Counted from the stretch's first letter, positions 1 through 64,000 are shown. The stretch is 64,000 nucleotides of DNA from a virus (IMGVR_UViG_3300028591_000075:96001-160000), one strand, 5' to 3'. Notes: generated from the sequence alone by a model not told the origin. Made by a program: numbers and translations.

Positions 1-538
1 GCAGGCGGTCATCCGTAGGGATACCGGCTTCCGGCTTACCGATGGCATAGTCGGCAAGCAGATCCATCGGGGTGCAGCCGTCCACGTCCTTCATCATCCA
101 GACTGAACCGGCCTTGGCACCCTCGTTCTCGAACGGGGACTGCAACGACACGAAACCCATATCCTTGTCCAGCAGCTTCTTGATGAAATCGTAGTTTACC
201 TCGTCGGTATATTCGCCGAGGGCTGCCTTTACCAGGCGGTGCAGTACGGTGTCGCCGGAAGAATCGCGGGTCGTGAGATAGAGGGGGTTGAGTTGGAGGA
301 TGGTGTCGAGCATGTTGTCGGCCCACATGTGCAACTGGGTCGTCCATTCGCTCGGGCTGGTCTTGATACGGTAGGCGGCATACTGCATCGGGAACATCAT
401 CAGCGCACGCTTCTGTTCGGGCGTGGCGGTCTTGACTTTTTCATTGAACAGCTTCTGGACACCCTCAATCAGGGCCTCCTGGCCCGGATTCTTGTCCTTC
501 AGACGGTTCAGTTCGATATTTATGCCCCTTTTATCCAT
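1..538 (-). CDS. Ankyrin-repeat-like late protein, truncated at the window edge; not in the ORF track
   Basis: Manual translation from ATG 538: MDKRGINIELNRLKDKNPGQEALIEGVQKLFNE...TRDSSGDTVLHRLVKAA...KDVDGCTPMDLLADYA. The frame is open to base 1. GAGG SD and a TATAAACT box (564-571, - strand) lie upstream. Confidence 0.7.
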   Translation of the reverse strand, partial: MDKRGINIELNRLKDKNPGQEALIEGVQKLFNEKVKTATPEQKRALMMFPMQYAAYRIKTSPSEWTTQLHMWADNMLDTILQLNPLYLTTRDSSGDTVLHRLVKAALGEYTDEVNYDFIKKLLDKDMGFVSLQSPFENEGAKAGSVWMMKDVDGCTPMDLLADYAIGKPEAGIPTDDRL

Positions 539-563
539 GTCAAAACCTCGTTTCTCGCCCGGA

Positions 564-627
564 AGTTTATAACATTTACGCATTTTGGAAGATTTTTGGT
601 CAAAAAAATTTGGCCACGGCATAAACT
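564..627. promoter_or_regulatory. Back-to-back late promoters: TATAAACT on - at 564-571 and CATAAACT on + at 620-627
   Basis: Both match the box recurring upstream of structural genes across the window. Confidence 0.7.
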
Positions 628-660
628 TCACGCAGAAAAATAACAACCGTGAGGTTTTCC

Positions 661-3600
661 ATGGCTACAAAAATGGGGGCACCTGGAGTTCGCATAGAAC
701 TCAAAGACAGTTCTCAGTACACCGTGATCGAGAATCCTAACGCGATTGGCGCTATTGTCGGCTTCGCCCCCAAGGGTGAGCTGAACAAGGTCACCAAGCT
801 GACCAATACCGCCACGATGGACAGGACTTTCGGTATCGGTTTCAACAACTGGAAGTACAACCAGGGCCTGTATGCTGCCCGCGCCGTGCTCGATGCCGGC
901 GGACATGTCCAGTATGTCCGTCCTTATGGCGAAGAAATCGACATGAGCGACTCCCGCAAGCGCGACTTGAAGACCGACTGCTTTGTCGTGACCTTCGACC
1001 GCAAGGCTGCTCAGCAGGAAAAGGGTAAGCAGAATTCGATCAACATCGAATACTTTGCCGCTACCCGGTACAAGTCCGATGGCGCTGCCGGTTACGGCGT
1101 GACCCGTAAGATTAACAATGTGGCCGAGACGGTTGCATCTGGTTCCAATGTGGACTTCAAGGTGTTTGCCGACGAAAGCTTCAAGGACAGCAACAAGTCC
1201 CGTGGTGACGGTGATGCGGTCCTCTTCGCTATCATGGGTGCTGACCCGAGCTCCGCTCGCCGCGCAGTTACTACCTATGACATCGTGGGACAGCCCGATG
1301 ACTTGAAGGACCGTGACCCGGATACGTTCCGTGTTACCCTGGCAGTCAATCCTGGGTTCATTGTTGGCGACGTTGTTTACGGCCCTGCTGACAACAACAC
1401 CAAGACGTTCTGCAAGTTCGTTGTTCAGGGTATTGACGGCAAGGATGTCGATATTACCGCTGCCGATGCGGCTACGCATGAAGCCTGCATGATGGGTTAC
1501 AAGCCCACCACGGTCCTCATGTTCTCCGCAGATGACGCGATTGTCGAAGACGACGCCGACTACCTGACCGTGAAGACGGCTGTGACCGGTCGCGGTGCCA
1601 AGCTCTTCTCCTCTCTCAGGATGGACAGCGACGGCATCAAGGCCCTTACGGAAGTGCCGAACGGCTGGATGTTCGTGGTGAGGGACCAGAGCAACAACTC
1701 TGTGGCAATTCGTATTGCCAACGAGAATTACTCGGTCATCCCTGCGGCTGAAAACCCGTTTGCCAGCGTAACCGATCCGACCCTCCCGATTGAAATCTCC
1801 AAGGAACTCAAAGACAAGTATTTCGTTGGTGTTTGCAACAATGACATCGTAAGCCTCGAATGGGAATATGGTAGCTCCTCTGGATCCGCCCCGGCCATCC
1901 ATACCGGCACATTCCTGTTTGCCGATGTGGTTGACGATGCCGGCGAAGTGACTGGCGCCCGTCTCTATGTGGACGATTCCGCCTGGTTTGCTGATGATGC
2001 GTCCGATCCTACCAAGTTCGGTAACCTTACCGTTCGCAACCTTCCGACCGGCTGGACCAGTGATTACGATTACGTGACGCTGACCGTGCCGACCCGTGGC
2101 GACGAGGAAAGTGACCTCGACTACGCGAGCAGGGTGCGCGATGCAATCCTTGCCGCGTTCCGCAGCAGCCGTCTTGGGTACACCAGCAACGTGATTACCA
2201 ACGACATCGACATGAAGGCCGATGAGTTCAAGGCCGGTGAAACCAAGAAGATCCGCATGACCCAGGGAAGCGCTTTCGACTACAATGTCGGCGACCTCGT
2301 GGCCATCGTTCGCGGTACCCATGCCGATAGCGTTGAAGGTACGGAAGACCCCGAAAAGTTCTCCGGCGCCAACATCCTGAAACTGAGCACGGTTACGGCA
2401 ATCAACGGCTTCACCAACGAAGTGACCATCAAGGATGCGGTTGATGCCGTGTTCATCGATACTGTCATCGCGGACGGTGAATTCAAGTCTGACTATCGCC
2501 AGTTGCAGATGCTGAACCTCTCGAGCACGAACAAGACCGCCTATGCGGCCATGCCCACTCACAGTGTGGAAGTCTACCAGGAATATGTGGTTTCCGTTAG
2601 CGGAACGCCGCGTACCATGGAATTCCTCTCCTCCACCAAGTACGAGAAGGGTGCCAAGGTCAAGGTGGAAATGTCCTATGTCGATGACAAGGGTGTTACC
2701 CAGACCGATTGGCTCATCACGACCATCGATACCCGCGAGGAGGTCGATAACGAATACAAGTATTCGCTCAGCACTACCGCCCCGGTTGACTACGAAGGTG
2801 GTCCAGCTAGGGTATTCAGCGGTGAAGTGAAGACCAACGCGATGGTGGATGTCTATCTCATTGGCAACTATGACGTTACCGTGAACAGCAGCATCCAGAA
2901 GCTCACTCCTCCAGTGGACGAAGAAACGCTTCCTGATGGCGTATTCACCTACCAGCTCGCCAAGAAGGACACTGCGGTTATCATGCAGACCGAAAAGGTG
3001 CTGCGCGATGCCGACATCGGTGCCAACTTCGTGGGTCTCGGTTTGGCCACTGTGCGCTACGAGGACATCAACTTCACTGGTGTCACGGAAAAGGTCTACG
3101 ACCTGACCGATGCCGGCGAATCCGTCGCCCGTCTCTACATGTCCTGCACCTACCGCTTCAACGGCCAGGTCTACAACTTCGACGGTACGGTGGTCGAATA
3201 TGTCCACAATGACACCCAGTTGTTCATTGGTGACACTGCCGACTCCGAGTTCGAAGGTTCGGGCCTCAAATTCATCCTCAACGAATCCGGTATCCTGGAA
3301 TCCTTCCTCGAAGACGAATCTTGGGACCTCTCGGAAACGGTTGTGGACGGTATCCCGACTTCCAGCGTGACTGCGGTCTCGTTCAACCGCGATGACCCGG
3401 CTGTCATCTGGAATGCAATCTGGTCCTATGAACCCAAGAACAACTCCAGCACGACAACGCTCGCCACTGCCTACTCCCTGTTCCTCGACAAGGACAAGGC
3501 TGACCAGACGTTCTTCGTCGCTGCCGGTAACGACATCAACAACTTCGGATGGGCAGGCCGCGAAAGCCTGAACACCACGGTCATCCAGGCCATCTTGAAC

Positions 3601-4383
3601 ATCTGCGAACTCCGTAAGGACTGCTTCGCCCTGTTCGACGGCGTGGCTGAACAGAACATTGACAACGCCTTGAAGAAGGATGTGGTCAGGTTCCCGTCCA
3701 CCCTCGGTCGTTGGGGTGCCATCTATGATGCTCGTCCGCTCTTCTACGATTCGATGATTACCCGTCGTAACGTGGAAATCGCCCCGTCCATCACCATGGC
3801 CTCTCTCATCACGGCCAACCGTTCGGGTGCAATCTTCTGGTATGTGCCTGCCGGTAAGGACACCGGTATCGTGCCTAGCGCATGGTGCACCAGGGTCAAG
3901 TTCGAACGTAAGTTCAACTACCCGGAAGACCCGGATTCCGATATCGCTCGTCTCTGCGATGCGCACGTCAACCCGTTCCGCACCAACGATGACGGTATCT
4001 TCTGCTGGGGCGACTTCACCATGCAGATGGAAGACTCGGCCTTCAACCAGATCCATGTGGCCATGCTCATCGCGGGCATCCACAAGATCTTCTACAAGTA
4101 CCTGGACGGCAAGGTGTTCCGCCTTAACACGGCTGCACTCCGGTCCCAGATTTCCAGTGACTTGCAGGCCAAGTTGAACATGATGCGCGACAGCAACCCG
4201 TCGGCGTTCTACGATGCCATCGCAATCTGCGACGACACCAACAACCCGCCGGAAGTCATCGACCAGAACAAGCTCTATGTTGACTTGAAACTCAAGCCGA
4301 CCAAGAGCACCCGTTACATCTACCTCAGGACAGAGGTCCTTGCGACCAGTTCTGGCAACAGCATCACTATCAGCAACGTATAA
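661..4383 (+). CDS. gp18: Tail sheath protein (T4 gp18-like), about 1240 aa with large insertions
   Basis: N-terminal APGVRIELKD..GAIVGFAPKG; C-terminal sheath motifs ICELRKDCFA, WYVPAG, ICDDTNNPPEVIDQNKLYVDLKLKP; GAGG SD before ATG 661. Confidence 0.93.
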   Translation: MATKMGAPGVRIELKDSSQYTVIENPNAIGAIVGFAPKGELNKVTKLTNTATMDRTFGIGFNNWKYNQGLYAARAVLDAGGHVQYVRPYGEEIDMSDSRKRDLKTDCFVVTFDRKAAQQEKGKQNSINIEYFAATRYKSDGAAGYGVTRKINNVAETVASGSNVDFKVFADESFKDSNKSRGDGDAVLFAIMGADPSSARRAVTTYDIVGQPDDLKDRDPDTFRVTLAVNPGFIVGDVVYGPADNNTKTFCKFVVQGIDGKDVDITAADAATHEACMMGYKPTTVLMFSADDAIVEDDADYLTVKTAVTGRGAKLFSSLRMDSDGIKALTEVPNGWMFVVRDQSNNSVAIRIANENYSVIPAAENPFASVTDPTLPIEISKELKDKYFVGVCNNDIVSLEWEYGSSSGSAPAIHTGTFLFADVVDDAGEVTGARLYVDDSAWFADDASDPTKFGNLTVRNLPTGWTSDYDYVTLTVPTRGDEESDLDYASRVRDAILAAFRSSRLGYTSNVITNDIDMKADEFKAGETKKIRMTQGSAFDYNVGDLVAIVRGTHADSVEGTEDPEKFSGANILKLSTVTAINGFTNEVTIKDAVDAVFIDTVIADGEFKSDYRQLQMLNLSSTNKTAYAAMPTHSVEVYQEYVVSVSGTPRTMEFLSSTKYEKGAKVKVEMSYVDDKGVTQTDWLITTIDTREEVDNEYKYSLSTTAPVDYEGGPARVFSGEVKTNAMVDVYLIGNYDVTVNSSIQKLTPPVDEETLPDGVFTYQLAKKDTAVIMQTEKVLRDADIGANFVGLGLATVRYEDINFTGVTEKVYDLTDAGESVARLYMSCTYRFNGQVYNFDGTVVEYVHNDTQLFIGDTADSEFEGSGLKFILNESGILESFLEDESWDLSETVVDGIPTSSVTAVSFNRDDPAVIWNAIWSYEPKNNSSTTTLATAYSLFLDKDKADQTFFVAAGNDINNFGWAGRESLNTTVIQAILNICELRKDCFALFDGVAEQNIDNALKKDVVRFPSTLGRWGAIYDARPLFYDSMITRRNVEIAPSITMASLITANRSGAIFWYVPAGKDTGIVPSAWCTRVKFERKFNYPEDPDSDIARLCDAHVNPFRTNDDGIFCWGDFTMQMEDSAFNQIHVAMLIAGIHKIFYKYLDGKVFRLNTAALRSQISSDLQAKLNMMRDSNPSAFYDAIAICDDTNNPPEVIDQNKLYVDLKLKPTKSTRYIYLRTEVLATSSGNSITISNV

Positions 4384-4395
4384 GGGAGGTGAACT

Positions 4396-5115
4396 ATGAT
4401 AGGAAAAACTGCTCCTGATATCGACAAGGTCTTTTGGGCCGGCAACATAGACCAACTCCCCGATCCGGTTCGTACCACCCGTTGGCGCTTCATCGTTGAC
4501 CAGGATATCTTCCAGGCAACTGGCATCGACCCTACCAATGGCGACAGCTTTGGTAAGGACTTCGAAAGCCAGAAGAACTTCACGATTCACATCGTGGAAG
4601 GCCCGAAGATTCCTGACCTCCAGACGAAGGACGACAAGATTATGTACATGGGATTTGAGAAATACTATCCCGTGCAGCAGCAACAGCTTGCTGGTACAGT
4701 CGATCTTACCGGTCTTCTGCTGGAAGACGCCAGGGCCTACGAAACGGTGCTTGCCTGGAACCAGTGCTGCCTTAACACGGGTATCCTGAATTCCGACGGC
4801 AAGGGCGATACGAATGCCGGTAGCAACCGTATTGCTGATGGTAAGAATGCTATCGAGCTCGGTCTCGGTCAGCAGGAGAACTACAGCAACCCGACGGCAA
4901 TCCTGCTTCGTAACCAAAACGTTACACTCGAACTCTACGACTGGATGTACGGTGAAGTCATCATGGCCATCCGCTACATCAACGCATGGCCGCAGAAGGT
5001 GTCCGTCCCGGATTCCTTCAACTACACCGATGCGAAACTCGCGAAGTTCAAGTTCACGCTGCGTTACGACCGCTGGAACATCTGGTTCCCAGGTGGCTAC
5101 CACAGCAAGGTCTAA
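4396..5115 (+). CDS. gp19: Tail tube protein (T4 gp19-like)
   Basis: Follows the sheath gene; tube motifs DPVRTTRWRF, LELYD..GE, INAWPQKV, FKFTLRYDRW; GGAGG SD. Confidence 0.88.
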   Translation: MIGKTAPDIDKVFWAGNIDQLPDPVRTTRWRFIVDQDIFQATGIDPTNGDSFGKDFESQKNFTIHIVEGPKIPDLQTKDDKIMYMGFEKYYPVQQQQLAGTVDLTGLLLEDARAYETVLAWNQCCLNTGILNSDGKGDTNAGSNRIADGKNAIELGLGQQENYSNPTAILLRNQNVTLELYDWMYGEVIMAIRYINAWPQKVSVPDSFNYTDAKLAKFKFTLRYDRWNIWFPGGYHSKV

Positions 5116-5136
5116 CGGCCTGATTACTCCTAAAAG

Positions 5137-5158
5137 GGGCCTCTTCGGAGGCCCTTTT
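5137..5158 (+). terminator. Intrinsic terminator
   Basis: GGGCCTC-TTCG-GAGGCCC-TTTT (cUUCGg loop). Confidence 0.85.
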
Positions 5159-5159
5159 C

Positions 5160-5188
5160 TTGCATTTTTACCAAAAATAAGCTATTTT
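5160..5188 (+). promoter_or_regulatory. Sigma70-like promoter
   Basis: TTGCAT-17 nt-TATTTT, with the ATG 6 nt further. Same -35 and spacing as the promoter at 56315-56343. Confidence 0.6.
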
Positions 5189-5194
5189 TATAGT

Positions 5195-5710
5195 ATGATT
5201 TTTACGGACGAAGAAGTAATTGCCGAACTTATTGGCTCCGAGGACCTTAGCCTCAACGAGCAGTTGAAGAATTTGCGCAACTGGCTGCGGAATACCATGA
5301 ATACCATGAAGCCCAAGCCGGATGGTACATGGGAAGTCGATCCGCAGACGGTATATTACAACGCGGCATACTGCATGGCCGAAGCCGGCACCAAGATAGG
5401 CATGATTGCCATGCGTAACCGTATGCGTCTGAATGACATGAAGAAGGAATATGCCATTCACAAGAAGGAAGCCCTTGACAAGTTGCACCATGACCGTTCC
5501 CGCGGTTGGTCTCCGAATGACAAGGAAAAGGAAGTCCTGGTGAATGGCGATGTCAACCTTGCCGAGGAAAAGATGATGATTGACAACCAGGAGGACTTTA
5601 TCCAGTTTCTGGCTGAACAGCAGGAGCAAATCCGCTACTACGCCCGCAACGCGGATGTGTTGGTGAAGGTCCATAACTTTGGACAGGAAATCGGAAAGAT
5701 TATAGTCTAG
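5195..5710 (+). CDS. UvsY-like recombination mediator
   Basis: Helical protein; the C-terminal KEVLVNGDVNLAEEKMMIDNQEDFIQFL...IRYYARNADVLVKVHNF resembles the T4 UvsY pattern. Start moved to ATG 5195. Confidence 0.55.
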   Translation: MIFTDEEVIAELIGSEDLSLNEQLKNLRNWLRNTMNTMKPKPDGTWEVDPQTVYYNAAYCMAEAGTKIGMIAMRNRMRLNDMKKEYAIHKKEALDKLHHDRSRGWSPNDKEKEVLVNGDVNLAEEKMMIDNQEDFIQFLAEQQEQIRYYARNADVLVKVHNFGQEIGKIIV

Positions 5711-5718
5711 GAGGTATC

Positions 5719-6162
5719 ATGAAAGTTTCGCTGAAATCATACAATGACCTCGGCAAGTGCGCGTATGCCACTCTCATGGATGAGTTCGATTCCGAGAAGG
5801 ACGAAATCCGTCTTGATGGGAAGAAGGTCGAGATTAACACTATTGACGATTTGTTCCAGTTCCTGTGGAACATACCGGGCATTGCTTCCCATGACAATGT
5901 GAAGCATACCTCGGTATCGGATTTCTACTCTACCGGCACCTGGTGGGAACACCGGTACGGCGAGTCGATTGAGAATGGAAAGCAGGAAATCAGCAAGCTG
6001 GAAAAGCGCCTGAAAAGGGCTGCCGACTCGCGAAAGCCGAAGATCCTGCAACAGATTGAGAGTGAACGGGAACATATCGAATCGCTGGAACGCATCATCA
6101 AGCGTCTCAACGAGGAAATGGAAGAACGTAAGGAGATGATTCGCCATGACAACGGATTGTAA
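5719..6162 (+). CDS. Hypothetical protein with C-terminal coiled coil
   Basis: GGAGG SD, phage-like codon usage. Confidence 0.7.
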   Translation: MKVSLKSYNDLGKCAYATLMDEFDSEKDEIRLDGKKVEINTIDDLFQFLWNIPGIASHDNVKHTSVSDFYSTGTWWEHRYGESIENGKQEISKLEKRLKRAADSRKPKILQQIESEREHIESLERIIKRLNEEMEERKEMIRHDNGL

Positions 6163-6415
6163 CATTGTATTGGAAACACCTGTTCCTCATGCCGATGAAC
6201 GCACGCACGTTCTCGCGGGAGAACCGCTGGTCGGGGACAAGAAGGTCCTCACCGAAGTTATCAACGAGGAATCCGAGCTCGCAAAGAAATGCGGGGGTGG
6301 TGTCAATTTTGAGAAATGGCACCCGGAGCCCGTCGATACCCCAAATTGTGACGGCATCCCCATCACGCCAAGCAAGCGCGTGGATATTCCCGCTGATAAA
6401 GGAATTTTTGGATGA
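6146..6415 (+). CDS. Hypothetical protein
   Basis: Fills the operon; AAGGAG upstream; ATGA overlap with the next gene. Confidence 0.55.
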   Translation: MTTDCNIVLETPVPHADERTHVLAGEPLVGDKKVLTEVINEESELAKKCGGGVNFEKWHPEPVDTPNCDGIPITPSKRVDIPADKGIFG

Positions 6416-7218
6416 GCCAGTTTGTAGGTGCAGAACCGCTTGACTCGGGTGATGATTTGTTCGACATGGACGTGAACTTTGCCGCTAAACCGGCAGAGCC
6501 CGAACCGGAACGCGAACAGACCCCGGAGGAGCACAAGGAAGAACTCCGAGAGGAGATGAAGAGCAATGCCTTCGCCGCAATCGAGGACAAGCTGGGTCTT
6601 CCCATCGGCAGCACGAAGGAAGGCATCAAGGCTGCCAAGGAAACGACCAAGGCGGTTACCCAGTCCGTACAGGACTTGAAGGGCCAGTATTCCATCATCG
6701 AGACCAAGGAGAAGTTGAACGAGACACTTCCGGTGCCCCGGTACAATATCGAGACTTTGGCCGATGACCGTAACAGGCTCCGTGAACTCGCGTTCCAGAA
6801 CCTGGAAATCGCCAACCGGTGGCTCACGACCCTCGACGAGCAGATTATGCAGACCTTGCAGCCCACCGACCAGAACTGGGCGGCTGCAGCCAACATGTAC
6901 AAGACCGTTTCCAAGGGTATCACCGACCTGACTCACATGCTCGTCACTCTGCGCCAGGAAGATGAACTCATGAAACTGCAACTTTCGTCCAACAATGCAG
7001 CCGGTACCACCGGTGCCAAGTCGGATGAGCCGGTTGATCCGAATGACCCGCTTGGAAGCACCAAGGGGCGCCCGATGACCCCGCAGGAGGTTATCGCCCT
7101 TGTCCGCGAATGGGGCAAGGAACGGGATGCCGAGACGGAACAGCTCATAAACGATGAGGCCGAGGCAAGACAGCGCGGACTGGTCACCTCACCGCCCGGA
7201 GATGCCAAACCCGAATAA
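6412..7218 (+). CDS. Possible terminase small subunit (T4 gp16-like)
   Basis: Helical core RNRLRELAFQNLEIANRWL...PTDQNWAAAANMYKTVSKGITDL resembles the gp16 two-helix oligomerisation region. Weak. Confidence 0.4.
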   Translation: MSQFVGAEPLDSGDDLFDMDVNFAAKPAEPEPEREQTPEEHKEELREEMKSNAFAAIEDKLGLPIGSTKEGIKAAKETTKAVTQSVQDLKGQYSIIETKEKLNETLPVPRYNIETLADDRNRLRELAFQNLEIANRWLTTLDEQIMQTLQPTDQNWAAAANMYKTVSKGITDLTHMLVTLRQEDELMKLQLSSNNAAGTTGAKSDEPVDPNDPLGSTKGRPMTPQEVIALVREWGKERDAETEQLINDEAEARQRGLVTSPPGDAKPE

Positions 7219-7251
7219 AATTGCTATATTCCTCGCGAGAGGAATTTTTTT

Positions 7252-8367
7252 ATGTCCAAAATCGCAATTATCGGTGACATCCACCTTTCCCCCAAGTGCG
7301 ACATCACGTCCATCAGGAACCATGTGGTTGCCGCGCAGAAGAAGTACCTCGATGGCCTGGCGCCCAAGCTGGAAGCCGCCGGGGTCGATACGATCCTGTT
7401 CGCAGGCGACATTTTCAGCGTCCGCACCTTCATTACGGTGGAAGCGCTGAACTATGCCATGGAGCTGTTCGGCAAGACCCTGGCCAAGTTCGACATCCAT
7501 ATCGTCGCCGGTAACCATGACTGCCTTTACGACAATACCAACTACGTGTCCAGTATCCGTTACCTGGGCCTCCTGCCCAATGTCCATGTCTACATTGACG
7601 ACATCGAGACCATCGAACTCCACGGGATGAAGTTCCACATGGTGCCTTGGGTCACTCCGACCGCCATGCCCGGTTTCAACGAATGGCTGGCCAAGATGGC
7701 CAAGAAGCCGAAGGCCGAAAGGGACAAGACTGTCATCCTGGGCCATTTCGACATGATGGGTGTCCTCATGGATGCCGGCCAGATTTCCGAAGCCGGCCTG
7801 GAACCTGAGAAGTTCATGAAGGCTGCCAAGTACACGTTCAGTGGCCACTATCACTGCCGTTCCGACCATGAGAACCGTGGCAACAGGGTCGTCTACTTGG
7901 GTACCCCGTTCCAGTTGACCTTTGCCCATGTCGATACCGACTGCGGCATCTACCTGTTCGACGACGAAATGAACCTCGAATTCATTGAGAATACCGAGTC
8001 GCCGAGGTTCATGGACTGCGATGACGAGCACCTAGATGGCCTCGGCGACATCAGCAACTACTTCGTACGCTACATGGCCAGGACCGGTCGAAATGCCGAC
8101 GAGAGCTCGGAATTGAAGAAGAAACTCGAATCCTACGGCCCCCTCTACATCAAGATGGTGCCCTATGGCGGGGAGGCCGGTACCCTGGACGATGCCAAGG
8201 CTGTCGATGACGAGGAAGCCAAGAAAATCATGGAGAGCGACACAATCGGCCTGGCTACCATGTACATGGACAAATATGCCGATTTGCTCCCCCAGTTCGA
8301 GGATGGGACCGATTCCAGGGAAAAAATTATCGGGCTTTTGAAAAAATATGTCGATAGAGTGGGATAA
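7252..8367 (+). CDS. gp47: Recombination endonuclease subunit (T4 gp47 / SbcD-Mre11 metallophosphoesterase)
   Basis: Motifs GDIH, AGDIF, AGNHD, GHF, SGHYH, YLGTPFQLT. Confidence 0.92.
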   Translation: MSKIAIIGDIHLSPKCDITSIRNHVVAAQKKYLDGLAPKLEAAGVDTILFAGDIFSVRTFITVEALNYAMELFGKTLAKFDIHIVAGNHDCLYDNTNYVSSIRYLGLLPNVHVYIDDIETIELHGMKFHMVPWVTPTAMPGFNEWLAKMAKKPKAERDKTVILGHFDMMGVLMDAGQISEAGLEPEKFMKAAKYTFSGHYHCRSDHENRGNRVVYLGTPFQLTFAHVDTDCGIYLFDDEMNLEFIENTESPRFMDCDDEHLDGLGDISNYFVRYMARTGRNADESSELKKKLESYGPLYIKMVPYGGEAGTLDDAKAVDDEEAKKIMESDTIGLATMYMDKYADLLPQFEDGTDSREKIIGLLKKYVDRVG

Positions 8368-8427
8368 ATTCTCCACATTTCTTGAAAACAGATATAGTTT
8401 CCTCACCAAAGAGGAAACTTTTTCATT

Positions 8428-9942
8428 ATGACCGATTTCAAGAAACTCATTGAGGACGGCATTGCCGCCAACCTGGCCAACAAGCCTAAGTTCAACATCC
8501 TGTATGTGGGCGACGAAAGCTCCCGCCTCGCATATTGCCGTGGCATCACTGCCATGCAGGAGTTCAAGCACTTCTATGGCAACCTTGCCGACATCTCGCT
8601 GACGATTATCGACAGCAAGACCTTCAACAGGGCATGTCCGGATCTCACCTTCTACAACATCCTCTGGATTGACAACATATCCAACCGTACCTTCATGGCT
8701 GCTCTTGAAGAAAAGGTGAATGCTGTCATGGACAAGCTCGCACCGGACTGGCGCAAGGATGCTGAACAGATTAAGAAGGATTCCGAAGCCGACCGCAAGG
8801 CCTACGAAGACTTCCAGGCGGAAGTTGACGCCAAGGTCGCTGAACTCGGCGACAATGAAGAAGAAATCAACAAGTATCTCGAAAGCGTCCAGGAAAAACT
8901 GGATGGCTTGAAGGAAAAAGGCACCGTCTACGAACAGTACGTTGCCGATGCCAACGAATACCGCGCCATGACGCTCCGCGTCGTGTATGCCCTTGACGAA
9001 TTCGTGTGGGAAGCTCCTGCCGGCCGCCAGCGCACCATCGTTGATGCGATGACCGTCCAGGAAACAATGCAGATGGCTGACGAAGTGATTGTTCCGAACA
9101 GCGAACTCGCCGGTGCAATCAAGGATCTCGGCCTCGTTTCCGAATACACCGACGTTCTCGTCATCCCGACGTTCATGAACGAATACTTCTACCCGATTAA
9201 CCGCATCACCAATCGCATGGCCTCGTTGAGCACGATGATCAACAAGCCGAAGATTTTGGTGAAGGGTACCTGCATTCCGAAGAATGTCCAGAACTTCATC
9301 ATCCACGGCTACGACAAGTACGACATCACCATCTGCACCGTTGGTGAACTTGACGACCGTCTCATGAAGCTCCTTACCACGGCCAAGGATCCGAAGCATC
9401 CTGAAAAGGGTGCATGCGTGCGCAACATGATTCACTGGGCCAACCCCTACGTGAACCCGCGCAACATGCAGAAGACCATCGCCATCGAACGTGACGCAGC
9501 CTTCGACTTCACCATCCTTACCGGTCCGGATGATTTCAGTGATGACATCTACAACATCACCATGACCGATACCGATGCGCTCATCGCAGTCGCTTCCGGT
9601 TCCGTGGCCATCGCCTGCATCGACGATGCCGGCTTCCGCAAGGGAACCCATATCTGCCTTGACACCGGACTTACCTTCGGCAAGGACACCAAGGTGGACG
9701 ACATCAAGGGCATGCTCATCAAGTGGTCCATCTGTTCCAACTGGGACACCGCTTATGAAAAGCAGAAGCAGTACCTCATCGGTCGCCGCTTGGTCAGCGC
9801 ACCTAACGTGATGGGTGGCTTCTTCAACGCCATGCTTGGTCGTAAGTTCTCTCTCGCCCGTAAGGAAAAGTTCGGTGATGGTGAAACGAAGCCGGAAACC
9901 GAAACGACCGAAACTGTCGAAGAGAAGAAGGACGGAGAATAA
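8428..9942 (+). CDS. GT-B glycosyltransferase-like protein (divergent) with a coiled-coil insertion
   Basis: LAYCRG, VVYALDEFVW, MQMADEVIVPNSEL and VIPTFM resemble phage GT4-like proteins. Confidence 0.45.
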   Translation: MTDFKKLIEDGIAANLANKPKFNILYVGDESSRLAYCRGITAMQEFKHFYGNLADISLTIIDSKTFNRACPDLTFYNILWIDNISNRTFMAALEEKVNAVMDKLAPDWRKDAEQIKKDSEADRKAYEDFQAEVDAKVAELGDNEEEINKYLESVQEKLDGLKEKGTVYEQYVADANEYRAMTLRVVYALDEFVWEAPAGRQRTIVDAMTVQETMQMADEVIVPNSELAGAIKDLGLVSEYTDVLVIPTFMNEYFYPINRITNRMASLSTMINKPKILVKGTCIPKNVQNFIIHGYDKYDITICTVGELDDRLMKLLTTAKDPKHPEKGACVRNMIHWANPYVNPRNMQKTIAIERDAAFDFTILTGPDDFSDDIYNITMTDTDALIAVASGSVAIACIDDAGFRKGTHICLDTGLTFGKDTKVDDIKGMLIKWSICSNWDTAYEKQKQYLIGRRLVSAPNVMGGFFNAMLGRKFSLARKEKFGDGETKPETETTETVEEKKDGE

Positions 9943-9946
9943 GACG

Positions 9947-10213
9947 ATGTCATCCGAGCGGCACTTTGCAGTCCGCGTGGACATTAAGAGCCTGGCAGCC
10001 AACAAGGACCTGCCGGGCCATTCTCTTGATTATCATGACCTTAAAGTGGAAGCGCCTATGCTCATGGAGCCGTCATACGGCACCCATGACGAGGCTGCTG
10101 CCAGGGTCCTGGACTTGATGGCACATGGACGGGGAGAGGAAATCGAGGTCGATCTTCCAAACGGACAACATTATAAAGGACCTCGATATTTTTATTACAC
10201 TACGAAAGGGTAA
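9947..10213 (+). CDS. Hypothetical protein
   Basis: GGAG SD before ATG 9947; fills the gap between genes. Confidence 0.55.
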   Translation: MSSERHFAVRVDIKSLAANKDLPGHSLDYHDLKVEAPMLMEPSYGTHDEAAARVLDLMAHGRGEEIEVDLPNGQHYKGPRYFYYTTKG

Positions 10214-10218
10214 TACTT

Positions 10219-11535
10219 ATGGCAACAGGAATGGAAAATCTAGATCCGGAAAGCCGGAAAATCCTTGAACAGGCGATGTCGATGGATTCGGCAAATCGGG
10301 CCATGGGGATGAACGAGGTGCGTGCCGCGGAACAACGCAAGCTGGCCGAGGACATGGAAAGGAAGAATGCCGAGGCCCGACGCAGACGGGGAGCCGCAAT
10401 CGCCGGCGAGGACCCCGTTGTCCAGGCGATGAAGAGGCAGTCCCCAATCAAGCGCCGTAAGGGAATGGTGAAGCAGGAAGTTCCCATGCCGATGGCACAG
10501 CCGGAACAGATTGCTCCCGCCGTCCAGCTTCCTCCCGAGCAGACTCCTGCAGAAACCGCGATTGACACCGGGGCAATGCGCCAGGCTTTCGCGAAACTTA
10601 GCGGGACTAACCAGGCCCCGGTAATTCCGGAACCTCCCATGCCTGAACCTGAACCGGCCATTGAACCTCCTGTCCAGACACCTCCTGAACCGCCGCAAGT
10701 GCGCGTGACCGTTCCGGAGCAGGATTTCAATGACCACCCATTGGATTTCGATCCGTCGCGTGATGTCAATGTCTTTACGCCGATATCTCATCTTCCGTCC
10801 AAGGGCCTGTTCTATCCGGGTCAGTTGTTCGGTCAGTCGCTGAAACTTATCGACAACTATTACTTGGATGACATTGTTGACGGCTCGGCAAATACCAGGA
10901 CTGCGATCAACGCAATCCTCGGTCGCCGTATCCGCGGGGTTGACCCGTTGGACATCTTGACCATCGACGAGGCCTACATCCTTCACTGGCTGCGTGCATC
11001 TTCGTTCCCGAAGCATGGCCTGTGGCACCCTGGGTACAAGTGTCCCCACTGTCAGTTCGATACCGATACCGACAACGTGTACAACGATTTCCGTATCGGC
11101 TTCCGTAACTTAAAGTTTACATTGACGAAGGACATCGACGCGCTTGCCGCTCTGCATGGTACCAACGGGTACCATTCCGGTTTCCTGGATGACGGGCGCG
11201 AATGCCATGTGTATGTGCACCGCCTGAGACATGCGGTCGAACTGAACGACTTCATTGGCAAGTGGGAAAAGCGTAACGGGATGACTGCTCCTAACGCCAT
11301 CCGCAAGGCTGCCGGTGTCGCCACGGTCGTCGAAATCGAGGGTTGTGAGAATATGGACGAAAAGTTCGCCTATATATCCGAGCTCCCCGAAATCCAGAAG
11401 GAAAACTTTGAAAAGCTGGTTGTCGAAGGTACGGTTGCGTGCAACGTGTCTGCGGTACTCACCTGTGGTCGATGTGGAGGCGTGGTTGAAACACCATATC
11501 CCTTTCGAGTACAGTGGTTTGTTTCCAGTCTTTAA
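10219..11535 (+). CDS. Baseplate hub / tail assembly chaperone (T4 gp26-like) with a disordered P/E-rich N-terminus
   Basis: LPSKGLFYP, LTIDEAYILHWLRASS, two CxxC motifs (CPHC, CGRC); upstream of the tape measure. Confidence 0.75.
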   Translation: MATGMENLDPESRKILEQAMSMDSANRAMGMNEVRAAEQRKLAEDMERKNAEARRRRGAAIAGEDPVVQAMKRQSPIKRRKGMVKQEVPMPMAQPEQIAPAVQLPPEQTPAETAIDTGAMRQAFAKLSGTNQAPVIPEPPMPEPEPAIEPPVQTPPEPPQVRVTVPEQDFNDHPLDFDPSRDVNVFTPISHLPSKGLFYPGQLFGQSLKLIDNYYLDDIVDGSANTRTAINAILGRRIRGVDPLDILTIDEAYILHWLRASSFPKHGLWHPGYKCPHCQFDTDTDNVYNDFRIGFRNLKFTLTKDIDALAALHGTNGYHSGFLDDGRECHVYVHRLRHAVELNDFIGKWEKRNGMTAPNAIRKAAGVATVVEIEGCENMDEKFAYISELPEIQKENFEKLVVEGTVACNVSAVLTCGRCGGVVETPYPFRVQWFVSSL

Positions 11536-11719
11536 CATAGTGTCGCTTACCAAGGACAAGGCCCTGGTATCCGAGATAACCAACAACAGCATGGCGGATT
11601 GCGACCGGATGTTTATTCCCGAATTCCTGGAATTGCTTGCATACGCTGAACAGCGGTTCAGGAACATGTATGTTCAGACGAACGGATATGTTCCATTGGG
11701 CTCCCCAGGTACAATATAG
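11507..11719 (+). CDS. gp51-like chaperone segment, probably made as a +1 frameshift extension of the upstream gene
   Basis: SMADCDRMFIPEFLELLAYAEQ resembles gp51 / tail-chaperone T segments. No SD-backed start; UUU_CGA site at 11503-11508. Confidence 0.55.
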   Translation, partial: EYSGLFPVFNIVSLTKDKALVSEITNNSMADCDRMFIPEFLELLAYAEQRFRNMYVQTNGYVPLGSPGTI

Positions 11720-11772
11720 GGCCTCAAAGGTTATAAACTATCCGGTGATAATATAGTCGCCGGATCGTTTTT

Positions 11773-13800
11773 ATGAGTGGACTTTTTAACGGAAATTCTA
11801 GCGTGGCCCAAACCACCGCAGCTACAAAGGAAGTCGAGGCACCCAAGTCTTCGAATTCCAATGATTTCTCCGCGGCTATTGCATCCATAGGAACTGCCAT
11901 CGGGGAATTGAAGGAAGCCTTCCCGTCCATGATGGAAACGGCGTTTACCACCGTGATTTCCAGCGATGCGACAAACAATGCGCTGTATGACGCGCTTGCC
12001 TCGGCAACCTACGACAGCATGGCGGCATTGCATGATGAGGGGAAACTCGGACCGAACGAGCGAGAAAAATCTAGTGAGGCTGAGTCTCGTGGCGAACGCG
12101 GGTTTACTCGCGCCGAATTGCTTGCAATCGAAACTCTTGACCAGAATGAGCAACTGGCCAATGCAATATCTACAGCATTTGACAAGTCTCTCGAAAAATC
12201 GAAGTTTGACCGTGCTGCCGACGTTGGTGCAACCGCGGCCAAGGCCGCTGCCGATACTACCATCGATGCCACTGCCGAGGCTACGAAGGGTGTCGGGAAG
12301 ACCGGCCTATCCGTTGGTCTGGAAGCGACCAGGGGTGCACTCGACCTGGTGGGACAACTTCCCGCCGGTGTGATTGAGAGCGCCATTGCCCGTAACCCCG
12401 GCCCGTTGCTTGACCGGATGTTTGGCTCGCTTGAAAAGACCGGTACCAACGTCATCGACAAGGGTGTCGATGGCATGGCGGACACCGCGAAGAATGTAAG
12501 CTCGAAGACCATTGACAATGTTAAGAAGGGTGCATCCGATGTTCGTGATGCCTATGCGCAGGGTGAAGGCGAAGGCGAAGGCGAAGGTGAAGGTGAAGGG
12601 GAGAAACCAAAGGTTACTCCCAGGGCACCTATCGAAGCAACCAGCATGACATTGGGCACCCAGCCGAATATGGGCCTTGGTATGCCAAATTCCATGATGG
12701 GGCAGCCGAACCCAACTGGGGCCGACATCAGCCGTAAGCGCATGATGGATGACATGAGTATGAACTTCATGTCCAAAACGGCTCCGGATTTCATGTCGAA
12801 GGGCAACGAGGTATTTGACAAGATTTTGAATGATGAACTGACTGTCCATCTCGATGAGGATATTGGACAGTCGGTTGGCATGAGTATGCGTGGGCTTCCT
12901 TGGGGCGCGATGCTTAAAGGCGGTGGAATGCTCGCACTCGGTGCGGCCACCATTGCATCGCTTGGCGCCATTGCTACTGCGGGTAAAGAGTTGTGGGATT
13001 GGCACAAGGCCAATGAGGAAGCTGAAAAGAACCTTGACAACATTGCCGAGAACAGTGCCAAGGGAAATGAGCGCATGAAGAACGGGGTCAACAATGACCT
13101 CCGTGATGCCAATATCAAGGATGACAAGGCCAGTGTGGAACTTGCCAAGGCTGAAAACGGTATCGGCAACAGCATCCTGGGTTTCTTCGGTTACAAGACT
13201 GATGAAATCCGAGAAAAGGAAGCTGCGAAGATGCAGGCTAAGTCCGAACAGGCGATTGAGCAGCGTCGTTATAGGGAGCTTCTTGATCGTGCCGAGGCCT
13301 ACGGCATTAAGCGCACTGACAGCGAGGCCGTCAAGAAATGGGTGGAAGAACAGAAGAAACTTGCTACCCAGGCCGGTGTCAACGTCGAGGACAAGGGTGC
13401 TTTCATCCGGTTCCAGAACGAAGAGCTTAAACGGTACAAGGAGGCCCAGAAGAAGGCCGTCGAACAGGGTACCCAGCCGAACCAGCAGGGCCAGGGCCAG
13501 CATGGACAACAGGGTCAGCAAGGGCAGCAGCCGAACAACGGGGCACCCGATGCGGCTAATCAGGCGAATGGCGCTCCTATGGCCGCGGGTTCAAATACGA
13601 ATACGACACAGAATACGGTCAATGCCGGCACCGGTGCAATGACCGAGGATATTCTCAGTGCCGAGGAAAAGCTCAAACAGTACAAGTTGTACACCTTCGA
13701 GGGCATCCGCGATGCGCTGTTGCTCCCGGAAGTGCAGTCGATGTTCACCGCAACTGCACAGACCGCCGGTGCGTCTGTCGAACAGAAGTTGATGGGGTAA
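11773..13800 (+). CDS. Tape measure protein (T4 gp29-like)
   Basis: Ala/Gly-rich helical protein with a hydrophobic GGMLALGAATIASLGAIA stretch; lies between the chaperone and baseplate genes; TATAAACT at 11732-11739. Confidence 0.7.
   Translation: MSGLFNGNSSVAQTTAATKEVEAPKSSNSNDFSAAIASIGTAIGELKEAFPSMMETAFTTVISSDATNNALYDALASATYDSMAALHDEGKLGPNEREKSSEAESRGERGFTRAELLAIETLDQNEQLANAISTAFDKSLEKSKFDRAADVGATAAKAAADTTIDATAEATKGVGKTGLSVGLEATRGALDLVGQLPAGVIESAIARNPGPLLDRMFGSLEKTGTNVIDKGVDGMADTAKNVSSKTIDNVKKGASDVRDAYAQGEGEGEGEGEGEGEKPKVTPRAPIEATSMTLGTQPNMGLGMPNSMMGQPNPTGADISRKRMMDDMSMNFMSKTAPDFMSKGNEVFDKILNDELTVHLDEDIGQSVGMSMRGLPWGAMLKGGGMLALGAATIASLGAIATAGKELWDWHKANEEAEKNLDNIAENSAKGNERMKNGVNNDLRDANIKDDKASVELAKAENGIGNSILGFFGYKTDEIREKEAAKMQAKSEQAIEQRRYRELLDRAEAYGIKRTDSEAVKKWVEEQKKLATQAGVNVEDKGAFIRFQNEELKRYKEAQKKAVEQGTQPNQQGQGQHGQQGQQGQQPNNGAPDAANQANGAPMAAGSNTNTTQNTVNAGTGAMTEDILSAEEKLKQYKLYTFEGIRDALLLPEVQSMFTATAQTAGASVEQKLMG
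12562..12603 (+). repeat. (Gly-Glu)7 hexanucleotide repeat in the tape measure
   Basis: GGNGAR x7. Confidence 0.9.
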
Positions 13801-13803
13801 TGT

Positions 13804-15144
13804 ATGGCGTGGTCAGCAAAGGAAATAAGAAAGAAGAAGTATTTGCCGTTTCCGGGTCATAACGACAAGGTTTCGAAGTCGTACCATTCTGAAAAGTTGC
13901 CGAACCCGAACGTTATCCGTATCGAGGTGCTGTCACCGTCGGCAAAGGCCGCATACCTGAATGGCGGTCTGTATGCAATGACCAACAAGTTCCAGCATGC
14001 CTTGATGGAAACGATGCTGTATGATGACGCGACGAAGCCGTTCTATGGATTTGTTGATCCCGAGGAAACTGCCGGTGTTACGTTTGGCGTGTCTGCATCA
14101 TGGGAAAAGGGAAACCACGGGTTCGGTGAAGTTGCCAAAGTGTTGAAGGGTGTGACCGGTGCTGTCTCCAGGGTTCCGGTTGTTGGTGCCGTCGGCAGTG
14201 TTGCTGGTGGCCTGATCGGGGCTGCAGAGAAGATTGGCAATTTTTCAAAGGATATGGCTAACATGGCTGGTCTAAATACCGATTCAACCGGCGCATGTAC
14301 CATGCGAGATTTCAAACGCGCAACGTTTGATTTTAATAAGACGGTGAAGTGCAAGTGGTATATGCCGGAACAGGAATATATGGCTCGGCTATCTATTTCC
14401 CGATTATTGACGCTCACGTTTCTGCGTTCGGCAAATATGGATGATAAGGATGTGTTGGGAAAGCTCACCAGTGCAATATCTGAATTAACTAGTAGTCAGG
14501 AATGGGAAAATACCATGTCATCCATAAGTTCCATTGGCAATGAAATTGCTGGAATGGGTAAGAGTATCGTAAAACTCGGGAAGAGCTACGCAACTGATGT
14601 CCTGGGTGGTGGTATTGTGAATGGGGCCACGGATCTAGCGAATGGCGCTGCTGAATGGATGGGTGATTTCCAAAATTCTGTTTCCGGCACATGGGGCTTG
14701 AATGAAAAGGCTGAAACTGCCAAAAATGCTCTTGCACCGAGTGAGGATACAAAGAGTCTTGCCGGTGATGTAATGAAACAAATCGTAAATGGGGGAACGG
14801 ACATTCTCATGAAAGTAAATTCGTTCTTTGGTGGAAACATCACGGTAAACCCATTCCCGGTGCGAGTTACAATCGGGCATATTCTGGATATTGAGCCGGT
14901 TGTCATTGAAAATGTTACGTTCCATTCAAGCAAGGAGCAGTTCATTTCGGAGGATGGGACACATATTCCACTGTACATTACAGCCGATATTAAATTTGGC
15001 ATGTGGATGACGCCTGACCCGAAAAAAGGTTTCATTCGATGGATGGGTGATGATGTGTTCAATAGTGGTAGGTATTTGAGGAGCGGCAAGGCCAGTGGGA
15101 ATCGGGGGACATCCGGTAACGGCGGTGGCACCAAGAAGAAATGA
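13804..15144 (+). CDS. Baseplate tail-tube initiator (gp48/54-like)
   Basis: Follows the tape measure; C-terminal PFPVRVTIGHILDIEPVVIENVTF...PLYITADIKF is a tube-fold pattern. Confidence 0.6.
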   Translation: MAWSAKEIRKKKYLPFPGHNDKVSKSYHSEKLPNPNVIRIEVLSPSAKAAYLNGGLYAMTNKFQHALMETMLYDDATKPFYGFVDPEETAGVTFGVSASWEKGNHGFGEVAKVLKGVTGAVSRVPVVGAVGSVAGGLIGAAEKIGNFSKDMANMAGLNTDSTGACTMRDFKRATFDFNKTVKCKWYMPEQEYMARLSISRLLTLTFLRSANMDDKDVLGKLTSAISELTSSQEWENTMSSISSIGNEIAGMGKSIVKLGKSYATDVLGGGIVNGATDLANGAAEWMGDFQNSVSGTWGLNEKAETAKNALAPSEDTKSLAGDVMKQIVNGGTDILMKVNSFFGGNITVNPFPVRVTIGHILDIEPVVIENVTFHSSKEQFISEDGTHIPLYITADIKFGMWMTPDPKKGFIRWMGDDVFNSGRYLRSGKASGNRGTSGNGGGTKKK

Positions 15145-15156
15145 GGTGGATAGACT

Positions 15157-15609
15157 ATGGCAAAAGAAGAATTTCCGCGCTTTCGCGAACGCAACTTTCC
15201 GATTTTGAGTTCATTTAAGCTGCCGTTTTACCGTGGTGGTCGCCTTGACCTGGTGTGCGCCGACAGGTATGACACGCCTACCGCCTACAAGGTGTTTGCT
15301 GCCGCCAATAGGATAATGAACCCTATGCTGACCCGTCCGGGGATTCGACCCACCGACGAATCCATCCGTAACGAACTAGTTTTACGGGGGTACAGTGGCA
15401 GCGCACTGGAAGCGGAACTTCGCCGGATAAATGACCTCATGATACGTGGTGTCAGGGATTGGCTGGGTTATTCCGATTTCGGAAATGGAAATATCACCGA
15501 TGCCGAACCGGATCGTCTGATATTTGTCCCGTCACCGGATAGCGCTGTCCAATGGTACGATAGGTACAATGAACTGAATGAAGTGGTCGAGGAACAGGAC
15601 GACGAATAA
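15157..15609 (+). CDS. Baseplate wedge LysM-like protein (gp53-like)
   Basis: RLDLVCADRYDTPTAYKVFAAANRIMNP. Confidence 0.7.
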   Translation: MAKEEFPRFRERNFPILSSFKLPFYRGGRLDLVCADRYDTPTAYKVFAAANRIMNPMLTRPGIRPTDESIRNELVLRGYSGSALEAELRRINDLMIRGVRDWLGYSDFGNGNITDAEPDRLIFVPSPDSAVQWYDRYNELNEVVEEQDDE

Positions 15610-16967
15610 TGGGTGGAGTATCTAAAACAGGTTCAAACTTTGTAGTGGCGTTTTCACTGCCGAAGTCACAGAGCCCGGAAGTGGATGGGTATGTTGTCAT
15701 CAACGCACCCAGTGTTCGTGAATTCTCCATGTCGTTTCCATTGAACGCCATGCCAAGCGGCCATGCCACCTGTACCTTGAACCATCTTGCTGATATTCCG
15801 GTTGCCGGAAGCTATGGCTCGATGGTTATCCAGGAATACGGTGCTGACCAGAAGGATGACAAGGCCTTCGGGATTTACATCTCCAATTTTAGCCAGTCCC
15901 AGAGTACGACTGATAGCGTCGATATCTCGTTCGATTTTGTCATCGGTTCCAAGGAAGCCGATATGAAGCAGGTTAACTTTGCCTGCACCGGTACCAGTTC
16001 GACCGCGATGAAGGAAGTTGTGAAGAAGAGCGAGATGGAATGCATCTCCAGGTATGTCGATAATGGCAAGAATTCCGACACCATGGTATGGCGTCTGGTA
16101 AATGGTAACTTTGAAGAAAACATGAACTACATTGTGTCGATGTCCTATATTCCGTCGGATATTCTGTACTGGATATTTGACGAGATGAAGGGCAAGATTG
16201 TCATCTCCACATTCAATACCGAGAAGGCTTCGAAAGTGCGCTCGATGATGTTCTATTCGCAGGATGCGCTGCTATCGACCAAGGATGCCGTCTATAAACC
16301 AAAGGCACTTGCCGGCACCTCCATATATCGTTACCAGTCTATGACCAGGGAAGACCAGTCTTCCAGGTGGCGAGCATCCATGTTCCCTAACCTGATTGTT
16401 GACACTACAACCAACAATGGCCAGAAGGAAACCGGCGACTGTGGTGGGGAATGCCTCGATGTTATCATGACGACCGCTGGAGCGGGTGAATTGCCGTCCG
16501 GTATGAAGCCGTCTAGGAACAAGAACAGTTCCGGCGTATATGGCGAACCGAAACTGGCCATGTCCTTCCCGATGAATGGCCATAAGAAGTATGCCGTTGC
16601 CGATACCATTCGTGCAAGGCTCATGTCGGAGTATAGCCGAGTTGCCAAGGTGAGGATCTTCAACCATTTCGGTCCTCCGGTTGGCTCATGTGTTTATCTG
16701 ATGGCGAACAACTTGCTCATAAAGCAGGGCCAGTTGAATGCCGACCCGAATTATACAGCCCGCTACATTGTCCTGGAAAAGCAGGTGACCAAGAAGAATT
16801 CCGTAACGTCCGGTACCCTTGGTAATCCCGGTCAGACGATGACGAGCGAATATGAGACCGTACTTGTCCTGGCGACTAATTTCCAGTATTCGAAGAACCC
16901 ATCCAAGGAATATGGCATTGTCATGAATGCCGTTAAGCAAGTGGTTGATAACCTGAAGGAAAAGTAA
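15609..16967 (+). CDS. Baseplate hub protein (gp27-like)
   Basis: Lies between the gp53-like and gp5-like genes; beta-rich; size fits. Confidence 0.55.
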   Translation: MGGVSKTGSNFVVAFSLPKSQSPEVDGYVVINAPSVREFSMSFPLNAMPSGHATCTLNHLADIPVAGSYGSMVIQEYGADQKDDKAFGIYISNFSQSQSTTDSVDISFDFVIGSKEADMKQVNFACTGTSSTAMKEVVKKSEMECISRYVDNGKNSDTMVWRLVNGNFEENMNYIVSMSYIPSDILYWIFDEMKGKIVISTFNTEKASKVRSMMFYSQDALLSTKDAVYKPKALAGTSIYRYQSMTREDQSSRWRASMFPNLIVDTTTNNGQKETGDCGGECLDVIMTTAGAGELPSGMKPSRNKNSSGVYGEPKLAMSFPMNGHKKYAVADTIRARLMSEYSRVAKVRIFNHFGPPVGSCVYLMANNLLIKQGQLNADPNYTARYIVLEKQVTKKNSVTSGTLGNPGQTMTSEYETVLVLATNFQYSKNPSKEYGIVMNAVKQVVDNLKEK

Positions 16968-16968
16968 T

Positions 16969-18198
16969 ATGCCAGAGTCAACCCTTAATGTAAGAACCAA
17001 TGGCCGAAGGCTTCCACTGCCCTTTTATTATGGACAGGTTGTCGGCACAATGGTTGATACCAATCATACCGGTGCTGTCCAGGCAATTATCAAGGGAGTT
17101 ACCGATGACTGGAAGGTAGAGGAACAGCCATGGGTGTACCCGCAGCTTGGTTTGGGTCTTGAAGCAGTCCCACAAGAAGGGTACTGGCTTCTCATCAAGT
17201 TTCTGAATGGCGACATCATGCAGGGACTTTACTATGGCGTATCTGCAACGCCGTCGTTCTTGCCGAAGGAATATACCGATAACTACCCGTTCCTTGCCGT
17301 GGCCAACCTCGGTGAGCATAACTTCCTCTATACCCACAACCGTGATACGCATGTGACCAAGATTGACAATCCGGGTAACGGTAGCAATATCACCTGGGGC
17401 CCGAATGGTGCAATCACCATCGAATCGGATAGTTACAGCAGCGAGGAAGGTGCGAAATCCCTGCCGGTTCTTACCGAGGGAACAATCGACATCTTTACCT
17501 GCATGCCGGTGGGTCATGGCGAAAGCGGCGTTACCCAGGGTAGTGAATACCTGGCCGTGTCCCATGTCTCGGCCATGACCATCGAGATGCTTCGCGGTGC
17601 CGGTCCCCAGGAGGAAAAACCGCCTAAGGTTGATGAAGGTGGCGATGGTTCTAACGTGGCCGAACTGTATGGTGCCGATGGCAATGTCGTTGAAACCGTG
17701 GCCATTGAATCCTGTGGTCCGGATGGCTTTGCTGTCCGTAATGGCAAGAAGGCCACCCATATCCTTATTTGCTGCACCGAAGGTGTGCCATTCTCCTCCA
17801 AACTCGCTGACTTCATGTCAAGCGACGCAAAGAGTGTCCCGCACTACCTCGTGGGTCTGGGCGGTGGTGCACCGGATGTCATCGGCGCGAACGACACCGA
17901 TCCTGCCGAATTGACCAACAACGGCTTTGTCCAGATGATTGATTTGGAGAACGACGCTACGGTCGGCAAGGACATGAAGTTGAGCAAGCTGCGCAACAAG
18001 AAGGCGAACGTGGATGCGATTGTCGTTATGTTCTACGGTGATGGCATCCTGAACCAGTATCAGAAAGATAAACTGGCATTGATTCGTACCAGTGCAGTGA
18101 AGACCTTCGGACTGGATGGCGAGCCGCCTATATTTGCATACCAGAGGTCGATGGTCGATCTGTCTTACATAAATTTGAAGGAATATGAGGATTCGTAA
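16969..18198 (+). CDS. Baseplate central spike (gp5-like OB fold) fused to a degenerate Amidase_2-like domain
   Basis: N-terminal YYGQVV..DTNHTGAVQAII..PWVYP..VPQEGYWLLIKFLNGDIMQGLYYG; C-terminal THILICCTEG, SVPHYLVG, FVQMID, NVDAIVVMFYG. Confidence 0.7.
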   Translation: MPESTLNVRTNGRRLPLPFYYGQVVGTMVDTNHTGAVQAIIKGVTDDWKVEEQPWVYPQLGLGLEAVPQEGYWLLIKFLNGDIMQGLYYGVSATPSFLPKEYTDNYPFLAVANLGEHNFLYTHNRDTHVTKIDNPGNGSNITWGPNGAITIESDSYSSEEGAKSLPVLTEGTIDIFTCMPVGHGESGVTQGSEYLAVSHVSAMTIEMLRGAGPQEEKPPKVDEGGDGSNVAELYGADGNVVETVAIESCGPDGFAVRNGKKATHILICCTEGVPFSSKLADFMSSDAKSVPHYLVGLGGGAPDVIGANDTDPAELTNNGFVQMIDLENDATVGKDMKLSKLRNKKANVDAIVVMFYGDGILNQYQKDKLALIRTSAVKTFGLDGEPPIFAYQRSMVDLSYINLKEYEDS

Positions 18199-20060
18199 TG
18201 GCCGCAAAGACTTGCCAAGAAGTCCTTGATGGGGACAAGCAGAACCTTACCGGTGTCACCGGTAACGTGGTTCCGGCTAACCCGGAGCCAACGTCGGATT
18301 CCAAGCTGTCGCTCAATGACAAGGTCAATGAGTTCTTTGACATATTTAACGATACGTCGAAGGCTATCCAGAAGTCGGCAACTGACCTGTACATGTACGA
18401 CTGCTCCGACCATCTATATGACTGGATTACTGACCTGTGCCCATGGTTGAAGACGGGCCTCAAGGCGGTGGATTCTGCCAAGAAGTTCATGAATTCGTTG
18501 AGTAGTGGCGTGAAGTTGAAGGACTTCATGGCCACCAATACCGTGACGAAGGCAATCTGTAACGCGATTGCGACATTCTACGGGACCCTGATTGGCTGGC
18601 TGGAAATATGTACCAAGGCTGCGTTTGTGCTGTTTGAGAAGATTGATGCCGCTAGAAAGAAACTCGAAAAGGCGATGAAGCGCATTACCAATGCTACGCT
18701 GGCTTGTTTGCTTGACATTTACGATGCTATTGACAAGTATTTGCAGAACACTATTGAGCTTTCTCTTGCTGTTGACTGGAACGGCCTCATCAAGTTCATG
18801 ACGAAGTGCCCGTGCGTTTCTAGGTTCATCGCGTATATAACCGGTTGCGATAAGGATGATGACGGGAATAGCATTTCCGACAATCCTACCGAAATCGTGA
18901 ACTGTATCAAAGAAAAGTTCTCCTTCCTTGATGGAGCCACTCTTGCTACCGGCCTCTCGAAGCTGATGGACAAGTACATCAGGCAGTATCTCGTATTGTT
19001 CTTTGACTTTATCAAGTTCGGTATCGATTTCCTGTTCAGCATGATTATCGCCCCGTTCCGTTGGCTCATCAAGCAGTATGCCGACTTCCTGCGCAAGAAG
19101 TGGGATGTTACAGTAATGATAGAAGGTTGCAAGGAAGCACATCTTGACTGTCTGTTCGTGTACACCACCGAATATGAAGGCGACCGTGAGTATTACGGCA
19201 TGTCGATTATCGACATGATAACCACCCTGAAACGGATGATACCGTGTCTGGAATACGGGTGTCCCGGTTTGAGTGACAAGATCCGAAACAAGGTAAAGAA
19301 GCTGAACGAAGACCTTCGCCTCACCGATAAGTTCTGGGACCGTGCGTTCGAGGCGGACCTGTACATGTGCTGTATCGATGCCGATGCGGAACGTGCGTAC
19401 ACGTTCAAGCAGTTGCGCGAAATGTGGGATTCCTTGTGGGATAGATTGGTCTCCAAGACCCAGAAGGCTGCTGTCGTCGTGGAAGAGAACCGAAAGTCCG
19501 TCACCCTCGGCTCGTTCGGTGTCGCTATCGACGAGGCAAGGCGCGAGGCCGGCGTGAAGCCCAAGGACCCGTATGCCAGCTTCGACGACCCGTACAAGCA
19601 GGCCGCTACCTTCGCGACCGGTCTGGACCTGGAAAACAACATCATCAACGGTGATGAGTATGTGTCCAGCAACGATGAGGATATCCTGATAAAGGTTGCC
19701 GGTTCCATCGTGCAAGGCATGAAGAACGGTGATGACTACTACAATGAGAAGTGGTACCAGTACCTGAGGTTCAAGGCTGTCAAGGAGTTCAGCGACGGTG
19801 GCATGGACAAGCTGCAGAATTACTCCGATGAACTGACCGAGTCCTACAAGAGGGCCCCGGTGCGTAGCGCGTACATGCCTGGCCCACGCCGTCGTCTTCC
19901 GCTTGAAATCGATACGGATGAGCGTCCTCCTAACTATAAGCCGGATAACGACTATAACCAGCAAAGGGTCGAGGTTCTGCTGGCCACTACCTGGGAACCT
20001 TCCGGAAAGTCCGAGTCGCTGTCCGATTACTATGCGAGAATGTATGCAAAGGCGGTGTAG
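18198..20060 (+). CDS. Cys-rich helical protein in the baseplate operon
   Basis: 620-aa ORF coupled to the gp5-like gene. Confidence 0.75.
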   Translation: MAAKTCQEVLDGDKQNLTGVTGNVVPANPEPTSDSKLSLNDKVNEFFDIFNDTSKAIQKSATDLYMYDCSDHLYDWITDLCPWLKTGLKAVDSAKKFMNSLSSGVKLKDFMATNTVTKAICNAIATFYGTLIGWLEICTKAAFVLFEKIDAARKKLEKAMKRITNATLACLLDIYDAIDKYLQNTIELSLAVDWNGLIKFMTKCPCVSRFIAYITGCDKDDDGNSISDNPTEIVNCIKEKFSFLDGATLATGLSKLMDKYIRQYLVLFFDFIKFGIDFLFSMIIAPFRWLIKQYADFLRKKWDVTVMIEGCKEAHLDCLFVYTTEYEGDREYYGMSIIDMITTLKRMIPCLEYGCPGLSDKIRNKVKKLNEDLRLTDKFWDRAFEADLYMCCIDADAERAYTFKQLREMWDSLWDRLVSKTQKAAVVVEENRKSVTLGSFGVAIDEARREAGVKPKDPYASFDDPYKQAATFATGLDLENNIINGDEYVSSNDEDILIKVAGSIVQGMKNGDDYYNEKWYQYLRFKAVKEFSDGGMDKLQNYSDELTESYKRAPVRSAYMPGPRRRLPLEIDTDERPPNYKPDNDYNQQRVEVLLATTWEPSGKSESLSDYYARMYAKAV

Positions 20061-20062
20061 CC

Positions 20063-20686
20063 ATGGCCAAGAAGTCATACTACACCGGGTGCCACAATGA
20101 TTTCTACTACGTGGACAACCTTGACAAGTACATGTTCCAGGACGCCCGCGAATGGGTGGAATGCCCCAAATGCAAAGGAGCCGGCAATATCCATGGTGCC
20201 ACCTGCCCCTTCTGCAAGGGTGCCGGGCAGATTGAACAAATTGCCGTAAATTATAAGTCCGACTGGGAACGGAAAGTGTTCATTTTCTGCGACCATAACC
20301 CGTTTGTCACCAAATGGGGATATGAGCCATTCGCCATATCCTACTTCTCCCCGGTCCAGATGAAACAGTCGATATACAAGCCCGATGTCTATGTCGAGTG
20401 CCAGTATTCCGACGGTACCAGGGAAAAGTGGCTTATCGAGGTGAAACCGGTGGCATATTCGGTCATGCCGCAGGCCCCGAAGCCGGTGGTCGAGGGCGCC
20501 ACCGCCAAGCAGATCGCCAATTACCAGAAGCGAAACCTGGCCTACCAGCGCAAGAGCATGGACGTGGCCACCAATTACGCCAAGTGGGAAGCTGCCGAAA
20601 AATGGTGCCAGCAGCACGGGGTGAACTGGCTCATCCTGAATGAGAGCAATACAATGGGTCTATTCAGCCCCGGTAAGCCCGTTTGA
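20063..20686 (+). CDS. gp4: Head completion nuclease (T4 gp4-like, TnsA-type) with an inserted CxxCxGxG zinc finger
   Basis: YKSDWERKVFIFCDHNP..KWGYEP..ISYFSP..YKPD..LIEVKP..NYAKWEAAEKWC. Confidence 0.85.
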   Translation: MAKKSYYTGCHNDFYYVDNLDKYMFQDAREWVECPKCKGAGNIHGATCPFCKGAGQIEQIAVNYKSDWERKVFIFCDHNPFVTKWGYEPFAISYFSPVQMKQSIYKPDVYVECQYSDGTREKWLIEVKPVAYSVMPQAPKPVVEGATAKQIANYQKRNLAYQRKSMDVATNYAKWEAAEKWCQQHGVNWLILNESNTMGLFSPGKPV

Positions 20687-20719
20687 AATAGTTTTCTCCC
20701 TGTAAAGAGAGGAAATATC

Positions 20720-21202
20720 ATGTGCAATGAACGTGAAGATGCGGTATGGTTCATCCATGCCAACCAGGTGTCCGGTTCCCAGAATGATGCCGGAGAAACA
20801 GTTGCCGTAATGCCTGATATGGGCACGGTGACCCTGTCGGTGGACAACATGTACACCAAGAATGACCATGCGACAAGCGGTGTGAACCGCAAGTTCGATG
20901 CTACCCTGGTGGATACCATTGACGAAGTGTACCGTAGCCACTGGGACCTTCCCGAATATCTCCCGTTCCGTGAATGCGTCAAGATGGGCATCCAGGACGG
21001 TATCGAGGCCGGCATGAAGCGTGCGTGCGCCAAGTACGACAAGCTGGTTGCCGATAAGAACAAGCAAATTCTTGAACTGGAGGCGGAAGCCAAGCGCTGG
21101 AAGGATGCCTTCAGGGGTCTCCTGAACAAGTGCCAGCAGGGTGTCGAGGCTCTGGATTTCATTTCCAGGGTTATTCACGGTAGCTGCGGGAAGAAGTTCT
21201 AA
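20720..21202 (+). CDS. Hypothetical protein
   Basis: GAGG SD; coiled-coil C-terminus. Confidence 0.7.
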   Translation: MCNEREDAVWFIHANQVSGSQNDAGETVAVMPDMGTVTLSVDNMYTKNDHATSGVNRKFDATLVDTIDEVYRSHWDLPEYLPFRECVKMGIQDGIEAGMKRACAKYDKLVADKNKQILELEAEAKRWKDAFRGLLNKCQQGVEALDFISRVIHGSCGKKF

Positions 21203-21630
21203 TGGCGCAGTGCTGTCCAGAAACTCCCGAAATCGACGGGATATACAAGCCCCTTAGTCGGCGCCTCGTTGACTTTGGTAACGAGGTGTACGCTGATTGC
21301 AATGCCAACCAGCGCGTCATCATGTGGGTATTCAGCTTCTATGACGGAATGGCGAACTGCAAGGTCTGTAAACACTCCCTCGACGAGATGTATGGCTGGT
21401 TCCACAAGTACGGGTTGCTGAATGACCCGGTGCGCGGTGTTCGCATGGTGGTCGAGGATGAACCCCATACCAACATGATTTACAACGATTTCGGATTTAC
21501 GAAATTACCGATGCACATATTCACCGATGGTGATGGGAAGATTATCGACATGCTGTTTGACTTCCCGGAAGCGGAATGGCTCGACAAGTACATTCTGCCT
21601 TACTTGCAGGAGGATGCAAAGATACTATGA
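21202..21630 (+). CDS. Thioredoxin-like protein
   Basis: VFSFYDGMANCKVCK (CxxC) and KLPMHIFTDGDG (cis-Pro strand). Confidence 0.7.
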   Translation: MAQCCPETPEIDGIYKPLSRRLVDFGNEVYADCNANQRVIMWVFSFYDGMANCKVCKHSLDEMYGWFHKYGLLNDPVRGVRMVVEDEPHTNMIYNDFGFTKLPMHIFTDGDGKIIDMLFDFPEAEWLDKYILPYLQEDAKIL

Positions 21631-22667
21631 GGCAACAGGTTACGATTATAGGCTATTCGTTGGATGCCATTCTTGAGGCTGTCCGTAGGTCAACTATGAC
21701 CGATACCGAGGTCACGCTCCTGGCGACTTCAGCATTGGGCGACCCGCTTGACACCTATGGCGACTGCATCAGCAGCCGTTATGCGGATGTCATCTCCGAA
21801 TTGCTCGGGGGCAGTATTTCTTTTGAGGAATATACCAACCCAAGGTACATGTATCTTCCTTTTGACAGCGTGAAGATTGCCAACCGGCACAATGGGGTCA
21901 TCCAGTTCCCCCTGTCCAAGAAGTCATTTGACGATGCAAATGAATGGGCCGAATGCGTAGAAGGAATGAAGGATCCAGAAATCAACAAGTGCATGGCCGA
22001 CCTGTCCCTTCCGCCTACCAAGATTGTGACCGCAATGAAGGCCGCTATGCCCAGCAAGTTCCTTGATACATTTGTCAAGTCCATGGGCATTACCAGGTGG
22101 CGCGGTGTACAGGTGTCAAAAATGTCGATGCAGGGTTACAAGTATGAATTCCCCCTGGAATTTATTGGCAAGGAAGACTATAACGAGTATTTCTGTAAGC
22201 CAAATATTACCTACCGGGAACTCTGCGCCCGTATTCTGAAACGGTTCAACATCGGATGCAGTCGCATTACCTTGCAGGAAGCTGGTGAAATCATCAAGAA
22301 CAACCAGTATCCCGGCCATACGGTTATCATGGACAACCGTGTTGATCAGTTTGTCGATTATGTGGGCGGTCGCTTTGAACGTCAACGTTTCTCTGTCGTC
22401 AGGATGAAGGTTCCTCCTGAACTGGAATTCGCTGGTGATGGGCTGTTCTACACACCGTTGTCCACATGCTGGGCCGTTTCTATTTTCAACGGTAAGGCGA
22501 AGCGGTTCATGTCCGAAGTGGTGGAAACTCTATATGATGAAGGTCTTACCGAAATTCCATCAACAAAGACAAACATCAAGATGTATGATACCTATGTGAA
22601 CCTGATTCGGCAGTTCGGCAACAAGGAACTCATGCTCGGTCAGCGGGTGGAGACCCTAATCAAATGA
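21627..22667 (+). CDS. UDP-galactopyranose mutase (Glf)-like protein, apparently degenerate
   Basis: Collinear Glf-like blocks: QFPLS, GITRWRG, YFCKPNITY, MDNRVDQFVDYVGGRF, NIKMYDTY, LGQR. The FAD GxGxxG motif is replaced by GYSLDA. Confidence 0.6.
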   Translation: MRQQVTIIGYSLDAILEAVRRSTMTDTEVTLLATSALGDPLDTYGDCISSRYADVISELLGGSISFEEYTNPRYMYLPFDSVKIANRHNGVIQFPLSKKSFDDANEWAECVEGMKDPEINKCMADLSLPPTKIVTAMKAAMPSKFLDTFVKSMGITRWRGVQVSKMSMQGYKYEFPLEFIGKEDYNEYFCKPNITYRELCARILKRFNIGCSRITLQEAGEIIKNNQYPGHTVIMDNRVDQFVDYVGGRFERQRFSVVRMKVPPELEFAGDGLFYTPLSTCWAVSIFNGKAKRFMSEVVETLYDEGLTEIPSTKTNIKMYDTYVNLIRQFGNKELMLGQRVETLIK

Positions 22668-23383
22668 TGACTGGCATATTTGCATTTGATGGCACTATTG
22701 ATCCGGCGAAATACGGTGACTGCAAGGTTTACCTTGCCAATCCTATTATGCCGGTTGGTGTCGCTTACCAACTGAATGCCGGCATCCTGAATCTGATGAA
22801 GGACGGATGCGACAACATCGTGTTCATGGGAAACCATTGCACGCCGCAGGATGATACAGTCAAGAGCCATGTTGAGCAACTGGAAAATCATCTTTATCCG
22901 TTGGTTACCTGTGGCCGTGTGCTTCATTCGGATGATAACTGGAAGGATTACCGCGAGAACGGTGAGGCTAAACGCCTTGGTCTGTTCAATCGCTCCGGTA
23001 CAATTATTCAGAATTCATCCATACTTACTTCCGGCTACGGGATATCTATTGCCAACTTTGGATTAAACCGTGCGGCAATAGACCGCATTAGCCGGTTCTC
23101 GAAACTGTACTTTGATAGTGAAGGCCCCTTGCCGGTTCTACCGGAATCGCGTCCGTTTGGTTATGGCAAGGTTCTGTCCCTTTGTGCCTGGTGCGCAAGG
23201 GTGACTATATTCATGCTTCCGACCGGTCGTAGCAACGCGGTTGTGTACAACACGGAAGGGTGCAATCCGTATGCGAGCAATTCGTGCGACGGTGACGATT
23301 CCGGTGACGCGCTGAAACACATACATGAAGAAATGACCAAGCAACCGATCGGCCTGGATTTCTTCGATTCCCCACGTGATTAA
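22664..23383 (+). CDS. GT-A (GT2)-like protein, degenerate
   Basis: NAGILNL..DNIVFMGNHCTP..VKSHVE matches the GT2 layout but lacks DxD. Confidence 0.35.
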   Translation: MMTGIFAFDGTIDPAKYGDCKVYLANPIMPVGVAYQLNAGILNLMKDGCDNIVFMGNHCTPQDDTVKSHVEQLENHLYPLVTCGRVLHSDDNWKDYRENGEAKRLGLFNRSGTIIQNSSILTSGYGISIANFGLNRAAIDRISRFSKLYFDSEGPLPVLPESRPFGYGKVLSLCAWCARVTIFMLPTGRSNAVVYNTEGCNPYASNSCDGDDSGDALKHIHEEMTKQPIGLDFFDSPRD

Positions 23384-23389
23384 CAGATC

Positions 23390-24466
23390 CTACTTCTTGT
23401 AGGCATCGTGCATATCGTAGTTGTACTTGTCCGCCGAATTGAATGCGGTCGGATGGGTCTTCATGTATGTCTTGTAATCGTTCGGGTTATAGGTCTCGAA
23501 CAGGTATGCGCTCTTGGTGCCCTGCCATGTGGTATAGCCGGCTTCATAGAACGCCTTGTTGTATTCGCCGTAAGGAGAACTTTCAGTGGCCTGTTTAATC
23601 ATGGCGTTGCCCACATCGACGCCCTTCGTGGTATTGTCGCGGAGGTAGCGGAACTTCTTCTTGAATGAACCCTGGAAGGAGTTCGGGTATTCCATGGAAA
23701 CTTGGAATGTATATTGGTTTGTGTCGTCGTAGGCCAGTTTTGCTTGTGGCGCATTTTTCAGAACACATGAGTTGAATTCAAACATCTGTCCAACATCCAC
23801 GTCGGTTATACATGGATCCGCATCGGTGCGGCTGTTCGTGAAGGTTCGCTTGTCATGCGAACGACCCATCGTAATTGCCTCGTAGTACATGTTGACATAC
23901 AGGTTGAATTTCTGCAGGGTGCTACGTGGTTTCAGGACAAGTGGGCTGAACTGCACGTTGTACAGGGCGTTGAAGAACTGGAACCACATCATGTAGCTGT
24001 CATCGAGGACGGTCAGGTTCAATGCGGTCGGACGTTCGTTTGCGGTAATCACCGGATATTCCATCGACTTGATGGAGTCCATCATGAACCACTGCGTCTT
24101 GGCCTTGGCACCCGGTATGTCGATGCTCTTGGCGTTCCAGCGCATGCAGAGCGTCTTTTCCTTGTCATCCCACGAGTGGGCGAACCAGTCATCGAACTGG
24201 TTCTTCTTGTAGTAGTCCAGCGTATTCGGGAACACCTTCACGTCGGTCATTTGGTACTTGTCGGCGAAGGAGTTGCGGTCCATGACGCGCAGTGCTTCCT
24301 CGACATACGGCCCGTAGAGATACACCTCGTACCGGTTGGGCAGATGGCCACGCGCAGTCTGGTAGAAATCCACCAGCTTACGGCCAATAACCCCGCGTTC
24401 TTTCACGCCGGTATTGGCCACGTCCTGGCCAGTTTGGTAAGTTTTGCCCGGTACTGGTGTTGCCAT
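23390..24466 (-). CDS. Tail tube-fold baseplate protein (gp54/gp48-like)
   Basis: PNRYEVYL, KSIDIPG, LNLTVLDD, FQVSMEY. Confidence 0.55.
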   Translation of the reverse strand: MATPVPGKTYQTGQDVANTGVKERGVIGRKLVDFYQTARGHLPNRYEVYLYGPYVEEALRVMDRNSFADKYQMTDVKVFPNTLDYYKKNQFDDWFAHSWDDKEKTLCMRWNAKSIDIPGAKAKTQWFMMDSIKSMEYPVITANERPTALNLTVLDDSYMMWFQFFNALYNVQFSPLVLKPRSTLQKFNLYVNMYYEAITMGRSHDKRTFTNSRTDADPCITDVDVGQMFEFNSCVLKNAPQAKLAYDDTNQYTFQVSMEYPNSFQGSFKKKFRYLRDNTTKGVDVGNAMIKQATESSPYGEYNKAFYEAGYTTWQGTKSAYLFETYNPNDYKTYMKTHPTAFNSADKYNYDMHDAYKK

Positions 24467-24468
24467 GT

Positions 24469-25164
24469 TTAACCTGTCTGTCCGTCGGTGTAGCTGTTGT
24501 TACTGGTCGATACGCAAATCGCGCTCATGAGGTTGTTCGGGTCAGGGAGACGGATAATGCGCTTAATCTCGTACTTGACCGTGATAGAGAACGGGAGGGG
24601 GTCAACTCCCCGCAACTGGGGCTGCAGGTCGCCCAGGTCGGTAAGCCGGCACCTCTCGAACCTCACTATCATGTGTTCCTGGGCGCAGTCGTCCGCGGCG
24701 TGCATCTCGATGTACGGGATGAATGTCAGGCGGTTCCTGTATGTCCGGTCCAACCCGTAGATGCGGTGTTCCGGATCCTGCTCAGGAAATCCCCCGGTGC
24801 GTCCACTCATTACGGTATCCATGTACCTATGGAATGCCCACCAGTTCTCGTACCAGTTGTCGCAGAGCATCGTGACCTGGAAGGTCTTTTCATATTCGTT
24901 GTCTTCCTGGATAGGAATGTTGGTAACGAACTTGTAATGACCTTCGGGTGCATACTTGATGCTCAGGCCCGGACAGTTGTATTTCTGTATCAGGGCGTTG
25001 GTGATTTCCGGCGGGGGTGCGGTATGGGGTACCGTGGTGAACTCGGCATCATGGGCCTCGTCTTCCCAGGACACAGGTATCGGGCCTATGCGTAGACGCC
25101 AGAACCCCCCGTGCACGGGCGCGGGGCTCCTGGAAAGTCTCCTGTCAAAGACGTGCCTTGCCAT
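24469..25164 (-). CDS. Tail tube-fold protein (gp3-like tail completion or tube paralogue)
   Basis: IQKYNCPGLSI, FQVTMLCDNWYENWWAFHRYM, LGDLQ, FSITVKYE. Confidence 0.55.
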   Translation of the reverse strand: MARHVFDRRLSRSPAPVHGGFWRLRIGPIPVSWEDEAHDAEFTTVPHTAPPPEITNALIQKYNCPGLSIKYAPEGHYKFVTNIPIQEDNEYEKTFQVTMLCDNWYENWWAFHRYMDTVMSGRTGGFPEQDPEHRIYGLDRTYRNRLTFIPYIEMHAADDCAQEHMIVRFERCRLTDLGDLQPQLRGVDPLPFSITVKYEIKRIIRLPDPNNLMSAICVSTSNNSYTDGQTG

Positions 25165-25170
25165 AGCGGA

Positions 25171-25908
25171 TTATTTGCCCATGTCCTTGGACGGGACACG
25201 CTGCTTGCCGAGAGCTTCCTTGGGCTTCACGGCACCGGTGTTGTCCTTGCCCGGCTTGTCAGCCTTGCTGGACACGGTGACATTGTTCGGGGTGGCCTTC
25301 AACTTGGCATCGAAGGAGTTGAGCGTAGTCACGGTTCCGCTGACATCGACCATCTTCGGCTTTTCCTTGAAGATGTCCGGGATGTTCTGCTTGCCCATGG
25401 CGGCCTTCGGCTTCACGGCGCCGGTGTTGTCCTTCTTCGGGCTTGCCGCATTGGACTTCTCGACGACCTTGCCGATACCGAGTTCTTCCACGGTATGGGT
25501 CACCTTGCCGGACATTTCCTTGACCGTAGTCTTCTTCAGGGCCTTGATGGAGCCGACGAGCTTGTCGGTGGAAGGCTTCTGGGCGAAGCTGTCGAGCACA
25601 ACGCTGCCGAAGTTATCAACTTCGGTGACAGGCTTGGCAGTCTTGGCCTTGGCCTTGTCGCTACCGAGGAACTTTTCCCAAGCAGCATCGATGCTGGTTT
25701 CGGAAGCAACGAAGTCAACCTTCGGCTTTACCACGCCGCTCTTGTTGCTGACCTGGATGGCATGGGGGCCACCCTGCGGTTTCCAGAACGGGAACATGGT
25801 TTCCTCGTCGAAACCACCTTCTTTCTTGGCCTTCTTGGAGGCTTCCAGGATTACCTCGCCGAGTTCGCTTTCGGTGGGCAAGTCAAACATATCGATTGAA
25901 GAATTCAT
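25171..25908 (-). CDS. Lys-rich late protein with an internal repeat; possible prohead core protein
   Basis: TATAAATC box at 25937-25944; VILEA site; KDNTGAVKPK(A/E)A(M/L)GKQ x2. Confidence 0.7.
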   Translation of the reverse strand: MNSSIDMFDLPTESELGEVILEASKKAKKEGGFDEETMFPFWKPQGGPHAIQVSNKSGVVKPKVDFVASETSIDAAWEKFLGSDKAKAKTAKPVTEVDNFGSVVLDSFAQKPSTDKLVGSIKALKKTTVKEMSGKVTHTVEELGIGKVVEKSNAASPKKDNTGAVKPKAAMGKQNIPDIFKEKPKMVDVSGTVTTLNSFDAKLKATPNNVTVSSKADKPGKDNTGAVKPKEALGKQRVPSKDMGK

Positions 25909-25936
25909 ATTTATTTTCCTGCAGGATTTTCCGATA

Positions 25937-26006
25937 GATTTATATACTTTACTGGCTCGAATGAACGAGTTTTGGGGCAGAACCCAGCCACTATTTGCTA
26001 TAAACT
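25937..26006. promoter_or_regulatory. Divergent late promoter pair
   Basis: TATAAATC (-, 25937-25944) and TATAAACT (+, 25999-26006). Confidence 0.75.
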
Positions 26007-26039
26007 GCTGCTGTAAAGAATAAAACGAGGTTTAACCTT

Positions 26040-26954
26040 ATGGAATGGATTGTTGAGGACAGCCTTACCAACTTCAACTTTTGGAGCGGAGCAGCCGATA
26101 ACGCCAAGCTGCTGGAATACAGCGAACTGAAAGAACTCGACGAGGCGTTACCGAGTTATTTCGAAGGGCGTACTCCTACCGCGACCGAAATCAACGATTT
26201 GTTCTGGTTCGAGTTTGGGACAGTGTGCTCCCTCATCGGCCTCAAATACGACAAGACCCGTGACGCGGTTATCCGCGGCGACGATGATGAAGGTGATGCC
26301 GAAATGGAATCGGTCGGTACGGACATGAATGCAGTGTTTGAATGTATCCGTAAGGACAATCCGGCCCTCGCCGACGCAATCGAAGCCGGTTACAAGGCGT
26401 GCATGGAAGGTGCCATCGGTGACCCGCATGACCGTTTTGCTGACCACACCTATTCTCCCGATGTAGTGCTGGATGACCAGCCGAACTTCACTGTCATCAT
26501 CTCCACCGATTCCATGGATCCTCATCCGGCCCGTGTGCTGGTACAGGCCCGTGATGAAGCCTCCGCTATTGACGAGGCGGTGGAGTCCCTTGTCGCGCAT
26601 GGCATGTCCGGTTATATCGAGGAGGATGAGCCTGAACACCCGGAAAATTACATCGAAGTGTCCAAGGGTTGGATTCCGTCCCATCTTATCCAGGTAAACC
26701 CACGGACCGGTTCCGATATCCGTACCGCCTATGTTCCCGAGCAGTTCTTGTCCGCCCTCGTAAATGACGACCGAAGCGGGATGAGTTCCGAGGATGAAGC
26801 CGAATTTGAGGCATTCTGTCAAGACCTTGCCGAGGAAGGAATTCCCGAATCCGGCTTGTACCCAGTTTGTGGCCCTGATGGCGAATTCTGGGACGTTGAC
26901 GACGATCCGTACAGCGGAAAGTCTGTTCTCTGCTCGGTGTTTGTCGGTCGCTAA
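26040..26954 (+). CDS. Acidic multidomain protein with an internal copy of the shared leader motif
   Basis: FNFWSGA...TEINDLFWFE domain; EMES-motif-CMEG; C-terminal LSALVNDDRSGMSSEDE domain. Confidence 0.8.
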   Translation: MEWIVEDSLTNFNFWSGAADNAKLLEYSELKELDEALPSYFEGRTPTATEINDLFWFEFGTVCSLIGLKYDKTRDAVIRGDDDEGDAEMESVGTDMNAVFECIRKDNPALADAIEAGYKACMEGAIGDPHDRFADHTYSPDVVLDDQPNFTVIISTDSMDPHPARVLVQARDEASAIDEAVESLVAHGMSGYIEEDEPEHPENYIEVSKGWIPSHLIQVNPRTGSDIRTAYVPEQFLSALVNDDRSGMSSEDEAEFEAFCQDLAEEGIPESGLYPVCGPDGEFWDVDDDPYSGKSVLCSVFVGR

Positions 26955-26963
26955 GGAGTAACC

Positions 26964-28070
26964 GTGAAGGCTCGTAAGATAGCTGGTATTCGTCTCGTCA
27001 ACTACATTGAGGACGGGATTACGTGGAAGTCCCACAAGGACGTTATTCTGGATTTCTGGATTACCAAGAAATGCCAGGAGGCCGGCTATTCCCCTTTCCA
27101 GTTCCGCAACATGTTCCGCGTGGTGCAGCTTCCCACAGCCGCTCAGCAGAAGTATGAGGAATGGTTTAACCACTATGATTTCCAGAACGATACCGACAAG
27201 GACTGGCTGGACTTCGTAAATGGAACGTTAAACCTTTTCTATCATACGTCCGAGCCGAACATTGAGGCTGACGAAACCTGGTTCATTGACCTGATGCAGT
27301 CCGAGGTGGAGGCCCGCGACATCGTTACCGAACAGGTATATCACGGTAGCCCTAACCTCAACGCATTCTGGAAGATCGAAACCAATTCGAAGCCGGAAGA
27401 AGTCGGTGGCCGTCGTAACGGGTACATCTATGTCACCAAGCTGGCTGACCTGAAACCGGCTGATACGCAGGGGTATTACTGGGGAGTTATTTTCCAGTGC
27501 CCGGAAACGGTGAGCCTCGCATTCGATGACGGTGGTACCAAGCGCAGGAAGTGCATTTGCTGGGCGGCTGATGTCAACCACATGACCTTGGTGCGCATCG
27601 GCAGCGATGGACGACTGATGATTGTTCCCGTATTCGTCGAAGGTAAGACCTGGAAGGCCGACCGTTGGATTCCGGAAGGAAGCATCAACCAGAAGCCGAT
27701 GTCCAGCGCGGGGCTATTGAACTACATCAATCAGAATTTCCATCGCCTCTATGGTATCTGGGACCAGATTGATGACAAGGTCAAGAATGTCCGTGAACAG
27801 TCAACTGCTCGTCTTACTGCCGTGAACGTGATGAACGATGAAGAAATCAAGCTGTCAAGGGTCATTGGAAACCTCGACAAGTTCGTCCGCGAAGGTAATG
27901 TTCCCGATGAACGCCGCGAGTACAACAAGGAGGTTCGCCAGAACCTGATGAAGCGGTTGCGCGAAAGGGACAAGGAAGCCAGGGCACAGGTCAGGGAAAT
28001 TGCCAAGGCCGAAAAGCGCAAGGACAAGAACGAACGGTCGAAAATCAATCCTACCATTACCGCAAACTAA
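26964..28070 (+). CDS. Hypothetical protein
   Basis: AAGGAG SD, GTG start, followed by a terminator. Confidence 0.75.
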   Translation: MKARKIAGIRLVNYIEDGITWKSHKDVILDFWITKKCQEAGYSPFQFRNMFRVVQLPTAAQQKYEEWFNHYDFQNDTDKDWLDFVNGTLNLFYHTSEPNIEADETWFIDLMQSEVEARDIVTEQVYHGSPNLNAFWKIETNSKPEEVGGRRNGYIYVTKLADLKPADTQGYYWGVIFQCPETVSLAFDDGGTKRRKCICWAADVNHMTLVRIGSDGRLMIVPVFVEGKTWKADRWIPEGSINQKPMSSAGLLNYINQNFHRLYGIWDQIDDKVKNVREQSTARLTAVNVMNDEEIKLSRVIGNLDKFVREGNVPDERREYNKEVRQNLMKRLRERDKEARAQVREIAKAEKRKDKNERSKINPTITAN

Positions 28071-28076
28071 AAAAAG

Positions 28077-28103
28077 AAAACCACCGGAGAACCGGTGGTT
28101 TTT
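28077..28103 (+). terminator. Intrinsic terminator, possibly bidirectional
   Basis: AAAACCACCGG-AGAA-CCGGTGGTTTT. Confidence 0.85.
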
Positions 28104-28139
28104 AAGTTGGCTGTGTGCCCCCAAAGTATTGCTAGAATA

Positions 28140-28415
28140 ATCCAGATTAACTCCAAGAGGCACTCCATAAACTGATTCGGCGTTCAACACGTGAACGCCT
28201 AACACCGTAAGTTCAAGGATTTTATTAGGCAGTTCTGCGGGCTCGCAACCAAGTATCTGGACAACTATCTCGCATGGCTAAACATCCTACACGTCAACGG
28301 GGATTCCGTAGGAAAGGAAACCCGTTTAGGCAAGATTTGGGCTAGGATGGTGTACCTGCGGAGTCACAGGACTTTCGCCATGCGTCCGGCGATTCCTCTG
28401 GCCGTTGCTGCTTAA
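28140..28415 (+). pseudogene. IS1595-family (ISXO2-like DDE) transposase C-terminal remnant
   Basis: Manual translation ...N*FGVQHVNA*HRKFKDFIRQFCGLATKYLDNYLAW...; in-frame stops at 28173 and 28200. Confidence 0.8.
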
Positions 28416-28419
28416 TGTG

Positions 28420-28878
28420 CTAATTGTCTTCTTCTACCTCGAAGTCTGAAATAGCTGCAGAAATTACTTTCTTTCCTGCAGCAACAGCATTTGGATAGGA
28501 TTTTGAAATATAAAGAACGTCCTCGTATATGTCACGGAACGGTAGTTTGAGTTTGTCATATTTTTCAGCCAGACCGGAGCTTATCCGTTTGTCGTATCCA
28601 GTGCTGCGAGTATCCAATAAGCCAACTGCGGCATATTCAGCATCACTCAACGGTGTACCGTCGTCAGCTTTGTCAATGATATATTCTATCACGGCGGTTA
28701 GATAGTGTGAATCACCGGATGCATTAAACATAGATTCCAGTTTAGCCTTGGTATAGATGACGTTCGATGCCTCACAGAAAGCTTGGAAACCTTCTTGAAG
28801 AATAGGCAGCATATCCATGTGGCCGGATATCTTGCATACACTTTCAAGGAAGGTATTGAATTTTTGTTCTGATTTCAT
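28420..28878 (-). CDS. Hypothetical protein with the N-terminal shared leader; AT-richer
   Basis: KFNTFLESVCKISGHMDMLPILQEGFQAFCEA; AGGAG SD. Confidence 0.75.
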   Translation of the reverse strand: MKSEQKFNTFLESVCKISGHMDMLPILQEGFQAFCEASNVIYTKAKLESMFNASGDSHYLTAVIEYIIDKADDGTPLSDAEYAAVGLLDTRSTGYDKRISSGLAEKYDKLKLPFRDIYEDVLYISKSYPNAVAAGKKVISAAISDFEVEEDN

Positions 28879-28891
28879 TGGTTGTCTCCTG

Positions 28892-29680
28892 TTAAATATC
28901 TAATGTTTCCAAATCACCGTCCGCATCGGCAGTATTGGTTTCCTCACTTGTACCGCCTTCCTCGGCTACCGGTTCGGTACCGACTTCTGTTTCATTACCT
29001 TCTTCTGAGGTGCCTTCCGTAGCACCTTCCTCGGGAGCCGGTTCCTCGGCAGCCCAGTCATCCGGGTTCAGTTCGTTTCCGGAAGTATCTAGTTCGGAAC
29101 TGCCGAAGCCCATCGCGGTTTCATCAAAGCCGTTCGGGTCGGTTGTGGTAATGTCATCGCCAAGCGCATCGAAGGAACCGCTTACCATGGCATCGGAAAT
29201 TTCCTTATCGACGGTAGCTTCCTGGGGGAGTCCATCATCGCCGCTAATGCCGAATACGTTGACGCCTTGGGCTTCATGCGGGTTAGCCCCGACCTTCTGG
29301 CGGAGTTGCTCGGCCACCGTGCTGGACTGGGAGGCTTCGACAAGAACTTCCTTGAACAACTTGGTAGCGGTCTCGGCCAGCACCTGCGGACAGTCGAAGG
29401 AATTAACAAACTTGGCGTAGAAGCCCATCATGGATTCATATTTGGCGGAAACGGGCTTTCCGGCCAGTGCGCGGTCGCATGACTTTACCCATCCTTCGGC
29501 ACGTTCGCCATATACTTCAATTTGGTTCCGTAGGTCAGCGAGCTGGTCAAGCTGTTCCTGGGACAGACTGCCATTGTCGTGCTCCATCCACAGTAGCGCG
29601 TCAATCTGATCGACGAGACCGGAATACCTGGTTTCGGTATTGTCCGGTTCTCCGAATGCATTTTTATTGTCAAGTGGCAT
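28892..29680 (-). CDS. Acidic late protein with an internal shared leader motif
   Basis: TATAAGTC at 29704-29711; KYES..FYAKFVNSFDCPQVLAETATKLFKEVLVEA. Confidence 0.75.
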   Translation of the reverse strand: MPLDNKNAFGEPDNTETRYSGLVDQIDALLWMEHDNGSLSQEQLDQLADLRNQIEVYGERAEGWVKSCDRALAGKPVSAKYESMMGFYAKFVNSFDCPQVLAETATKLFKEVLVEASQSSTVAEQLRQKVGANPHEAQGVNVFGISGDDGLPQEATVDKEISDAMVSGSFDALGDDITTTDPNGFDETAMGFGSSELDTSGNELNPDDWAAEEPAPEEGATEGTSEEGNETEVGTEPVAEEGGTSEETNTADADGDLETLDI

Positions 29681-29771
29681 GGGATTCTCGCAATTTTTCT
29701 ACAGACTTATATCCAAAACGGTACATTTTTTGCTATATTTTCATAAAACAACAAAAACAGGAACTAGAACA

Positions 29772-30308
29772 ATGCCTAAGAACAAGCTCGAAATTACCGC
29801 CATCGGTACCCTCATGTCCATGGCCCCGACCGTCGTCAAGGACACTACCGTCACCAAGTTCAAGTTGAAGATTACCGGTACTTCCGATTCCAAGGAAATG
29901 GCCGAAGTCCTCGAAAATACTTTCGGTGTCGAGGACATCAACATCCGCTTCCCGCTGGGCAGCGTAAAGGCCGACCTCCGTGATTACGGCGTGTTCATCA
30001 AGGTCGATTTCGGGACCGAACTGGAACACCTGGTCACGTTCTCCGGCATTGCCAATACGGCGACCTTCACCCATACCCGCAAGAATACCGGTGATGGTGT
30101 CGAAGAGAACATGACGTGCACAATCGACGGCATCAAGAACCGCGACGAAGCGAACGATGTTCTGGAAGAATGGATCAAGCGCAAGGAAACAAATCCGCAG
30201 ACCGGCAAGAAGGTGCTCATTCCTATCAAGCTGGAAATCCATTCCCTTGACGAAAACCCGGTCGTGTTTACCCCGATTGCAGATACTGACGAAGAAGGCG
30301 AAGACTAA
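29772..30308 (+). CDS. Hypothetical beta-rich protein with an acidic C-terminal tail
   Basis: TATATT -10-like box and AGGA SD upstream of ATG 29772. Confidence 0.7.
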   Translation: MPKNKLEITAIGTLMSMAPTVVKDTTVTKFKLKITGTSDSKEMAEVLENTFGVEDINIRFPLGSVKADLRDYGVFIKVDFGTELEHLVTFSGIANTATFTHTRKNTGDGVEENMTCTIDGIKNRDEANDVLEEWIKRKETNPQTGKKVLIPIKLEIHSLDENPVVFTPIADTDEEGED

Positions 30309-30310
30309 GA

Positions 30311-30333
30311 AAGGTGGTCATTTGACCACCCTT
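30311..30333. terminator. Hairpin between convergent genes
   Basis: GGTGGTCA-TT-TGACCACC. Confidence 0.5.
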
Positions 30334-30336
30334 CCC

Positions 30337-30594
30337 TTAAATGAACCGTCTTGTCAGTGGGTTAGTGCATAGCACCGCCACCGACAGTTTCTTTTTCTGA
30401 CTGGGCCTGATACGGATGCGCTTCTTCGGAGGCACGGGGGTCTTCGGTACCGGCGCAGCAGTCTTTGGCGCCACAGGCTTCTGTGGTGCCGTTTCGTTTT
30501 GAACCTGGGGCGTTTCGGTCACAACCGGTTCGATGACATCGGGATTGATGTCGATTTTTTCGGTTTCGGTAGTATTTTTATTCTTGCGTGCCAT
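30337..30594 (-). CDS. Small basic, Pro-rich late protein
   Basis: TATAAACT (-, 30602-30609) 7 nt before the ATG. Confidence 0.65.
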   Translation of the reverse strand: MARKNKNTTETEKIDINPDVIEPVVTETPQVQNETAPQKPVAPKTAAPVPKTPVPPKKRIRIRPSQKKKLSVAVLCTNPLTRRFI

Positions 30595-30668
30595 AAAATG
30601 CAGTTTATATAACCCGAATGATGTAGTTTTCCTGCAGATACCTGAAAACTTAATCCTAGGAGTTAAAA

Positions 30669-31184
30669 ATGTCAGGAGAAGCTATCATTACCCTTATCGC
30701 GGTCGCCGTCATATTTGTCGTATTCGGCATTCCGCTCTACGTGGTTCGTCGCCGCAACCGCATCCAGGTTGAAGAGCCCGAACAGGAACAGCTCAGCGTG
30801 GGAGCCACTCCGGTGAACGATGCCGGTCCGCAGCTCACACAGGAACCGGCCATTACGTCCGGTCCAATCGCAGTGGATCCGAACCCGGTTCCTCCTGTGA
30901 AGCCAGCCCGTAGGCGTGTTGAAAAGAAGGCCACGGCTTCCCCGGTCGCTGAAAAGAAGACTGCCCGCCGCAGCAAGCCGAAGACCGACATTCCCAGCAA
31001 GGAACTCAAAAAGGCATTGAAGGAAGTTGCCGACATGGACAAGGCCAAGCCGGTTCTTTCCAAGGAATTTGCCTTGAAGCACGGGCTCAAATTGGATGAA
31101 AAGAAGACCAAGACCACCAAGAAGACTACCAAGTCCACCAAGACGTCCAAGAAGTCTGCTCCGAAATCCAAGAAGAGCAAGTAA
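30669..31184 (+). CDS. Single-pass membrane protein with a Lys/Thr/Ser-rich histone-H1-like tail
   Basis: N-terminal TM IITLIAVAVIFVVFGIPLYVV followed by RRR; KKTKTTKKTTKSTKTSKK tail. Confidence 0.75.
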   Translation: MSGEAIITLIAVAVIFVVFGIPLYVVRRRNRIQVEEPEQEQLSVGATPVNDAGPQLTQEPAITSGPIAVDPNPVPPVKPARRRVEKKATASPVAEKKTARRSKPKTDIPSKELKKALKEVADMDKAKPVLSKEFALKHGLKLDEKKTKTTKKTTKSTKTSKKSAPKSKKSK

Positions 31185-31211
31185 GCCATTTCCCATATAC
31201 CTCACTGAGGT

Positions 31212-31236
31212 AGGGGCGCCTTCGGGCGCCCCTTTT
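31212..31236 (+). terminator. Intrinsic terminator
   Basis: AGGGGCGCC-TTCG-GGCGCCCCTTTT. Confidence 0.88.
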
Positions 31237-31269
31237 CCTATAAACTGGAACCTGTAGAGGAAGAACGAC

Positions 31270-32697
31270 ATGGAACTGAGACATAGGCAATTCATCAACT
31301 CGCTTGTTTCGCTTGCTAACGAGAGCAATCGACCGCTTATTGAATGCGCAATCAAGGAATACGTGGTGCTGGAAGGCACCGGCAATTTCTTCAACCGCGC
31401 CAAGGCCCTTGCTGGCAACCTGAAAAACAAGATTGCTGGCTTTGCCGGTGACTCCAAGCAGGCTTATGCCAATACCCATCAGCCGCAGCAATCCCAGCCG
31501 CAGCAGTCGAAAGGAAGCACCTCTGGTCTCAAACAGCGCGAATTTACTCCTCAGCAGCAGAAGGCCAGGGAGTACCTTATTGACAATGACCGCAAAACCT
31601 GGGAGCATGACTACAATCGTTTCTTGCAGGCATGTGATGACATTACCTATTTCTTGAAAACATACGGAAACCGCGAATTCAACCTGATGCGCCAGACACC
31701 CGATTTCAAGAAAGCCGAGAAGCGCGGAACCTTGATGGATGACTATATCAGGGTAAACCCCCAAAAAATTCGCGACGAACACCGTTCTGCATACAGGAAC
31801 ATCATGGACTCGGTATGCAAGATCAGTCCGCAACATCGTGCCCTCGTTGAATCCATATTGTCAATCTATGACATTACCGAAGGTGTTACCCGTCATCGTA
31901 TAATCCCGCTGTGCGAATCCAGCAACAGGGATTATGCGCTTTCTCAGTTGAAGAATGACATGGCCATGGTCGAAGTGTTCGTTACTCGACATGGTATTTA
32001 TCCATGGGAGAAGTTCTTGAAATCCGGCGAGTTCCGCGATGCGTATGTGAACTCCGCTTCGAAGAATCCGACTGAAGAAAAGAAGGCGGCGATTGACCCG
32101 AAAGTGCTGGAAACGGTGCGTAACGCATACAGCTCCGGCTATGGCAGTGCGATGGAAGCGGTCGATGGAAAGATGAAGCAACTGAACAAGTATCTCGGGA
32201 AGAAACCCGACAGCGACATCAAGGATTCCAAGGGATACATCGACACTACGCGCAGGGCGTTTAACTATTTCAAGGATGCCCATATCCAGGAAGGTGCCTG
32301 GGCAGTTCATTTCACCAACGATAAGGCGTATCCCAAAATCAAGAAGAACGGATTTGCCAATGGCACGACCGTACTTGACCACCTGGCTTACACGACCATG
32401 TATGATGGCGGTAGGGGCAAGCAGGGGTGGCTGTTCGCCCTCCCGGTCGGATGCTCTTATCTGAAACATTACGATCTTGGATACGGTGACTGCGCGTTCC
32501 TCATCAAGGCAGATGGAGTTATCGCCAAGCATGTTGGTGAACAGGATGATGAACTCATCTTCCGTGACAAGGATGTGATTAAGAAGATACCTTTCCGCTA
32601 CGATTATGATACGAAAAAGTGGGTAGTCGAGCCGGAAGACGGTAAAAATAAGGCATTTGAGACCATCGGGCAGGTTATCGAGGCGTATCAGAAGTAG
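31270..32697 (+). CDS. Late protein with two shared leader motifs and a C-terminal ADP-ribosyltransferase-like domain
   Basis: TATAAACT at 31239; AVHFTNDKAYPKIKKNGF...GWLFA...YG...EQDDELIF. Confidence 0.65.
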   Translation: MELRHRQFINSLVSLANESNRPLIECAIKEYVVLEGTGNFFNRAKALAGNLKNKIAGFAGDSKQAYANTHQPQQSQPQQSKGSTSGLKQREFTPQQQKAREYLIDNDRKTWEHDYNRFLQACDDITYFLKTYGNREFNLMRQTPDFKKAEKRGTLMDDYIRVNPQKIRDEHRSAYRNIMDSVCKISPQHRALVESILSIYDITEGVTRHRIIPLCESSNRDYALSQLKNDMAMVEVFVTRHGIYPWEKFLKSGEFRDAYVNSASKNPTEEKKAAIDPKVLETVRNAYSSGYGSAMEAVDGKMKQLNKYLGKKPDSDIKDSKGYIDTTRRAFNYFKDAHIQEGAWAVHFTNDKAYPKIKKNGFANGTTVLDHLAYTTMYDGGRGKQGWLFALPVGCSYLKHYDLGYGDCAFLIKADGVIAKHVGEQDDELIFRDKDVIKKIPFRYDYDTKKWVVEPEDGKNKAFETIGQVIEAYQK

Positions 32698-32756
32698 TTA
32701 TAAGCTGTAAGTGGTGCGGCAATTCCGCCGTACGACAACGACGGGACCTCTATCGC

Positions 32757-33728
32757 ATGGATACCAAGTTTTGCGGGAGACCAATCATCAGCGATCGCAA
32801 TGGGCGCACGATTTTCGAGAAGACACCTGGCCAACAAAAATTGGTCGATGCTATCAATTCCAATGACATCATATTCGTATCAGGGCCATCAGGTACCGGT
32901 AAGACCGCCATTGCCACATGGGTTGGCATTGACGGTATAGATGATGGTAAATATGAACGTCTTATACTTACCAGGCCAGTAGTTACCGGCGGTGAGGAGT
33001 TGGGTTTCCTACCCGGCTCTCTGGATGAGAAAGTGGCGCCATATATGCAGCCGCTAAAAGACGCGATTGCAATCATCAAGGGATATCCAAAACAGCATGA
33101 TGCGGAGAAGGAAGTCATCAAGCGCGAACCCATGACTGCAAAGGAAAAGAAGCGCATGCGTGCCAGCGCGAAGGACGTACCGGCACCGGTGGATTTCTAT
33201 GACAGGGTGCGTGTATGTCCACTGGCCTACATCCGTGGTTCGACGTTGGCCAAGTCTTACATCGTGTGCGATGAATTCCAGAACGTCACGCCGATGCAGA
33301 TGAAGATGATGATAACCCGCCTGGGTCGCGGTTCCAAGATGATCATCTGCGGTGACCCGAACCAGTGCGACTTGCCGGAAAAGGCAACATCCGGGTTCAA
33401 TGATGCCATCAGGTTGCTTGACGGTGTCCGCGGTATCGGGTTCGTTGAACTTGGTGTCGATGATATTGTCCGTCACCCGATGATGAAGGAAATCATCCTC
33501 CGGTATGAACGTCCTGGGTATCGAGCAAACAGCGGCAATTTCAGTGACGAGGATGACTTCAGGAAAATTCCGTCTCATACCTGGGAACGTGACCGCGAAG
33601 GCTACGATTTCAGTGATGAGCGGGATGAACTGGAAGATGGAATATGTACCCACTGCGACGGCACCGGAGTCGATTCCTTTACTGGCGACGCATGCCCGAT
33701 TTGTGGTGGAACTGGTCACATTGAATAG
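32757..33728 (+). CDS. phoH: PhoH-family ATPase with a C-terminal CxxCxGxG zinc finger
   Basis: GPSGTGKT, LTRP, LGFLPG, LAYIRGST, DEFQN, TRLGRGSK, GDPNQCD, DIVRH. Confidence 0.93.
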   Translation: MDTKFCGRPIISDRNGRTIFEKTPGQQKLVDAINSNDIIFVSGPSGTGKTAIATWVGIDGIDDGKYERLILTRPVVTGGEELGFLPGSLDEKVAPYMQPLKDAIAIIKGYPKQHDAEKEVIKREPMTAKEKKRMRASAKDVPAPVDFYDRVRVCPLAYIRGSTLAKSYIVCDEFQNVTPMQMKMMITRLGRGSKMIICGDPNQCDLPEKATSGFNDAIRLLDGVRGIGFVELGVDDIVRHPMMKEIILRYERPGYRANSGNFSDEDDFRKIPSHTWERDREGYDFSDERDELEDGICTHCDGTGVDSFTGDACPICGGTGHIE

Positions 33729-33784
33729 GGAAATTCTATGGTAAACATATAAACTTCCGGTCGAAGCCAATCCCGAGGTTTTTA

Positions 33785-34195
33785 ATGGAAGCTATAGAAT
33801 TCATCACGCTGAAACTTAACATGATATCAGCATTTATAGTATCGGTGACGGGCCTGCTCATTGCGCTGGGCACGTTCGTTAAGCCATTTCGTAACTGGCT
33901 ACTTGAGCAGTTCACCAGCAAGAAAGCAATCACAGCCGAACTTGACCTGATGAAGGAAGCCCTCCAAGCAACCCTGCGCAATCAACTCACTGAAATTTAC
34001 TACCGTTCCATCGAACGCGGTTTCATCTATGAAAACGACAGGGAGAATTTTGAGCACCTGAATGTTGCGTATGAGAAGCTCGGGGGCAATTCTTATGTTC
34101 ACACAATTCATCAGCTGATTTCTGTGATGCCCAATGAAACGACTGTCAAGAAGAAAGTGAGGAGTACCCCAAGAAAACGTGCAGTGAGGAAATAA
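33785..34195 (+). CDS. Holin-like membrane protein
   Basis: One N-terminal TM; LRNQL..Y...G...YEKLGGNSY family pattern; late box at 33748. Confidence 0.55.
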   Translation: MEAIEFITLKLNMISAFIVSVTGLLIALGTFVKPFRNWLLEQFTSKKAITAELDLMKEALQATLRNQLTEIYYRSIERGFIYENDRENFEHLNVAYEKLGGNSYVHTIHQLISVMPNETTVKKKVRSTPRKRAVRK

Positions 34196-34197
34196 TT

Positions 34198-34473
34198 ATG
34201 GCTACCGTGGATTGCTATCAGACTGGGGACTACGGGTATTTCGGTGTCGAACGTGACCCAGACTACTATCGGAACCATGGACCGATCCGTCCAAGGCCCG
34301 TTCTGGAACATATGGTTGGACGCCCGGTCGACTGGATGATGCATGTTTGTCATCCATATTACATCCCAAACCAGCCTCCCCCTCCTCCACCTCCGTGCTG
34401 CTGTTGCGGCCCGTTTCCACCTGACCCTCATTACCGGTGGTATTGGCCATGGGCCCCGTGGTGGAGACCATAA
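34198..34473 (+). CDS. Small Pro/Cys/Trp-rich protein
   Basis: GAGG SD; PPPPPPPCCCCGPFPPDPHYRWYWPWAPWWRP; followed by a terminator. Confidence 0.6.
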   Translation: MATVDCYQTGDYGYFGVERDPDYYRNHGPIRPRPVLEHMVGRPVDWMMHVCHPYYIPNQPPPPPPPCCCCGPFPPDPHYRWYWPWAPWWRP

Positions 34474-34505
34474 AATTGCATCGTCCTGATTTCTTTCAGG
34501 AACTA

Positions 34506-34527
34506 GCCTCCTACGGGAGGCATTTTT
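34506..34527 (+). terminator. Intrinsic terminator
   Basis: GCCTCC-TACG-GGAGGC-ATTTTT. Confidence 0.8.
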
Positions 34528-34554
34528 GTTATAAACTGTCATTCGAGGTTTACT

Positions 34555-34941
34555 ATGGATTTCAAAAAGACAATTTTTGAAGCATGTGTTGCGGTCCCTT
34601 CCATGGGTGACGCCATCGCTGCCGCATATGACTGCATTTTTGAGGCAGATGCTGGAACTGCCCAGACATCATCTACCCAGGTGCAGAATGGCGGTACCAG
34701 TCAAAACGATGTTGCCATCGACCCTGCTGCGATTACGGAAAATCCGGAAAGCGCCAAGATCCTGGCCGATATTGCAACTAAGGCATCCCAGCAGCAACAG
34801 CAGGTCGAGCAGGCCCAGAAGCAACTTGACCAGACCACCGAGGCTGCCAAGACGACGCTCATGGAACTGGACAAGGAACATGATGCCCAGGAAACTCTCA
34901 ACGAGCAAAACCAGAAGCAGATTCCTAATACCCAGGGGTAG
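34555..34941 (+). CDS. Late protein with the shared leader and a Gln-rich coil
   Basis: TATAAACT at 34530; DFKKTIFEACVAVPSMGDAIAAAYDCIFEA. Confidence 0.8.
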   Translation: MDFKKTIFEACVAVPSMGDAIAAAYDCIFEADAGTAQTSSTQVQNGGTSQNDVAIDPAAITENPESAKILADIATKASQQQQQVEQAQKQLDQTTEAAKTTLMELDKEHDAQETLNEQNQKQIPNTQG

Positions 34942-34944
34942 TCA

Positions 34945-35514
34945 ATGGTTCCGGCAATCAAGTATCTTGAATTCATGAAGGGCCTGTTTGAGGCTACCGG
35001 CGACCGTGGTGTGGTGGCCGCTGCCGAGACATTCCGCGCCCTCTGTGAAGGCAACTACTTCCGGCCACTGATGGTTCCGGATTCGATACGGCAGAATGCC
35101 GTCATCGACTGGAAGGGCTTTACCCATATTGTCCCGAGCGCTTCGAACACCTCCGGTACGTCGGCGCCCGATGTGCTTCCCGATGGCGGAAACACCATTA
35201 GCGGCCACTGTACAAGGGATATTGGTGCGGAAACCCGTGAGGCGAAGTGGGAAGTGCCTGACCTGATTTCCGGTGGACAGGTGACCGGCCTCGGAAAGTA
35301 CAAGACGGATGTTTTCCAGTCGGTACCCATTGAAGACATGATTAAGCGGGCACAGGCGAACCTTCCCAATCCGATGGAATGGGCTGTTTCCCTGAACCAC
35401 ATGCCGATGAAGTGCGGCTACTCGATAACATGCCCGAATAACCAGAACGGCGTGTATGCCGGCGACGGTGTCGGTGGTGGTTCTGATTCCGGCGGTGGTG
35501 GAGCGCCATCCTAG
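34945..35514 (+). CDS. Late protein with the shared leader
   Basis: KYLEFMKGLFEATGDRGVVAAAETFRALCEG. Confidence 0.75.
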   Translation: MVPAIKYLEFMKGLFEATGDRGVVAAAETFRALCEGNYFRPLMVPDSIRQNAVIDWKGFTHIVPSASNTSGTSAPDVLPDGGNTISGHCTRDIGAETREAKWEVPDLISGGQVTGLGKYKTDVFQSVPIEDMIKRAQANLPNPMEWAVSLNHMPMKCGYSITCPNNQNGVYAGDGVGGGSDSGGGGAPS

Positions 35515-35515
35515 T

Positions 35516-35710
35516 ATGACCAAGCAATTTCTACTACTTTTCATAGCAATCATGATATTCATGGTTGCTTTTGCGTACGAGGCCGGATCGTTGGCAGTCG
35601 CGTCCGATAATATACGCATAGAACACCATGTTGTAAAGGATGGGACCTGGGTGGACACCTCGGCCCCATATAAACTGCCAGAAAAGAAACATTTTTGGAC
35701 ATTGCCATGA
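35516..35710 (+). CDS. Small protein with an N-terminal signal or TM segment
   Basis: MTKQFLLLFIAIMIFMVAFAYEA. Confidence 0.45.
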   Translation: MTKQFLLLFIAIMIFMVAFAYEAGSLAVASDNIRIEHHVVKDGTWVDTSAPYKLPEKKHFWTLP

Positions 35711-37656
35711 ACGAAGAAATCTTTGATAGCATCTCGGACCTGCTTGCCAAGAGCGGCACGACCGTTTCCAAGAAACTGGATGGCTCGATTGTAGTGTCGC
35801 TGCCGGACAGTTCGGAAAAACTCGCCGATTGTACTGACAACGGCGATGGAACCGTTTCCTACACGATGTACCGCGGTGATGATACGGAGGAGGTCGGTAG
35901 CGGCACTCCGGAAGAGTTCAAGGAACATGTGCTTGATGCGCTTGATTCGTGGATTGACTATGTCCCGTATGACCAGTTCGCCGTAGAACCTAATGTTTCG
36001 GTGGAATACCGTCGCGCAATCGGCGAGAGTCGGGATGATGCCATGCGTCGCTCCCTCTTCGAGATGGGGTTGGATTACAACCAGGCCGAGGCGATAATAG
36101 GTGTCGCCAATGCTCTCATGGAATCCGGTGAATATGTATCGGTCAATGTTGATGGAAAGACCATGGAGGGGAGCTCGTTCGAAAACTTGGTTTCGAGAAA
36201 TGAGCCATACCTCACCCGCAAATGGTTGTTGAAGCAAATTAGGGAAAAGAATGTCGATGTTCAAGGCATGGATCTGAAGATGTCGGGAATATCGGCATTG
36301 ACGGAAAAGATTTGGCAGCATGACCATCCAGGCGAGGACTTGGGTGCCCTGTCGCCGGCAGAAAAGACGGCAGAGCTGAACAAGGTTAAGCCAACCAAGG
36401 CGCAGCTTAAAGAATATGTGGAACAATATCGTTCCGCTGCACAGACCCAGACATTCCAGACCGATGATGATGTCCTGGGCAACAATTTCGACAAAAGGAC
36501 AAAGGAAAAGGACACTTCGAAGGATACTGCTCTTCGTGCCGCGGTCTCGGGTAATGAAGATGCCATTCAAAGTGGAGAGGCCGATGACTACGATGATGAA
36601 ATCGAAGGCCATGGCGGTCATCTTGCTGCGAACTACACCGAGGATGGCCGAAAGATTTCCGGTTCAGATGAGGAAGCATCCGCCGAAATCGGTGCTTCGG
36701 TAAAGGAAATCAAAGACCAGGATTCAAATACCAAAACCGATGCACAGCAGCGCATCATAAAAATGCTCGGTGATAAGGGATACAAGTATCCTGAACTGGG
36801 CACACTCCCAATCAAGACCTTGGAGCAGTGCTTGTTTGCGATTAACAAACTTACCGCAAAGAAGAAGTTCAACCTAGATACTGATGCCGAATTGGAACCG
36901 GGCAAACTGCTTCATAAAGCCGGATATACCAAGGATAATGGTCCGAGCGATGAAGATGTTCGCGATGAAATGATGAAAACTTTGTGGGTTGGCGATGTAA
37001 ACTCGCTCAATAGCAAGGAACCGTATGAAATCCCGACTGACTTCATTGCAATGATTGAGGAGAATGCCGAGACACTTAAGAATTCGTTTGACGAATATCT
37101 GGCTATTATTCCGAGATTGCCTCGTGGAACGGCTACCCGGTATGTAATGGATCTCCTGTTTGGTGCTCCGGGAAATGGCGTTGGCGGAATCGTTGGCGGT
37201 ATCTTGAATGGTGACCAGACAATCATGGACAAGATTGCTAAAGGTGAAAGCCTCATTGATGGAAGCTCGATGACGCCGGCTCAGTACAACGGCATTTCGC
37301 AGGCACTGAAAAACGAAGTGCTCAGTAGCGCCATTAGAGCAGTACAGGATAATCTGGGAAATTACATCGACATCATTGTCAGCGGATTGCCCGGTGCATT
37401 CGATGAAGCATGCAACGATAATGTATCCGATTACACCTATGCGGCAATCGATCCGGAATTCGTTACTATGATTCGTTCCATCTTGTTTGGAAAGCAATGC
37501 CCGCTCGCCGGTTATCCATGGAATGCTATCGACACCCTTATCAATGATATTGGTAAGGTAATGACGGTAAGTGCACCATCCGGTGCGCAGCGTAAGATTA
37601 CTGGAACTGTGCCTGGCAAGACCATTAAACCTAAGAAACCAGAAGAACAGTCGTAA
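35707..37656 (+). CDS. Large acidic late protein with an internal shared leader motif; candidate internal head protein
   Basis: TATAAACT at 35669; AIGES-RDDAMRRSLFEMGLDYNQAEAIIGVANALMES. Confidence 0.8.
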   Translation: MNEEIFDSISDLLAKSGTTVSKKLDGSIVVSLPDSSEKLADCTDNGDGTVSYTMYRGDDTEEVGSGTPEEFKEHVLDALDSWIDYVPYDQFAVEPNVSVEYRRAIGESRDDAMRRSLFEMGLDYNQAEAIIGVANALMESGEYVSVNVDGKTMEGSSFENLVSRNEPYLTRKWLLKQIREKNVDVQGMDLKMSGISALTEKIWQHDHPGEDLGALSPAEKTAELNKVKPTKAQLKEYVEQYRSAAQTQTFQTDDDVLGNNFDKRTKEKDTSKDTALRAAVSGNEDAIQSGEADDYDDEIEGHGGHLAANYTEDGRKISGSDEEASAEIGASVKEIKDQDSNTKTDAQQRIIKMLGDKGYKYPELGTLPIKTLEQCLFAINKLTAKKKFNLDTDAELEPGKLLHKAGYTKDNGPSDEDVRDEMMKTLWVGDVNSLNSKEPYEIPTDFIAMIEENAETLKNSFDEYLAIIPRLPRGTATRYVMDLLFGAPGNGVGGIVGGILNGDQTIMDKIAKGESLIDGSSMTPAQYNGISQALKNEVLSSAIRAVQDNLGNYIDIIVSGLPGAFDEACNDNVSDYTYAAIDPEFVTMIRSILFGKQCPLAGYPWNAIDTLINDIGKVMTVSAPSGAQRKITGTVPGKTIKPKKPEEQS

Positions 37657-37680
37657 ATTTACGTTTACATTTGAAAAAAT

Positions 37681-37707
37681 GACGGTCATTTCGATGACCG
37701 TCTTTTT
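37681..37707 (+). terminator. Intrinsic terminator
   Basis: GACGGTCAT-TTCG-ATGACCGTC-TTTTT. Confidence 0.88.
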
Positions 37708-37739
37708 CATTGGCGGTCCATTTTTGCTACATTTACAAT

Positions 37740-38216
37740 ATGAAATCAAGATCGCCTTTCTTTTATCGCTACATGACGGTGCGTGGCATTCCGTACCAGT
37801 ACACCCAACCAAAGGATATATTCCTTGGCAAATACATTGCGCTTGATGGCACCGAGCGTGAACGCTGGATTCATACCCGACCCGATGATGACGCATTTTA
37901 CCGGCGCCGGAAAATCGTTGAACGGGTTCTACGGAGACATGAGGTTAGTAAGCATCAGCGCATGATTTCCCGGTTTGCTTTTGAATGCTGGTTCAGAGCA
38001 TTTGGGCCAACCAAGACAACCGGGTATCTATATGAGTATAGGCTTGCCGTGCTCAATCGGATGATGTACTTGGTGAAGAAGTATATGATACGGAAGAATA
38101 AGCCGGTTCCGCCTAGGTGTTACCGGGATTCGTGGGCACTTATGATGAACTTCATGAAAATGTCAATGACGTATGTGAATGAACACTTCAAGAGAACGGA
38201 GTTACCTGTTGTATGA
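37740..38216 (+). CDS. Basic (Arg/Tyr-rich) hypothetical protein
   Basis: ATG 37740 lies 6 nt after a TACATT -10-like box. Confidence 0.6.
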   Translation: MKSRSPFFYRYMTVRGIPYQYTQPKDIFLGKYIALDGTERERWIHTRPDDDAFYRRRKIVERVLRRHEVSKHQRMISRFAFECWFRAFGPTKTTGYLYEYRLAVLNRMMYLVKKYMIRKNKPVPPRCYRDSWALMMNFMKMSMTYVNEHFKRTELPVV

Positions 38217-38647
38217 AAAGAAAGAAAACTGTAATAAAGGGTGTTGCGATGGTTTCAGACGAAGAAGCCTGGGCTCGCAATAAGCGCAGCTACAACCTCA
38301 TGGACATTCAGCGCGAAGCGGAAGTCGCCCAAAGCGCACAGGCAATGAATGCCGATGAATTAAAGTATCCGAGTGATTTCTATGCCGTTATGCGATTGAT
38401 GAAGCGTCATGGTGATGTCAAGCTAAGCAAGATACTGGCTACATTCAGTCCACTCGGTTTTATATGCCCGCAGTGTAACGGCACCGGCACGGTCAGGGAA
38501 AAGTATGCCACCGATATGCTTGCCGTTTCAACTGGATGCGCCGACTGGTCATACCGTGATGCCGAGTGCCCGCTGTGCAAGGGTACCGGGGCGGTATCTA
38601 AGAAGTTGAAGCCTAAGATGGTACAGGATGGTTGGGAAGAAGCCTAG
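38213..38647 (+). CDS. DnaJ-type zinc-finger (CxxCxGxG x2) protein
   Basis: CPQCNGTG ... CPLCKGTG. Confidence 0.75.
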   Translation: MKRKKTVIKGVAMVSDEEAWARNKRSYNLMDIQREAEVAQSAQAMNADELKYPSDFYAVMRLMKRHGDVKLSKILATFSPLGFICPQCNGTGTVREKYATDMLAVSTGCADWSYRDAECPLCKGTGAVSKKLKPKMVQDGWEEA

Positions 38648-39678
38648 ACATCCTCTATGTAGGTAATGCCACCGGACTTCACGATATCGTTGAAACGCTC
38701 CTTGTCCAGGATTCTGTATCGAATCTTTCGTGACGAGTTTACCGGTGAGCCGTCCCATGCGCTGAAGTAACTGTTGAGATGATACTTGGATATCGGTTCG
38801 CTTACGTTATTTCGCCTCATCATGTCCTCGATGCGGTTCGCCGCATCGTATTCAAGTCTTGGGACTACGAGTGAGTAACCGACACCGTTTCGCCATGGCC
38901 ATGCCAACAAGAGTGCGGTCTGTGGAGCTTCTGGCTTGGGGGGCTGGATTTCCCGCATAATGCCGGATTCAATCATTTCGTCCACGGTAGCATTCGGGAA
39001 TATCTTTCCATGGAGTGTTGACCTTCCTGTAACGAATTTTCCCTTGAAATTGGCATCACTGCATGCGTAGGCCACAATCGGCCTGTTCAGCCATTTGGTG
39101 GCTTTTGGAATTGCCCAACTAAGGTCCTTTTCGGCAACCCTGGATATGGCCGTCTCGCCCGGTTTATAGTCGCGGGCAGCAAGAAGGACTGTCCCGTCGT
39201 TTGCTATGCGGTTGGCCATGCCATTGTTGAGGGTAATCGGCGTATCGTTTACTACCGTGATGCGATAGTCGGATCTTGCGTTGATACGGTCACACCATTC
39301 CTGGAACCTTGGGCCATGGGTCTCCTTTACATCCCTGAGGTCGTCCGAGTAATCGAGATATGCATGTATCATTTCATGGATGAGAACTTCATCCAGCTTC
39401 TTCGGTGTGAAATCATATGCGTCCGAAAGCATGATTTCACATTTGAGTACCTCCGGTACCCCAAAGAAGATTTGAACTCGGCAGCTGCAGTGGCCCAGTG
39501 CCCTGACCCTTTTTGAGAACCCTATCGGTATCATGGCCGGCAGGTTTCCGGCATCTCCTTCAAAGAACTGGTTGCGAAATACCCTATACCGTTCTTCGAT
39601 ATACCCCTTCCCGTATTCGGAGGGGCGTTTGGCTATGCTTGTCTCAACATCCTCGAAAAGTGCGCACTGTACCATCAT
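38644..39678 (-). CDS. SprT-like zinc metalloprotease
   Basis: VLIHEMIHAY...HGPRFQEWCDRIN. Start moved to ATG 39678, just after the late box at 39686-39693. Confidence 0.85.
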   Translation of the reverse strand: MMVQCALFEDVETSIAKRPSEYGKGYIEERYRVFRNQFFEGDAGNLPAMIPIGFSKRVRALGHCSCRVQIFFGVPEVLKCEIMLSDAYDFTPKKLDEVLIHEMIHAYLDYSDDLRDVKETHGPRFQEWCDRINARSDYRITVVNDTPITLNNGMANRIANDGTVLLAARDYKPGETAISRVAEKDLSWAIPKATKWLNRPIVAYACSDANFKGKFVTGRSTLHGKIFPNATVDEMIESGIMREIQPPKPEAPQTALLLAWPWRNGVGYSLVVPRLEYDAANRIEDMMRRNNVSEPISKYHLNSYFSAWDGSPVNSSRKIRYRILDKERFNDIVKSGGITYIEDV

Positions 39679-39685
39679 GTAGAAT

Positions 39686-39756
39686 AGTTTATAGTGGCAA
39701 AATGCACCCTCTGTGCAGTCAATACCTGCGCAAAAACTCATCAACGGCTATAAACT
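39686..39756. promoter_or_regulatory. Divergent late promoter pair
   Basis: TATAAACT on - (39686-39693) and on + (39749-39756). Confidence 0.75.
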
Positions 39757-39780
39757 TACTGGAAAATCGTGGTAAATGGA

Positions 39781-39954
39781 ATGCAGAAAGCAGAAACACA
39801 GAGACTGGTGACGGCACTGTTCAACAACGACGACGCGGAAATCAACCGGATCGTCAGTGCCAGGCTCGAAAGCCAGTTCAAGCGCCGGGTCGAGGAGACC
39901 AGCAAGGCCGTGTTCGAAAGTATGCTGTCTGACCAGGAGCCTCAGTTTGGGTAA
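39781..39954 (+). CDS. Small prohead core protein (gp67-like)
   Basis: Immediately before the prohead protease; helical; RLES and VFES sites. Confidence 0.55.
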   Translation: MQKAETQRLVTALFNNDDAEINRIVSARLESQFKRRVEETSKAVFESMLSDQEPQFG

Positions 39955-39971
39955 TTCAGGGGAGTCGAAAA

Positions 39972-40712
39972 ATGGGTGCAATAACTAACAATATGGGCAT
40001 TTTCGAGACACCGGTGTTTGAGGGATCCACCTCTCATATCGGTGAACGTATCGGCCTTGATGGCAAGCCCGTCAAGCGCCTGATTATCGAAGGTACCGCC
40101 ATCGTCTGTGGAGTGGTCGGTATTAACGGGCGTGACTACCCCCGCGAAATCATCGCCAGGGAAGTCGAACGCCTGAACCGTGACTATGTTGCCTACGGTC
40201 GTCTCGCTGCGGAACTCAACCATCCGCGTCTGGACGAGGAAGGCAAGCCCCGCGACTACCCGATTTTTGAAATGAACTTGAAGAAGACCTGCGCCGTCAT
40301 TGAGGACCTTCACATGGAAGGTGACAAGCTCAAATGCCGCATGGTTGTTGCTGAGGATACTGATGCTGGACACGACTTGGCTGGCCTCATCAAGATTGGC
40401 TATCATCCTGGCTATTCTCTCCGTGGCGCAGGTGATACGGTCAAGAAGGTGAATGCGGTCACTCGCGAAGAATACGAGCAGATTGCCGACAACTACACGA
40501 TGATTACCGTTGATGTAGTTGGCAACCCGAGCTTCGGACAGAGCGCAATCTTCAATGCGAAGCGCGAATCTGTCGAAAAGCCGATTAAAGTCCTCACCGA
40601 ATCAATCAATTCGCTGCGCCGTGAAGTGGCATACAACAGGACCCTGATATCCACCGGGTATCGCAGCTATAACCGTGAATCGCTCATTGGGTACCTGAGC
40701 CAGATGAGATAG
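39972..40712 (+). CDS. gp21: Prohead protease (T4 gp21-like)
   Basis: NGRDYPREI, AELNHP (catalytic His), GYSLRGAG (Ser), VDVVGNPS. Confidence 0.92.
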   Translation: MGAITNNMGIFETPVFEGSTSHIGERIGLDGKPVKRLIIEGTAIVCGVVGINGRDYPREIIAREVERLNRDYVAYGRLAAELNHPRLDEEGKPRDYPIFEMNLKKTCAVIEDLHMEGDKLKCRMVVAEDTDAGHDLAGLIKIGYHPGYSLRGAGDTVKKVNAVTREEYEQIADNYTMITVDVVGNPSFGQSAIFNAKRESVEKPIKVLTESINSLRREVAYNRTLISTGYRSYNRESLIGYLSQMR

Positions 40713-40719
40713 GGATAAT

Positions 40720-41607
40720 ATGGTGCTGGAAAAGATATTGACAGAAGCTGAGATTGGCTCATTGCCAGAAGGTATTGCAGCCAAAATCGAGTCGGACTAC
40801 CAGTCGAGGTTGGAGGCCGGTGTCAAGGCAGAATCTAAAAAGACTGCCGAGAAGTTCTCCAAATTACTTGAATCCGTTAACAACAAAGTTGAAGATAAAA
40901 TCAACGCCGCAGTAGAGTCGTGCATGGCAAACATGCAGACCGATGCTATCAATACCAAGATGTATGCGGCTTTGAAAGGCGTTGCCGCTATTCTTGAAAA
41001 CTCTCTTGGTGTTGACGGATTTGGTGATACACAGACTGTTAAGGACTTGAAGCGTGAATTGGCCAAGGTCAATCTTGAATTGAAAGAGAATTACATCAAG
41101 CATGAGGAACTTACTGACCGTCTCAATAAGGCCAATGCTGAAAAGAAAGTTCTCAATCTTTGCCAGGGTCTTGACCCCAATACGGTCAACAATGTCCTCG
41201 ACCATTTCCGTGGTCATGATGAACGTGAAATCACCAAGGAAACTGTCACTGCATTCATCAACTCTCATCTCATCGATGACCAGAATGGTTTTGTCCTCGA
41301 TGTCGATCCTGATCCGAACGATATCAACATGGACAAGATCCGCAATGCCATCAAGGATGCCGACGATTTCCAGTTGGACTTCAATGGTAACGATGACCCT
41401 GTCCAGCAGAAGCAGACAGCCGCACAGCGCAACTTTGTCGAATCTGTTGGCCGTGGCCTGAAACCGCAGAAAATCGGGCTCCAGGGCACGACTGTCACTC
41501 TCGAATCCATTCGTGAGGAGAATGCCGAACCGGCTGATGACGTTGGACTTGCCATGAAGCAGATGGCTGCCTACGACGAACTGGGCATCGGTGGCCGTTT
41601 CGGGTAG
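40720..41607 (+). CDS. gp22: Prohead core scaffold (T4 gp22-like)
   Basis: Coiled-coil protein after gp21 with many x-x-E-(S/A) sites (LTEA, LLES, AVES, FVES, TLES). Confidence 0.7.
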   Translation: MVLEKILTEAEIGSLPEGIAAKIESDYQSRLEAGVKAESKKTAEKFSKLLESVNNKVEDKINAAVESCMANMQTDAINTKMYAALKGVAAILENSLGVDGFGDTQTVKDLKRELAKVNLELKENYIKHEELTDRLNKANAEKKVLNLCQGLDPNTVNNVLDHFRGHDEREITKETVTAFINSHLIDDQNGFVLDVDPDPNDINMDKIRNAIKDADDFQLDFNGNDDPVQQKQTAAQRNFVESVGRGLKPQKIGLQGTTVTLESIREENAEPADDVGLAMKQMAAYDELGIGGRFG

Positions 41608-41634
41608 TCAACAGTGTCATAAATTGACAAACAT

Positions 41635-41660
41635 AGGCGGCATTCGTGCCGCCTTTCTTG
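41635..41660 (+). terminator. Intrinsic terminator
   Basis: AGGCGGCA-TTCG-TGCCGCCT-TTCTTG. Confidence 0.8.
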
Positions 41661-41738
41661 TTTTGTAACAAAGAGATAGTTTTACCCTGGATACGGTACC
41701 GTCCTCGGTGACGGCTATAAACTGTAGAAGAGGTATTT

Positions 41739-42311
41739 ATGCGTTCTCAGAGAGATTACAACCAGCCGCAGCAACAACCCGGTCTCGTTATTCCGGGAAT
41801 GGGTCCCGGTTCCATGCCACCGGCACAGCCAGGTTTCCCTCCCCAGCAAATGACGATGCCCGGTGGAAATTATGCGCCAAATCCTTACCCATACAACCAG
41901 ATGGGTGCTGAATTTGGTGGCCCTGGGTATGTGCAGGGGAACTTCCCTCAACAGCAACAGCAGCCGAACCAGGGTGGGTGGGTTTCTCCGGGCTACCGAG
42001 ATCCTAATTCCATTTCTGATGTGATGGACGCTGCTCAGGCCGATGCGGCCGTGGACAAGTATGATGCCCTCATCAACCAGTTGAACGGTATCGACCCTGA
42101 ACTTTCCGAAGTCCGGGCCGGCGGTGCTGTCGTCACGAAGAGTGTCGATGCCACTTACCATGAAATGCTTCGTGTCATCAAGCTTCTGGAATTCCCGGAA
42201 GAATGGATTCCCCCTACACGTGCAAAGTACGTCGAGACCGTTCGTGCCGGTGGTAAGCCAATTGTTGACAAGTTGAAGAACTATGCAGCCCAGATTGCCA
42301 AACTGAGGTAA
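41739..42311 (+). CDS. Late protein with a Q/P/G/Y/N-rich low-complexity N-terminal half
   Basis: TATAAACT at 41716; GAGG SD. Confidence 0.75.
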   Translation: MRSQRDYNQPQQQPGLVIPGMGPGSMPPAQPGFPPQQMTMPGGNYAPNPYPYNQMGAEFGGPGYVQGNFPQQQQQPNQGGWVSPGYRDPNSISDVMDAAQADAAVDKYDALINQLNGIDPELSEVRAGGAVVTKSVDATYHEMLRVIKLLEFPEEWIPPTRAKYVETVRAGGKPIVDKLKNYAAQIAKLR

Positions 42312-42316
42312 ACTTA

Positions 42317-44722
42317 ATGTTCGGCCTTACCCCGCGTGTATTCAATGTCAAGTCGTTTGCCCAGGTGGGCATTCTTACTGTGCTGGATGAAAATATTGGC
42401 ATCACCATAACCGGTGCCGGTATCGATTCCGATGACCCCGAAATCTATGAACGGTTTGAGGTGGAATACCTGCCCAGGTATGGCGGAATTGACGAATCGT
42501 GGAACGTAGTGTGGAAAGGCGAGGAAACCGTCTCCGGCATGATCCGGTACGAGGTCCCCGTCTATATTGAATTTACCAATAAGTATGGCGAGCACGGCAA
42601 CTGGAAGGGAACCTTTGCCGTCTATGGCAAGGGCAGTGATGTCAAGAAGCCCGTCGTACAATACATCGATAACATCGCAACAAAGGTCGGCACGACTGAA
42701 TATGTCACCATTTATGGTCATGACTTCAACGACGACCTGATTGTGTTTCTCGACAAGCCGGATGGTACGTGCGTTTCCCTTTCCGGCAAGGATTTATATC
42801 GCACCTATGGCGAAGATGGGGAATATGATACCATTTCATTCATATTCGGCAAGCCATTCGTTGCACTGGATTCTACCTGTTCCGAAATTTGCGGCACCTA
42901 TGCGGTGAACCTTGGCTATGGAGAATGTGGCGCCAACAGTATCGAAGCTGGTTCCGCCGATTTTTCGACTGCTTGGAACAATAACCTGTATCTCATCAGG
43001 TATCGGTTTGACAGCGAAAGCAAGGAATTGAGCGAGCAGACGCCTGGCGGCATGATGGCTACGGTTGATCCGAAGTGCTTCTACTCAACCGAAATTGAAC
43101 TGGTCAAGGATGACTATGACTCCGACAGCAAGACACCGTCAAGTGGCGGAGTGACCAGCTCCCTAGGAAGCAACATCTATTTCCGCATCAAGCCAGATAC
43201 GGATTGCTCCAAGCTCGCATATTACCGAGTGAAACTCAAATACTCCCACAACCTCCCAAAGAAGTCCGGTGAACTGACGCTTGATGGTGTTGCGTTATCC
43301 GAAGGCGACCTGGTGTGGTTGGATAAGCAGTTTGATGGCAGCAACGGCCTCTGGATTGTTCAAAGCGGGGAATGGATTGGTCTTAAATCCTATCTTGATG
43401 GGCAGGCCGGATATGACGAGTATTACAACCCGTGCCAGCGCCCTGAACAGGAGCCGCTTCCGGTTGACTCCAACATCATCGCGGATCTCGGTGTCCATGT
43501 AAAGGACAAGGTTACTGTCGCATGCGACAGCGATGTGCCCACCGAGAAACGCTATGGTACCCAGAAGATATGCAATACGATCGTACGACCGGGTGACACG
43601 GTTCTTTTGACCAATCAGAGTGATGGCACTAACGGTGTGTGGGAAGTGACATGTGCCGAATGGATACAGCGTTCCGATACCATTCCTTCACACAGTGGCA
43701 CCACAATTTCGGGTGATGATTTTGTAGTGGTGCAGAATGATATCGATTTTTGTACTTGTGAACATAATGGCAAGAATATCTTCCACATCTGGTACTACTA
43801 TTTGAACGGTGCATGCTATTTGGCCCGTGCAACCCGTACTGTCAAGATTACATGCGGCTTGAAGGGCAGCCTGTTCCCGTCCCAGGGAGTGGACGTTACT
43901 GATTATAAGATTTCAGCCGATGCCGACCCGGACCTTGTCAAGGACACCCGCCGCACCGCCGGCGATCCGGTCAGGGAAACCTGTATGGAGGAAGTGGAGA
44001 ACTATGATGCCGACCACCGCGTGGACATCAAGGATGACAGGTTCGGGTGTGGGGATGAAGTCATAGTCGCTCCGAATGGCATGAAGATTTGCCGTTGCAA
44101 GCATGTGTACAATGTGGATAATGAAACGGCCTTCTCGTCAAGGGACCGCAACGGATTCAGTATCGTATTCTGGCAATATGATGAAAGTGACGAGCGTTGG
44201 CATCTGTATGCCTACATCGGCGCCGGTCGCTACGATATTGGAATGAATTACTATGTGTACCATATCTGCACCAGCGGCATTGCCGGTGAAGAGAATGTGG
44301 ACGAAAATGTCGAAATCATTCCCATTGGCGAAGATGGGAAACCCGCTACCGAGACGACCAAAGATGCCTGGTTCATCAACCACGGCGGAAAGCTGGCTAC
44401 CGGTTTCGGGCTGTTCGACGATACATGGAATTTCAAGATGGTCGATCCTGAAACCGATGAGGTTTCGTACACCCATGTACTCAACCAGAAGACGCTTTAT
44501 TCCAGCTGGGCTATCAAGTGCACCACGACCATGTGTAGCGCCAGGGTCTATACCGACACCTCTATTCTGAGAACAACCTGCGCCGATATGGCCGATGCGG
44601 AGAAGACCGGTTCGGTCATGTCCGAAGCGTTTCCGACACCGGACACCTGGGGTTTCAAGTTCTATAACGAAGCCCTCTCCAAGGGGCGCCTGTGCAACAT
44701 TTGGAACTCTATGCCACATTAG
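42317..44722 (+). CDS. Cys-rich virion structural or decoration protein
   Basis: Two copies of the phage structural motif (T)xDGVxLxxGDxVLLxxQxDGxNGxWxVxxxxW. Confidence 0.7.
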   Translation: MFGLTPRVFNVKSFAQVGILTVLDENIGITITGAGIDSDDPEIYERFEVEYLPRYGGIDESWNVVWKGEETVSGMIRYEVPVYIEFTNKYGEHGNWKGTFAVYGKGSDVKKPVVQYIDNIATKVGTTEYVTIYGHDFNDDLIVFLDKPDGTCVSLSGKDLYRTYGEDGEYDTISFIFGKPFVALDSTCSEICGTYAVNLGYGECGANSIEAGSADFSTAWNNNLYLIRYRFDSESKELSEQTPGGMMATVDPKCFYSTEIELVKDDYDSDSKTPSSGGVTSSLGSNIYFRIKPDTDCSKLAYYRVKLKYSHNLPKKSGELTLDGVALSEGDLVWLDKQFDGSNGLWIVQSGEWIGLKSYLDGQAGYDEYYNPCQRPEQEPLPVDSNIIADLGVHVKDKVTVACDSDVPTEKRYGTQKICNTIVRPGDTVLLTNQSDGTNGVWEVTCAEWIQRSDTIPSHSGTTISGDDFVVVQNDIDFCTCEHNGKNIFHIWYYYLNGACYLARATRTVKITCGLKGSLFPSQGVDVTDYKISADADPDLVKDTRRTAGDPVRETCMEEVENYDADHRVDIKDDRFGCGDEVIVAPNGMKICRCKHVYNVDNETAFSSRDRNGFSIVFWQYDESDERWHLYAYIGAGRYDIGMNYYVYHICTSGIAGEENVDENVEIIPIGEDGKPATETTKDAWFINHGGKLATGFGLFDDTWNFKMVDPETDEVSYTHVLNQKTLYSSWAIKCTTTMCSARVYTDTSILRTTCADMADAEKTGSVMSEAFPTPDTWGFKFYNEALSKGRLCNIWNSMPH

Positions 44723-44737
44723 GGAATAGTTTTCCCT

Positions 44738-45484
44738 ATGGATAGAAGTCAAAGGATTTTTACAATGAGCCAAGATAACAAGGTTACGCACTACTCATCC
44801 AAGGTAAAGGCAAGCATGCCCGCGAAGATGCAGCCGGAATTTGATGAGAATGGAAACCAGACCGAACTCTCCATGCTTTATGGCACAATCGACAAGGCAT
44901 ATCTCACGAAACTCCTTGTCGAACACCGCGAGAAGATGCTCCCGTACAAGGCCCTTTGCAAGGAAGTCGGCAAGGAAAAGGCGAAGGAAATTCCTCGCCC
45001 GGTGATGGATCCGCGTCTTGCCAGGATTATCCAGATTGTCATCGAGAAGACTTTGGGTTCCGCCCGTTTCTCGGGATATACTCCGGAATGGAAGGAAGAG
45101 TTCAGAGGCCATGCCTTGCTTCTTGCCTTGAACTACATCCACAACTATGACCCGTCCAAGACGAAGACGGCAAAGAGTAACGACCCGTACAACTACATCC
45201 GCCGCTGCGTGAAGTGCGCGTTCTTCCAGAAGTGGGAGATGCTCAACAAGCGCAGCGAGATGGTCCAGTTCGTTCCGCTTGACGAGGGCATCTTGCACTC
45301 CTGCATCGCGTTCGACCAGTATGCCGGCATGGTGAAGCGCGAGAAACAGCGTCGCCACTGGGGCGCATCCGCGAATGCTGGTCTTACCGGGGACACAATC
45401 GACGAGGCTATCCAGAAGGTCGAGAGGCTGGACAAGGCTGTCGAAGACGACAATGTCCTTCCCGAAGATATGGAACAGTTATAA
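44738..45484 (+). CDS. gp55: Late-transcription sigma factor (T4 gp55-like)
   Basis: IDKAYL, RFSGYTPEWKEEF, YIHNYDPSK..SNDPYNYI..CAFFQ. Confidence 0.85.
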   Translation: MDRSQRIFTMSQDNKVTHYSSKVKASMPAKMQPEFDENGNQTELSMLYGTIDKAYLTKLLVEHREKMLPYKALCKEVGKEKAKEIPRPVMDPRLARIIQIVIEKTLGSARFSGYTPEWKEEFRGHALLLALNYIHNYDPSKTKTAKSNDPYNYIRRCVKCAFFQKWEMLNKRSEMVQFVPLDEGILHSCIAFDQYAGMVKREKQRRHWGASANAGLTGDTIDEAIQKVERLDKAVEDDNVLPEDMEQL

Positions 45485-45521
45485 ACTTACGACGTAAAGA
45501 TTTAGCTTCGTAGGTGTCCAA

Positions 45522-46001
45522 ATGGGAATCAGAGTAAACAACGGTGATGCAGTAGGGATGATTGGTAACAATTTCGATACCCATCCGGACTATCGTCATG
45601 ACCTCTTCTTGCAGGTCCAGCAGCTGGCGCGTGGTGTCGGTGACGTTACTAGCGGGAAGGCCGACGAGTTCCTTGAACGTGCCTACGAGCAGAACTGGTG
45701 GCACACCGAGGACAAGCTGGCCGAGGTGCAGGACAAGTTCCAGGAAGATGACATGATCAACAATACTCCGGGGCGCGGTTCCAAGAACTATCGCCGCATG
45801 GAGTACGACATCATCAAGAACCCCAATGGCAAGGGTGCCGAACCTGACCGCAAGGCCGCCGAGGAAAAGGGCCTCCTCACCAAGGAGGAACTGCTTGAAC
45901 GTCTCAAATCCAAGAAGTGGACGCTCTGCACGACCGCAAGTGCCGTCAGCAGCACCCCGATTACCCAGAAGGATTACGACGGCCAAATTAAGCTCCGCTA
46001 A
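45522..46001 (+). CDS. Hypothetical late protein
   Basis: TATAAACT at 45480. Confidence 0.75.
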   Translation: MGIRVNNGDAVGMIGNNFDTHPDYRHDLFLQVQQLARGVGDVTSGKADEFLERAYEQNWWHTEDKLAEVQDKFQEDDMINNTPGRGSKNYRRMEYDIIKNPNGKGAEPDRKAAEEKGLLTKEELLERLKSKKWTLCTTASAVSSTPITQKDYDGQIKLR

Positions 46002-46066
46002 GTTTCAACTTGAAACAATTCATGAAAAAGTGTCGATTTTATTCAAAAATCGGCACTTTTTATAAT

Positions 46067-46082
46067 TGGCACGCATTTTGCA
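46067..46082 (+). promoter_or_regulatory. Sigma54 (-24/-12) promoter
   Basis: TGGCACG-CATT-TTGCA, an exact match to TGGCACG-N4-TTGCW; upstream inverted repeats at 46002-46016 and 46025-46061. Confidence 0.7.
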
Positions 46083-46126
46083 ATAGGAACAATGAAAAAA
46101 CAAAAGGATTAACAAAGGAGTTAATA

Positions 46127-46513
46127 ATGTCCAAAGAATTAAGTATTTTCCCGTTTGGTTCTTTCTTCGGTAGGGGCTTCGGTGACTGGATGAACGAAAT
46201 CGCTGACAATGGTGCCGTTGGCAACATCGCCTGCTACAAGTCCGAGACCGAGACCGGGACCACGTTCATGTTTGATGTGCCGGGTGTCCAGAAGGATGCC
46301 ATTGACATCGGGTTCGATGACAACGGTCGCATCTTGACCGTAAGCGCCGTGCGTAAGTTCGACGATACCGAGGTGAAGATGAAGGCTCGCGTTGCGGTTC
46401 CCGAAAAGGCCGACTCGACCGGCGATGTCAAGTGCGCGTTGAAGGATGGTGTGTTGACCGTTACGGTCCCGTTGAAGAAGGAATCCCAGCCCCGCAAGCT
46501 GATGATTGAATAA
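46127..46513 (+). CDS. Small heat-shock protein (Hsp20/alpha-crystallin)
   Basis: DVPGVQKDAIDI, LTVSAVR, ALKDGVLTVTVPLK, PRKLMIE; AAGGAG SD. Confidence 0.9.
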   Translation: MSKELSIFPFGSFFGRGFGDWMNEIADNGAVGNIACYKSETETGTTFMFDVPGVQKDAIDIGFDDNGRILTVSAVRKFDDTEVKMKARVAVPEKADSTGDVKCALKDGVLTVTVPLKKESQPRKLMIE

Positions 46514-46532
46514 TCTTCTGGCGAACAATTAT

Positions 46533-46558
46533 GGCCGTCCATCCGGGCGGCCTTTTTT
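46533..46558 (+). terminator. Intrinsic terminator
   Basis: GGCCGTCC-ATCC-GGGCGGCC-TTTTTT. Confidence 0.8.
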
Positions 46559-46564
46559 ATTTAC

Positions 46565-46945
46565 TTAGGAATTTGCGTACTTTTCGAGCTTTTGTTTCAG
46601 TCTTGCTTTCAGAGGCGCCTTATCGACCTGTTCAATGGCCTCGCGGAGTGCCTGAACGAAGTCCTTCTTGGGGGTATTCCCGCGTGCTTCTTCGATGACT
46701 TGCATCGGGGTCTTTTCCTTTTCTTCCTGTTTCGGGGCTTCCTGGGTTTCCTGCTTCGGTTCTTCTTTCTTCTCGTCTTCCAGGCCGTACTTGCAGTGGC
46801 CGTTGCAGTCGGGATCGCCGCAGGGGCAGTCGCCGGTTGCTTCGATAATCACCGTCTTCATGCCGGTGATGACACTTTCCAGTACGACACGGTCCTTGAT
46901 CGATGCCTTTGCTTCCTTAAAATACCTATCAAGTTCTTCTTTCAT
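46565..46945 (-). CDS. Late protein with the shared leader and a CPCGDPDCNGHC motif
   Basis: TATAAGTC at 46964-46971; DRVVLESVITGMKTVIIEA. Confidence 0.75.
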   Translation of the reverse strand: MKEELDRYFKEAKASIKDRVVLESVITGMKTVIIEATGDCPCGDPDCNGHCKYGLEDEKKEEPKQETQEAPKQEEKEKTPMQVIEEARGNTPKKDFVQALREAIEQVDKAPLKARLKQKLEKYANS

Positions 46946-47008
46946 CGGGGATACCTCGCCATAGACTTATAGGTTCGACCCGCTAAAACATATAAATCTA
47001 TCGCTGAA

Positions 47009-48634
47009 ATGACGCCGTTCTACTATGTAAGAGAAATCGAGAAGCTGCTTGTCGCCATCTACGACATGTTCGACAACCTGCGCGTGAACAAGTACACTGA
47101 CATGAACCGCACCGAATATGCGGATACGGTCAGGGTCAAGCTCGTGACGCACTATTCGGATGACTTCGCCAACTGGTTGAGCTCCACAATGAGCAAGCAG
47201 CAGCTGCAGGTCCTGCCGGTCGCGGGACTGCGTTTCGTCAGTACATCGAAAGATGACAGCAACCTGGTCCAGCCGACATACGCGAGGGAAATCTATTCCA
47301 GGCGCAACGACTTCTGGATTAGGGACATCCAGCCGAAACCTACCGTGTTCAGGTTCGAACTCACGGTCCTCTCCAACAATTTCTCCGACTTCGCGCAGTT
47401 GAAGGAAAACATTGAACCTTACTTCAACGATTACAGAACGGTCCGCCTGAAAGAATTTGACTTTGCGCCCGAGATTGAACAGCCGGTTCCAATCTTCCTG
47501 GCCGGAGTGAACGACAGTCTTGAAGACGAAACAGACAATACCGGTTCAAAGTTCCAGCAGTACAAGACTACCTACCAGCTTGAAGCCCACGGCCTGATGC
47601 ACAAGCCGTACGCGCTTCCTGCGGAAATCCGCTATGCCGAGATGAACTTCATCGTGAACAAGCAGTACAACGATGTCGAGCAGATCCTGGTGTACCCGGA
47701 CGAGATTGCCAAGCAGAAACGCCGCGCATGGGAAACCGTGGAGCCGTCCATCAGGGAAGGATATTCCCTGTTGAAGACATTTGCCAAGACCCTCGTCCGG
47801 CGCGGCGAGGTTGATGGCGAGGAATACTGGGCAGACGAGACCATCAGGTACGCCATGCTCACATACAACGAGATTAGCGGAGTTGATACTAGCGGCAACA
47901 ACATCGGTACCAACCCAATCTTGAAGGGCTACCAGAGGGACGAGAATGGCGAATACGTCCTCGATGCTGATGGTGACCGCATTCCGATTTACGACTGGGA
48001 ACAGGTCATTGTCGATGACATCGAACGTCCTGCGGAGGTGCCGTCTTTCGACCTTATCCATCTCACGTTTGATGAAGACAGCCCGGTTGCGACTGACATG
48101 AGCGGTCTAGGCCGAGACTTCGTTGCAGTGAATGACGATACACGCAAGTTCATTCCGGGACTTCCTCCGGGAAACGGAACGAATACCGATGGCGGTTATG
48201 TATATGACACACCGACCGGTGACGATTCCAGGCTTTATTGGTCCCAGATTCTGAACTGGTTCGGCGATAACAAGGAAGGCACAATCGAGAGCCCGTACAC
48301 CTTCAAGGCTACATTGCAGTTCCATGAAAGTGTTCCGGGTGATACGCTGTTCCAGTATCTGTACAACCCGAACGAGGTGACCCTTGAAGACGGTACGGTG
48401 ATACCCGCTGAAAGCGTATGGTTCGACTGGGGCGTGATGGACAGCAAACTGTATTTCACCTATCACACCACGACCCAGAGTCGGACGTTCGAGACGGAGA
48501 CATTTGAGTTCGACAACCAGATGATTTATTCATTCTACTTCGTGCTGTATGACCATGGCAAGAAGGGTATATTCGGCGTGAAGACCAACCTCAACGATAC
48601 CATGGTGGCGTTGAAGACCGTGGAGGTTGACTAA
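47009..48634 (+). CDS. gp15: Tail sheath terminator (T4 gp15-like) with a C-terminal LamG-like extension
   Basis: FYYVREIEKLLVAIYDMFDNLRV, LPVAG, PTVFRFEL, QLKENIEPYF; TATAAATC at 46991. Confidence 0.8.
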   Translation: MTPFYYVREIEKLLVAIYDMFDNLRVNKYTDMNRTEYADTVRVKLVTHYSDDFANWLSSTMSKQQLQVLPVAGLRFVSTSKDDSNLVQPTYAREIYSRRNDFWIRDIQPKPTVFRFELTVLSNNFSDFAQLKENIEPYFNDYRTVRLKEFDFAPEIEQPVPIFLAGVNDSLEDETDNTGSKFQQYKTTYQLEAHGLMHKPYALPAEIRYAEMNFIVNKQYNDVEQILVYPDEIAKQKRRAWETVEPSIREGYSLLKTFAKTLVRRGEVDGEEYWADETIRYAMLTYNEISGVDTSGNNIGTNPILKGYQRDENGEYVLDADGDRIPIYDWEQVIVDDIERPAEVPSFDLIHLTFDEDSPVATDMSGLGRDFVAVNDDTRKFIPGLPPGNGTNTDGGYVYDTPTGDDSRLYWSQILNWFGDNKEGTIESPYTFKATLQFHESVPGDTLFQYLYNPNEVTLEDGTVIPAESVWFDWGVMDSKLYFTYHTTTQSRTFETETFEFDNQMIYSFYFVLYDHGKKGIFGVKTNLNDTMVALKTVEVD

Positions 48635-49302
48635 TGACGGTCGCCGAGATAATCGAGATGCAGCGCAAGAAGTGCGAGGCCGATAAGCAGGCCAAGCTGC
48701 AGAAGCGTGCTGCACCAAAGCCGGCACCTGTTCCACCAAAGCCGGCAAAGCCGAAACCGAGTGATGTGGAACGTGCCTATATTGAGGACCGCACATATGA
48801 TGGCAAGGTTCCGGAAGGTGGCATGCGTGGCATCATGCGTAAGGAAAACCCGGAAGAGTATGTGGGTCGAGATGGTACCAAGACCTTCGTACCGTGGCGC
48901 TATGTCTCGATGCAGGACCTTGAACTTCCCGATAACGGCAATCCGTACCGTAAGCCTGAACAGGATACTAATACGAAGAAGCCCCTTGACCCGTGGGGGC
49001 GCCCGTCCGGGTATGTAGGTTCGGCAGCCGGTCCAAACATGTCCCCTGAATATGACCCGTGGTCTGTATCCGGAACCGTCCCGTCGTCACAGGGTGGCCA
49101 GGCCGGTGGGTGGGATGATTGGCTTGCGCCGGCTCCCATGCAGCAACCGATGCCACAGAATGCGGCGCCGGCACAGTCCGGTGGATGGGATTCCTGGATG
49201 TCTCCCGCTCCCGCCCCGGAAGCAGCTCCGGAACAAATTGAACAACAACCGGTCGCCGACACCAATGGAACCTTGGACATAATGCGCTCCATGCGACCGT
49301 AA
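48634..49302 (+). CDS. Disordered Pro-rich protein with GGWDxWxxPAP repeats
   Basis: GGWDDWLAPAP and GGWDSWMSPAP; GGAGG SD. Confidence 0.7.
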   Translation: MTVAEIIEMQRKKCEADKQAKLQKRAAPKPAPVPPKPAKPKPSDVERAYIEDRTYDGKVPEGGMRGIMRKENPEEYVGRDGTKTFVPWRYVSMQDLELPDNGNPYRKPEQDTNTKKPLDPWGRPSGYVGSAAGPNMSPEYDPWSVSGTVPSSQGGQAGGWDDWLAPAPMQQPMPQNAAPAQSGGWDSWMSPAPAPEAAPEQIEQQPVADTNGTLDIMRSMRP

Positions 49303-49337
49303 GGAACTAATTTTATAACAAAAAGGAAGATACCATA

Positions 49338-49955
49338 ATGGGAATGAGCATTCAAGACATTCTTAAGGCACAGCAGCGGGCTGCTAGTGCAACTCGTAAG
49401 TTTAAGCCGGCACCATACAGAAAGCCTGAACCCAATGCCGGTAATCGTACAGTGCAAGACTTGCTGAAGGCCCAGCAGACGGCTGCAAGTGCTACCCGTA
49501 AGACTCCCGTTGCTACTGCCGCGAAGCCTGAACCCAATAGCAACGTGGCCGAACTTATCGAACGTCAGCGCGTTATCGCTGCCGCACAGAAGGCTGCCAC
49601 TTCCGGGATAAGCCCTGTTCTCTCGTCCAACCAGAAGGCCGTCGTCGATGCCGTCCGTGAACAGTACAAGAAGTTCCTGACCAAGTTGGACAAGGAACTT
49701 GCTGAACAGGAATTGCGCATGACACCTCCCCCGGCACCTGCACCTGAGCCGGAACCGATCTTCACTCCCAATGTTCCCGGTAACATGGAAGTGGTCATCG
49801 AACCCCAGGTGGCCCCGTCCGACGTGAACGGAATTTCCGTTGGCGAAGAAATGGGTGGCCAGGTGGCAGTATCGACCCGTCCGAAGCGCCGGCGCAGGGT
49901 CAAGATTGCAAAGCAAGACACTACGGCGGTTGAAGAACCGGCGGTTGAAGCCTAA
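49338..49955 (+). CDS. Protein with tandem ~33-aa repeats
   Basis: SIQDILKAQQRAASATRK..KPEPN / TVQDLLKAQQTAASATRK..KPEPN / NVAELIERQ. Confidence 0.75.
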   Translation: MGMSIQDILKAQQRAASATRKFKPAPYRKPEPNAGNRTVQDLLKAQQTAASATRKTPVATAAKPEPNSNVAELIERQRVIAAAQKAATSGISPVLSSNQKAVVDAVREQYKKFLTKLDKELAEQELRMTPPPAPAPEPEPIFTPNVPGNMEVVIEPQVAPSDVNGISVGEEMGGQVAVSTRPKRRRRVKIAKQDTTAVEEPAVEA

Positions 49956-50080
49956 AATGCCTACTATAATTTTTGTTGTCGTGGTCATTGTTGCCGGAGC
50001 GCTATTCTTCAATCATAATGATTGGGGTAGCTTCCGGTAGGCATCCGATATAAACTGCCGATGTATAAAAGAGGTTCGCT

Positions 50081-50563
50081 ATGAATTCCGTTAGTAAAAA
50101 AATCCTTACCGAAGCAGCCACCAAGATTACGGGCGATCCACTGGTTGCAAAGCGTGTCGCCCTCATGGTTGCTCGTATGGAAGCTGCGGATGGAAAGGGT
50201 GAATCCTTCTCTACCGTGAAAGAGCTCTCCAACTGGCTGCTCGATGAATCGAACGGTCTCAACAAGATGCACTGGGGAGTGGACAAGATGAACAAGCACA
50301 CTCTCCTCGAAGAAGCATACGACCTTTGCCGCGACACCGGCGACAAGTTGGCGGAAACCTATGTTTCCCTTACCGGAAAGCCGGCTGCCGATGTGAAAGT
50401 CGATGACGAGACCGTCATTGCCAAGCTCAAAGAACTTCAGTCCCACATGAACGATGCCGTGGCCAAGAACAGTAAGTTCCCGGAAGGGCTGAAGAACATT
50501 TTTGCCGATTTTGATGAGAAAATTACCGGCATTCTTTACAAGTACCAGCAGTTTAACGGATAA
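50081..50563 (+). CDS. Ferritin/Dps-like four-helix protein behind a leader-like segment
   Basis: HWGVDKMNKHTLLEEAYD...DKLAETY; TATAAACT at 50049. Confidence 0.7.
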   Translation: MNSVSKKILTEAATKITGDPLVAKRVALMVARMEAADGKGESFSTVKELSNWLLDESNGLNKMHWGVDKMNKHTLLEEAYDLCRDTGDKLAETYVSLTGKPAADVKVDDETVIAKLKELQSHMNDAVAKNSKFPEGLKNIFADFDEKITGILYKYQQFNG

Positions 50564-50614
50564 TTTGTAGCCGGTACATCCATTTTCGTATTATATTTCC
50601 TCAGAGGTACCTCG

Positions 50615-51196
50615 ATGAAGATGACCGACATCATGGCTGCTCAGAAGGAAGAAATGCTCCGGCACAAGTGGATTGAGTCGGAAAAGGCCGGCCATGACCT
50701 CGGCGATTCCGTTATGGTCCAGTGGACCAAGGAACATGGCGCCGGGTGGCGATACAATTTCAATCTCGAACATCTGATGGAACTTCCCGAAGGCGACCAC
50801 GCCGTCTACTTCGGCATTTTCCTTGATGAGAAGTCAAAGAAAATTCTCATCGACACGATGTCCAAGTTCGTCCCATCCGGCTGGGATTTCAAGTGCGACA
50901 GATGCACACTGGCATTCGGTAACCCGGACGACCACCCTGATGTGAAGGAATATATCGCGGCAAACCTGGGCAACAAGGTGAAAATGAAAGTCGATTCAAT
51001 CGGCGTAGCAGTCGAGGTATTTGCCGTAGGTGTTACCGGTGACTTCAAGTCCACCATTGAACGACCGCACATCCCAGTTGCCGTGCCGCCCGGCGGCCAT
51101 TCAAAGAATTCAAACTTTATCAAGACGTGGAAGGACTATGCGCCAAAATTTGAACTCACTGGCACAGTCGATACCTTCCCCCGAATGTTTACATGA
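50615..51196 (+). CDS. DUF4032-like N-domain fused to a 2H-phosphoesterase-like domain with degenerate HxT motifs
   Basis: HKWIESEKAGHDLG; YFGIFLDEKS...CDRCTLAF...PHIPVAV..GG..KNSNFI. Confidence 0.6.
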   Translation: MKMTDIMAAQKEEMLRHKWIESEKAGHDLGDSVMVQWTKEHGAGWRYNFNLEHLMELPEGDHAVYFGIFLDEKSKKILIDTMSKFVPSGWDFKCDRCTLAFGNPDDHPDVKEYIAANLGNKVKMKVDSIGVAVEVFAVGVTGDFKSTIERPHIPVAVPPGGHSKNSNFIKTWKDYAPKFELTGTVDTFPRMFT

Positions 51197-51582
51197 CAAG
51201 AGAAATCGTAACAGAAAAATTCGCCGAGAATTTCGACACTGAGTACGTCTCGCGTGATTTCCCCCTAATATCGGCCATGTGTGCCAAGAATGACTACACT
51301 GGCTGCTACATCCTGAAATTGGTCACCGGTGAAGGCGTTGTCGCGATGGGCATCGTCGATCCGGACGGCTATCCGTTGAATACGAAGCTATGCGCGTTCG
51401 AGGTCAGGCACGATTGCCGTCACAAGGGATACGGCAAGGAACTCCTACAATACATTCTAATCAACTATGATGATGTGCGTGCCGTAGTATTGAGAGAAGC
51501 ACTCGGGTTTTACCGCAAGTGCTTCTTCAAGGTAATCGATGATAACGGCGGACAGGTGGTCACGGTCGAGGCTATTGCCTAG
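51193..51582 (+). CDS. GNAT acetyltransferase
   Basis: FEVRHDCRHKGYGKELL...ALGFYRKCFF. Confidence 0.85.
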   Translation: MTREIVTEKFAENFDTEYVSRDFPLISAMCAKNDYTGCYILKLVTGEGVVAMGIVDPDGYPLNTKLCAFEVRHDCRHKGYGKELLQYILINYDDVRAVVLREALGFYRKCFFKVIDDNGGQVVTVEAIA

Positions 51583-52045
51583 TCTTTCCGATAGGGTACT
51601 TCTGGGCCATTTCCCTGGTAGTCAGGTACATCAGTTTCTCGAACTCGTTCATGTTGTTGAACTTGATGATTTCCTTTTCCAACAGCGGATTGAATTTCCT
51701 GATATGCTGCCATTGCTGCTCGTCGCGCATGGCCTTTGCTGGATTTCCCTGCGCGATGATTGGCTGGACGAAGCATCCGGTCGGGTGCTTGGGACGGGCC
51801 TCGGTCTCGACCGTGGCGTCATTGTAGGAAGGATCGATGCACAGCGCGGGATCGCGGTCGAACGCGATGTCGGCAAGCTGCATGATGAATTCGGCAAACT
51901 CGTACCCGACAAGGTTCCCGAGGGACCTCATGGCGACTTCGGTATCGTCACCGGCAACCTCGAATATGCGGATGATTGTATCCGTCAGGTCCGGGTTGTT
52001 CGTTGTTTTGAATACGCTGACGCGCAGTAGCTCGATTGGTTCCAT
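51572..52045 (-). CDS. Late protein with a leader-like N-terminus
   Basis: Start moved to ATG 52045, after the palindromic late box; LLRVSVFKTTNNPDLTDTIIRIFEVA. Confidence 0.65.
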   Translation of the reverse strand: MEPIELLRVSVFKTTNNPDLTDTIIRIFEVAGDDTEVAMRSLGNLVGYEFAEFIMQLADIAFDRDPALCIDPSYNDATVETEARPKHPTGCFVQPIIAQGNPAKAMRDEQQWQHIRKFNPLLEKEIIKFNNMNEFEKLMYLTTREMAQKYPIGKTRQ

Positions 52046-52052
52046 ACCTGGA

Positions 52053-52064
52053 AGTTTATAAACT
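52053..52064. promoter_or_regulatory. Palindromic bidirectional late promoter AGTTTATAAACT
   Basis: Perfect 12-bp palindrome with TATAAACT on both strands; ATGs 6 and 7 nt away. Confidence 0.8.
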
Positions 52065-52070
52065 GCTGGC

Positions 52071-52832
52071 ATGGACGCCAAGTATATCACACGCGATGAC
52101 ATGGTCCGCCGTATCATTTCCAGGATGGGTGGCCAGTGTCAGGAAATTGAAATGGTCGTGGAGGAAGACCGCGGTCTCGGTCATGTCCACATGGCTATCG
52201 AGGACACCGAGGACTTCTTCTACCGTTATTGTGTGGACGAGGCCCAGTATATCGACCTCATGGTCCTGCATCTTCTACCGGGTGTCATGGAATACCGTGT
52301 ACCGGACAACGTGGTCAACGTTATCGAGGTAAACCCCAGCTACGGCAATACCTTCTCCCCGATGATGGCCTGGGACGTGGGTCCGGGTGAATCCCTGATG
52401 GGTGTCGGCGGTGCCGGTCTTGGCGGCCTGGGCCAGTTCGACCTCATAACCTACTCCGGTGCGTTGCGCTACTTGCAGGATGTCAAGAAGCTGGTCGGTA
52501 CCCAGTATCACATCAAGTTCCACCCGACGGACCACCTCCTGAGGATCTACCCGACCCCGAGGTCCAGGACGAATGCTGTTGCCGAGGTGTACTTGAAGGC
52601 CAAGAAATCCGAGCTCTACAACAACATCCTCTTCCGTGACATGGCCTTTTGGCGTGCCCAGGAACAGCTCGGTATCATCTTGAAGAAGCATACCTTTACG
52701 ATGCCCGGTGGCCTGACCATCAACGGTAAGGAAATCTTTGACACGGCTGCCGCCCGTCTCGAAAAGCTGGAAGCAAGGGTTATCAGCGAAGCGCCGGGCG
52801 CATTCATGATGACGGATTTGTCCGGAATATAA
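52071..52832 (+). CDS. gp13: Neck protein (T4 gp13-like)
   Basis: RRIISRMGG..IE, EYRVPDNVVNV, QLGIILKKH..MPGGLTINGKEI. Confidence 0.88.
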   Translation: MDAKYITRDDMVRRIISRMGGQCQEIEMVVEEDRGLGHVHMAIEDTEDFFYRYCVDEAQYIDLMVLHLLPGVMEYRVPDNVVNVIEVNPSYGNTFSPMMAWDVGPGESLMGVGGAGLGGLGQFDLITYSGALRYLQDVKKLVGTQYHIKFHPTDHLLRIYPTPRSRTNAVAEVYLKAKKSELYNNILFRDMAFWRAQEQLGIILKKHTFTMPGGLTINGKEIFDTAAARLEKLEARVISEAPGAFMMTDLSGI

Positions 52833-52861
52833 GCTGTAGTAAAACATTATGGAGTTTAACG

Positions 52862-53161
52862 ATGGAATTCAAAGATCGTATGGTTAAGTTTGACGACTTC
52901 CTCACCAAGTTTGCAAAGGCTAGTGGCGCTTCGGAATTGTGTGAATCTGTTCGCGAGGCGGCAAAGGTGTGTTTTGAAGGTCTTGACACCAATCCGCCTT
53001 GGGCTGATCCGGGTCTTATTGATCCGAAGTACAAGAACAACTTGGTCGCAAGTTCCAATGAAATCCATCGCAAGGTCTTCCATGACATTCCGCTGGCCAG
53101 GTACAAAGCCCGCTTGAAAGCTAAGAAAGCTAATGATGCCTGTGCCGAAACCGTACAGTAA
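52862..53161 (+). CDS. Small late protein with the shared leader
   Basis: TATAAGCT at 52828; KFDDFLTKFAKASGASELCESVREAAKVCFEG. Confidence 0.8.
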   Translation: MEFKDRMVKFDDFLTKFAKASGASELCESVREAAKVCFEGLDTNPPWADPGLIDPKYKNNLVASSNEIHRKVFHDIPLARYKARLKAKKANDACAETVQ

Positions 53162-53182
53162 TATTCGGATTATGGGGTTTGA

Positions 53183-54499
53183 GTGTTATACAATGCATTC
53201 TCATTTAAGAACGGGTACCTGCTGCAAATCGATGACTTGATTGCAGAACACAGTCCGCAACCTGTTCCACCGGGTCCCACCCCACCGGGTCCCACCCCTC
53301 CTGGCCCAACACCGCCGGGTCCTATCCCTCCTTCGCCCGAGGTGGATGTTTCTATAACAATTTCGGGAAGCATTATAACAATCGACGCCACCGGGGACTT
53401 ATCCGTTCTGGACGGATATGCGGTCAATGTTTACTCGAAAGGTGCCAAAGTATTGTCCGAAAGGATTGAACCTGTAGAAACGTTTGACTTGGACAATTTA
53501 AGGGATGAGCTCCCGATTGGTGCCTATGCCGTAAAGGTCCAGGCTTTTGACATTGACGGCAACCTGTTTCCCGAATCGAATTCGGTGACATGGTACCGTG
53601 AACCGGATGAACGTACCATTTGGATTAAGTTCAAGTTCCTTGATAAGTCATATAACCCGAGCGTCCACCAGCTTGCCACCGGTAAGGCTTGCACGCGGGA
53701 AGACGACATCGGTACTATGGAACGCAAGAAATCATTCTCTGCCGACTGGCAGTTGATTGATGCCGCGACTAATCAATGGATGTGGGGAATTACTTCCGGC
53801 ACAAACATTTCTCATGCATTTGCCACCGTAAAGGGTGAACAGTCGACTCCGTTAATAATCGCGGATGATTGGTTGGACGCAATTCCTGCAGAAATGGGGC
53901 CGCTTGATGGGTACGACCCTGCTGTTTGCCAGAATTTGGTAAATAATGGTACCTGGCCGATAGTCCCGGCAACCGAGTTTACCGGCCATGCCAATATCAT
54001 CGAGTGGGATTTGGCGAATGCTACCGATTTGTCGAATATGTTCGGTGCGATTCCTTGGGTCAGTGGTGCACTGTATGGCGTTGTGCCCGGTTTCAGTTCC
54101 AAGGCCGATAACATGTCTCAAATGTTCAGTAGATGCTATCACGTCACTTCAATCGGTGCGGTAGATGCATCACATTCGTCCCAGATGGTGCAGGTGTTCT
54201 ACTCGATGACTGGGTTGTCCGAGTTGCCTGAACTGACCGTTAGGAACGGTGCTGAACTTACTTACCTGTTCGGGAACTGCGGGAACATAGAGGGTGGAAT
54301 TGAAGAAATGTTCCATTATCTTGATGGCACGAACCCCGGAGCGCATGGCAATGTGTTCGGTAACTGCGGTATCTTGGCAGATGAACATGCACTTGACAAT
54401 ATACCTAAGACATGGGGCGGAAATGCAACAATCGTCGGTACAAACGTAGACGGAAACATTAGCCCGCTAGCCGTCGGTGGAAAGATTTTAAGGTTCTAA
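53183..54499 (+). CDS. Putative receptor-binding or surface protein: PPGPT linker, Fn3/Ig-like domain, BspA/DUF285-like repeats
   Basis: WDLANATDLSNMF, NMSQMFSRC, HGNVFGNCG..IPKTWGG. The GTG start is uncertain. Confidence 0.65.
   Translation: MLYNAFSFKNGYLLQIDDLIAEHSPQPVPPGPTPPGPTPPGPTPPGPIPPSPEVDVSITISGSIITIDATGDLSVLDGYAVNVYSKGAKVLSERIEPVETFDLDNLRDELPIGAYAVKVQAFDIDGNLFPESNSVTWYREPDERTIWIKFKFLDKSYNPSVHQLATGKACTREDDIGTMERKKSFSADWQLIDAATNQWMWGITSGTNISHAFATVKGEQSTPLIIADDWLDAIPAEMGPLDGYDPAVCQNLVNNGTWPIVPATEFTGHANIIEWDLANATDLSNMFGAIPWVSGALYGVVPGFSSKADNMSQMFSRCYHVTSIGAVDASHSSQMVQVFYSMTGLSELPELTVRNGAELTYLFGNCGNIEGGIEEMFHYLDGTNPGAHGNVFGNCGILADEHALDNIPKTWGGNATIVGTNVDGNISPLAVGGKILRF
53267..53326 (+). 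repeat. (PPGPT)x3-PPGPI linker repeat
   Basis: 15-nt repeat units with synonymous variation. Confidence 0.85.
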
Positions 54500-54517
54500 A
54501 AACCGGAGGAGTAAACT

Positions 54518-55324
54518 ATGAGCGATATTCACGCAAAGGACACATATACCAACATATCGGACTTGACTACAATGACCGAGATTACTTCTCCGGCATATGT
54601 ACCGGTTGAAGATGCAAATAAGGACGGCAAGAAGGTTGACCTGAATTCAATTAAGCCAGGTGTGTTAGACACAACAGCAACTGATGCCCAAGAACCTAAT
54701 GCTACTGAGAACTTAAGTGGCAATGTAACATTGCACAAAGTTGCAAAGACTGGCTCGTATAATGATTTGAATAATACCCCGTCCATACCGCAAAGCACGT
54801 ACACCCGGAAATCACTGGAGGTATCTCCAGATGATGCAGATGCTACTATTTTCTGTTCATATCATATCGATGTCAATAATAAAGATTGCATTACTGCCCA
54901 TCTATTGCCGGCAAAAGCCAACACCAAGCAATTATGGCTAGATATTGCACCGGACGCTGATGATGCAATTATTAGAATAGAACTGGACACTGGTGAGGAA
55001 TATAAAAATCCAACGCTGCGTCGTATCATTCCTCGTCGTAAGCCGGATAATACAGTGTTGCATGTTGTATATGAACCGAAATTTATTGCGGAAACTTCGT
55101 CGTCTAGTGGTATTCTGTATTCAATGAATGAGACCGGTTCTGATATCGATGTACCAACTGACTGGAATGAAGTTGGCCTAGTTGACTCGGCTGTTACTAA
55201 TGTTAGTATCAAGCGAGAGCATAGTGATGTTATGGACTCATGGGAAGAGATATCAAAATGTGTTTTTAGAATTGTGGCAGATTTTTGCTTTGTTTATATC
55301 GAAAGCGAATATTATGTCAGTTGA
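54518..55324 (+). CDS. Tail-fibre-like protein; AT-richer
   Basis: LHKVAKTGSYNDLNNTPSIP fibre motif; GGAGG SD. Confidence 0.6.
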   Translation: MSDIHAKDTYTNISDLTTMTEITSPAYVPVEDANKDGKKVDLNSIKPGVLDTTATDAQEPNATENLSGNVTLHKVAKTGSYNDLNNTPSIPQSTYTRKSLEVSPDDADATIFCSYHIDVNNKDCITAHLLPAKANTKQLWLDIAPDADDAIIRIELDTGEEYKNPTLRRIIPRRKPDNTVLHVVYEPKFIAETSSSSGILYSMNETGSDIDVPTDWNEVGLVDSAVTNVSIKREHSDVMDSWEEISKCVFRIVADFCFVYIESEYYVS

Positions 55325-55330
55325 TATTAT

Positions 55331-56107
55331 ATGAAAGTAGCGATAGTGTTACTAACAAAATATTTTAAGTGTGATGCCGACTTCCATGAATGGTGTCGGC
55401 ATCATTTTTCTATTGGTGTTGACCATATTCATGTATTTGACAATAACACGTGTTTCGATATAAAATTGGCATGTGAGAAGTATGGAAAACTAATATCCTA
55501 TGAACAAGTATCTAACCCGCAACAATATCAGCTATATAATAGATACATAACTAACTGTGATGCAGACTATGTGATGCCTATAGATGATGATGAATATTTA
55601 TCTATTTCATCTGACATTGGAAACATCCACGATGCGATTGAATATTATAGCAATAAGCTCGGACAATTAAATGTATTTGGTATACGGTGGCTATTCCGGT
55701 TTCCGAAAGTGTTTCATTCGGAACGCGCGGGCAGTGTATTAGAATACTGTTCAGAAGAAAATGATTACATCGCCACTCGGTTTTCTGGGTATGGAAATAA
55801 CATAATAAAATGTTTAGTAAAGAAAGAATCATTTGTGCGGTATATGGATGCCGATGAGGATATATCAAGAAATCACATACCTCTATCTACTGGGATTGAT
55901 GGTGCTATTATGTGCGATGGTCGCATTACGAAGAAGCAGCATGTGTCCGGTCATCTGGAAGATGAACGAATAAGACTAATACACTGTCCATACAAAGGAT
56001 TCTCGGAATACATGGCCAAGCAGGAGCATCATGTCTCAGTAAGCCATAAAGAACCTCGTCCTCGCCATTATGGTGCGTTCAACATGATTTTGGAGAGATT
56101 ACCTTAA
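55331..56107 (+). CDS. GT-A glycosyltransferase (GT2/GT92-like); AT-rich
   Basis: EWCRHHFSIGVDHIHVFDN, YVMPIDDDEYL (DxD), IKCLV, LIHC. Confidence 0.8.
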   Translation: MKVAIVLLTKYFKCDADFHEWCRHHFSIGVDHIHVFDNNTCFDIKLACEKYGKLISYEQVSNPQQYQLYNRYITNCDADYVMPIDDDEYLSISSDIGNIHDAIEYYSNKLGQLNVFGIRWLFRFPKVFHSERAGSVLEYCSEENDYIATRFSGYGNNIIKCLVKKESFVRYMDADEDISRNHIPLSTGIDGAIMCDGRITKKQHVSGHLEDERIRLIHCPYKGFSEYMAKQEHHVSVSHKEPRPRHYGAFNMILERLP

Positions 56108-56314
56108 GCCAAGATATTTTATCGGACCATCCGTGTCTGAGAAGTGTAAAACTTGGATGACAATTAGTGGGTACAACAATAAACCCAGGCATTACCGGTT
56201 TAATAAGCTCATCGGCATATAGATCTACCGGCTTCCAAGCCCATGGCATTCCCCCTTGTAATCCGGAAAAATCCTCCAAAAAAGAAAGGTCGGCAATTTT
56301 GTCGGCCTTTTCTA

Positions 56315-56343
56315 TTGCATATAGCATCGAAGTTTTCTATATT
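56315..56343 (+). promoter_or_regulatory. Sigma70-like promoter
   Basis: TTGCAT-17 nt-TATATT, with ATG 56350 6 nt downstream. Confidence 0.65.
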
Positions 56344-56349
56344 TTGGTC

Positions 56350-57078
56350 ATGAACCCGAAATACGACCTCATCACGGTAGCTGAAATGCTACGCTACATC
56401 GCTGCCCACGAAAAGGCAGCCAACCTGAACAAGGACCTCACCATTCTCCGCGAAACCGCGGTTGACCCTCTGTCCAAGAGCCAGTTCTTCATCGGAAAGT
56501 TCCGGTGCTTCTTCGAGGACATAGGGAACGAGCATGTGGCGGTCACCTGCCCCGGTCTCCGTATTTTCCATGAGGCGCTTACCATGAAGCTCATCGACAA
56601 GATGGCTTCCAGGTATGACCGCCGCGTGGTACAGGGTCATGCGTTCGCCGACAAGACGAACCTCGGGTACCTGTTTGCCAAGGAATACCAGGGTGTCGTT
56701 GGATACTGGTACTATGACGAACGCACCGGTAGCCGCAGGGTGTACCTGTATCACAAGGAAAGTGAGACCAGCTACATCCTGAAATTCGACAGCCAACTGA
56801 AATTCCTGGTTGACGAGAATAGCATGGAGCACTGCGTGAACAACGACTACAAGGTGGTGGACACCATCGAACAGTTGGCACATCCGGAAGTTAAGGCGCC
56901 GGTTCCGCGCAAGTCAATCATCCAGCGCATCTGCGACCTGTTCAGGAAGCCGCAAGAAAGCCAGCTCGACCGCGAGCACAAGATTGCCAAGGAATTGACG
57001 GAATGGATAGCATCCCAGAAGCCGTTGGACCCCGAGGATGCAAAGCTGCTTGAAGAAAACCTGTGGAAACTGGTGTAA
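56350..57078 (+). CDS. Hypothetical protein
   Basis: Start moved to ATG 56350; phage-like codon usage. Confidence 0.7.
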   Translation: MNPKYDLITVAEMLRYIAAHEKAANLNKDLTILRETAVDPLSKSQFFIGKFRCFFEDIGNEHVAVTCPGLRIFHEALTMKLIDKMASRYDRRVVQGHAFADKTNLGYLFAKEYQGVVGYWYYDERTGSRRVYLYHKESETSYILKFDSQLKFLVDENSMEHCVNNDYKVVDTIEQLAHPEVKAPVPRKSIIQRICDLFRKPQESQLDREHKIAKELTEWIASQKPLDPEDAKLLEENLWKLV

Positions 57079-58098
57079 TTACCAGCTGCCGAGACCAGGA
57101 CATGCCTGGTAGTTCGGATCGGCGGTAATGTCCTTGACGCACTCGTCCACCTCGGGCGGACGGAACAGGATGGCATCTTTGAGCTTGGCAAGGTCCTCGT
57201 CCCTGATGGCGAGCGGGTTTCCTACAGAATCCGTAAGTTCCTTCTCCGTCGAAGAACCGTCGGTAGCCTTCCCGAGGGAAGCCTGACCGAACAGGTTGTC
57301 GATGAAGTGCTTGTTGACCGGGCTGTTCGCCACGTCTTCCGAAACAATCTGACCACTGTCCACAGCGACCTCCAGATACGCCTTCCACCAGTATTTGCGG
57401 TAGGCCGGCTCGAATTCGGGGAGCTCGTCCGTGATGCTAGTAATCTGGTAAGTGATGTTGTTGTTCGCCATTTTCATCAGGTCGCCAGCCTTCGGATAAA
57501 TCTGACCAGCTGAATAACCGTAATAGTTGAATTTCGAGTACCCGCGCTGCGAGTAGATCGGGTCATGCTTCTCCGGGTCGCATTCCGGAACAATCCCGTG
57601 TTCCTTCAATGACTGGTAGTTCAGTTCGAGGAACAGGTCCATGTTAATGTAAATTTCTTTTTTCGTAGTGAACTGCAGGCCGAGCCTGGTGTACATCTCG
57701 GTCTGCGGGTCGAAGCCGCCCATCATCGGGATGTCGAACGCCCTGTCTATTACGCGGGCGTTGTCCTCGTGCGTGACCGGGTTTGCAGACGCATTGAAGG
57801 TCGTCGTGTAGTATGTGAAGTTGATGCCACCCATACCGAGCGTAGCGGCACGCTGCATGATTGCGATAAGGTTCTGCGTCTTGAACGAGTTCTGCTTGCG
57901 GAAAGTCATGATGCGGCCAAGACGACCGGTGTGTTCGAACACCGGCTGGTTCGCTTGTGCCAGTTCGGAACGTTCCACGTTACCGGTGGCCTTCGGGTCC
58001 CACATGCCTTCCTGCACATGCGCGAGTACACTGAAATTTGGGACGACCACGCTGGTCGCCCTGCAAAACCCAGTAATGTTTAAGTCGAAAGTCGGCAT
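57079..58098 (-). CDS. gp14: Neck / head-closure protein (T4 gp14-like)
   Basis: THEDN, YTRLGLQFTTKKEIYI, YPKAGDLM, YQITSI; late box at 58115-58122. Confidence 0.7.
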   Translation of the reverse strand: MPTFDLNITGFCRATSVVVPNFSVLAHVQEGMWDPKATGNVERSELAQANQPVFEHTGRLGRIMTFRKQNSFKTQNLIAIMQRAATLGMGGINFTYYTTTFNASANPVTHEDNARVIDRAFDIPMMGGFDPQTEMYTRLGLQFTTKKEIYINMDLFLELNYQSLKEHGIVPECDPEKHDPIYSQRGYSKFNYYGYSAGQIYPKAGDLMKMANNNITYQITSITDELPEFEPAYRKYWWKAYLEVAVDSGQIVSEDVANSPVNKHFIDNLFGQASLGKATDGSSTEKELTDSVGNPLAIRDEDLAKLKDAILFRPPEVDECVKDITADPNYQACPGLGSW

Positions 58099-58114
58099 CT
58101 ATTCCTCTGGGAGT

Positions 58115-58152
58115 AGTTTATAGTGGTACCTACCCCGGAAACGATATAAACT
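58115..58152. promoter_or_regulatory. Divergent late promoter pair
   Basis: TATAAACT on - (58115-58122) and on + (58145-58152). Confidence 0.75.
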
Positions 58153-58175
58153 GTTGGCGAAAGAGGAATTGATGT

Positions 58176-60734
58176 ATGGCTGTTGCACGTAAGTACGGAA
58201 TAATCTCATTTGAAGAGGCGAGAGACCATCTCGTCTCGATTCTCCAGGCCAAGGAAGGCCGCCTGGCCGACTTCGGTGCAAGCGCCTACGGCAAGACCCT
58301 TATCGAACTGTTCGCGGGCCAGAGCGACCTCATGGCCTACTATGCCGAATCTGCGTTCGAGAACGCATTCCTTGAAAGCGCGGTCAATAGCTCCGCAGTC
58401 TATGCCGGTGCCAGGATGCTCGGGTACAGCGTGCGCCGTCCGGTTCCTGCAAAGGCCGGTCTCGGTCTGCGCCTCGTGAAATCCGGCGTGTATGACACTG
58501 TCAGGGTCTATATTCCCAAGGGAACTGTGTTCAGCATGAGCTCCCGTACGCTGACTGCCGTGAGCGACATGGAATTTGCCTACGATCGCGCTACTGATGA
58601 AGATTCTACCGGTTTGATGAAGCTCGTTACCGGTGTGGCCGTATTGGCGGAAGGTGTGTATCGTACCGATGCCCTTATCTCCAATGGCCAGCAGAACCAG
58701 GTATTCTACATCAACGACCCCACGTTCTCCGACTACTTTGGTGAAAATGACCCCAACTATGCCGATGATGGTCACGTGACCCAGCGTGCCGCCTGTTTCA
58801 CCACGGTCACCAGTGATGCTACCCTCGTTGACAATGTTGACCCGAATACGGTGAAAAATGACCGCCTCTACTGGCGCATTTCCCGTCGCGGACTTATCGA
58901 CCCGAGCAACGAGGATACTGCAAACGATATCCAGAAGTTTGCCGACGGGGACAAGAACTTTACGACCAACTACACGGTCATCGTGGGCACTTCCAATGAT
59001 GGTAACGTCGAATTGCGCTTTGGTGACGGCTTGAAGTCCGCTATTCCGTATGGCGACATCATTGTCAAGTATTTCTCCACCTCCGGTGAATACGGCAACC
59101 TTCTTGGTGTCGAGGGCACGACCCTCTCCGTTTCCGGTGGCGGTATCAGGATTACCCAGGCAAACGGCAAGGAAAGCGACCTTCTCGTCACTGACCTCAA
59201 CATCTTCCTCACCACTGACCTTCGCGGTGGTCTGAACATCGAATCCATCGAATCCATCAAGGCCAATGCTTCCCAGATTTACAACTCACTCGACCGTCTC
59301 GTGACGCGCCGCAGCTACAAGACGTTCCTCCGTCGCTATGCCGACATCAAGTATGCCTCGGCTTACGGTGAGGACATCCTGAACACCAAGCTCCCGCACG
59401 GTGGCATCAACGTGAAGTACATGAACCAGATCCGTTTCAGTGCGTTGAAGGACCTCTACCGCGAGAAGGATGGCAAGTATTATCCTACCGCCCCGTCCGA
59501 GTATTTCCTGAGTGGGTTCAAGGTCAACGGCCTCATGAACACCTGGGAATATGACTACGAGGAAATTGACAGTTCCGTGGTCGCGCACGATGGCGCCAAG
59601 ATTGTATCGAAGATTAACTCGGCCCTTACTGAAATTGGGTACAAGGGTGAAAAGCTGGCCGAAATCATGCAGAAGGCTATCCTGCCTTATATCCCAACCA
59701 TCGACCCGGATGCCAGGGTGTTCGGCGCGATGATGACCCCGCTTGACTATGTGGTTGACGGAAGTGAACTCCATTCCATCATGGTGGCCTTGAACCGCAG
59801 GTCCATGGTGACCCTCGGCGGTGGATACCATAACTTCGTGTTCCCTACCGTCCATAACATGTCAATGCACATGGATGTCACCCTGTTCAAGGGCAACAAC
59901 TTTACCGATGTGCGCGAGAAGATTACCAAGGCGGTCTACAAGTTCTTGAAGGACAATACCGAGTTCTGCTCACCAATTTACCGTTCCAGGATTGCTTCCA
60001 TCGTCCATACGATGCCGGAAGTTGCCGGTGTGGATGTCACATTCACCGTGCCGGATAACGGATATGCCGAACTCGAACTCGAAGACTATCCGTGGCTCGG
60101 TGTGCTCACATCCGACTACATCACGCCGGGTACCGTGACCTTTGAAGGCCCGGAATTCTCCCTGAATGCTGACGTGATTTACAACGGTGTTTCCAGGAAC
60201 ATTACCTACACGTTCAAGCTCCCGAACCAGAAGGACATGCAGTCCCTGCTGACCTACTACTACACCTCGTATGTCAAGCCGTATACGGCAAGCGACCGTA
60301 TTACCGACAAGTATGTCGGCTACATCTGGTCCAATGTCATGCAGCAGGTGTTCCGTCCGCTGATGGATGCATGGACAAGTGCCAAGAACAGCGGCCAGGC
60401 CGAGAACATGGACATCTACCAGGAACTCATCAACGCCTTGAAGACATGGAGCATGGAACCGGGTGCCGACGAGCTGACGTTCAAGGATTCCGAACATGTC
60501 AAGAACCTCCACGAGGTGAACGGCTCCGTCCTCTTTGACTACCTCCTGTACGGCATGAACTACATCAAGCTGGTCAGGAACATCTTCTGCACGAGGACGG
60601 CGATGGCCCTTATTGACCCGGATACCGGAAACGTGACCAACTACACCAACGACAATGAAATCGTCCAGTTCAACATTCCAAGCGAGGAAATTGAACTTAC
60701 CGTGGCTTACGACTCCTCGCTGCTTACCAAATAG
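58176..60734 (+). CDS. gp6: Baseplate wedge protein (T4 gp6-like)
   Basis: ISFEEARDHL, FLESA..SAVYAGARMLGY, LRFGDG..IP, STSGEYGN, GGLNIESIESIK, RLVTRRSY. Confidence 0.9.
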   Translation: MAVARKYGIISFEEARDHLVSILQAKEGRLADFGASAYGKTLIELFAGQSDLMAYYAESAFENAFLESAVNSSAVYAGARMLGYSVRRPVPAKAGLGLRLVKSGVYDTVRVYIPKGTVFSMSSRTLTAVSDMEFAYDRATDEDSTGLMKLVTGVAVLAEGVYRTDALISNGQQNQVFYINDPTFSDYFGENDPNYADDGHVTQRAACFTTVTSDATLVDNVDPNTVKNDRLYWRISRRGLIDPSNEDTANDIQKFADGDKNFTTNYTVIVGTSNDGNVELRFGDGLKSAIPYGDIIVKYFSTSGEYGNLLGVEGTTLSVSGGGIRITQANGKESDLLVTDLNIFLTTDLRGGLNIESIESIKANASQIYNSLDRLVTRRSYKTFLRRYADIKYASAYGEDILNTKLPHGGINVKYMNQIRFSALKDLYREKDGKYYPTAPSEYFLSGFKVNGLMNTWEYDYEEIDSSVVAHDGAKIVSKINSALTEIGYKGEKLAEIMQKAILPYIPTIDPDARVFGAMMTPLDYVVDGSELHSIMVALNRRSMVTLGGGYHNFVFPTVHNMSMHMDVTLFKGNNFTDVREKITKAVYKFLKDNTEFCSPIYRSRIASIVHTMPEVAGVDVTFTVPDNGYAELELEDYPWLGVLTSDYITPGTVTFEGPEFSLNADVIYNGVSRNITYTFKLPNQKDMQSLLTYYYTSYVKPYTASDRITDKYVGYIWSNVMQQVFRPLMDAWTSAKNSGQAENMDIYQELINALKTWSMEPGADELTFKDSEHVKNLHEVNGSVLFDYLLYGMNYIKLVRNIFCTRTAMALIDPDTGNVTNYTNDNEIVQFNIPSEEIELTVAYDSSLLTK

Positions 60735-60745
60735 GACTGTGATCA

Positions 60746-63700
60746 ATGCGTGCACCGATTTACAATGACAGAGGCCAATTCCGATACAGCGACTTTGTCG
60801 CCTACATGCCGGAATATCTGAAAAGCGAGCCCGATGTAGTCACATTGCTGCAGATTTTCAGCGACTACATCAACAACGCATATAGGAACATAGAGACCGT
60901 CGAGAAGTTCGAGTTTGCCATTGTTTCGCGCAGTAGCGAAATCAACGGCGCCGTTGCGAAGATGGAGTATCTCCGCACCATGCTGGAACTCGCCGGCGCC
61001 CGTAACGACTATGTGAACCTCCTGTCTGTACCTCGCGCAAATGTAAAATCCAACTCGGTGTTCGGTCAGGACAGTGGTCTCTCCCCGTTCACGGTGAACT
61101 ATAACGGAAGCGAAATCGTTGACCGCATTGACAATGCCTCCGCTGTGGTTCCTGGAATTAAGGGATTTAGCGACGGTGATGTGATTTTTGTGAATTACGA
61201 CAACATTCCGGGCGAACCCGAGCATGAAGTCGCATATTATTACGATTCCTCGATGAACTGCCTCTACCGAGATCCGGATGGCACGTCCCAGGACCCGTTT
61301 ACTGGTTCCGACAACTCGTCTGCCCGTATCGTTTCGTTCAAGGCATCCGATGTTTCCAGCGTGAAGACCCGCTACGGGTACACCACCGATAACGGGACCC
61401 AGTACAAGGAAGTGTTCTTCACTGCCCGTATTTACGATGTGAAGTCTGAAAATGCCGTAAAGGAAATCACCCTTCCGGGAGGCCAGGAAGGTGTCATCGA
61501 CTACTATGGCACCGAACGCACCCCGTCCGGTAAGATGCGCACCGTGGTTCGCTTCGATGGTGAGAATGGGTGGGCCTGGAAGAATGGCTTTCCGACCGCA
61601 ATCATTTACCTCTCCGAAACGAGCGGTGCCAACCTGGTAAGCGCAAAGGGTGCCGGTGCCAAGTGCCTCCCGCTGAATGTGTGCGTTGACCCGGCATATC
61701 AGGAAACCATGAACCGATATGCGGTGATTGGTGAGCCGAAGGTTGAAGATGGTTTGCTTGTCGTGAACCTCGGTTCATGCTACCCGGCATACGCCAATGG
61801 TACCGTGTATCTGGCAATCAAGCGGAACCTGCATATTTTGGGTGAATTCAATGTCATCAAGGATGACCGTGAAAGTGGCCACCTGGATTTGAGATTATCC
61901 CCGGTTGGAAAGATGCCAGATCTTACCGATGTTGGCGAACTGGTCCTACTTGACCTCCCGTTGTTCTATGGTCGCGGCACCTTGGATTATACCCAGGCCT
62001 CCCCGATTATCCGCCTGGGCGAACTCATGGAACTTGACCGGAAGGATGAGGATGGCCTTAACCTTGTGCCCGATGACAGCATGCTGTCCTATGCCTGTGA
62101 GACCACGGCGAACAAGGTACTGGGCGAGTTGACTATTCTTAAAAAGGAAGATGAGAACCGCACATCCGCCGATGCCTACATGGATGGCGGGTATAGGATA
62201 ATTGTTCCTTTCTCGTCCGACCTTGCCAAGAACTTTGGCAAAACGTATGACCTCGGTGACCGTATCTACATAAGTGGTGGTCACCAGTATTGGTCCGGAA
62301 CTGCCATTGTCAAGGAATTTAACACCGAGGCCGATGGCTATTCCATCAAGTTGGAAGGTATCAGGGCCATTCGCCCGACCGGTGATGTCGCCCAGATAAG
62401 CGTAGCCGATGTTGGATATTTCAGCACCGCCGATAATGTAGTCAGCGGAATTGTCAATGCCTCCCTTCTTTCGGAAGAAGGTTCCGTTGTCGTGCTCCAT
62501 GGCGCCGAACATAAGCTGGTTGCCCGCATGTACCCGGATGGCCATTTTGACCGTGAAATTCCGGATGACTCCTACACCATGGAAATTCTGGAAAAGACGG
62601 ATGACCGTGCCAGGATTTTGCTCCAAGTTGATGAAGGCGATGAATCCATTATGACCGTATGGTCTCGCAGCCGCGGTGACTTGTTCACTCGTAAATACAT
62701 GATGCTTGTGGACGGGATGGGGAACGCCCAGATTCGTCCGGTCGTATTTAACCAGGGCGAAGAAGTTGTTGAACTGGTAGCTCCGGGTGAATACAAGAAG
62801 GGCCAGTACCTGTATGACAAGGTGTCCAAGAAGATTTACTACTGTGGCGAGGACTGCATCGTCCAGGACGTAAACTCGGTTGCGACAAGCAACATCTTTG
62901 TCGAAGACCGCATCGTGCATTACAGTGTCCCGTATGCCGAAAGGTACAATGCGTTCATGCCGTATTACGGCTCCATTGCCGCTATGGAGTATGAAAGCCG
63001 CATTGGGTACAACGACGACCCCGAAGTGTTTACTGCCCCACTCTACATTACCAAGGTCGAGGAAAAGTCCTTGAAGTATGGGTGGGAACACCGTGAATTC
63101 TTGAACTATGGGGACATCATCAACCTTTCCGGTCGTCCCAGGAACGGTATGCTTGAACTGCATACGACTGAGCGTTCTAATGAAGGTAGCCCTCTCACGA
63201 TTGACTCCAAGATGGACATAGTGAACAGCGACCTGTTTGAACGCTGCACCTGGTCATACCCGCATGAAGTTGTGACCAAGGGTTGTTCCTCCACGATATC
63301 GGTCGATATCGATGATCCTATTGTTCTCGGTGCTGAAAAGGATGCCGCAACCGGAAAATGGAACGTGATTGTCCATTCTGCAGCACATGGCCTGGTTGAC
63401 GGTGCCATGGTGTCCGTATCCGGTATCGAGATGGGAGAGGTGAAGGGCATCGAAGTTGACTTCAATGTCGATCTTGCGCCGGTTAATGTCCTGGATGGTG
63501 ACACGTTTACTTACCAAATCACCGTTGACCCGAAGGTTCAGGGCACTACCTGCTCTGCCGAGAAGGGCGATGGCAAAATTGTCTATGTCCAGGACCACTA
63601 TGTGTCGGTGGTCGCAATCTCGTTCGATGCCGAAAACAACCTGTCCGTCTCGTTCAAAAACAAGGTTCATGGGCCCATGGTTGGTGACAAATTGTATCTG

Positions 63701-64000
63701 GAAGGGTGCATGGTTAATGATGCCGCATTCCCGGTTGGACCATACGATGTAATCGAGGTGAATGAGGACTTCACTGGTCTTACGTTGCGTGGCCCATTTG
63801 CCGTACTCCCAGTTCCTAGTGAGGGCGCCATTGTCCGAAAGGAAATCAAGGAAGGCGACGTGGTGGCCATTACCAATTCGAGTGATGAGCCGGTCAGCTT
63901 CTATGAGGTCAGCCCAGGCGTATGGACGGAAGTCGAGCGCAATGCCCTCATTACCCCGCTTGACCTGTACTCACAGACCAACCTGTTTGATGTGACCACG
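60746..64000 (+). CDS. Large baseplate wedge protein (gp7-like), truncated at the window edge; not in the ORF track
   Basis: MRAPIYNDRGQFRYSDFVAYMPEYLKSEPDVVTLLQIFSDYINN...; frame spot-checked open near 61860 and at the end; HGLVDGAMVSVSG beta-barrel motif; follows gp6. Confidence 0.75.
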   Translation, partial: MRAPIYNDRGQFRYSDFVAYMPEYLKSEPDVVTLLQIFSDYINNAYRNIETVEKFEFAIVSRSSEINGAVAKMEYLRTMLELAGARNDYVNLLSVPRANVKSNSVFGQDSGLSPFTVNYNGSEIVDRIDNASAVVPGIKGFSDGDVIFVNYDNIPGEPEHEVAYYYDSSMNCLYRDPDGTSQDPFTGSDNSSARIVSFKASDVSSVKTRYGYTTDNGTQYKEVFFTARIYDVKSENAVKEITLPGGQEGVIDYYGTERTPSGKMRTVVRFDGENGWAWKNGFPTAIIYLSETSGANLVSAKGAGAKCLPLNVCVDPAYQETMNRYAVIGEPKVEDGLLVVNLGSCYPAYANGTVYLAIKRNLHILGEFNVIKDDRESGHLDLRLSPVGKMPDLTDVGELVLLDLPLFYGRGTLDYTQASPIIRLGELMELDRKDEDGLNLVPDDSMLSYACETTANKVLGELTILKKEDENRTSADAYMDGGYRIIVPFSSDLAKNFGKTYDLGDRIYISGGHQYWSGTAIVKEFNTEADGYSIKLEGIRAIRPTGDVAQISVADVGYFSTADNVVSGIVNASLLSEEGSVVVLHGAEHKLVARMYPDGHFDREIPDDSYTMEILEKTDDRARILLQVDEGDESIMTVWSRSRGDLFTRKYMMLVDGMGNAQIRPVVFNQGEEVVELVAPGEYKKGQYLYDKVSKKIYYCGEDCIVQDVNSVATSNIFVEDRIVHYSVPYAERYNAFMPYYGSIAAMEYESRIGYNDDPEVFTAPLYITKVEEKSLKYGWEHREFLNYGDIINLSGRPRNGMLELHTTERSNEGSPLTIDSKMDIVNSDLFERCTWSYPHEVVTKGCSSTISVDIDDPIVLGAEKDAATGKWNVIVHSAAHGLVDGAMVSVSGIEMGEVKGIEVDFNVDLAPVNVLDGDTFTYQITVDPKVQGTTCSAEKGDGKIVYVQDHYVSVVAISFDAENNLSVSFKNKVHGPMVGDKLYLEGCMVNDAAFPVGPYDVIEVNEDFTGLTLRGPFAVLPVPSEGAIVRKEIKEGDVVAITNSSDEPVSFYEVSPGVWTEVERNALITPLDLYSQTNLFDVTT

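Follow-up and report, generated by a model that had tools for sequence, protein, structure and literature searches.

A portable two-helix tag on unrelated late proteins of T4-like rumen phages, a candidate capsid-loading and cleavage signal

Why should many otherwise dissimilar late proteins of one phage share the same short segment? The question arose from a 64,000-nucleotide stretch (the window) of the genome of an uncultured, ~250-kb T4-like rumen phage, for which an earlier note had described a helix-turn-helix tag that would load varied cargo into the head. Genes are named here by start coordinate and strand. A sequence check located all ten segments quoted as strong copies at the genes given for them, and an HMM built from these segments retrieved members on which it had not been trained, at genome coordinates 12383+ (26.9 bits), 92456-, 10122+, 981+ and 73048+, against a decoy ceiling of 2.4-3.5 bits in reversed and five-fold shuffled proteomes. 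When all six frames of the 253-kb genome were then scanned with an iterated HMM, 16 proteins yielded 18 copies scoring at least 16.9 bits, six of the tagged genes lying elsewhere in the genome, beyond those quoted. A clean gap separated these from the next match (6.7 bits), and reversed or shuffled proteomes reached at most 4.2 bits. Outside the tag, the proteins shared no blastp similarity (two trivial matches at E≤1), as had been claimed. The tag motif family is real, and its ~30-35-residue segment is common to many unrelated late proteins of this phage and its relatives.

Stricter tests employed leave-one-out models and models trained on the tags of distant relatives only. Over the HMM searches as a whole, members outside the training set scored 16-56 bits and decoys at most 5.2 bits. 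Most of the listed strong copies passed. Independent support was obtained for the type-B internal tag of 26040+ (26322..26411, plus strand; residues 95-124 of a 304-aa protein, 26040-26954, ending ...KACME|G), which scored 34.9 bits, 25.0 bits in leave-one-out and 9.6-12.2 bits with distant-relative-only models. The Cys-rich, type-A, N-terminal tag of 28878- (28768..28854, minus strand; 152-aa protein, 28420-28878, ending ...AFCE|A; 35.8 bits) reached 47.2 bits with a type-A model from distant relatives only. The N-terminal tag of 34555+ (34558..34647, plus strand; 128-aa protein, 34555-34941, ending ...CIFE|A; 30.6 bits) scored 8.7 bits when the type-B model was built from distant relatives (decoys ≤4.3) and is kept in four orthologues. 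That of its neighbour 34945+ (34969..35052, plus strand; 189-aa protein, 34945-35514, ending ...ALCE|G; 26.6 bits) scored 5.7 bits in leave-one-out (best decoy 2.7) and is also kept in orthologues. In 35707+, a type-B internal tag (36043..36126, plus strand; residues 113-140 of a 649-aa protein, 35707-37656, ending ...ALME|S; 26.8 bits, and 11.2 bits once type-B training was limited to distant relatives) is better conserved among orthologues than the remainder of the protein. The N-terminal tag of 52862+ (52895..52981, plus strand; 99-aa protein, 52862-53161, ending ...VCFE|G; 31.6 bits, leave-one-out 16.0) belongs to a gene directly after the head-tail adaptor gene (52071-52832).

The 475-aa protein 31270+ (31270-32697) carries two tags. 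Its internal copy (31801..31884, plus strand; residues 178-205, ending ...DITE|G; 24.2 bits, leave-one-out 9.5 against a best decoy of 1.9) is independently supported, with AF2 helices at residues 164-185 and 187-204. For the N-terminal copy (31288..31377, plus strand; ending ...VVLE|G; 21.3 bits) the sole support is its likeness to this sister copy; all 17 homologues keep R21, L23 and E25, nearly all keep E35 and G36, and AF2 places low-confidence helices at residues 3-14 and 21-35. Two other listed copies fit the pattern and gained no support from either stricter kind of model. These are the candidate internal tag of the acidic 262-aa protein 29680- (29333..29413, minus strand; protein 28892-29680, ending ...VLVE|A), which scored 16.9 bits only when included in training and 1.8 bits in leave-one-out, and a candidate tag at the N-terminus of 46945- (46838..46927, minus strand; 126-aa protein, 46565-46945, ending ...VIIE|A), which fell from 25.9 bits when self-trained to 1.4 bits in leave-one-out and is kept in orthologues. 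Among the copies described as weaker, 50081+ and 538- were undetected by every model, whereas 52045- stood: its atypical tag near the N-terminus (51956..52018, minus strand; protein 51572-52045, ending ...RIFE|V) scored 20.3 bits, 8.2 bits in leave-one-out, and the open reading frame is kept in two relatives.

The tag occurs across the clade. Matches number 10, 9, 4, 3 and 4 in five genomes of relatives, two of which are complete (419-422 kb), and the tag is retained in genomes whose protease is merely 53-59% identical. An exhaustive profile search of 1.84 billion representative proteins returned 152 matches at E≤1e-3. This retention and these matches, together with the distance between untrained members and decoys, make it scarcely credible that the tags are chance resemblances or functionless remnants of old gene duplications; 29680- and 46945-, which do not exceed decoys in leave-one-out, fit that explanation, but for the core members it is effectively refuted already.

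The tag is also portable between unrelated cargo. Of the 152 database matches, 121 are N-terminal, for the most part within residues 7-40, and blastp sorts the cargo into ~81 unrelated clusters. Internal tags lie between domains, 90-260 residues from the N-terminus and up to ~520 in a few database proteins. The C-domain that follows a type-B internal tag in 26040+ is preceded directly, at the same junction, by a type-A N-terminal tag in P0183 and P0184, and P0044 joins a type-A tag to the C-terminal domain of 31270+, a second tag remnant and a further domain. L022 and L026 have a tag in common and differ behind it, and in the tandem genes at genome coordinates 12383 and 12800 DNA identity ends exactly past ...CEA. 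In four strains, a hypervariable cassette locus downstream of the terminase gene has flanking genes that are 93-99% identical and a leader that is at least 90% identical, with unrelated cargo. The proposed portability is supported: one cargo takes different subtypes, one tag takes unrelated cargo, and both N-terminal and internal sites are used.

The tag is predicted to be a modular leader or linker of ~30-35 residues, comprising two short helices and a turn. At least two subtypes exist, type A having three conserved Cys. Its end consists of a small or hydrophobic residue, a hydrophobic residue or Cys, a hydrophobic residue and Glu, followed by Gly, Ala or Ser. This Glu is the sole invariant column among 34 tags; among 145 unique tags, P1' is G/A/S in 139 (96%), and P3 is always C/I/L/F/Y/V/M, with Cys commonest, versus Leu/Ile in T4. 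By its sequence, the end matches the specificity of T4 gp21, in line with the hydrophobic-x-E-(A/S/G) pattern first proposed. A hydrophobic or lipobox-like stretch comes right after some tags. In the AF2 model of 26040+ (mean pLDDT 77), the helices occupy residues 92-106 and 108-122 with a disordered linker on either side, an arrangement in favour of an accessible tag end; E123|G124 opens a 16-residue low-confidence stretch before the confident C-domain.

A presumed reader of this h-x-E|[GAS] site is encoded in the window. The prohead maturation protease at 39972..40712 (plus strand) belongs to the T4 gp21 family (phrog_207, E 4e-33), and its sole solved-structure match is T4 gp21 (5JBL); its catalytic residues H84 and S149 do not vary among 22 orthologues. 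The phage does encode its own gp21 homologue. The adjacent 295-aa product of 40720..41607 (plus strand), which lies beside the protease gene in relatives too, is scaffold-like by its gp22 position; it contains four h-x-E-[AGS] sites and matched no family.

Could the tag be nothing but a cleavable pro-region, a linker or an intramolecular chaperone, with loading into the head governed by other features? The junction Glu being the only invariant residue would suit this, as would a homologue with just a 12-residue leader ending FLEG; in an alignment, the 35-aa tag of a G001 protein and the 12-aa leader MLQKRLRTFLEG of its G000 homologue end at the same E-[AG] junction. A bare cleavage site, however, needs no ~30 conserved residues in a two-helix layout, and the near-constancy of the leader across cassettes with unrelated cargo indicates a common binding partner. 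We therefore consider a role confined to cleavage or folding quite unlikely. In a few database proteins the tag sits at the very C-terminal end, followed by just 3-4 residues, a position that suits targeting and at which cleavage would be pointless.

Promoter motifs place the tagged genes with the late genes. Ahead of gene starts the late box TATAAACT is strongly over-represented, and it directly precedes 7/16 tagged genes, compared with 27/216 others (Fisher p=0.003), an enrichment that had been anticipated. In the window it occurs on the plus strand at 25999..26006, 31239, 34530, 35669 and 52057, and on the minus strand at 52060. An eighth tagged gene with a box is 52045-, whose ATG (at 52045) comes 15 nt after the palindrome AGTTTATAAACT. 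Four further tagged genes are members of operons led by a late box, and three follow the variant box TATAAGTCT (in the window at 29703-29711 and 46963-46971, minus strand). The claim that every tagged gene lies behind a late box or in a box-led operon consequently holds for 15/16, operon members and variant boxes included; the exception is 92456- (genome coordinate), with only AATAAACT upstream. In relatives, a box accompanies 16/29 tagged ORFs, against a background of 0.27 per kb. A T4 gp55-like late sigma factor is encoded at 44765..45484 (plus strand; phrog_234, E 8e-14). On this promoter-motif basis, the tagged genes are probably transcribed late, alongside the head genes.

This dispersed gene set with its late promoters bears on whether the tag might instead be a leader recognised by a partner unrelated to the capsid, be it a RiPP-like modifying enzyme, a chaperone or an export route. 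Both the three conserved Cys of type-A tags and the hydrophobic or lipobox-like stretches could be accommodated by such a role. It is nevertheless very unlikely: no candidate partner enzyme was seen next to the tagged genes, whose sole common feature is their late promoters, the tag end fits the specificity of the one protease family known for head-protein processing, and the cargo reaches 500 aa, unlike RiPP precursors.

The closest precedent, as the earlier note had suggested, is the capsid-targeting sequence (CTS) of T4, which is borne by IPI, IPII, IPIII and Alt and removed by the prohead protease gp21. The T4 record NC_000866 gives the cleavage sites as FIAE|A, KLE|A and ITE|A. Among very diverse internal proteins only the CTS, MKTYQEFIAE (PMC8442874), is conserved, and it loads foreign proteins as well (PMC3012670; PMC5694885); from strain to strain its cargo genes vary, behind a leader that does not (PMC3012670). 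Both systems have a conserved leader on otherwise unrelated late proteins, a hydrophobic-x-Glu followed by a small residue at the leader end, a gp21-family protease encoded nearby, and cargo that varies behind a constant leader, here at the cassette locus of four strains. The tag differs in its threefold length and predicted helical hairpin (~30-35 residues, against 10-19 for the CTS), in also occurring internally between domains and in at least two subtypes, and in its spread over 16 proteins in this one genome and ~80 database cargo groups, compared with three or four proteins in T4. With the tag HMMs, IPI, IPII and IPIII scored at most 3.4 bits, giving no sign of homology. A loose likeness to the CTS, K-x-Y-x-x-F-h-x-E, can be discerned.

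We consider it reasonably probable that the tag is an enlarged T4-style "load into capsid, then cut" signal, and the system may be classed as a variant of the T4 capsid-targeting-sequence principle. The tagged proteins would be made late, and the helical hairpin would dock them onto the assembling prohead core; the protease at 39972-40712 would then cut behind the invariant Glu, freeing the downstream cargo inside the capsid, and a cut at an internal tag would split a polyprotein. This reading is well supported by analogy, given the clade-wide tag, the cassette swaps, the gp21-like site, the protease and the late boxes, and it is by analogy that we infer binding to the core, the cut, cargo that stays in the head and whatever role it may have in the host. 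The injection proposed in the earlier note found no support here. Counting against the reading are the missing homology to the CTS, Cys in place of Leu/Ile as the commonest P3, the mostly acidic cargo of no recognisable function, the tags at the extreme C-terminus and the two listed copies that gained no independent support.

What the cargo does is less readily read from its sequence. The tagged cargo gave zero Pfam or PHROG family matches, and the one good cargo model (AF2) found no fold match in the PDB. The labels ankyrin-, ART- and ferritin-like attached to it earlier found no support: the sole hint of an ADP-ribosyltransferase (ART) was a sub-threshold protein-atlas lead (0.87), and for the ferritin/Dps-like 50081+ a tag is itself unsupported. 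Most of the cargo is acidic (pI 4-5) and often D/E/Q-rich and of low complexity, unlike the basic internal proteins of T4, so some tagged proteins may be prohead-core parts instead of injected effectors. Taken further, all of them could be structural parts of the core or "inner body", with the hairpin as an assembly or oligomerisation module; after cleavage most would be degraded and expelled, or left as acidic internal peptides like the products of T4 gp67/gp68. Several tagged genes do lie grouped in the neighbourhood of those for portal, protease and scaffold, and in G001 and G002 the gene just ahead of the protease gene carries the top-scoring tag. Beside the portal gene, an untagged gene (genome coordinates 27594-29369) encodes a product with seven A-[VL]-x-E-S sites, a pattern to be expected if the protein is fragmented by cleavage. 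Strain-level swaps of unrelated cargo between conserved flanks, with ~80 cargo groups, would however be unexpected of core parts, and the C-domain of 26040+ is conserved and modelled by AF2 as well folded and globular. A purely structural role is thus unlikely, if by no means negligible.

Other head-processing systems resemble the proposed load-and-cut signal in part. In phiKZ, 201phi2-1 and SPN3US, head and ejection proteins have long N-terminal propeptides cut at A/S/G-x-E by gp175/gp245; paralogues with conserved N-termini have been called "reminiscent of T4 CTS", the propeptides are multi-site, and in one ejection protein a transmembrane helix lies right behind the propeptide (PMC5694885; PMC10052503). 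These phages and ours have in common cleavage behind Glu (predicted here), a protease related to the T4 enzyme, and a large number of internal head proteins (putative here). Their propeptides, however, span 111-254 residues and offer no single portable module on unrelated proteins, P3 is Ala/Ser/Gly there and C/I/L here, and in our phage the genes for late sigma factor, portal, capsid and sheath stabiliser are of T4 type. The coat-binding helix-turn-helix of P22 scaffolding protein (PDB 2GP8) is likewise a hairpin of ~40 residues that docks a protein inside the procapsid; it is C-terminal, uncleaved and without sequence similarity to the tag. The predicted tag superposed on 2GP8 with Z 4.3 and 2.1 Å rmsd over 38 residues, tied with dozens of unrelated helical hairpins.

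Every segment quoted in the earlier note, which had described a two-helix segment of about 30 residues (the tag, the remainder of each protein being its cargo) that ends in hydrophobic-x-Glu and is followed by Gly, Ala or Ser, is present at its gene. An HMM built from these ten segments recovered proteins on which it had not been trained, namely 12383+ (26.9 bits), 92456- (16.8 bits), 10122+ (15.8 bits), 981+ (11.3 bits) and 73048+ (genome coordinates), against a best match of 2.4-3.5 bits in the reversed proteome and five shuffled proteomes. An iterated HMM, used for a six-frame scan of the whole genome (G000), found 16 proteins with 18 copies in all, each scoring at least 16.9 bits; the next match reached 6.7 bits, and all matches lay in coding frames. 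The last 104 kb, which hold small early-type genes and fibre genes, contain no copies.

As the ten-segment model had been trained on the note's own segments, stricter tests were run. In leave-one-out tests that left out copies from the same protein and the tandem paralogue, 13 of the 18 copies outscored all decoys, and for seven of these E was below 1e-3. Models made exclusively from the tags of distant relatives gave 47-56 bits for the three members of the type-A subtype and 5-11 bits for 35707+, 92456-, 26040+, 52862+, 34555+, 73048+ and 981+, with decoys at or below 4.3 bits. Two proposed copies, 29680- and 46945-, gained independent support in none of the tests, and the weak copies 50081+ and 538- were detected by no model; clade-wide HMM iteration recovered none of these four. 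The N-terminal copy of 31270+ clearly resembles the internal copy of the same protein and is without other support. Once the tags were removed, blastp at E<=1 gave just two trivial matches among the tagged proteins, which are thus otherwise dissimilar, as had been claimed. The original observation is confirmed and extended.

The tag is about 30-35 residues long. Its first helix often reads [KY]-x-x-F-[MLI]-E-[SGA]-V and leads through a short turn (G-L-S or N-C-P-E) to a second helix ending in [AV]-[C/I/L/F]-[M/F/C/L]-E-[G/A/S]. Two subtypes can be told apart: the Cys-rich type A (...FMESVC.EFNC....P.L.EGF.AFCE[AS]) and type B (...IFME.VG.LGLS..Q..A.......C[FLM]E[GAS]). An alignment of 34 tags from six genomes has a single invariant column, the terminal Glu. 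Among 145 unique tags, 139 have G, A or S directly after this Glu, and two positions ahead of it the residue is always C, I, L, F, Y, V or M. An AlphaFold2 model of the 26040+ family (20 sequences, mean pLDDT 77) features a confident N-domain (residues 10-78), a disordered acidic linker (81-94), the two tag helices (92-106 and 108-122, pLDDT about 55-76), a low-confidence stretch of approximately 16 residues from E123|G124 onwards and a confident C-domain (140-304, pLDDT 84-93). Since linkers flank the hairpin in this model, the tag would behave as a separate helical unit with its conserved end exposed. The model of 31270+ was too poor for a fold search (mean pLDDT 48), so secondary structure alone was used, which gave two helices per tag.

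Homologues of 26040+ occur in three architectures: N-domain, type-B tag and C-domain, as in G000; an extreme N-terminal type-A tag joined to the 26040+ C-domain at the same junction (database proteins P0183 and P0184, 49-50% identity); and the N-domain with a different tail and no tag. In the 700-aa database protein P0044, a type-A tag leads to the 31270+ C-terminal domain, after which come a second tag remnant (...EGLSALCEA|D) and one more domain, in the manner of a polyprotein. In the related genome G001, the product of the gene directly preceding the protease gene carries a 35-residue tag. The leader of its G000 homologue (genome 76111-77085, minus strand, 32% identity) measures just 12 residues, MLQKRLRTFLEG, and the two sequences line up exactly at the E-[AG] junction. 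This homologue and its counterpart at L015:8940-9680 share a CxC...CxH motif with a weak SWIM zinc-finger match (E 0.17), and the gene lies immediately upstream of the protease in both G001 and a second relative, G002.

When 1.84 billion representative proteins were searched exhaustively with a profile, 152 matched at E<=1e-3. The tag is N-terminal in 121 of 146 re-confirmed matches, mostly at residues 7-40, and the non-tag sequence forms about 81 mutually blastp-unrelated clusters, 72 of which contain proteins of at least 90 aa. Two matches, the TALE-like repeat protein P0206 and the Cys-rich repeat protein P0216, neither of them related to the tagged proteins, were discarded as false positives. 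Single-linkage clustering of a word-indexed search merged many proteins into one family; as this family combines a variable-length N-terminal part with an internal tag, that search speaks less strongly for modularity than it had initially seemed to.

Downstream of the terminase operon lies a hypervariable cassette locus, at which genome positions 12383-13237 hold two type-A tagged genes in tandem (12383 and 12800). At the DNA level these genes are nearly identical between the ribosome-binding site and codon 38 (...CEA), and immediately beyond it they are unrelated. Three other strains share the flanking 110-aa gene at 93-99% identity and keep at least 90% identity in the leader. Each of these strains has one or two cassettes, with cargo of 176, 227, 216 and 260 aa that is unrelated between them and to that of G000, barring one shared piece.

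Upstream of gene starts, no 7/8-mer is more enriched than TATAAACT; TATAAAC occurs 48 times, 33 of them no more than 80 nt from a start. Tagged genes are enriched directly behind this late box (7/16 versus 27/216 other genes, p=0.003). An eighth, 52045-, begins 15 nt behind the palindrome AGTTTATAAACT (52053-52064), which carries the late box on both strands; the divergent genes begin 14-15 nt away, at 52071 (+) and 52045 (-). The arrangement resembles a compact, bidirectional late promoter whose leaders would be very short, and the position of the box confirms the start codon previously assigned to 52045-. Four further tagged genes are operon members behind a box, three are preceded by the variant TATAAGTCT and one has AATAAACT alone. 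The relatives have a box ahead of 16 of 29 tagged ORFs, as a rule at a distance of 32-42 nt, compared with a background frequency of 0.27 per kb. Another motif, TTGCTATA(TT), lies in front of 12 mostly non-structural genes across the whole genome, for example in the 29730 region and upstream of window genes 7252 and 29772, and may be an early or middle promoter.

The window represents bases 96,001-160,000 of a 253,312-bp IMG/VR viral record with a GC content of about 51%. Megablast with the head region found no match among cultured phages, and the prohead protease (39972-40712, phrog_207) is approximately 30% identical to gp21 of T4-like phages; neither comparison revealed a close cultured relative. 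Protease identity to 30 related metagenomic loci is 53-96%; two of these come from complete 419-422-kb genomes with terminal repeats, and genome records of the clade span about 200-420 kb. Among further genes of T4 type, the window encodes a gp55-like late sigma factor (44765-45484), a gp3-like sheath stabiliser (47009-48634) and a head-tail adaptor (52071-52832). The large terminase (genome 8270-10096), gp23-type capsid protein (genome 20945-22435, PF07068) and portal (genome 22628-24340) lie outside it. The putative scaffold gene (40720-41607) is followed by a gene for an 801-aa protein (42317-44722) with an Ig-like stretch that matches virion structural and head-decoration PHROGs; the protein itself matches no capsid-protein family. 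In G000 the capsid and portal genes are located about 115 kb from this gene; in the relative G003, portal, capsid, protease, scaffold and 801-aa-protein genes are all contiguous. A SprT-like metalloprotease gene (38644-39678, minus strand) with its own late box lies just upstream of the prohead-protease operon.

The prohead protease aligns with T4 gp21 (PDB 5JBL), and its His84 and Ser149 are invariant in 22 orthologues. The crystallised T4 enzyme has Ala at both matching positions, presumably as an inactivating mutant. T4 cleavage sites read from NC_000866 (FIAE|A, KLE|A and ITE|A) follow a rule that tag ends such as DITE|G, VIIE|A, ALME|S and ACME|G obey, with Cys common at P3. This protease is the presumed reader of the tag. 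An unlikely rival reading is that the tag is a leader tied to a radical-SAM-type enzyme rather than to capsid sorting; no partner enzyme besides the protease was found. Seven A-[VL]-x-E-S sites occur in a protein encoded near the portal gene (591 aa; genome 27594-29369, minus strand) that matched no family; it may be a core or scaffold component, which the protease would chop into small fragments.

These observations fit a module in which the tag would dock a protein onto the prohead core and the head protease would then cut after the Glu, an enlarged, structured analogue of the capsid-targeting sequence (CTS) of T4 internal proteins; binding, cleavage, retention and ejection at the protein level are steps that we infer. 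Homology to the T4 CTS, whose sequence agrees with that given in PMC8442874, was rejected, as none is detectable, so the tag is classed as CTS-like in its working but outside that sequence family. Giant phages offer precedents in long propeptides, several sites per propeptide and paralogues with identical N-termini (PMC5694885, PMC10052503).

The proposal of injected effectors is the weakest part of an otherwise partly supported interpretation, because the cargo has no assigned function, is mostly acidic and could in some cases represent core components. No family emerged when all tagged proteins, together with ten cargo proteins from databases, were scanned against Pfam and PHROG, and a 31270+ family profile matched no PDB sequence. 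The good 26040+ model gave no meaningful fold match with Foldseek against the PDB (best E 0.036, TM <=0.2) or VIA-align wide (best Z 5.9). The label 'ART-like' was dropped since the protein atlas gave just sub-threshold PARP/Arr leads (0.87). The Dps/ferritin-like late protein at 50081-50563 (phrog_858, weak Pfam Ferritin and DUF5856 matches) has a 36-residue N-terminal extension ending ARMEA|A that resembles the tag in layout, yet no model detects it. Strain-level turnover of cargo is the single observation that argues for roles in host interaction.

The full scheme, in which a folded, position-independent hairpin docks downstream or flanking polypeptides, is cut by the protease and so loads dozens of rapidly exchanged cargo proteins or polyproteins into capsids for delivery with the DNA into rumen bacteria, is possible and, taken whole, somewhat improbable. 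If true, it would be a natural, reprogrammable protein-delivery system on a scale far beyond T4, and a capsid-targeting principle that serves three or four T4 proteins would be a general strategy that large uncultured phages have greatly expanded, this clade by means of a longer and structured tag that is functional between domains as well. Such a tag would explain the hypervariable locus of near-identical strains, serve as a sequence handle for virion-delivered proteins in metagenomes, likely counter-defence or host-takeover factors, and provide a second, independent means of loading foreign proteins into phage capsids. Even with structural cargo, it would define the protease substrates of a new jumbo-phage lineage.

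In three database proteins of about 350-410 aa (P0190, P0192 and P0230), a type-A tag, complete down to its MNTYQK start, sits at the extreme C-terminus and leaves just 3-4 residues beyond it; these may be fused gene calls or real C-terminally tagged proteins without cargo. The protein at genome 20225-20839 (minus strand) has a tag-like N-terminus and then a hydrophobic stretch ending in a lipobox-like L-x-x-C-A-G, and in P0260 a stretch of this kind comes after each of two full tags. The combination recalls the giant-phage ejection protein SPN3US gp47, in which a transmembrane helix comes right after the propeptide (PMC5694885, PMC10052503).
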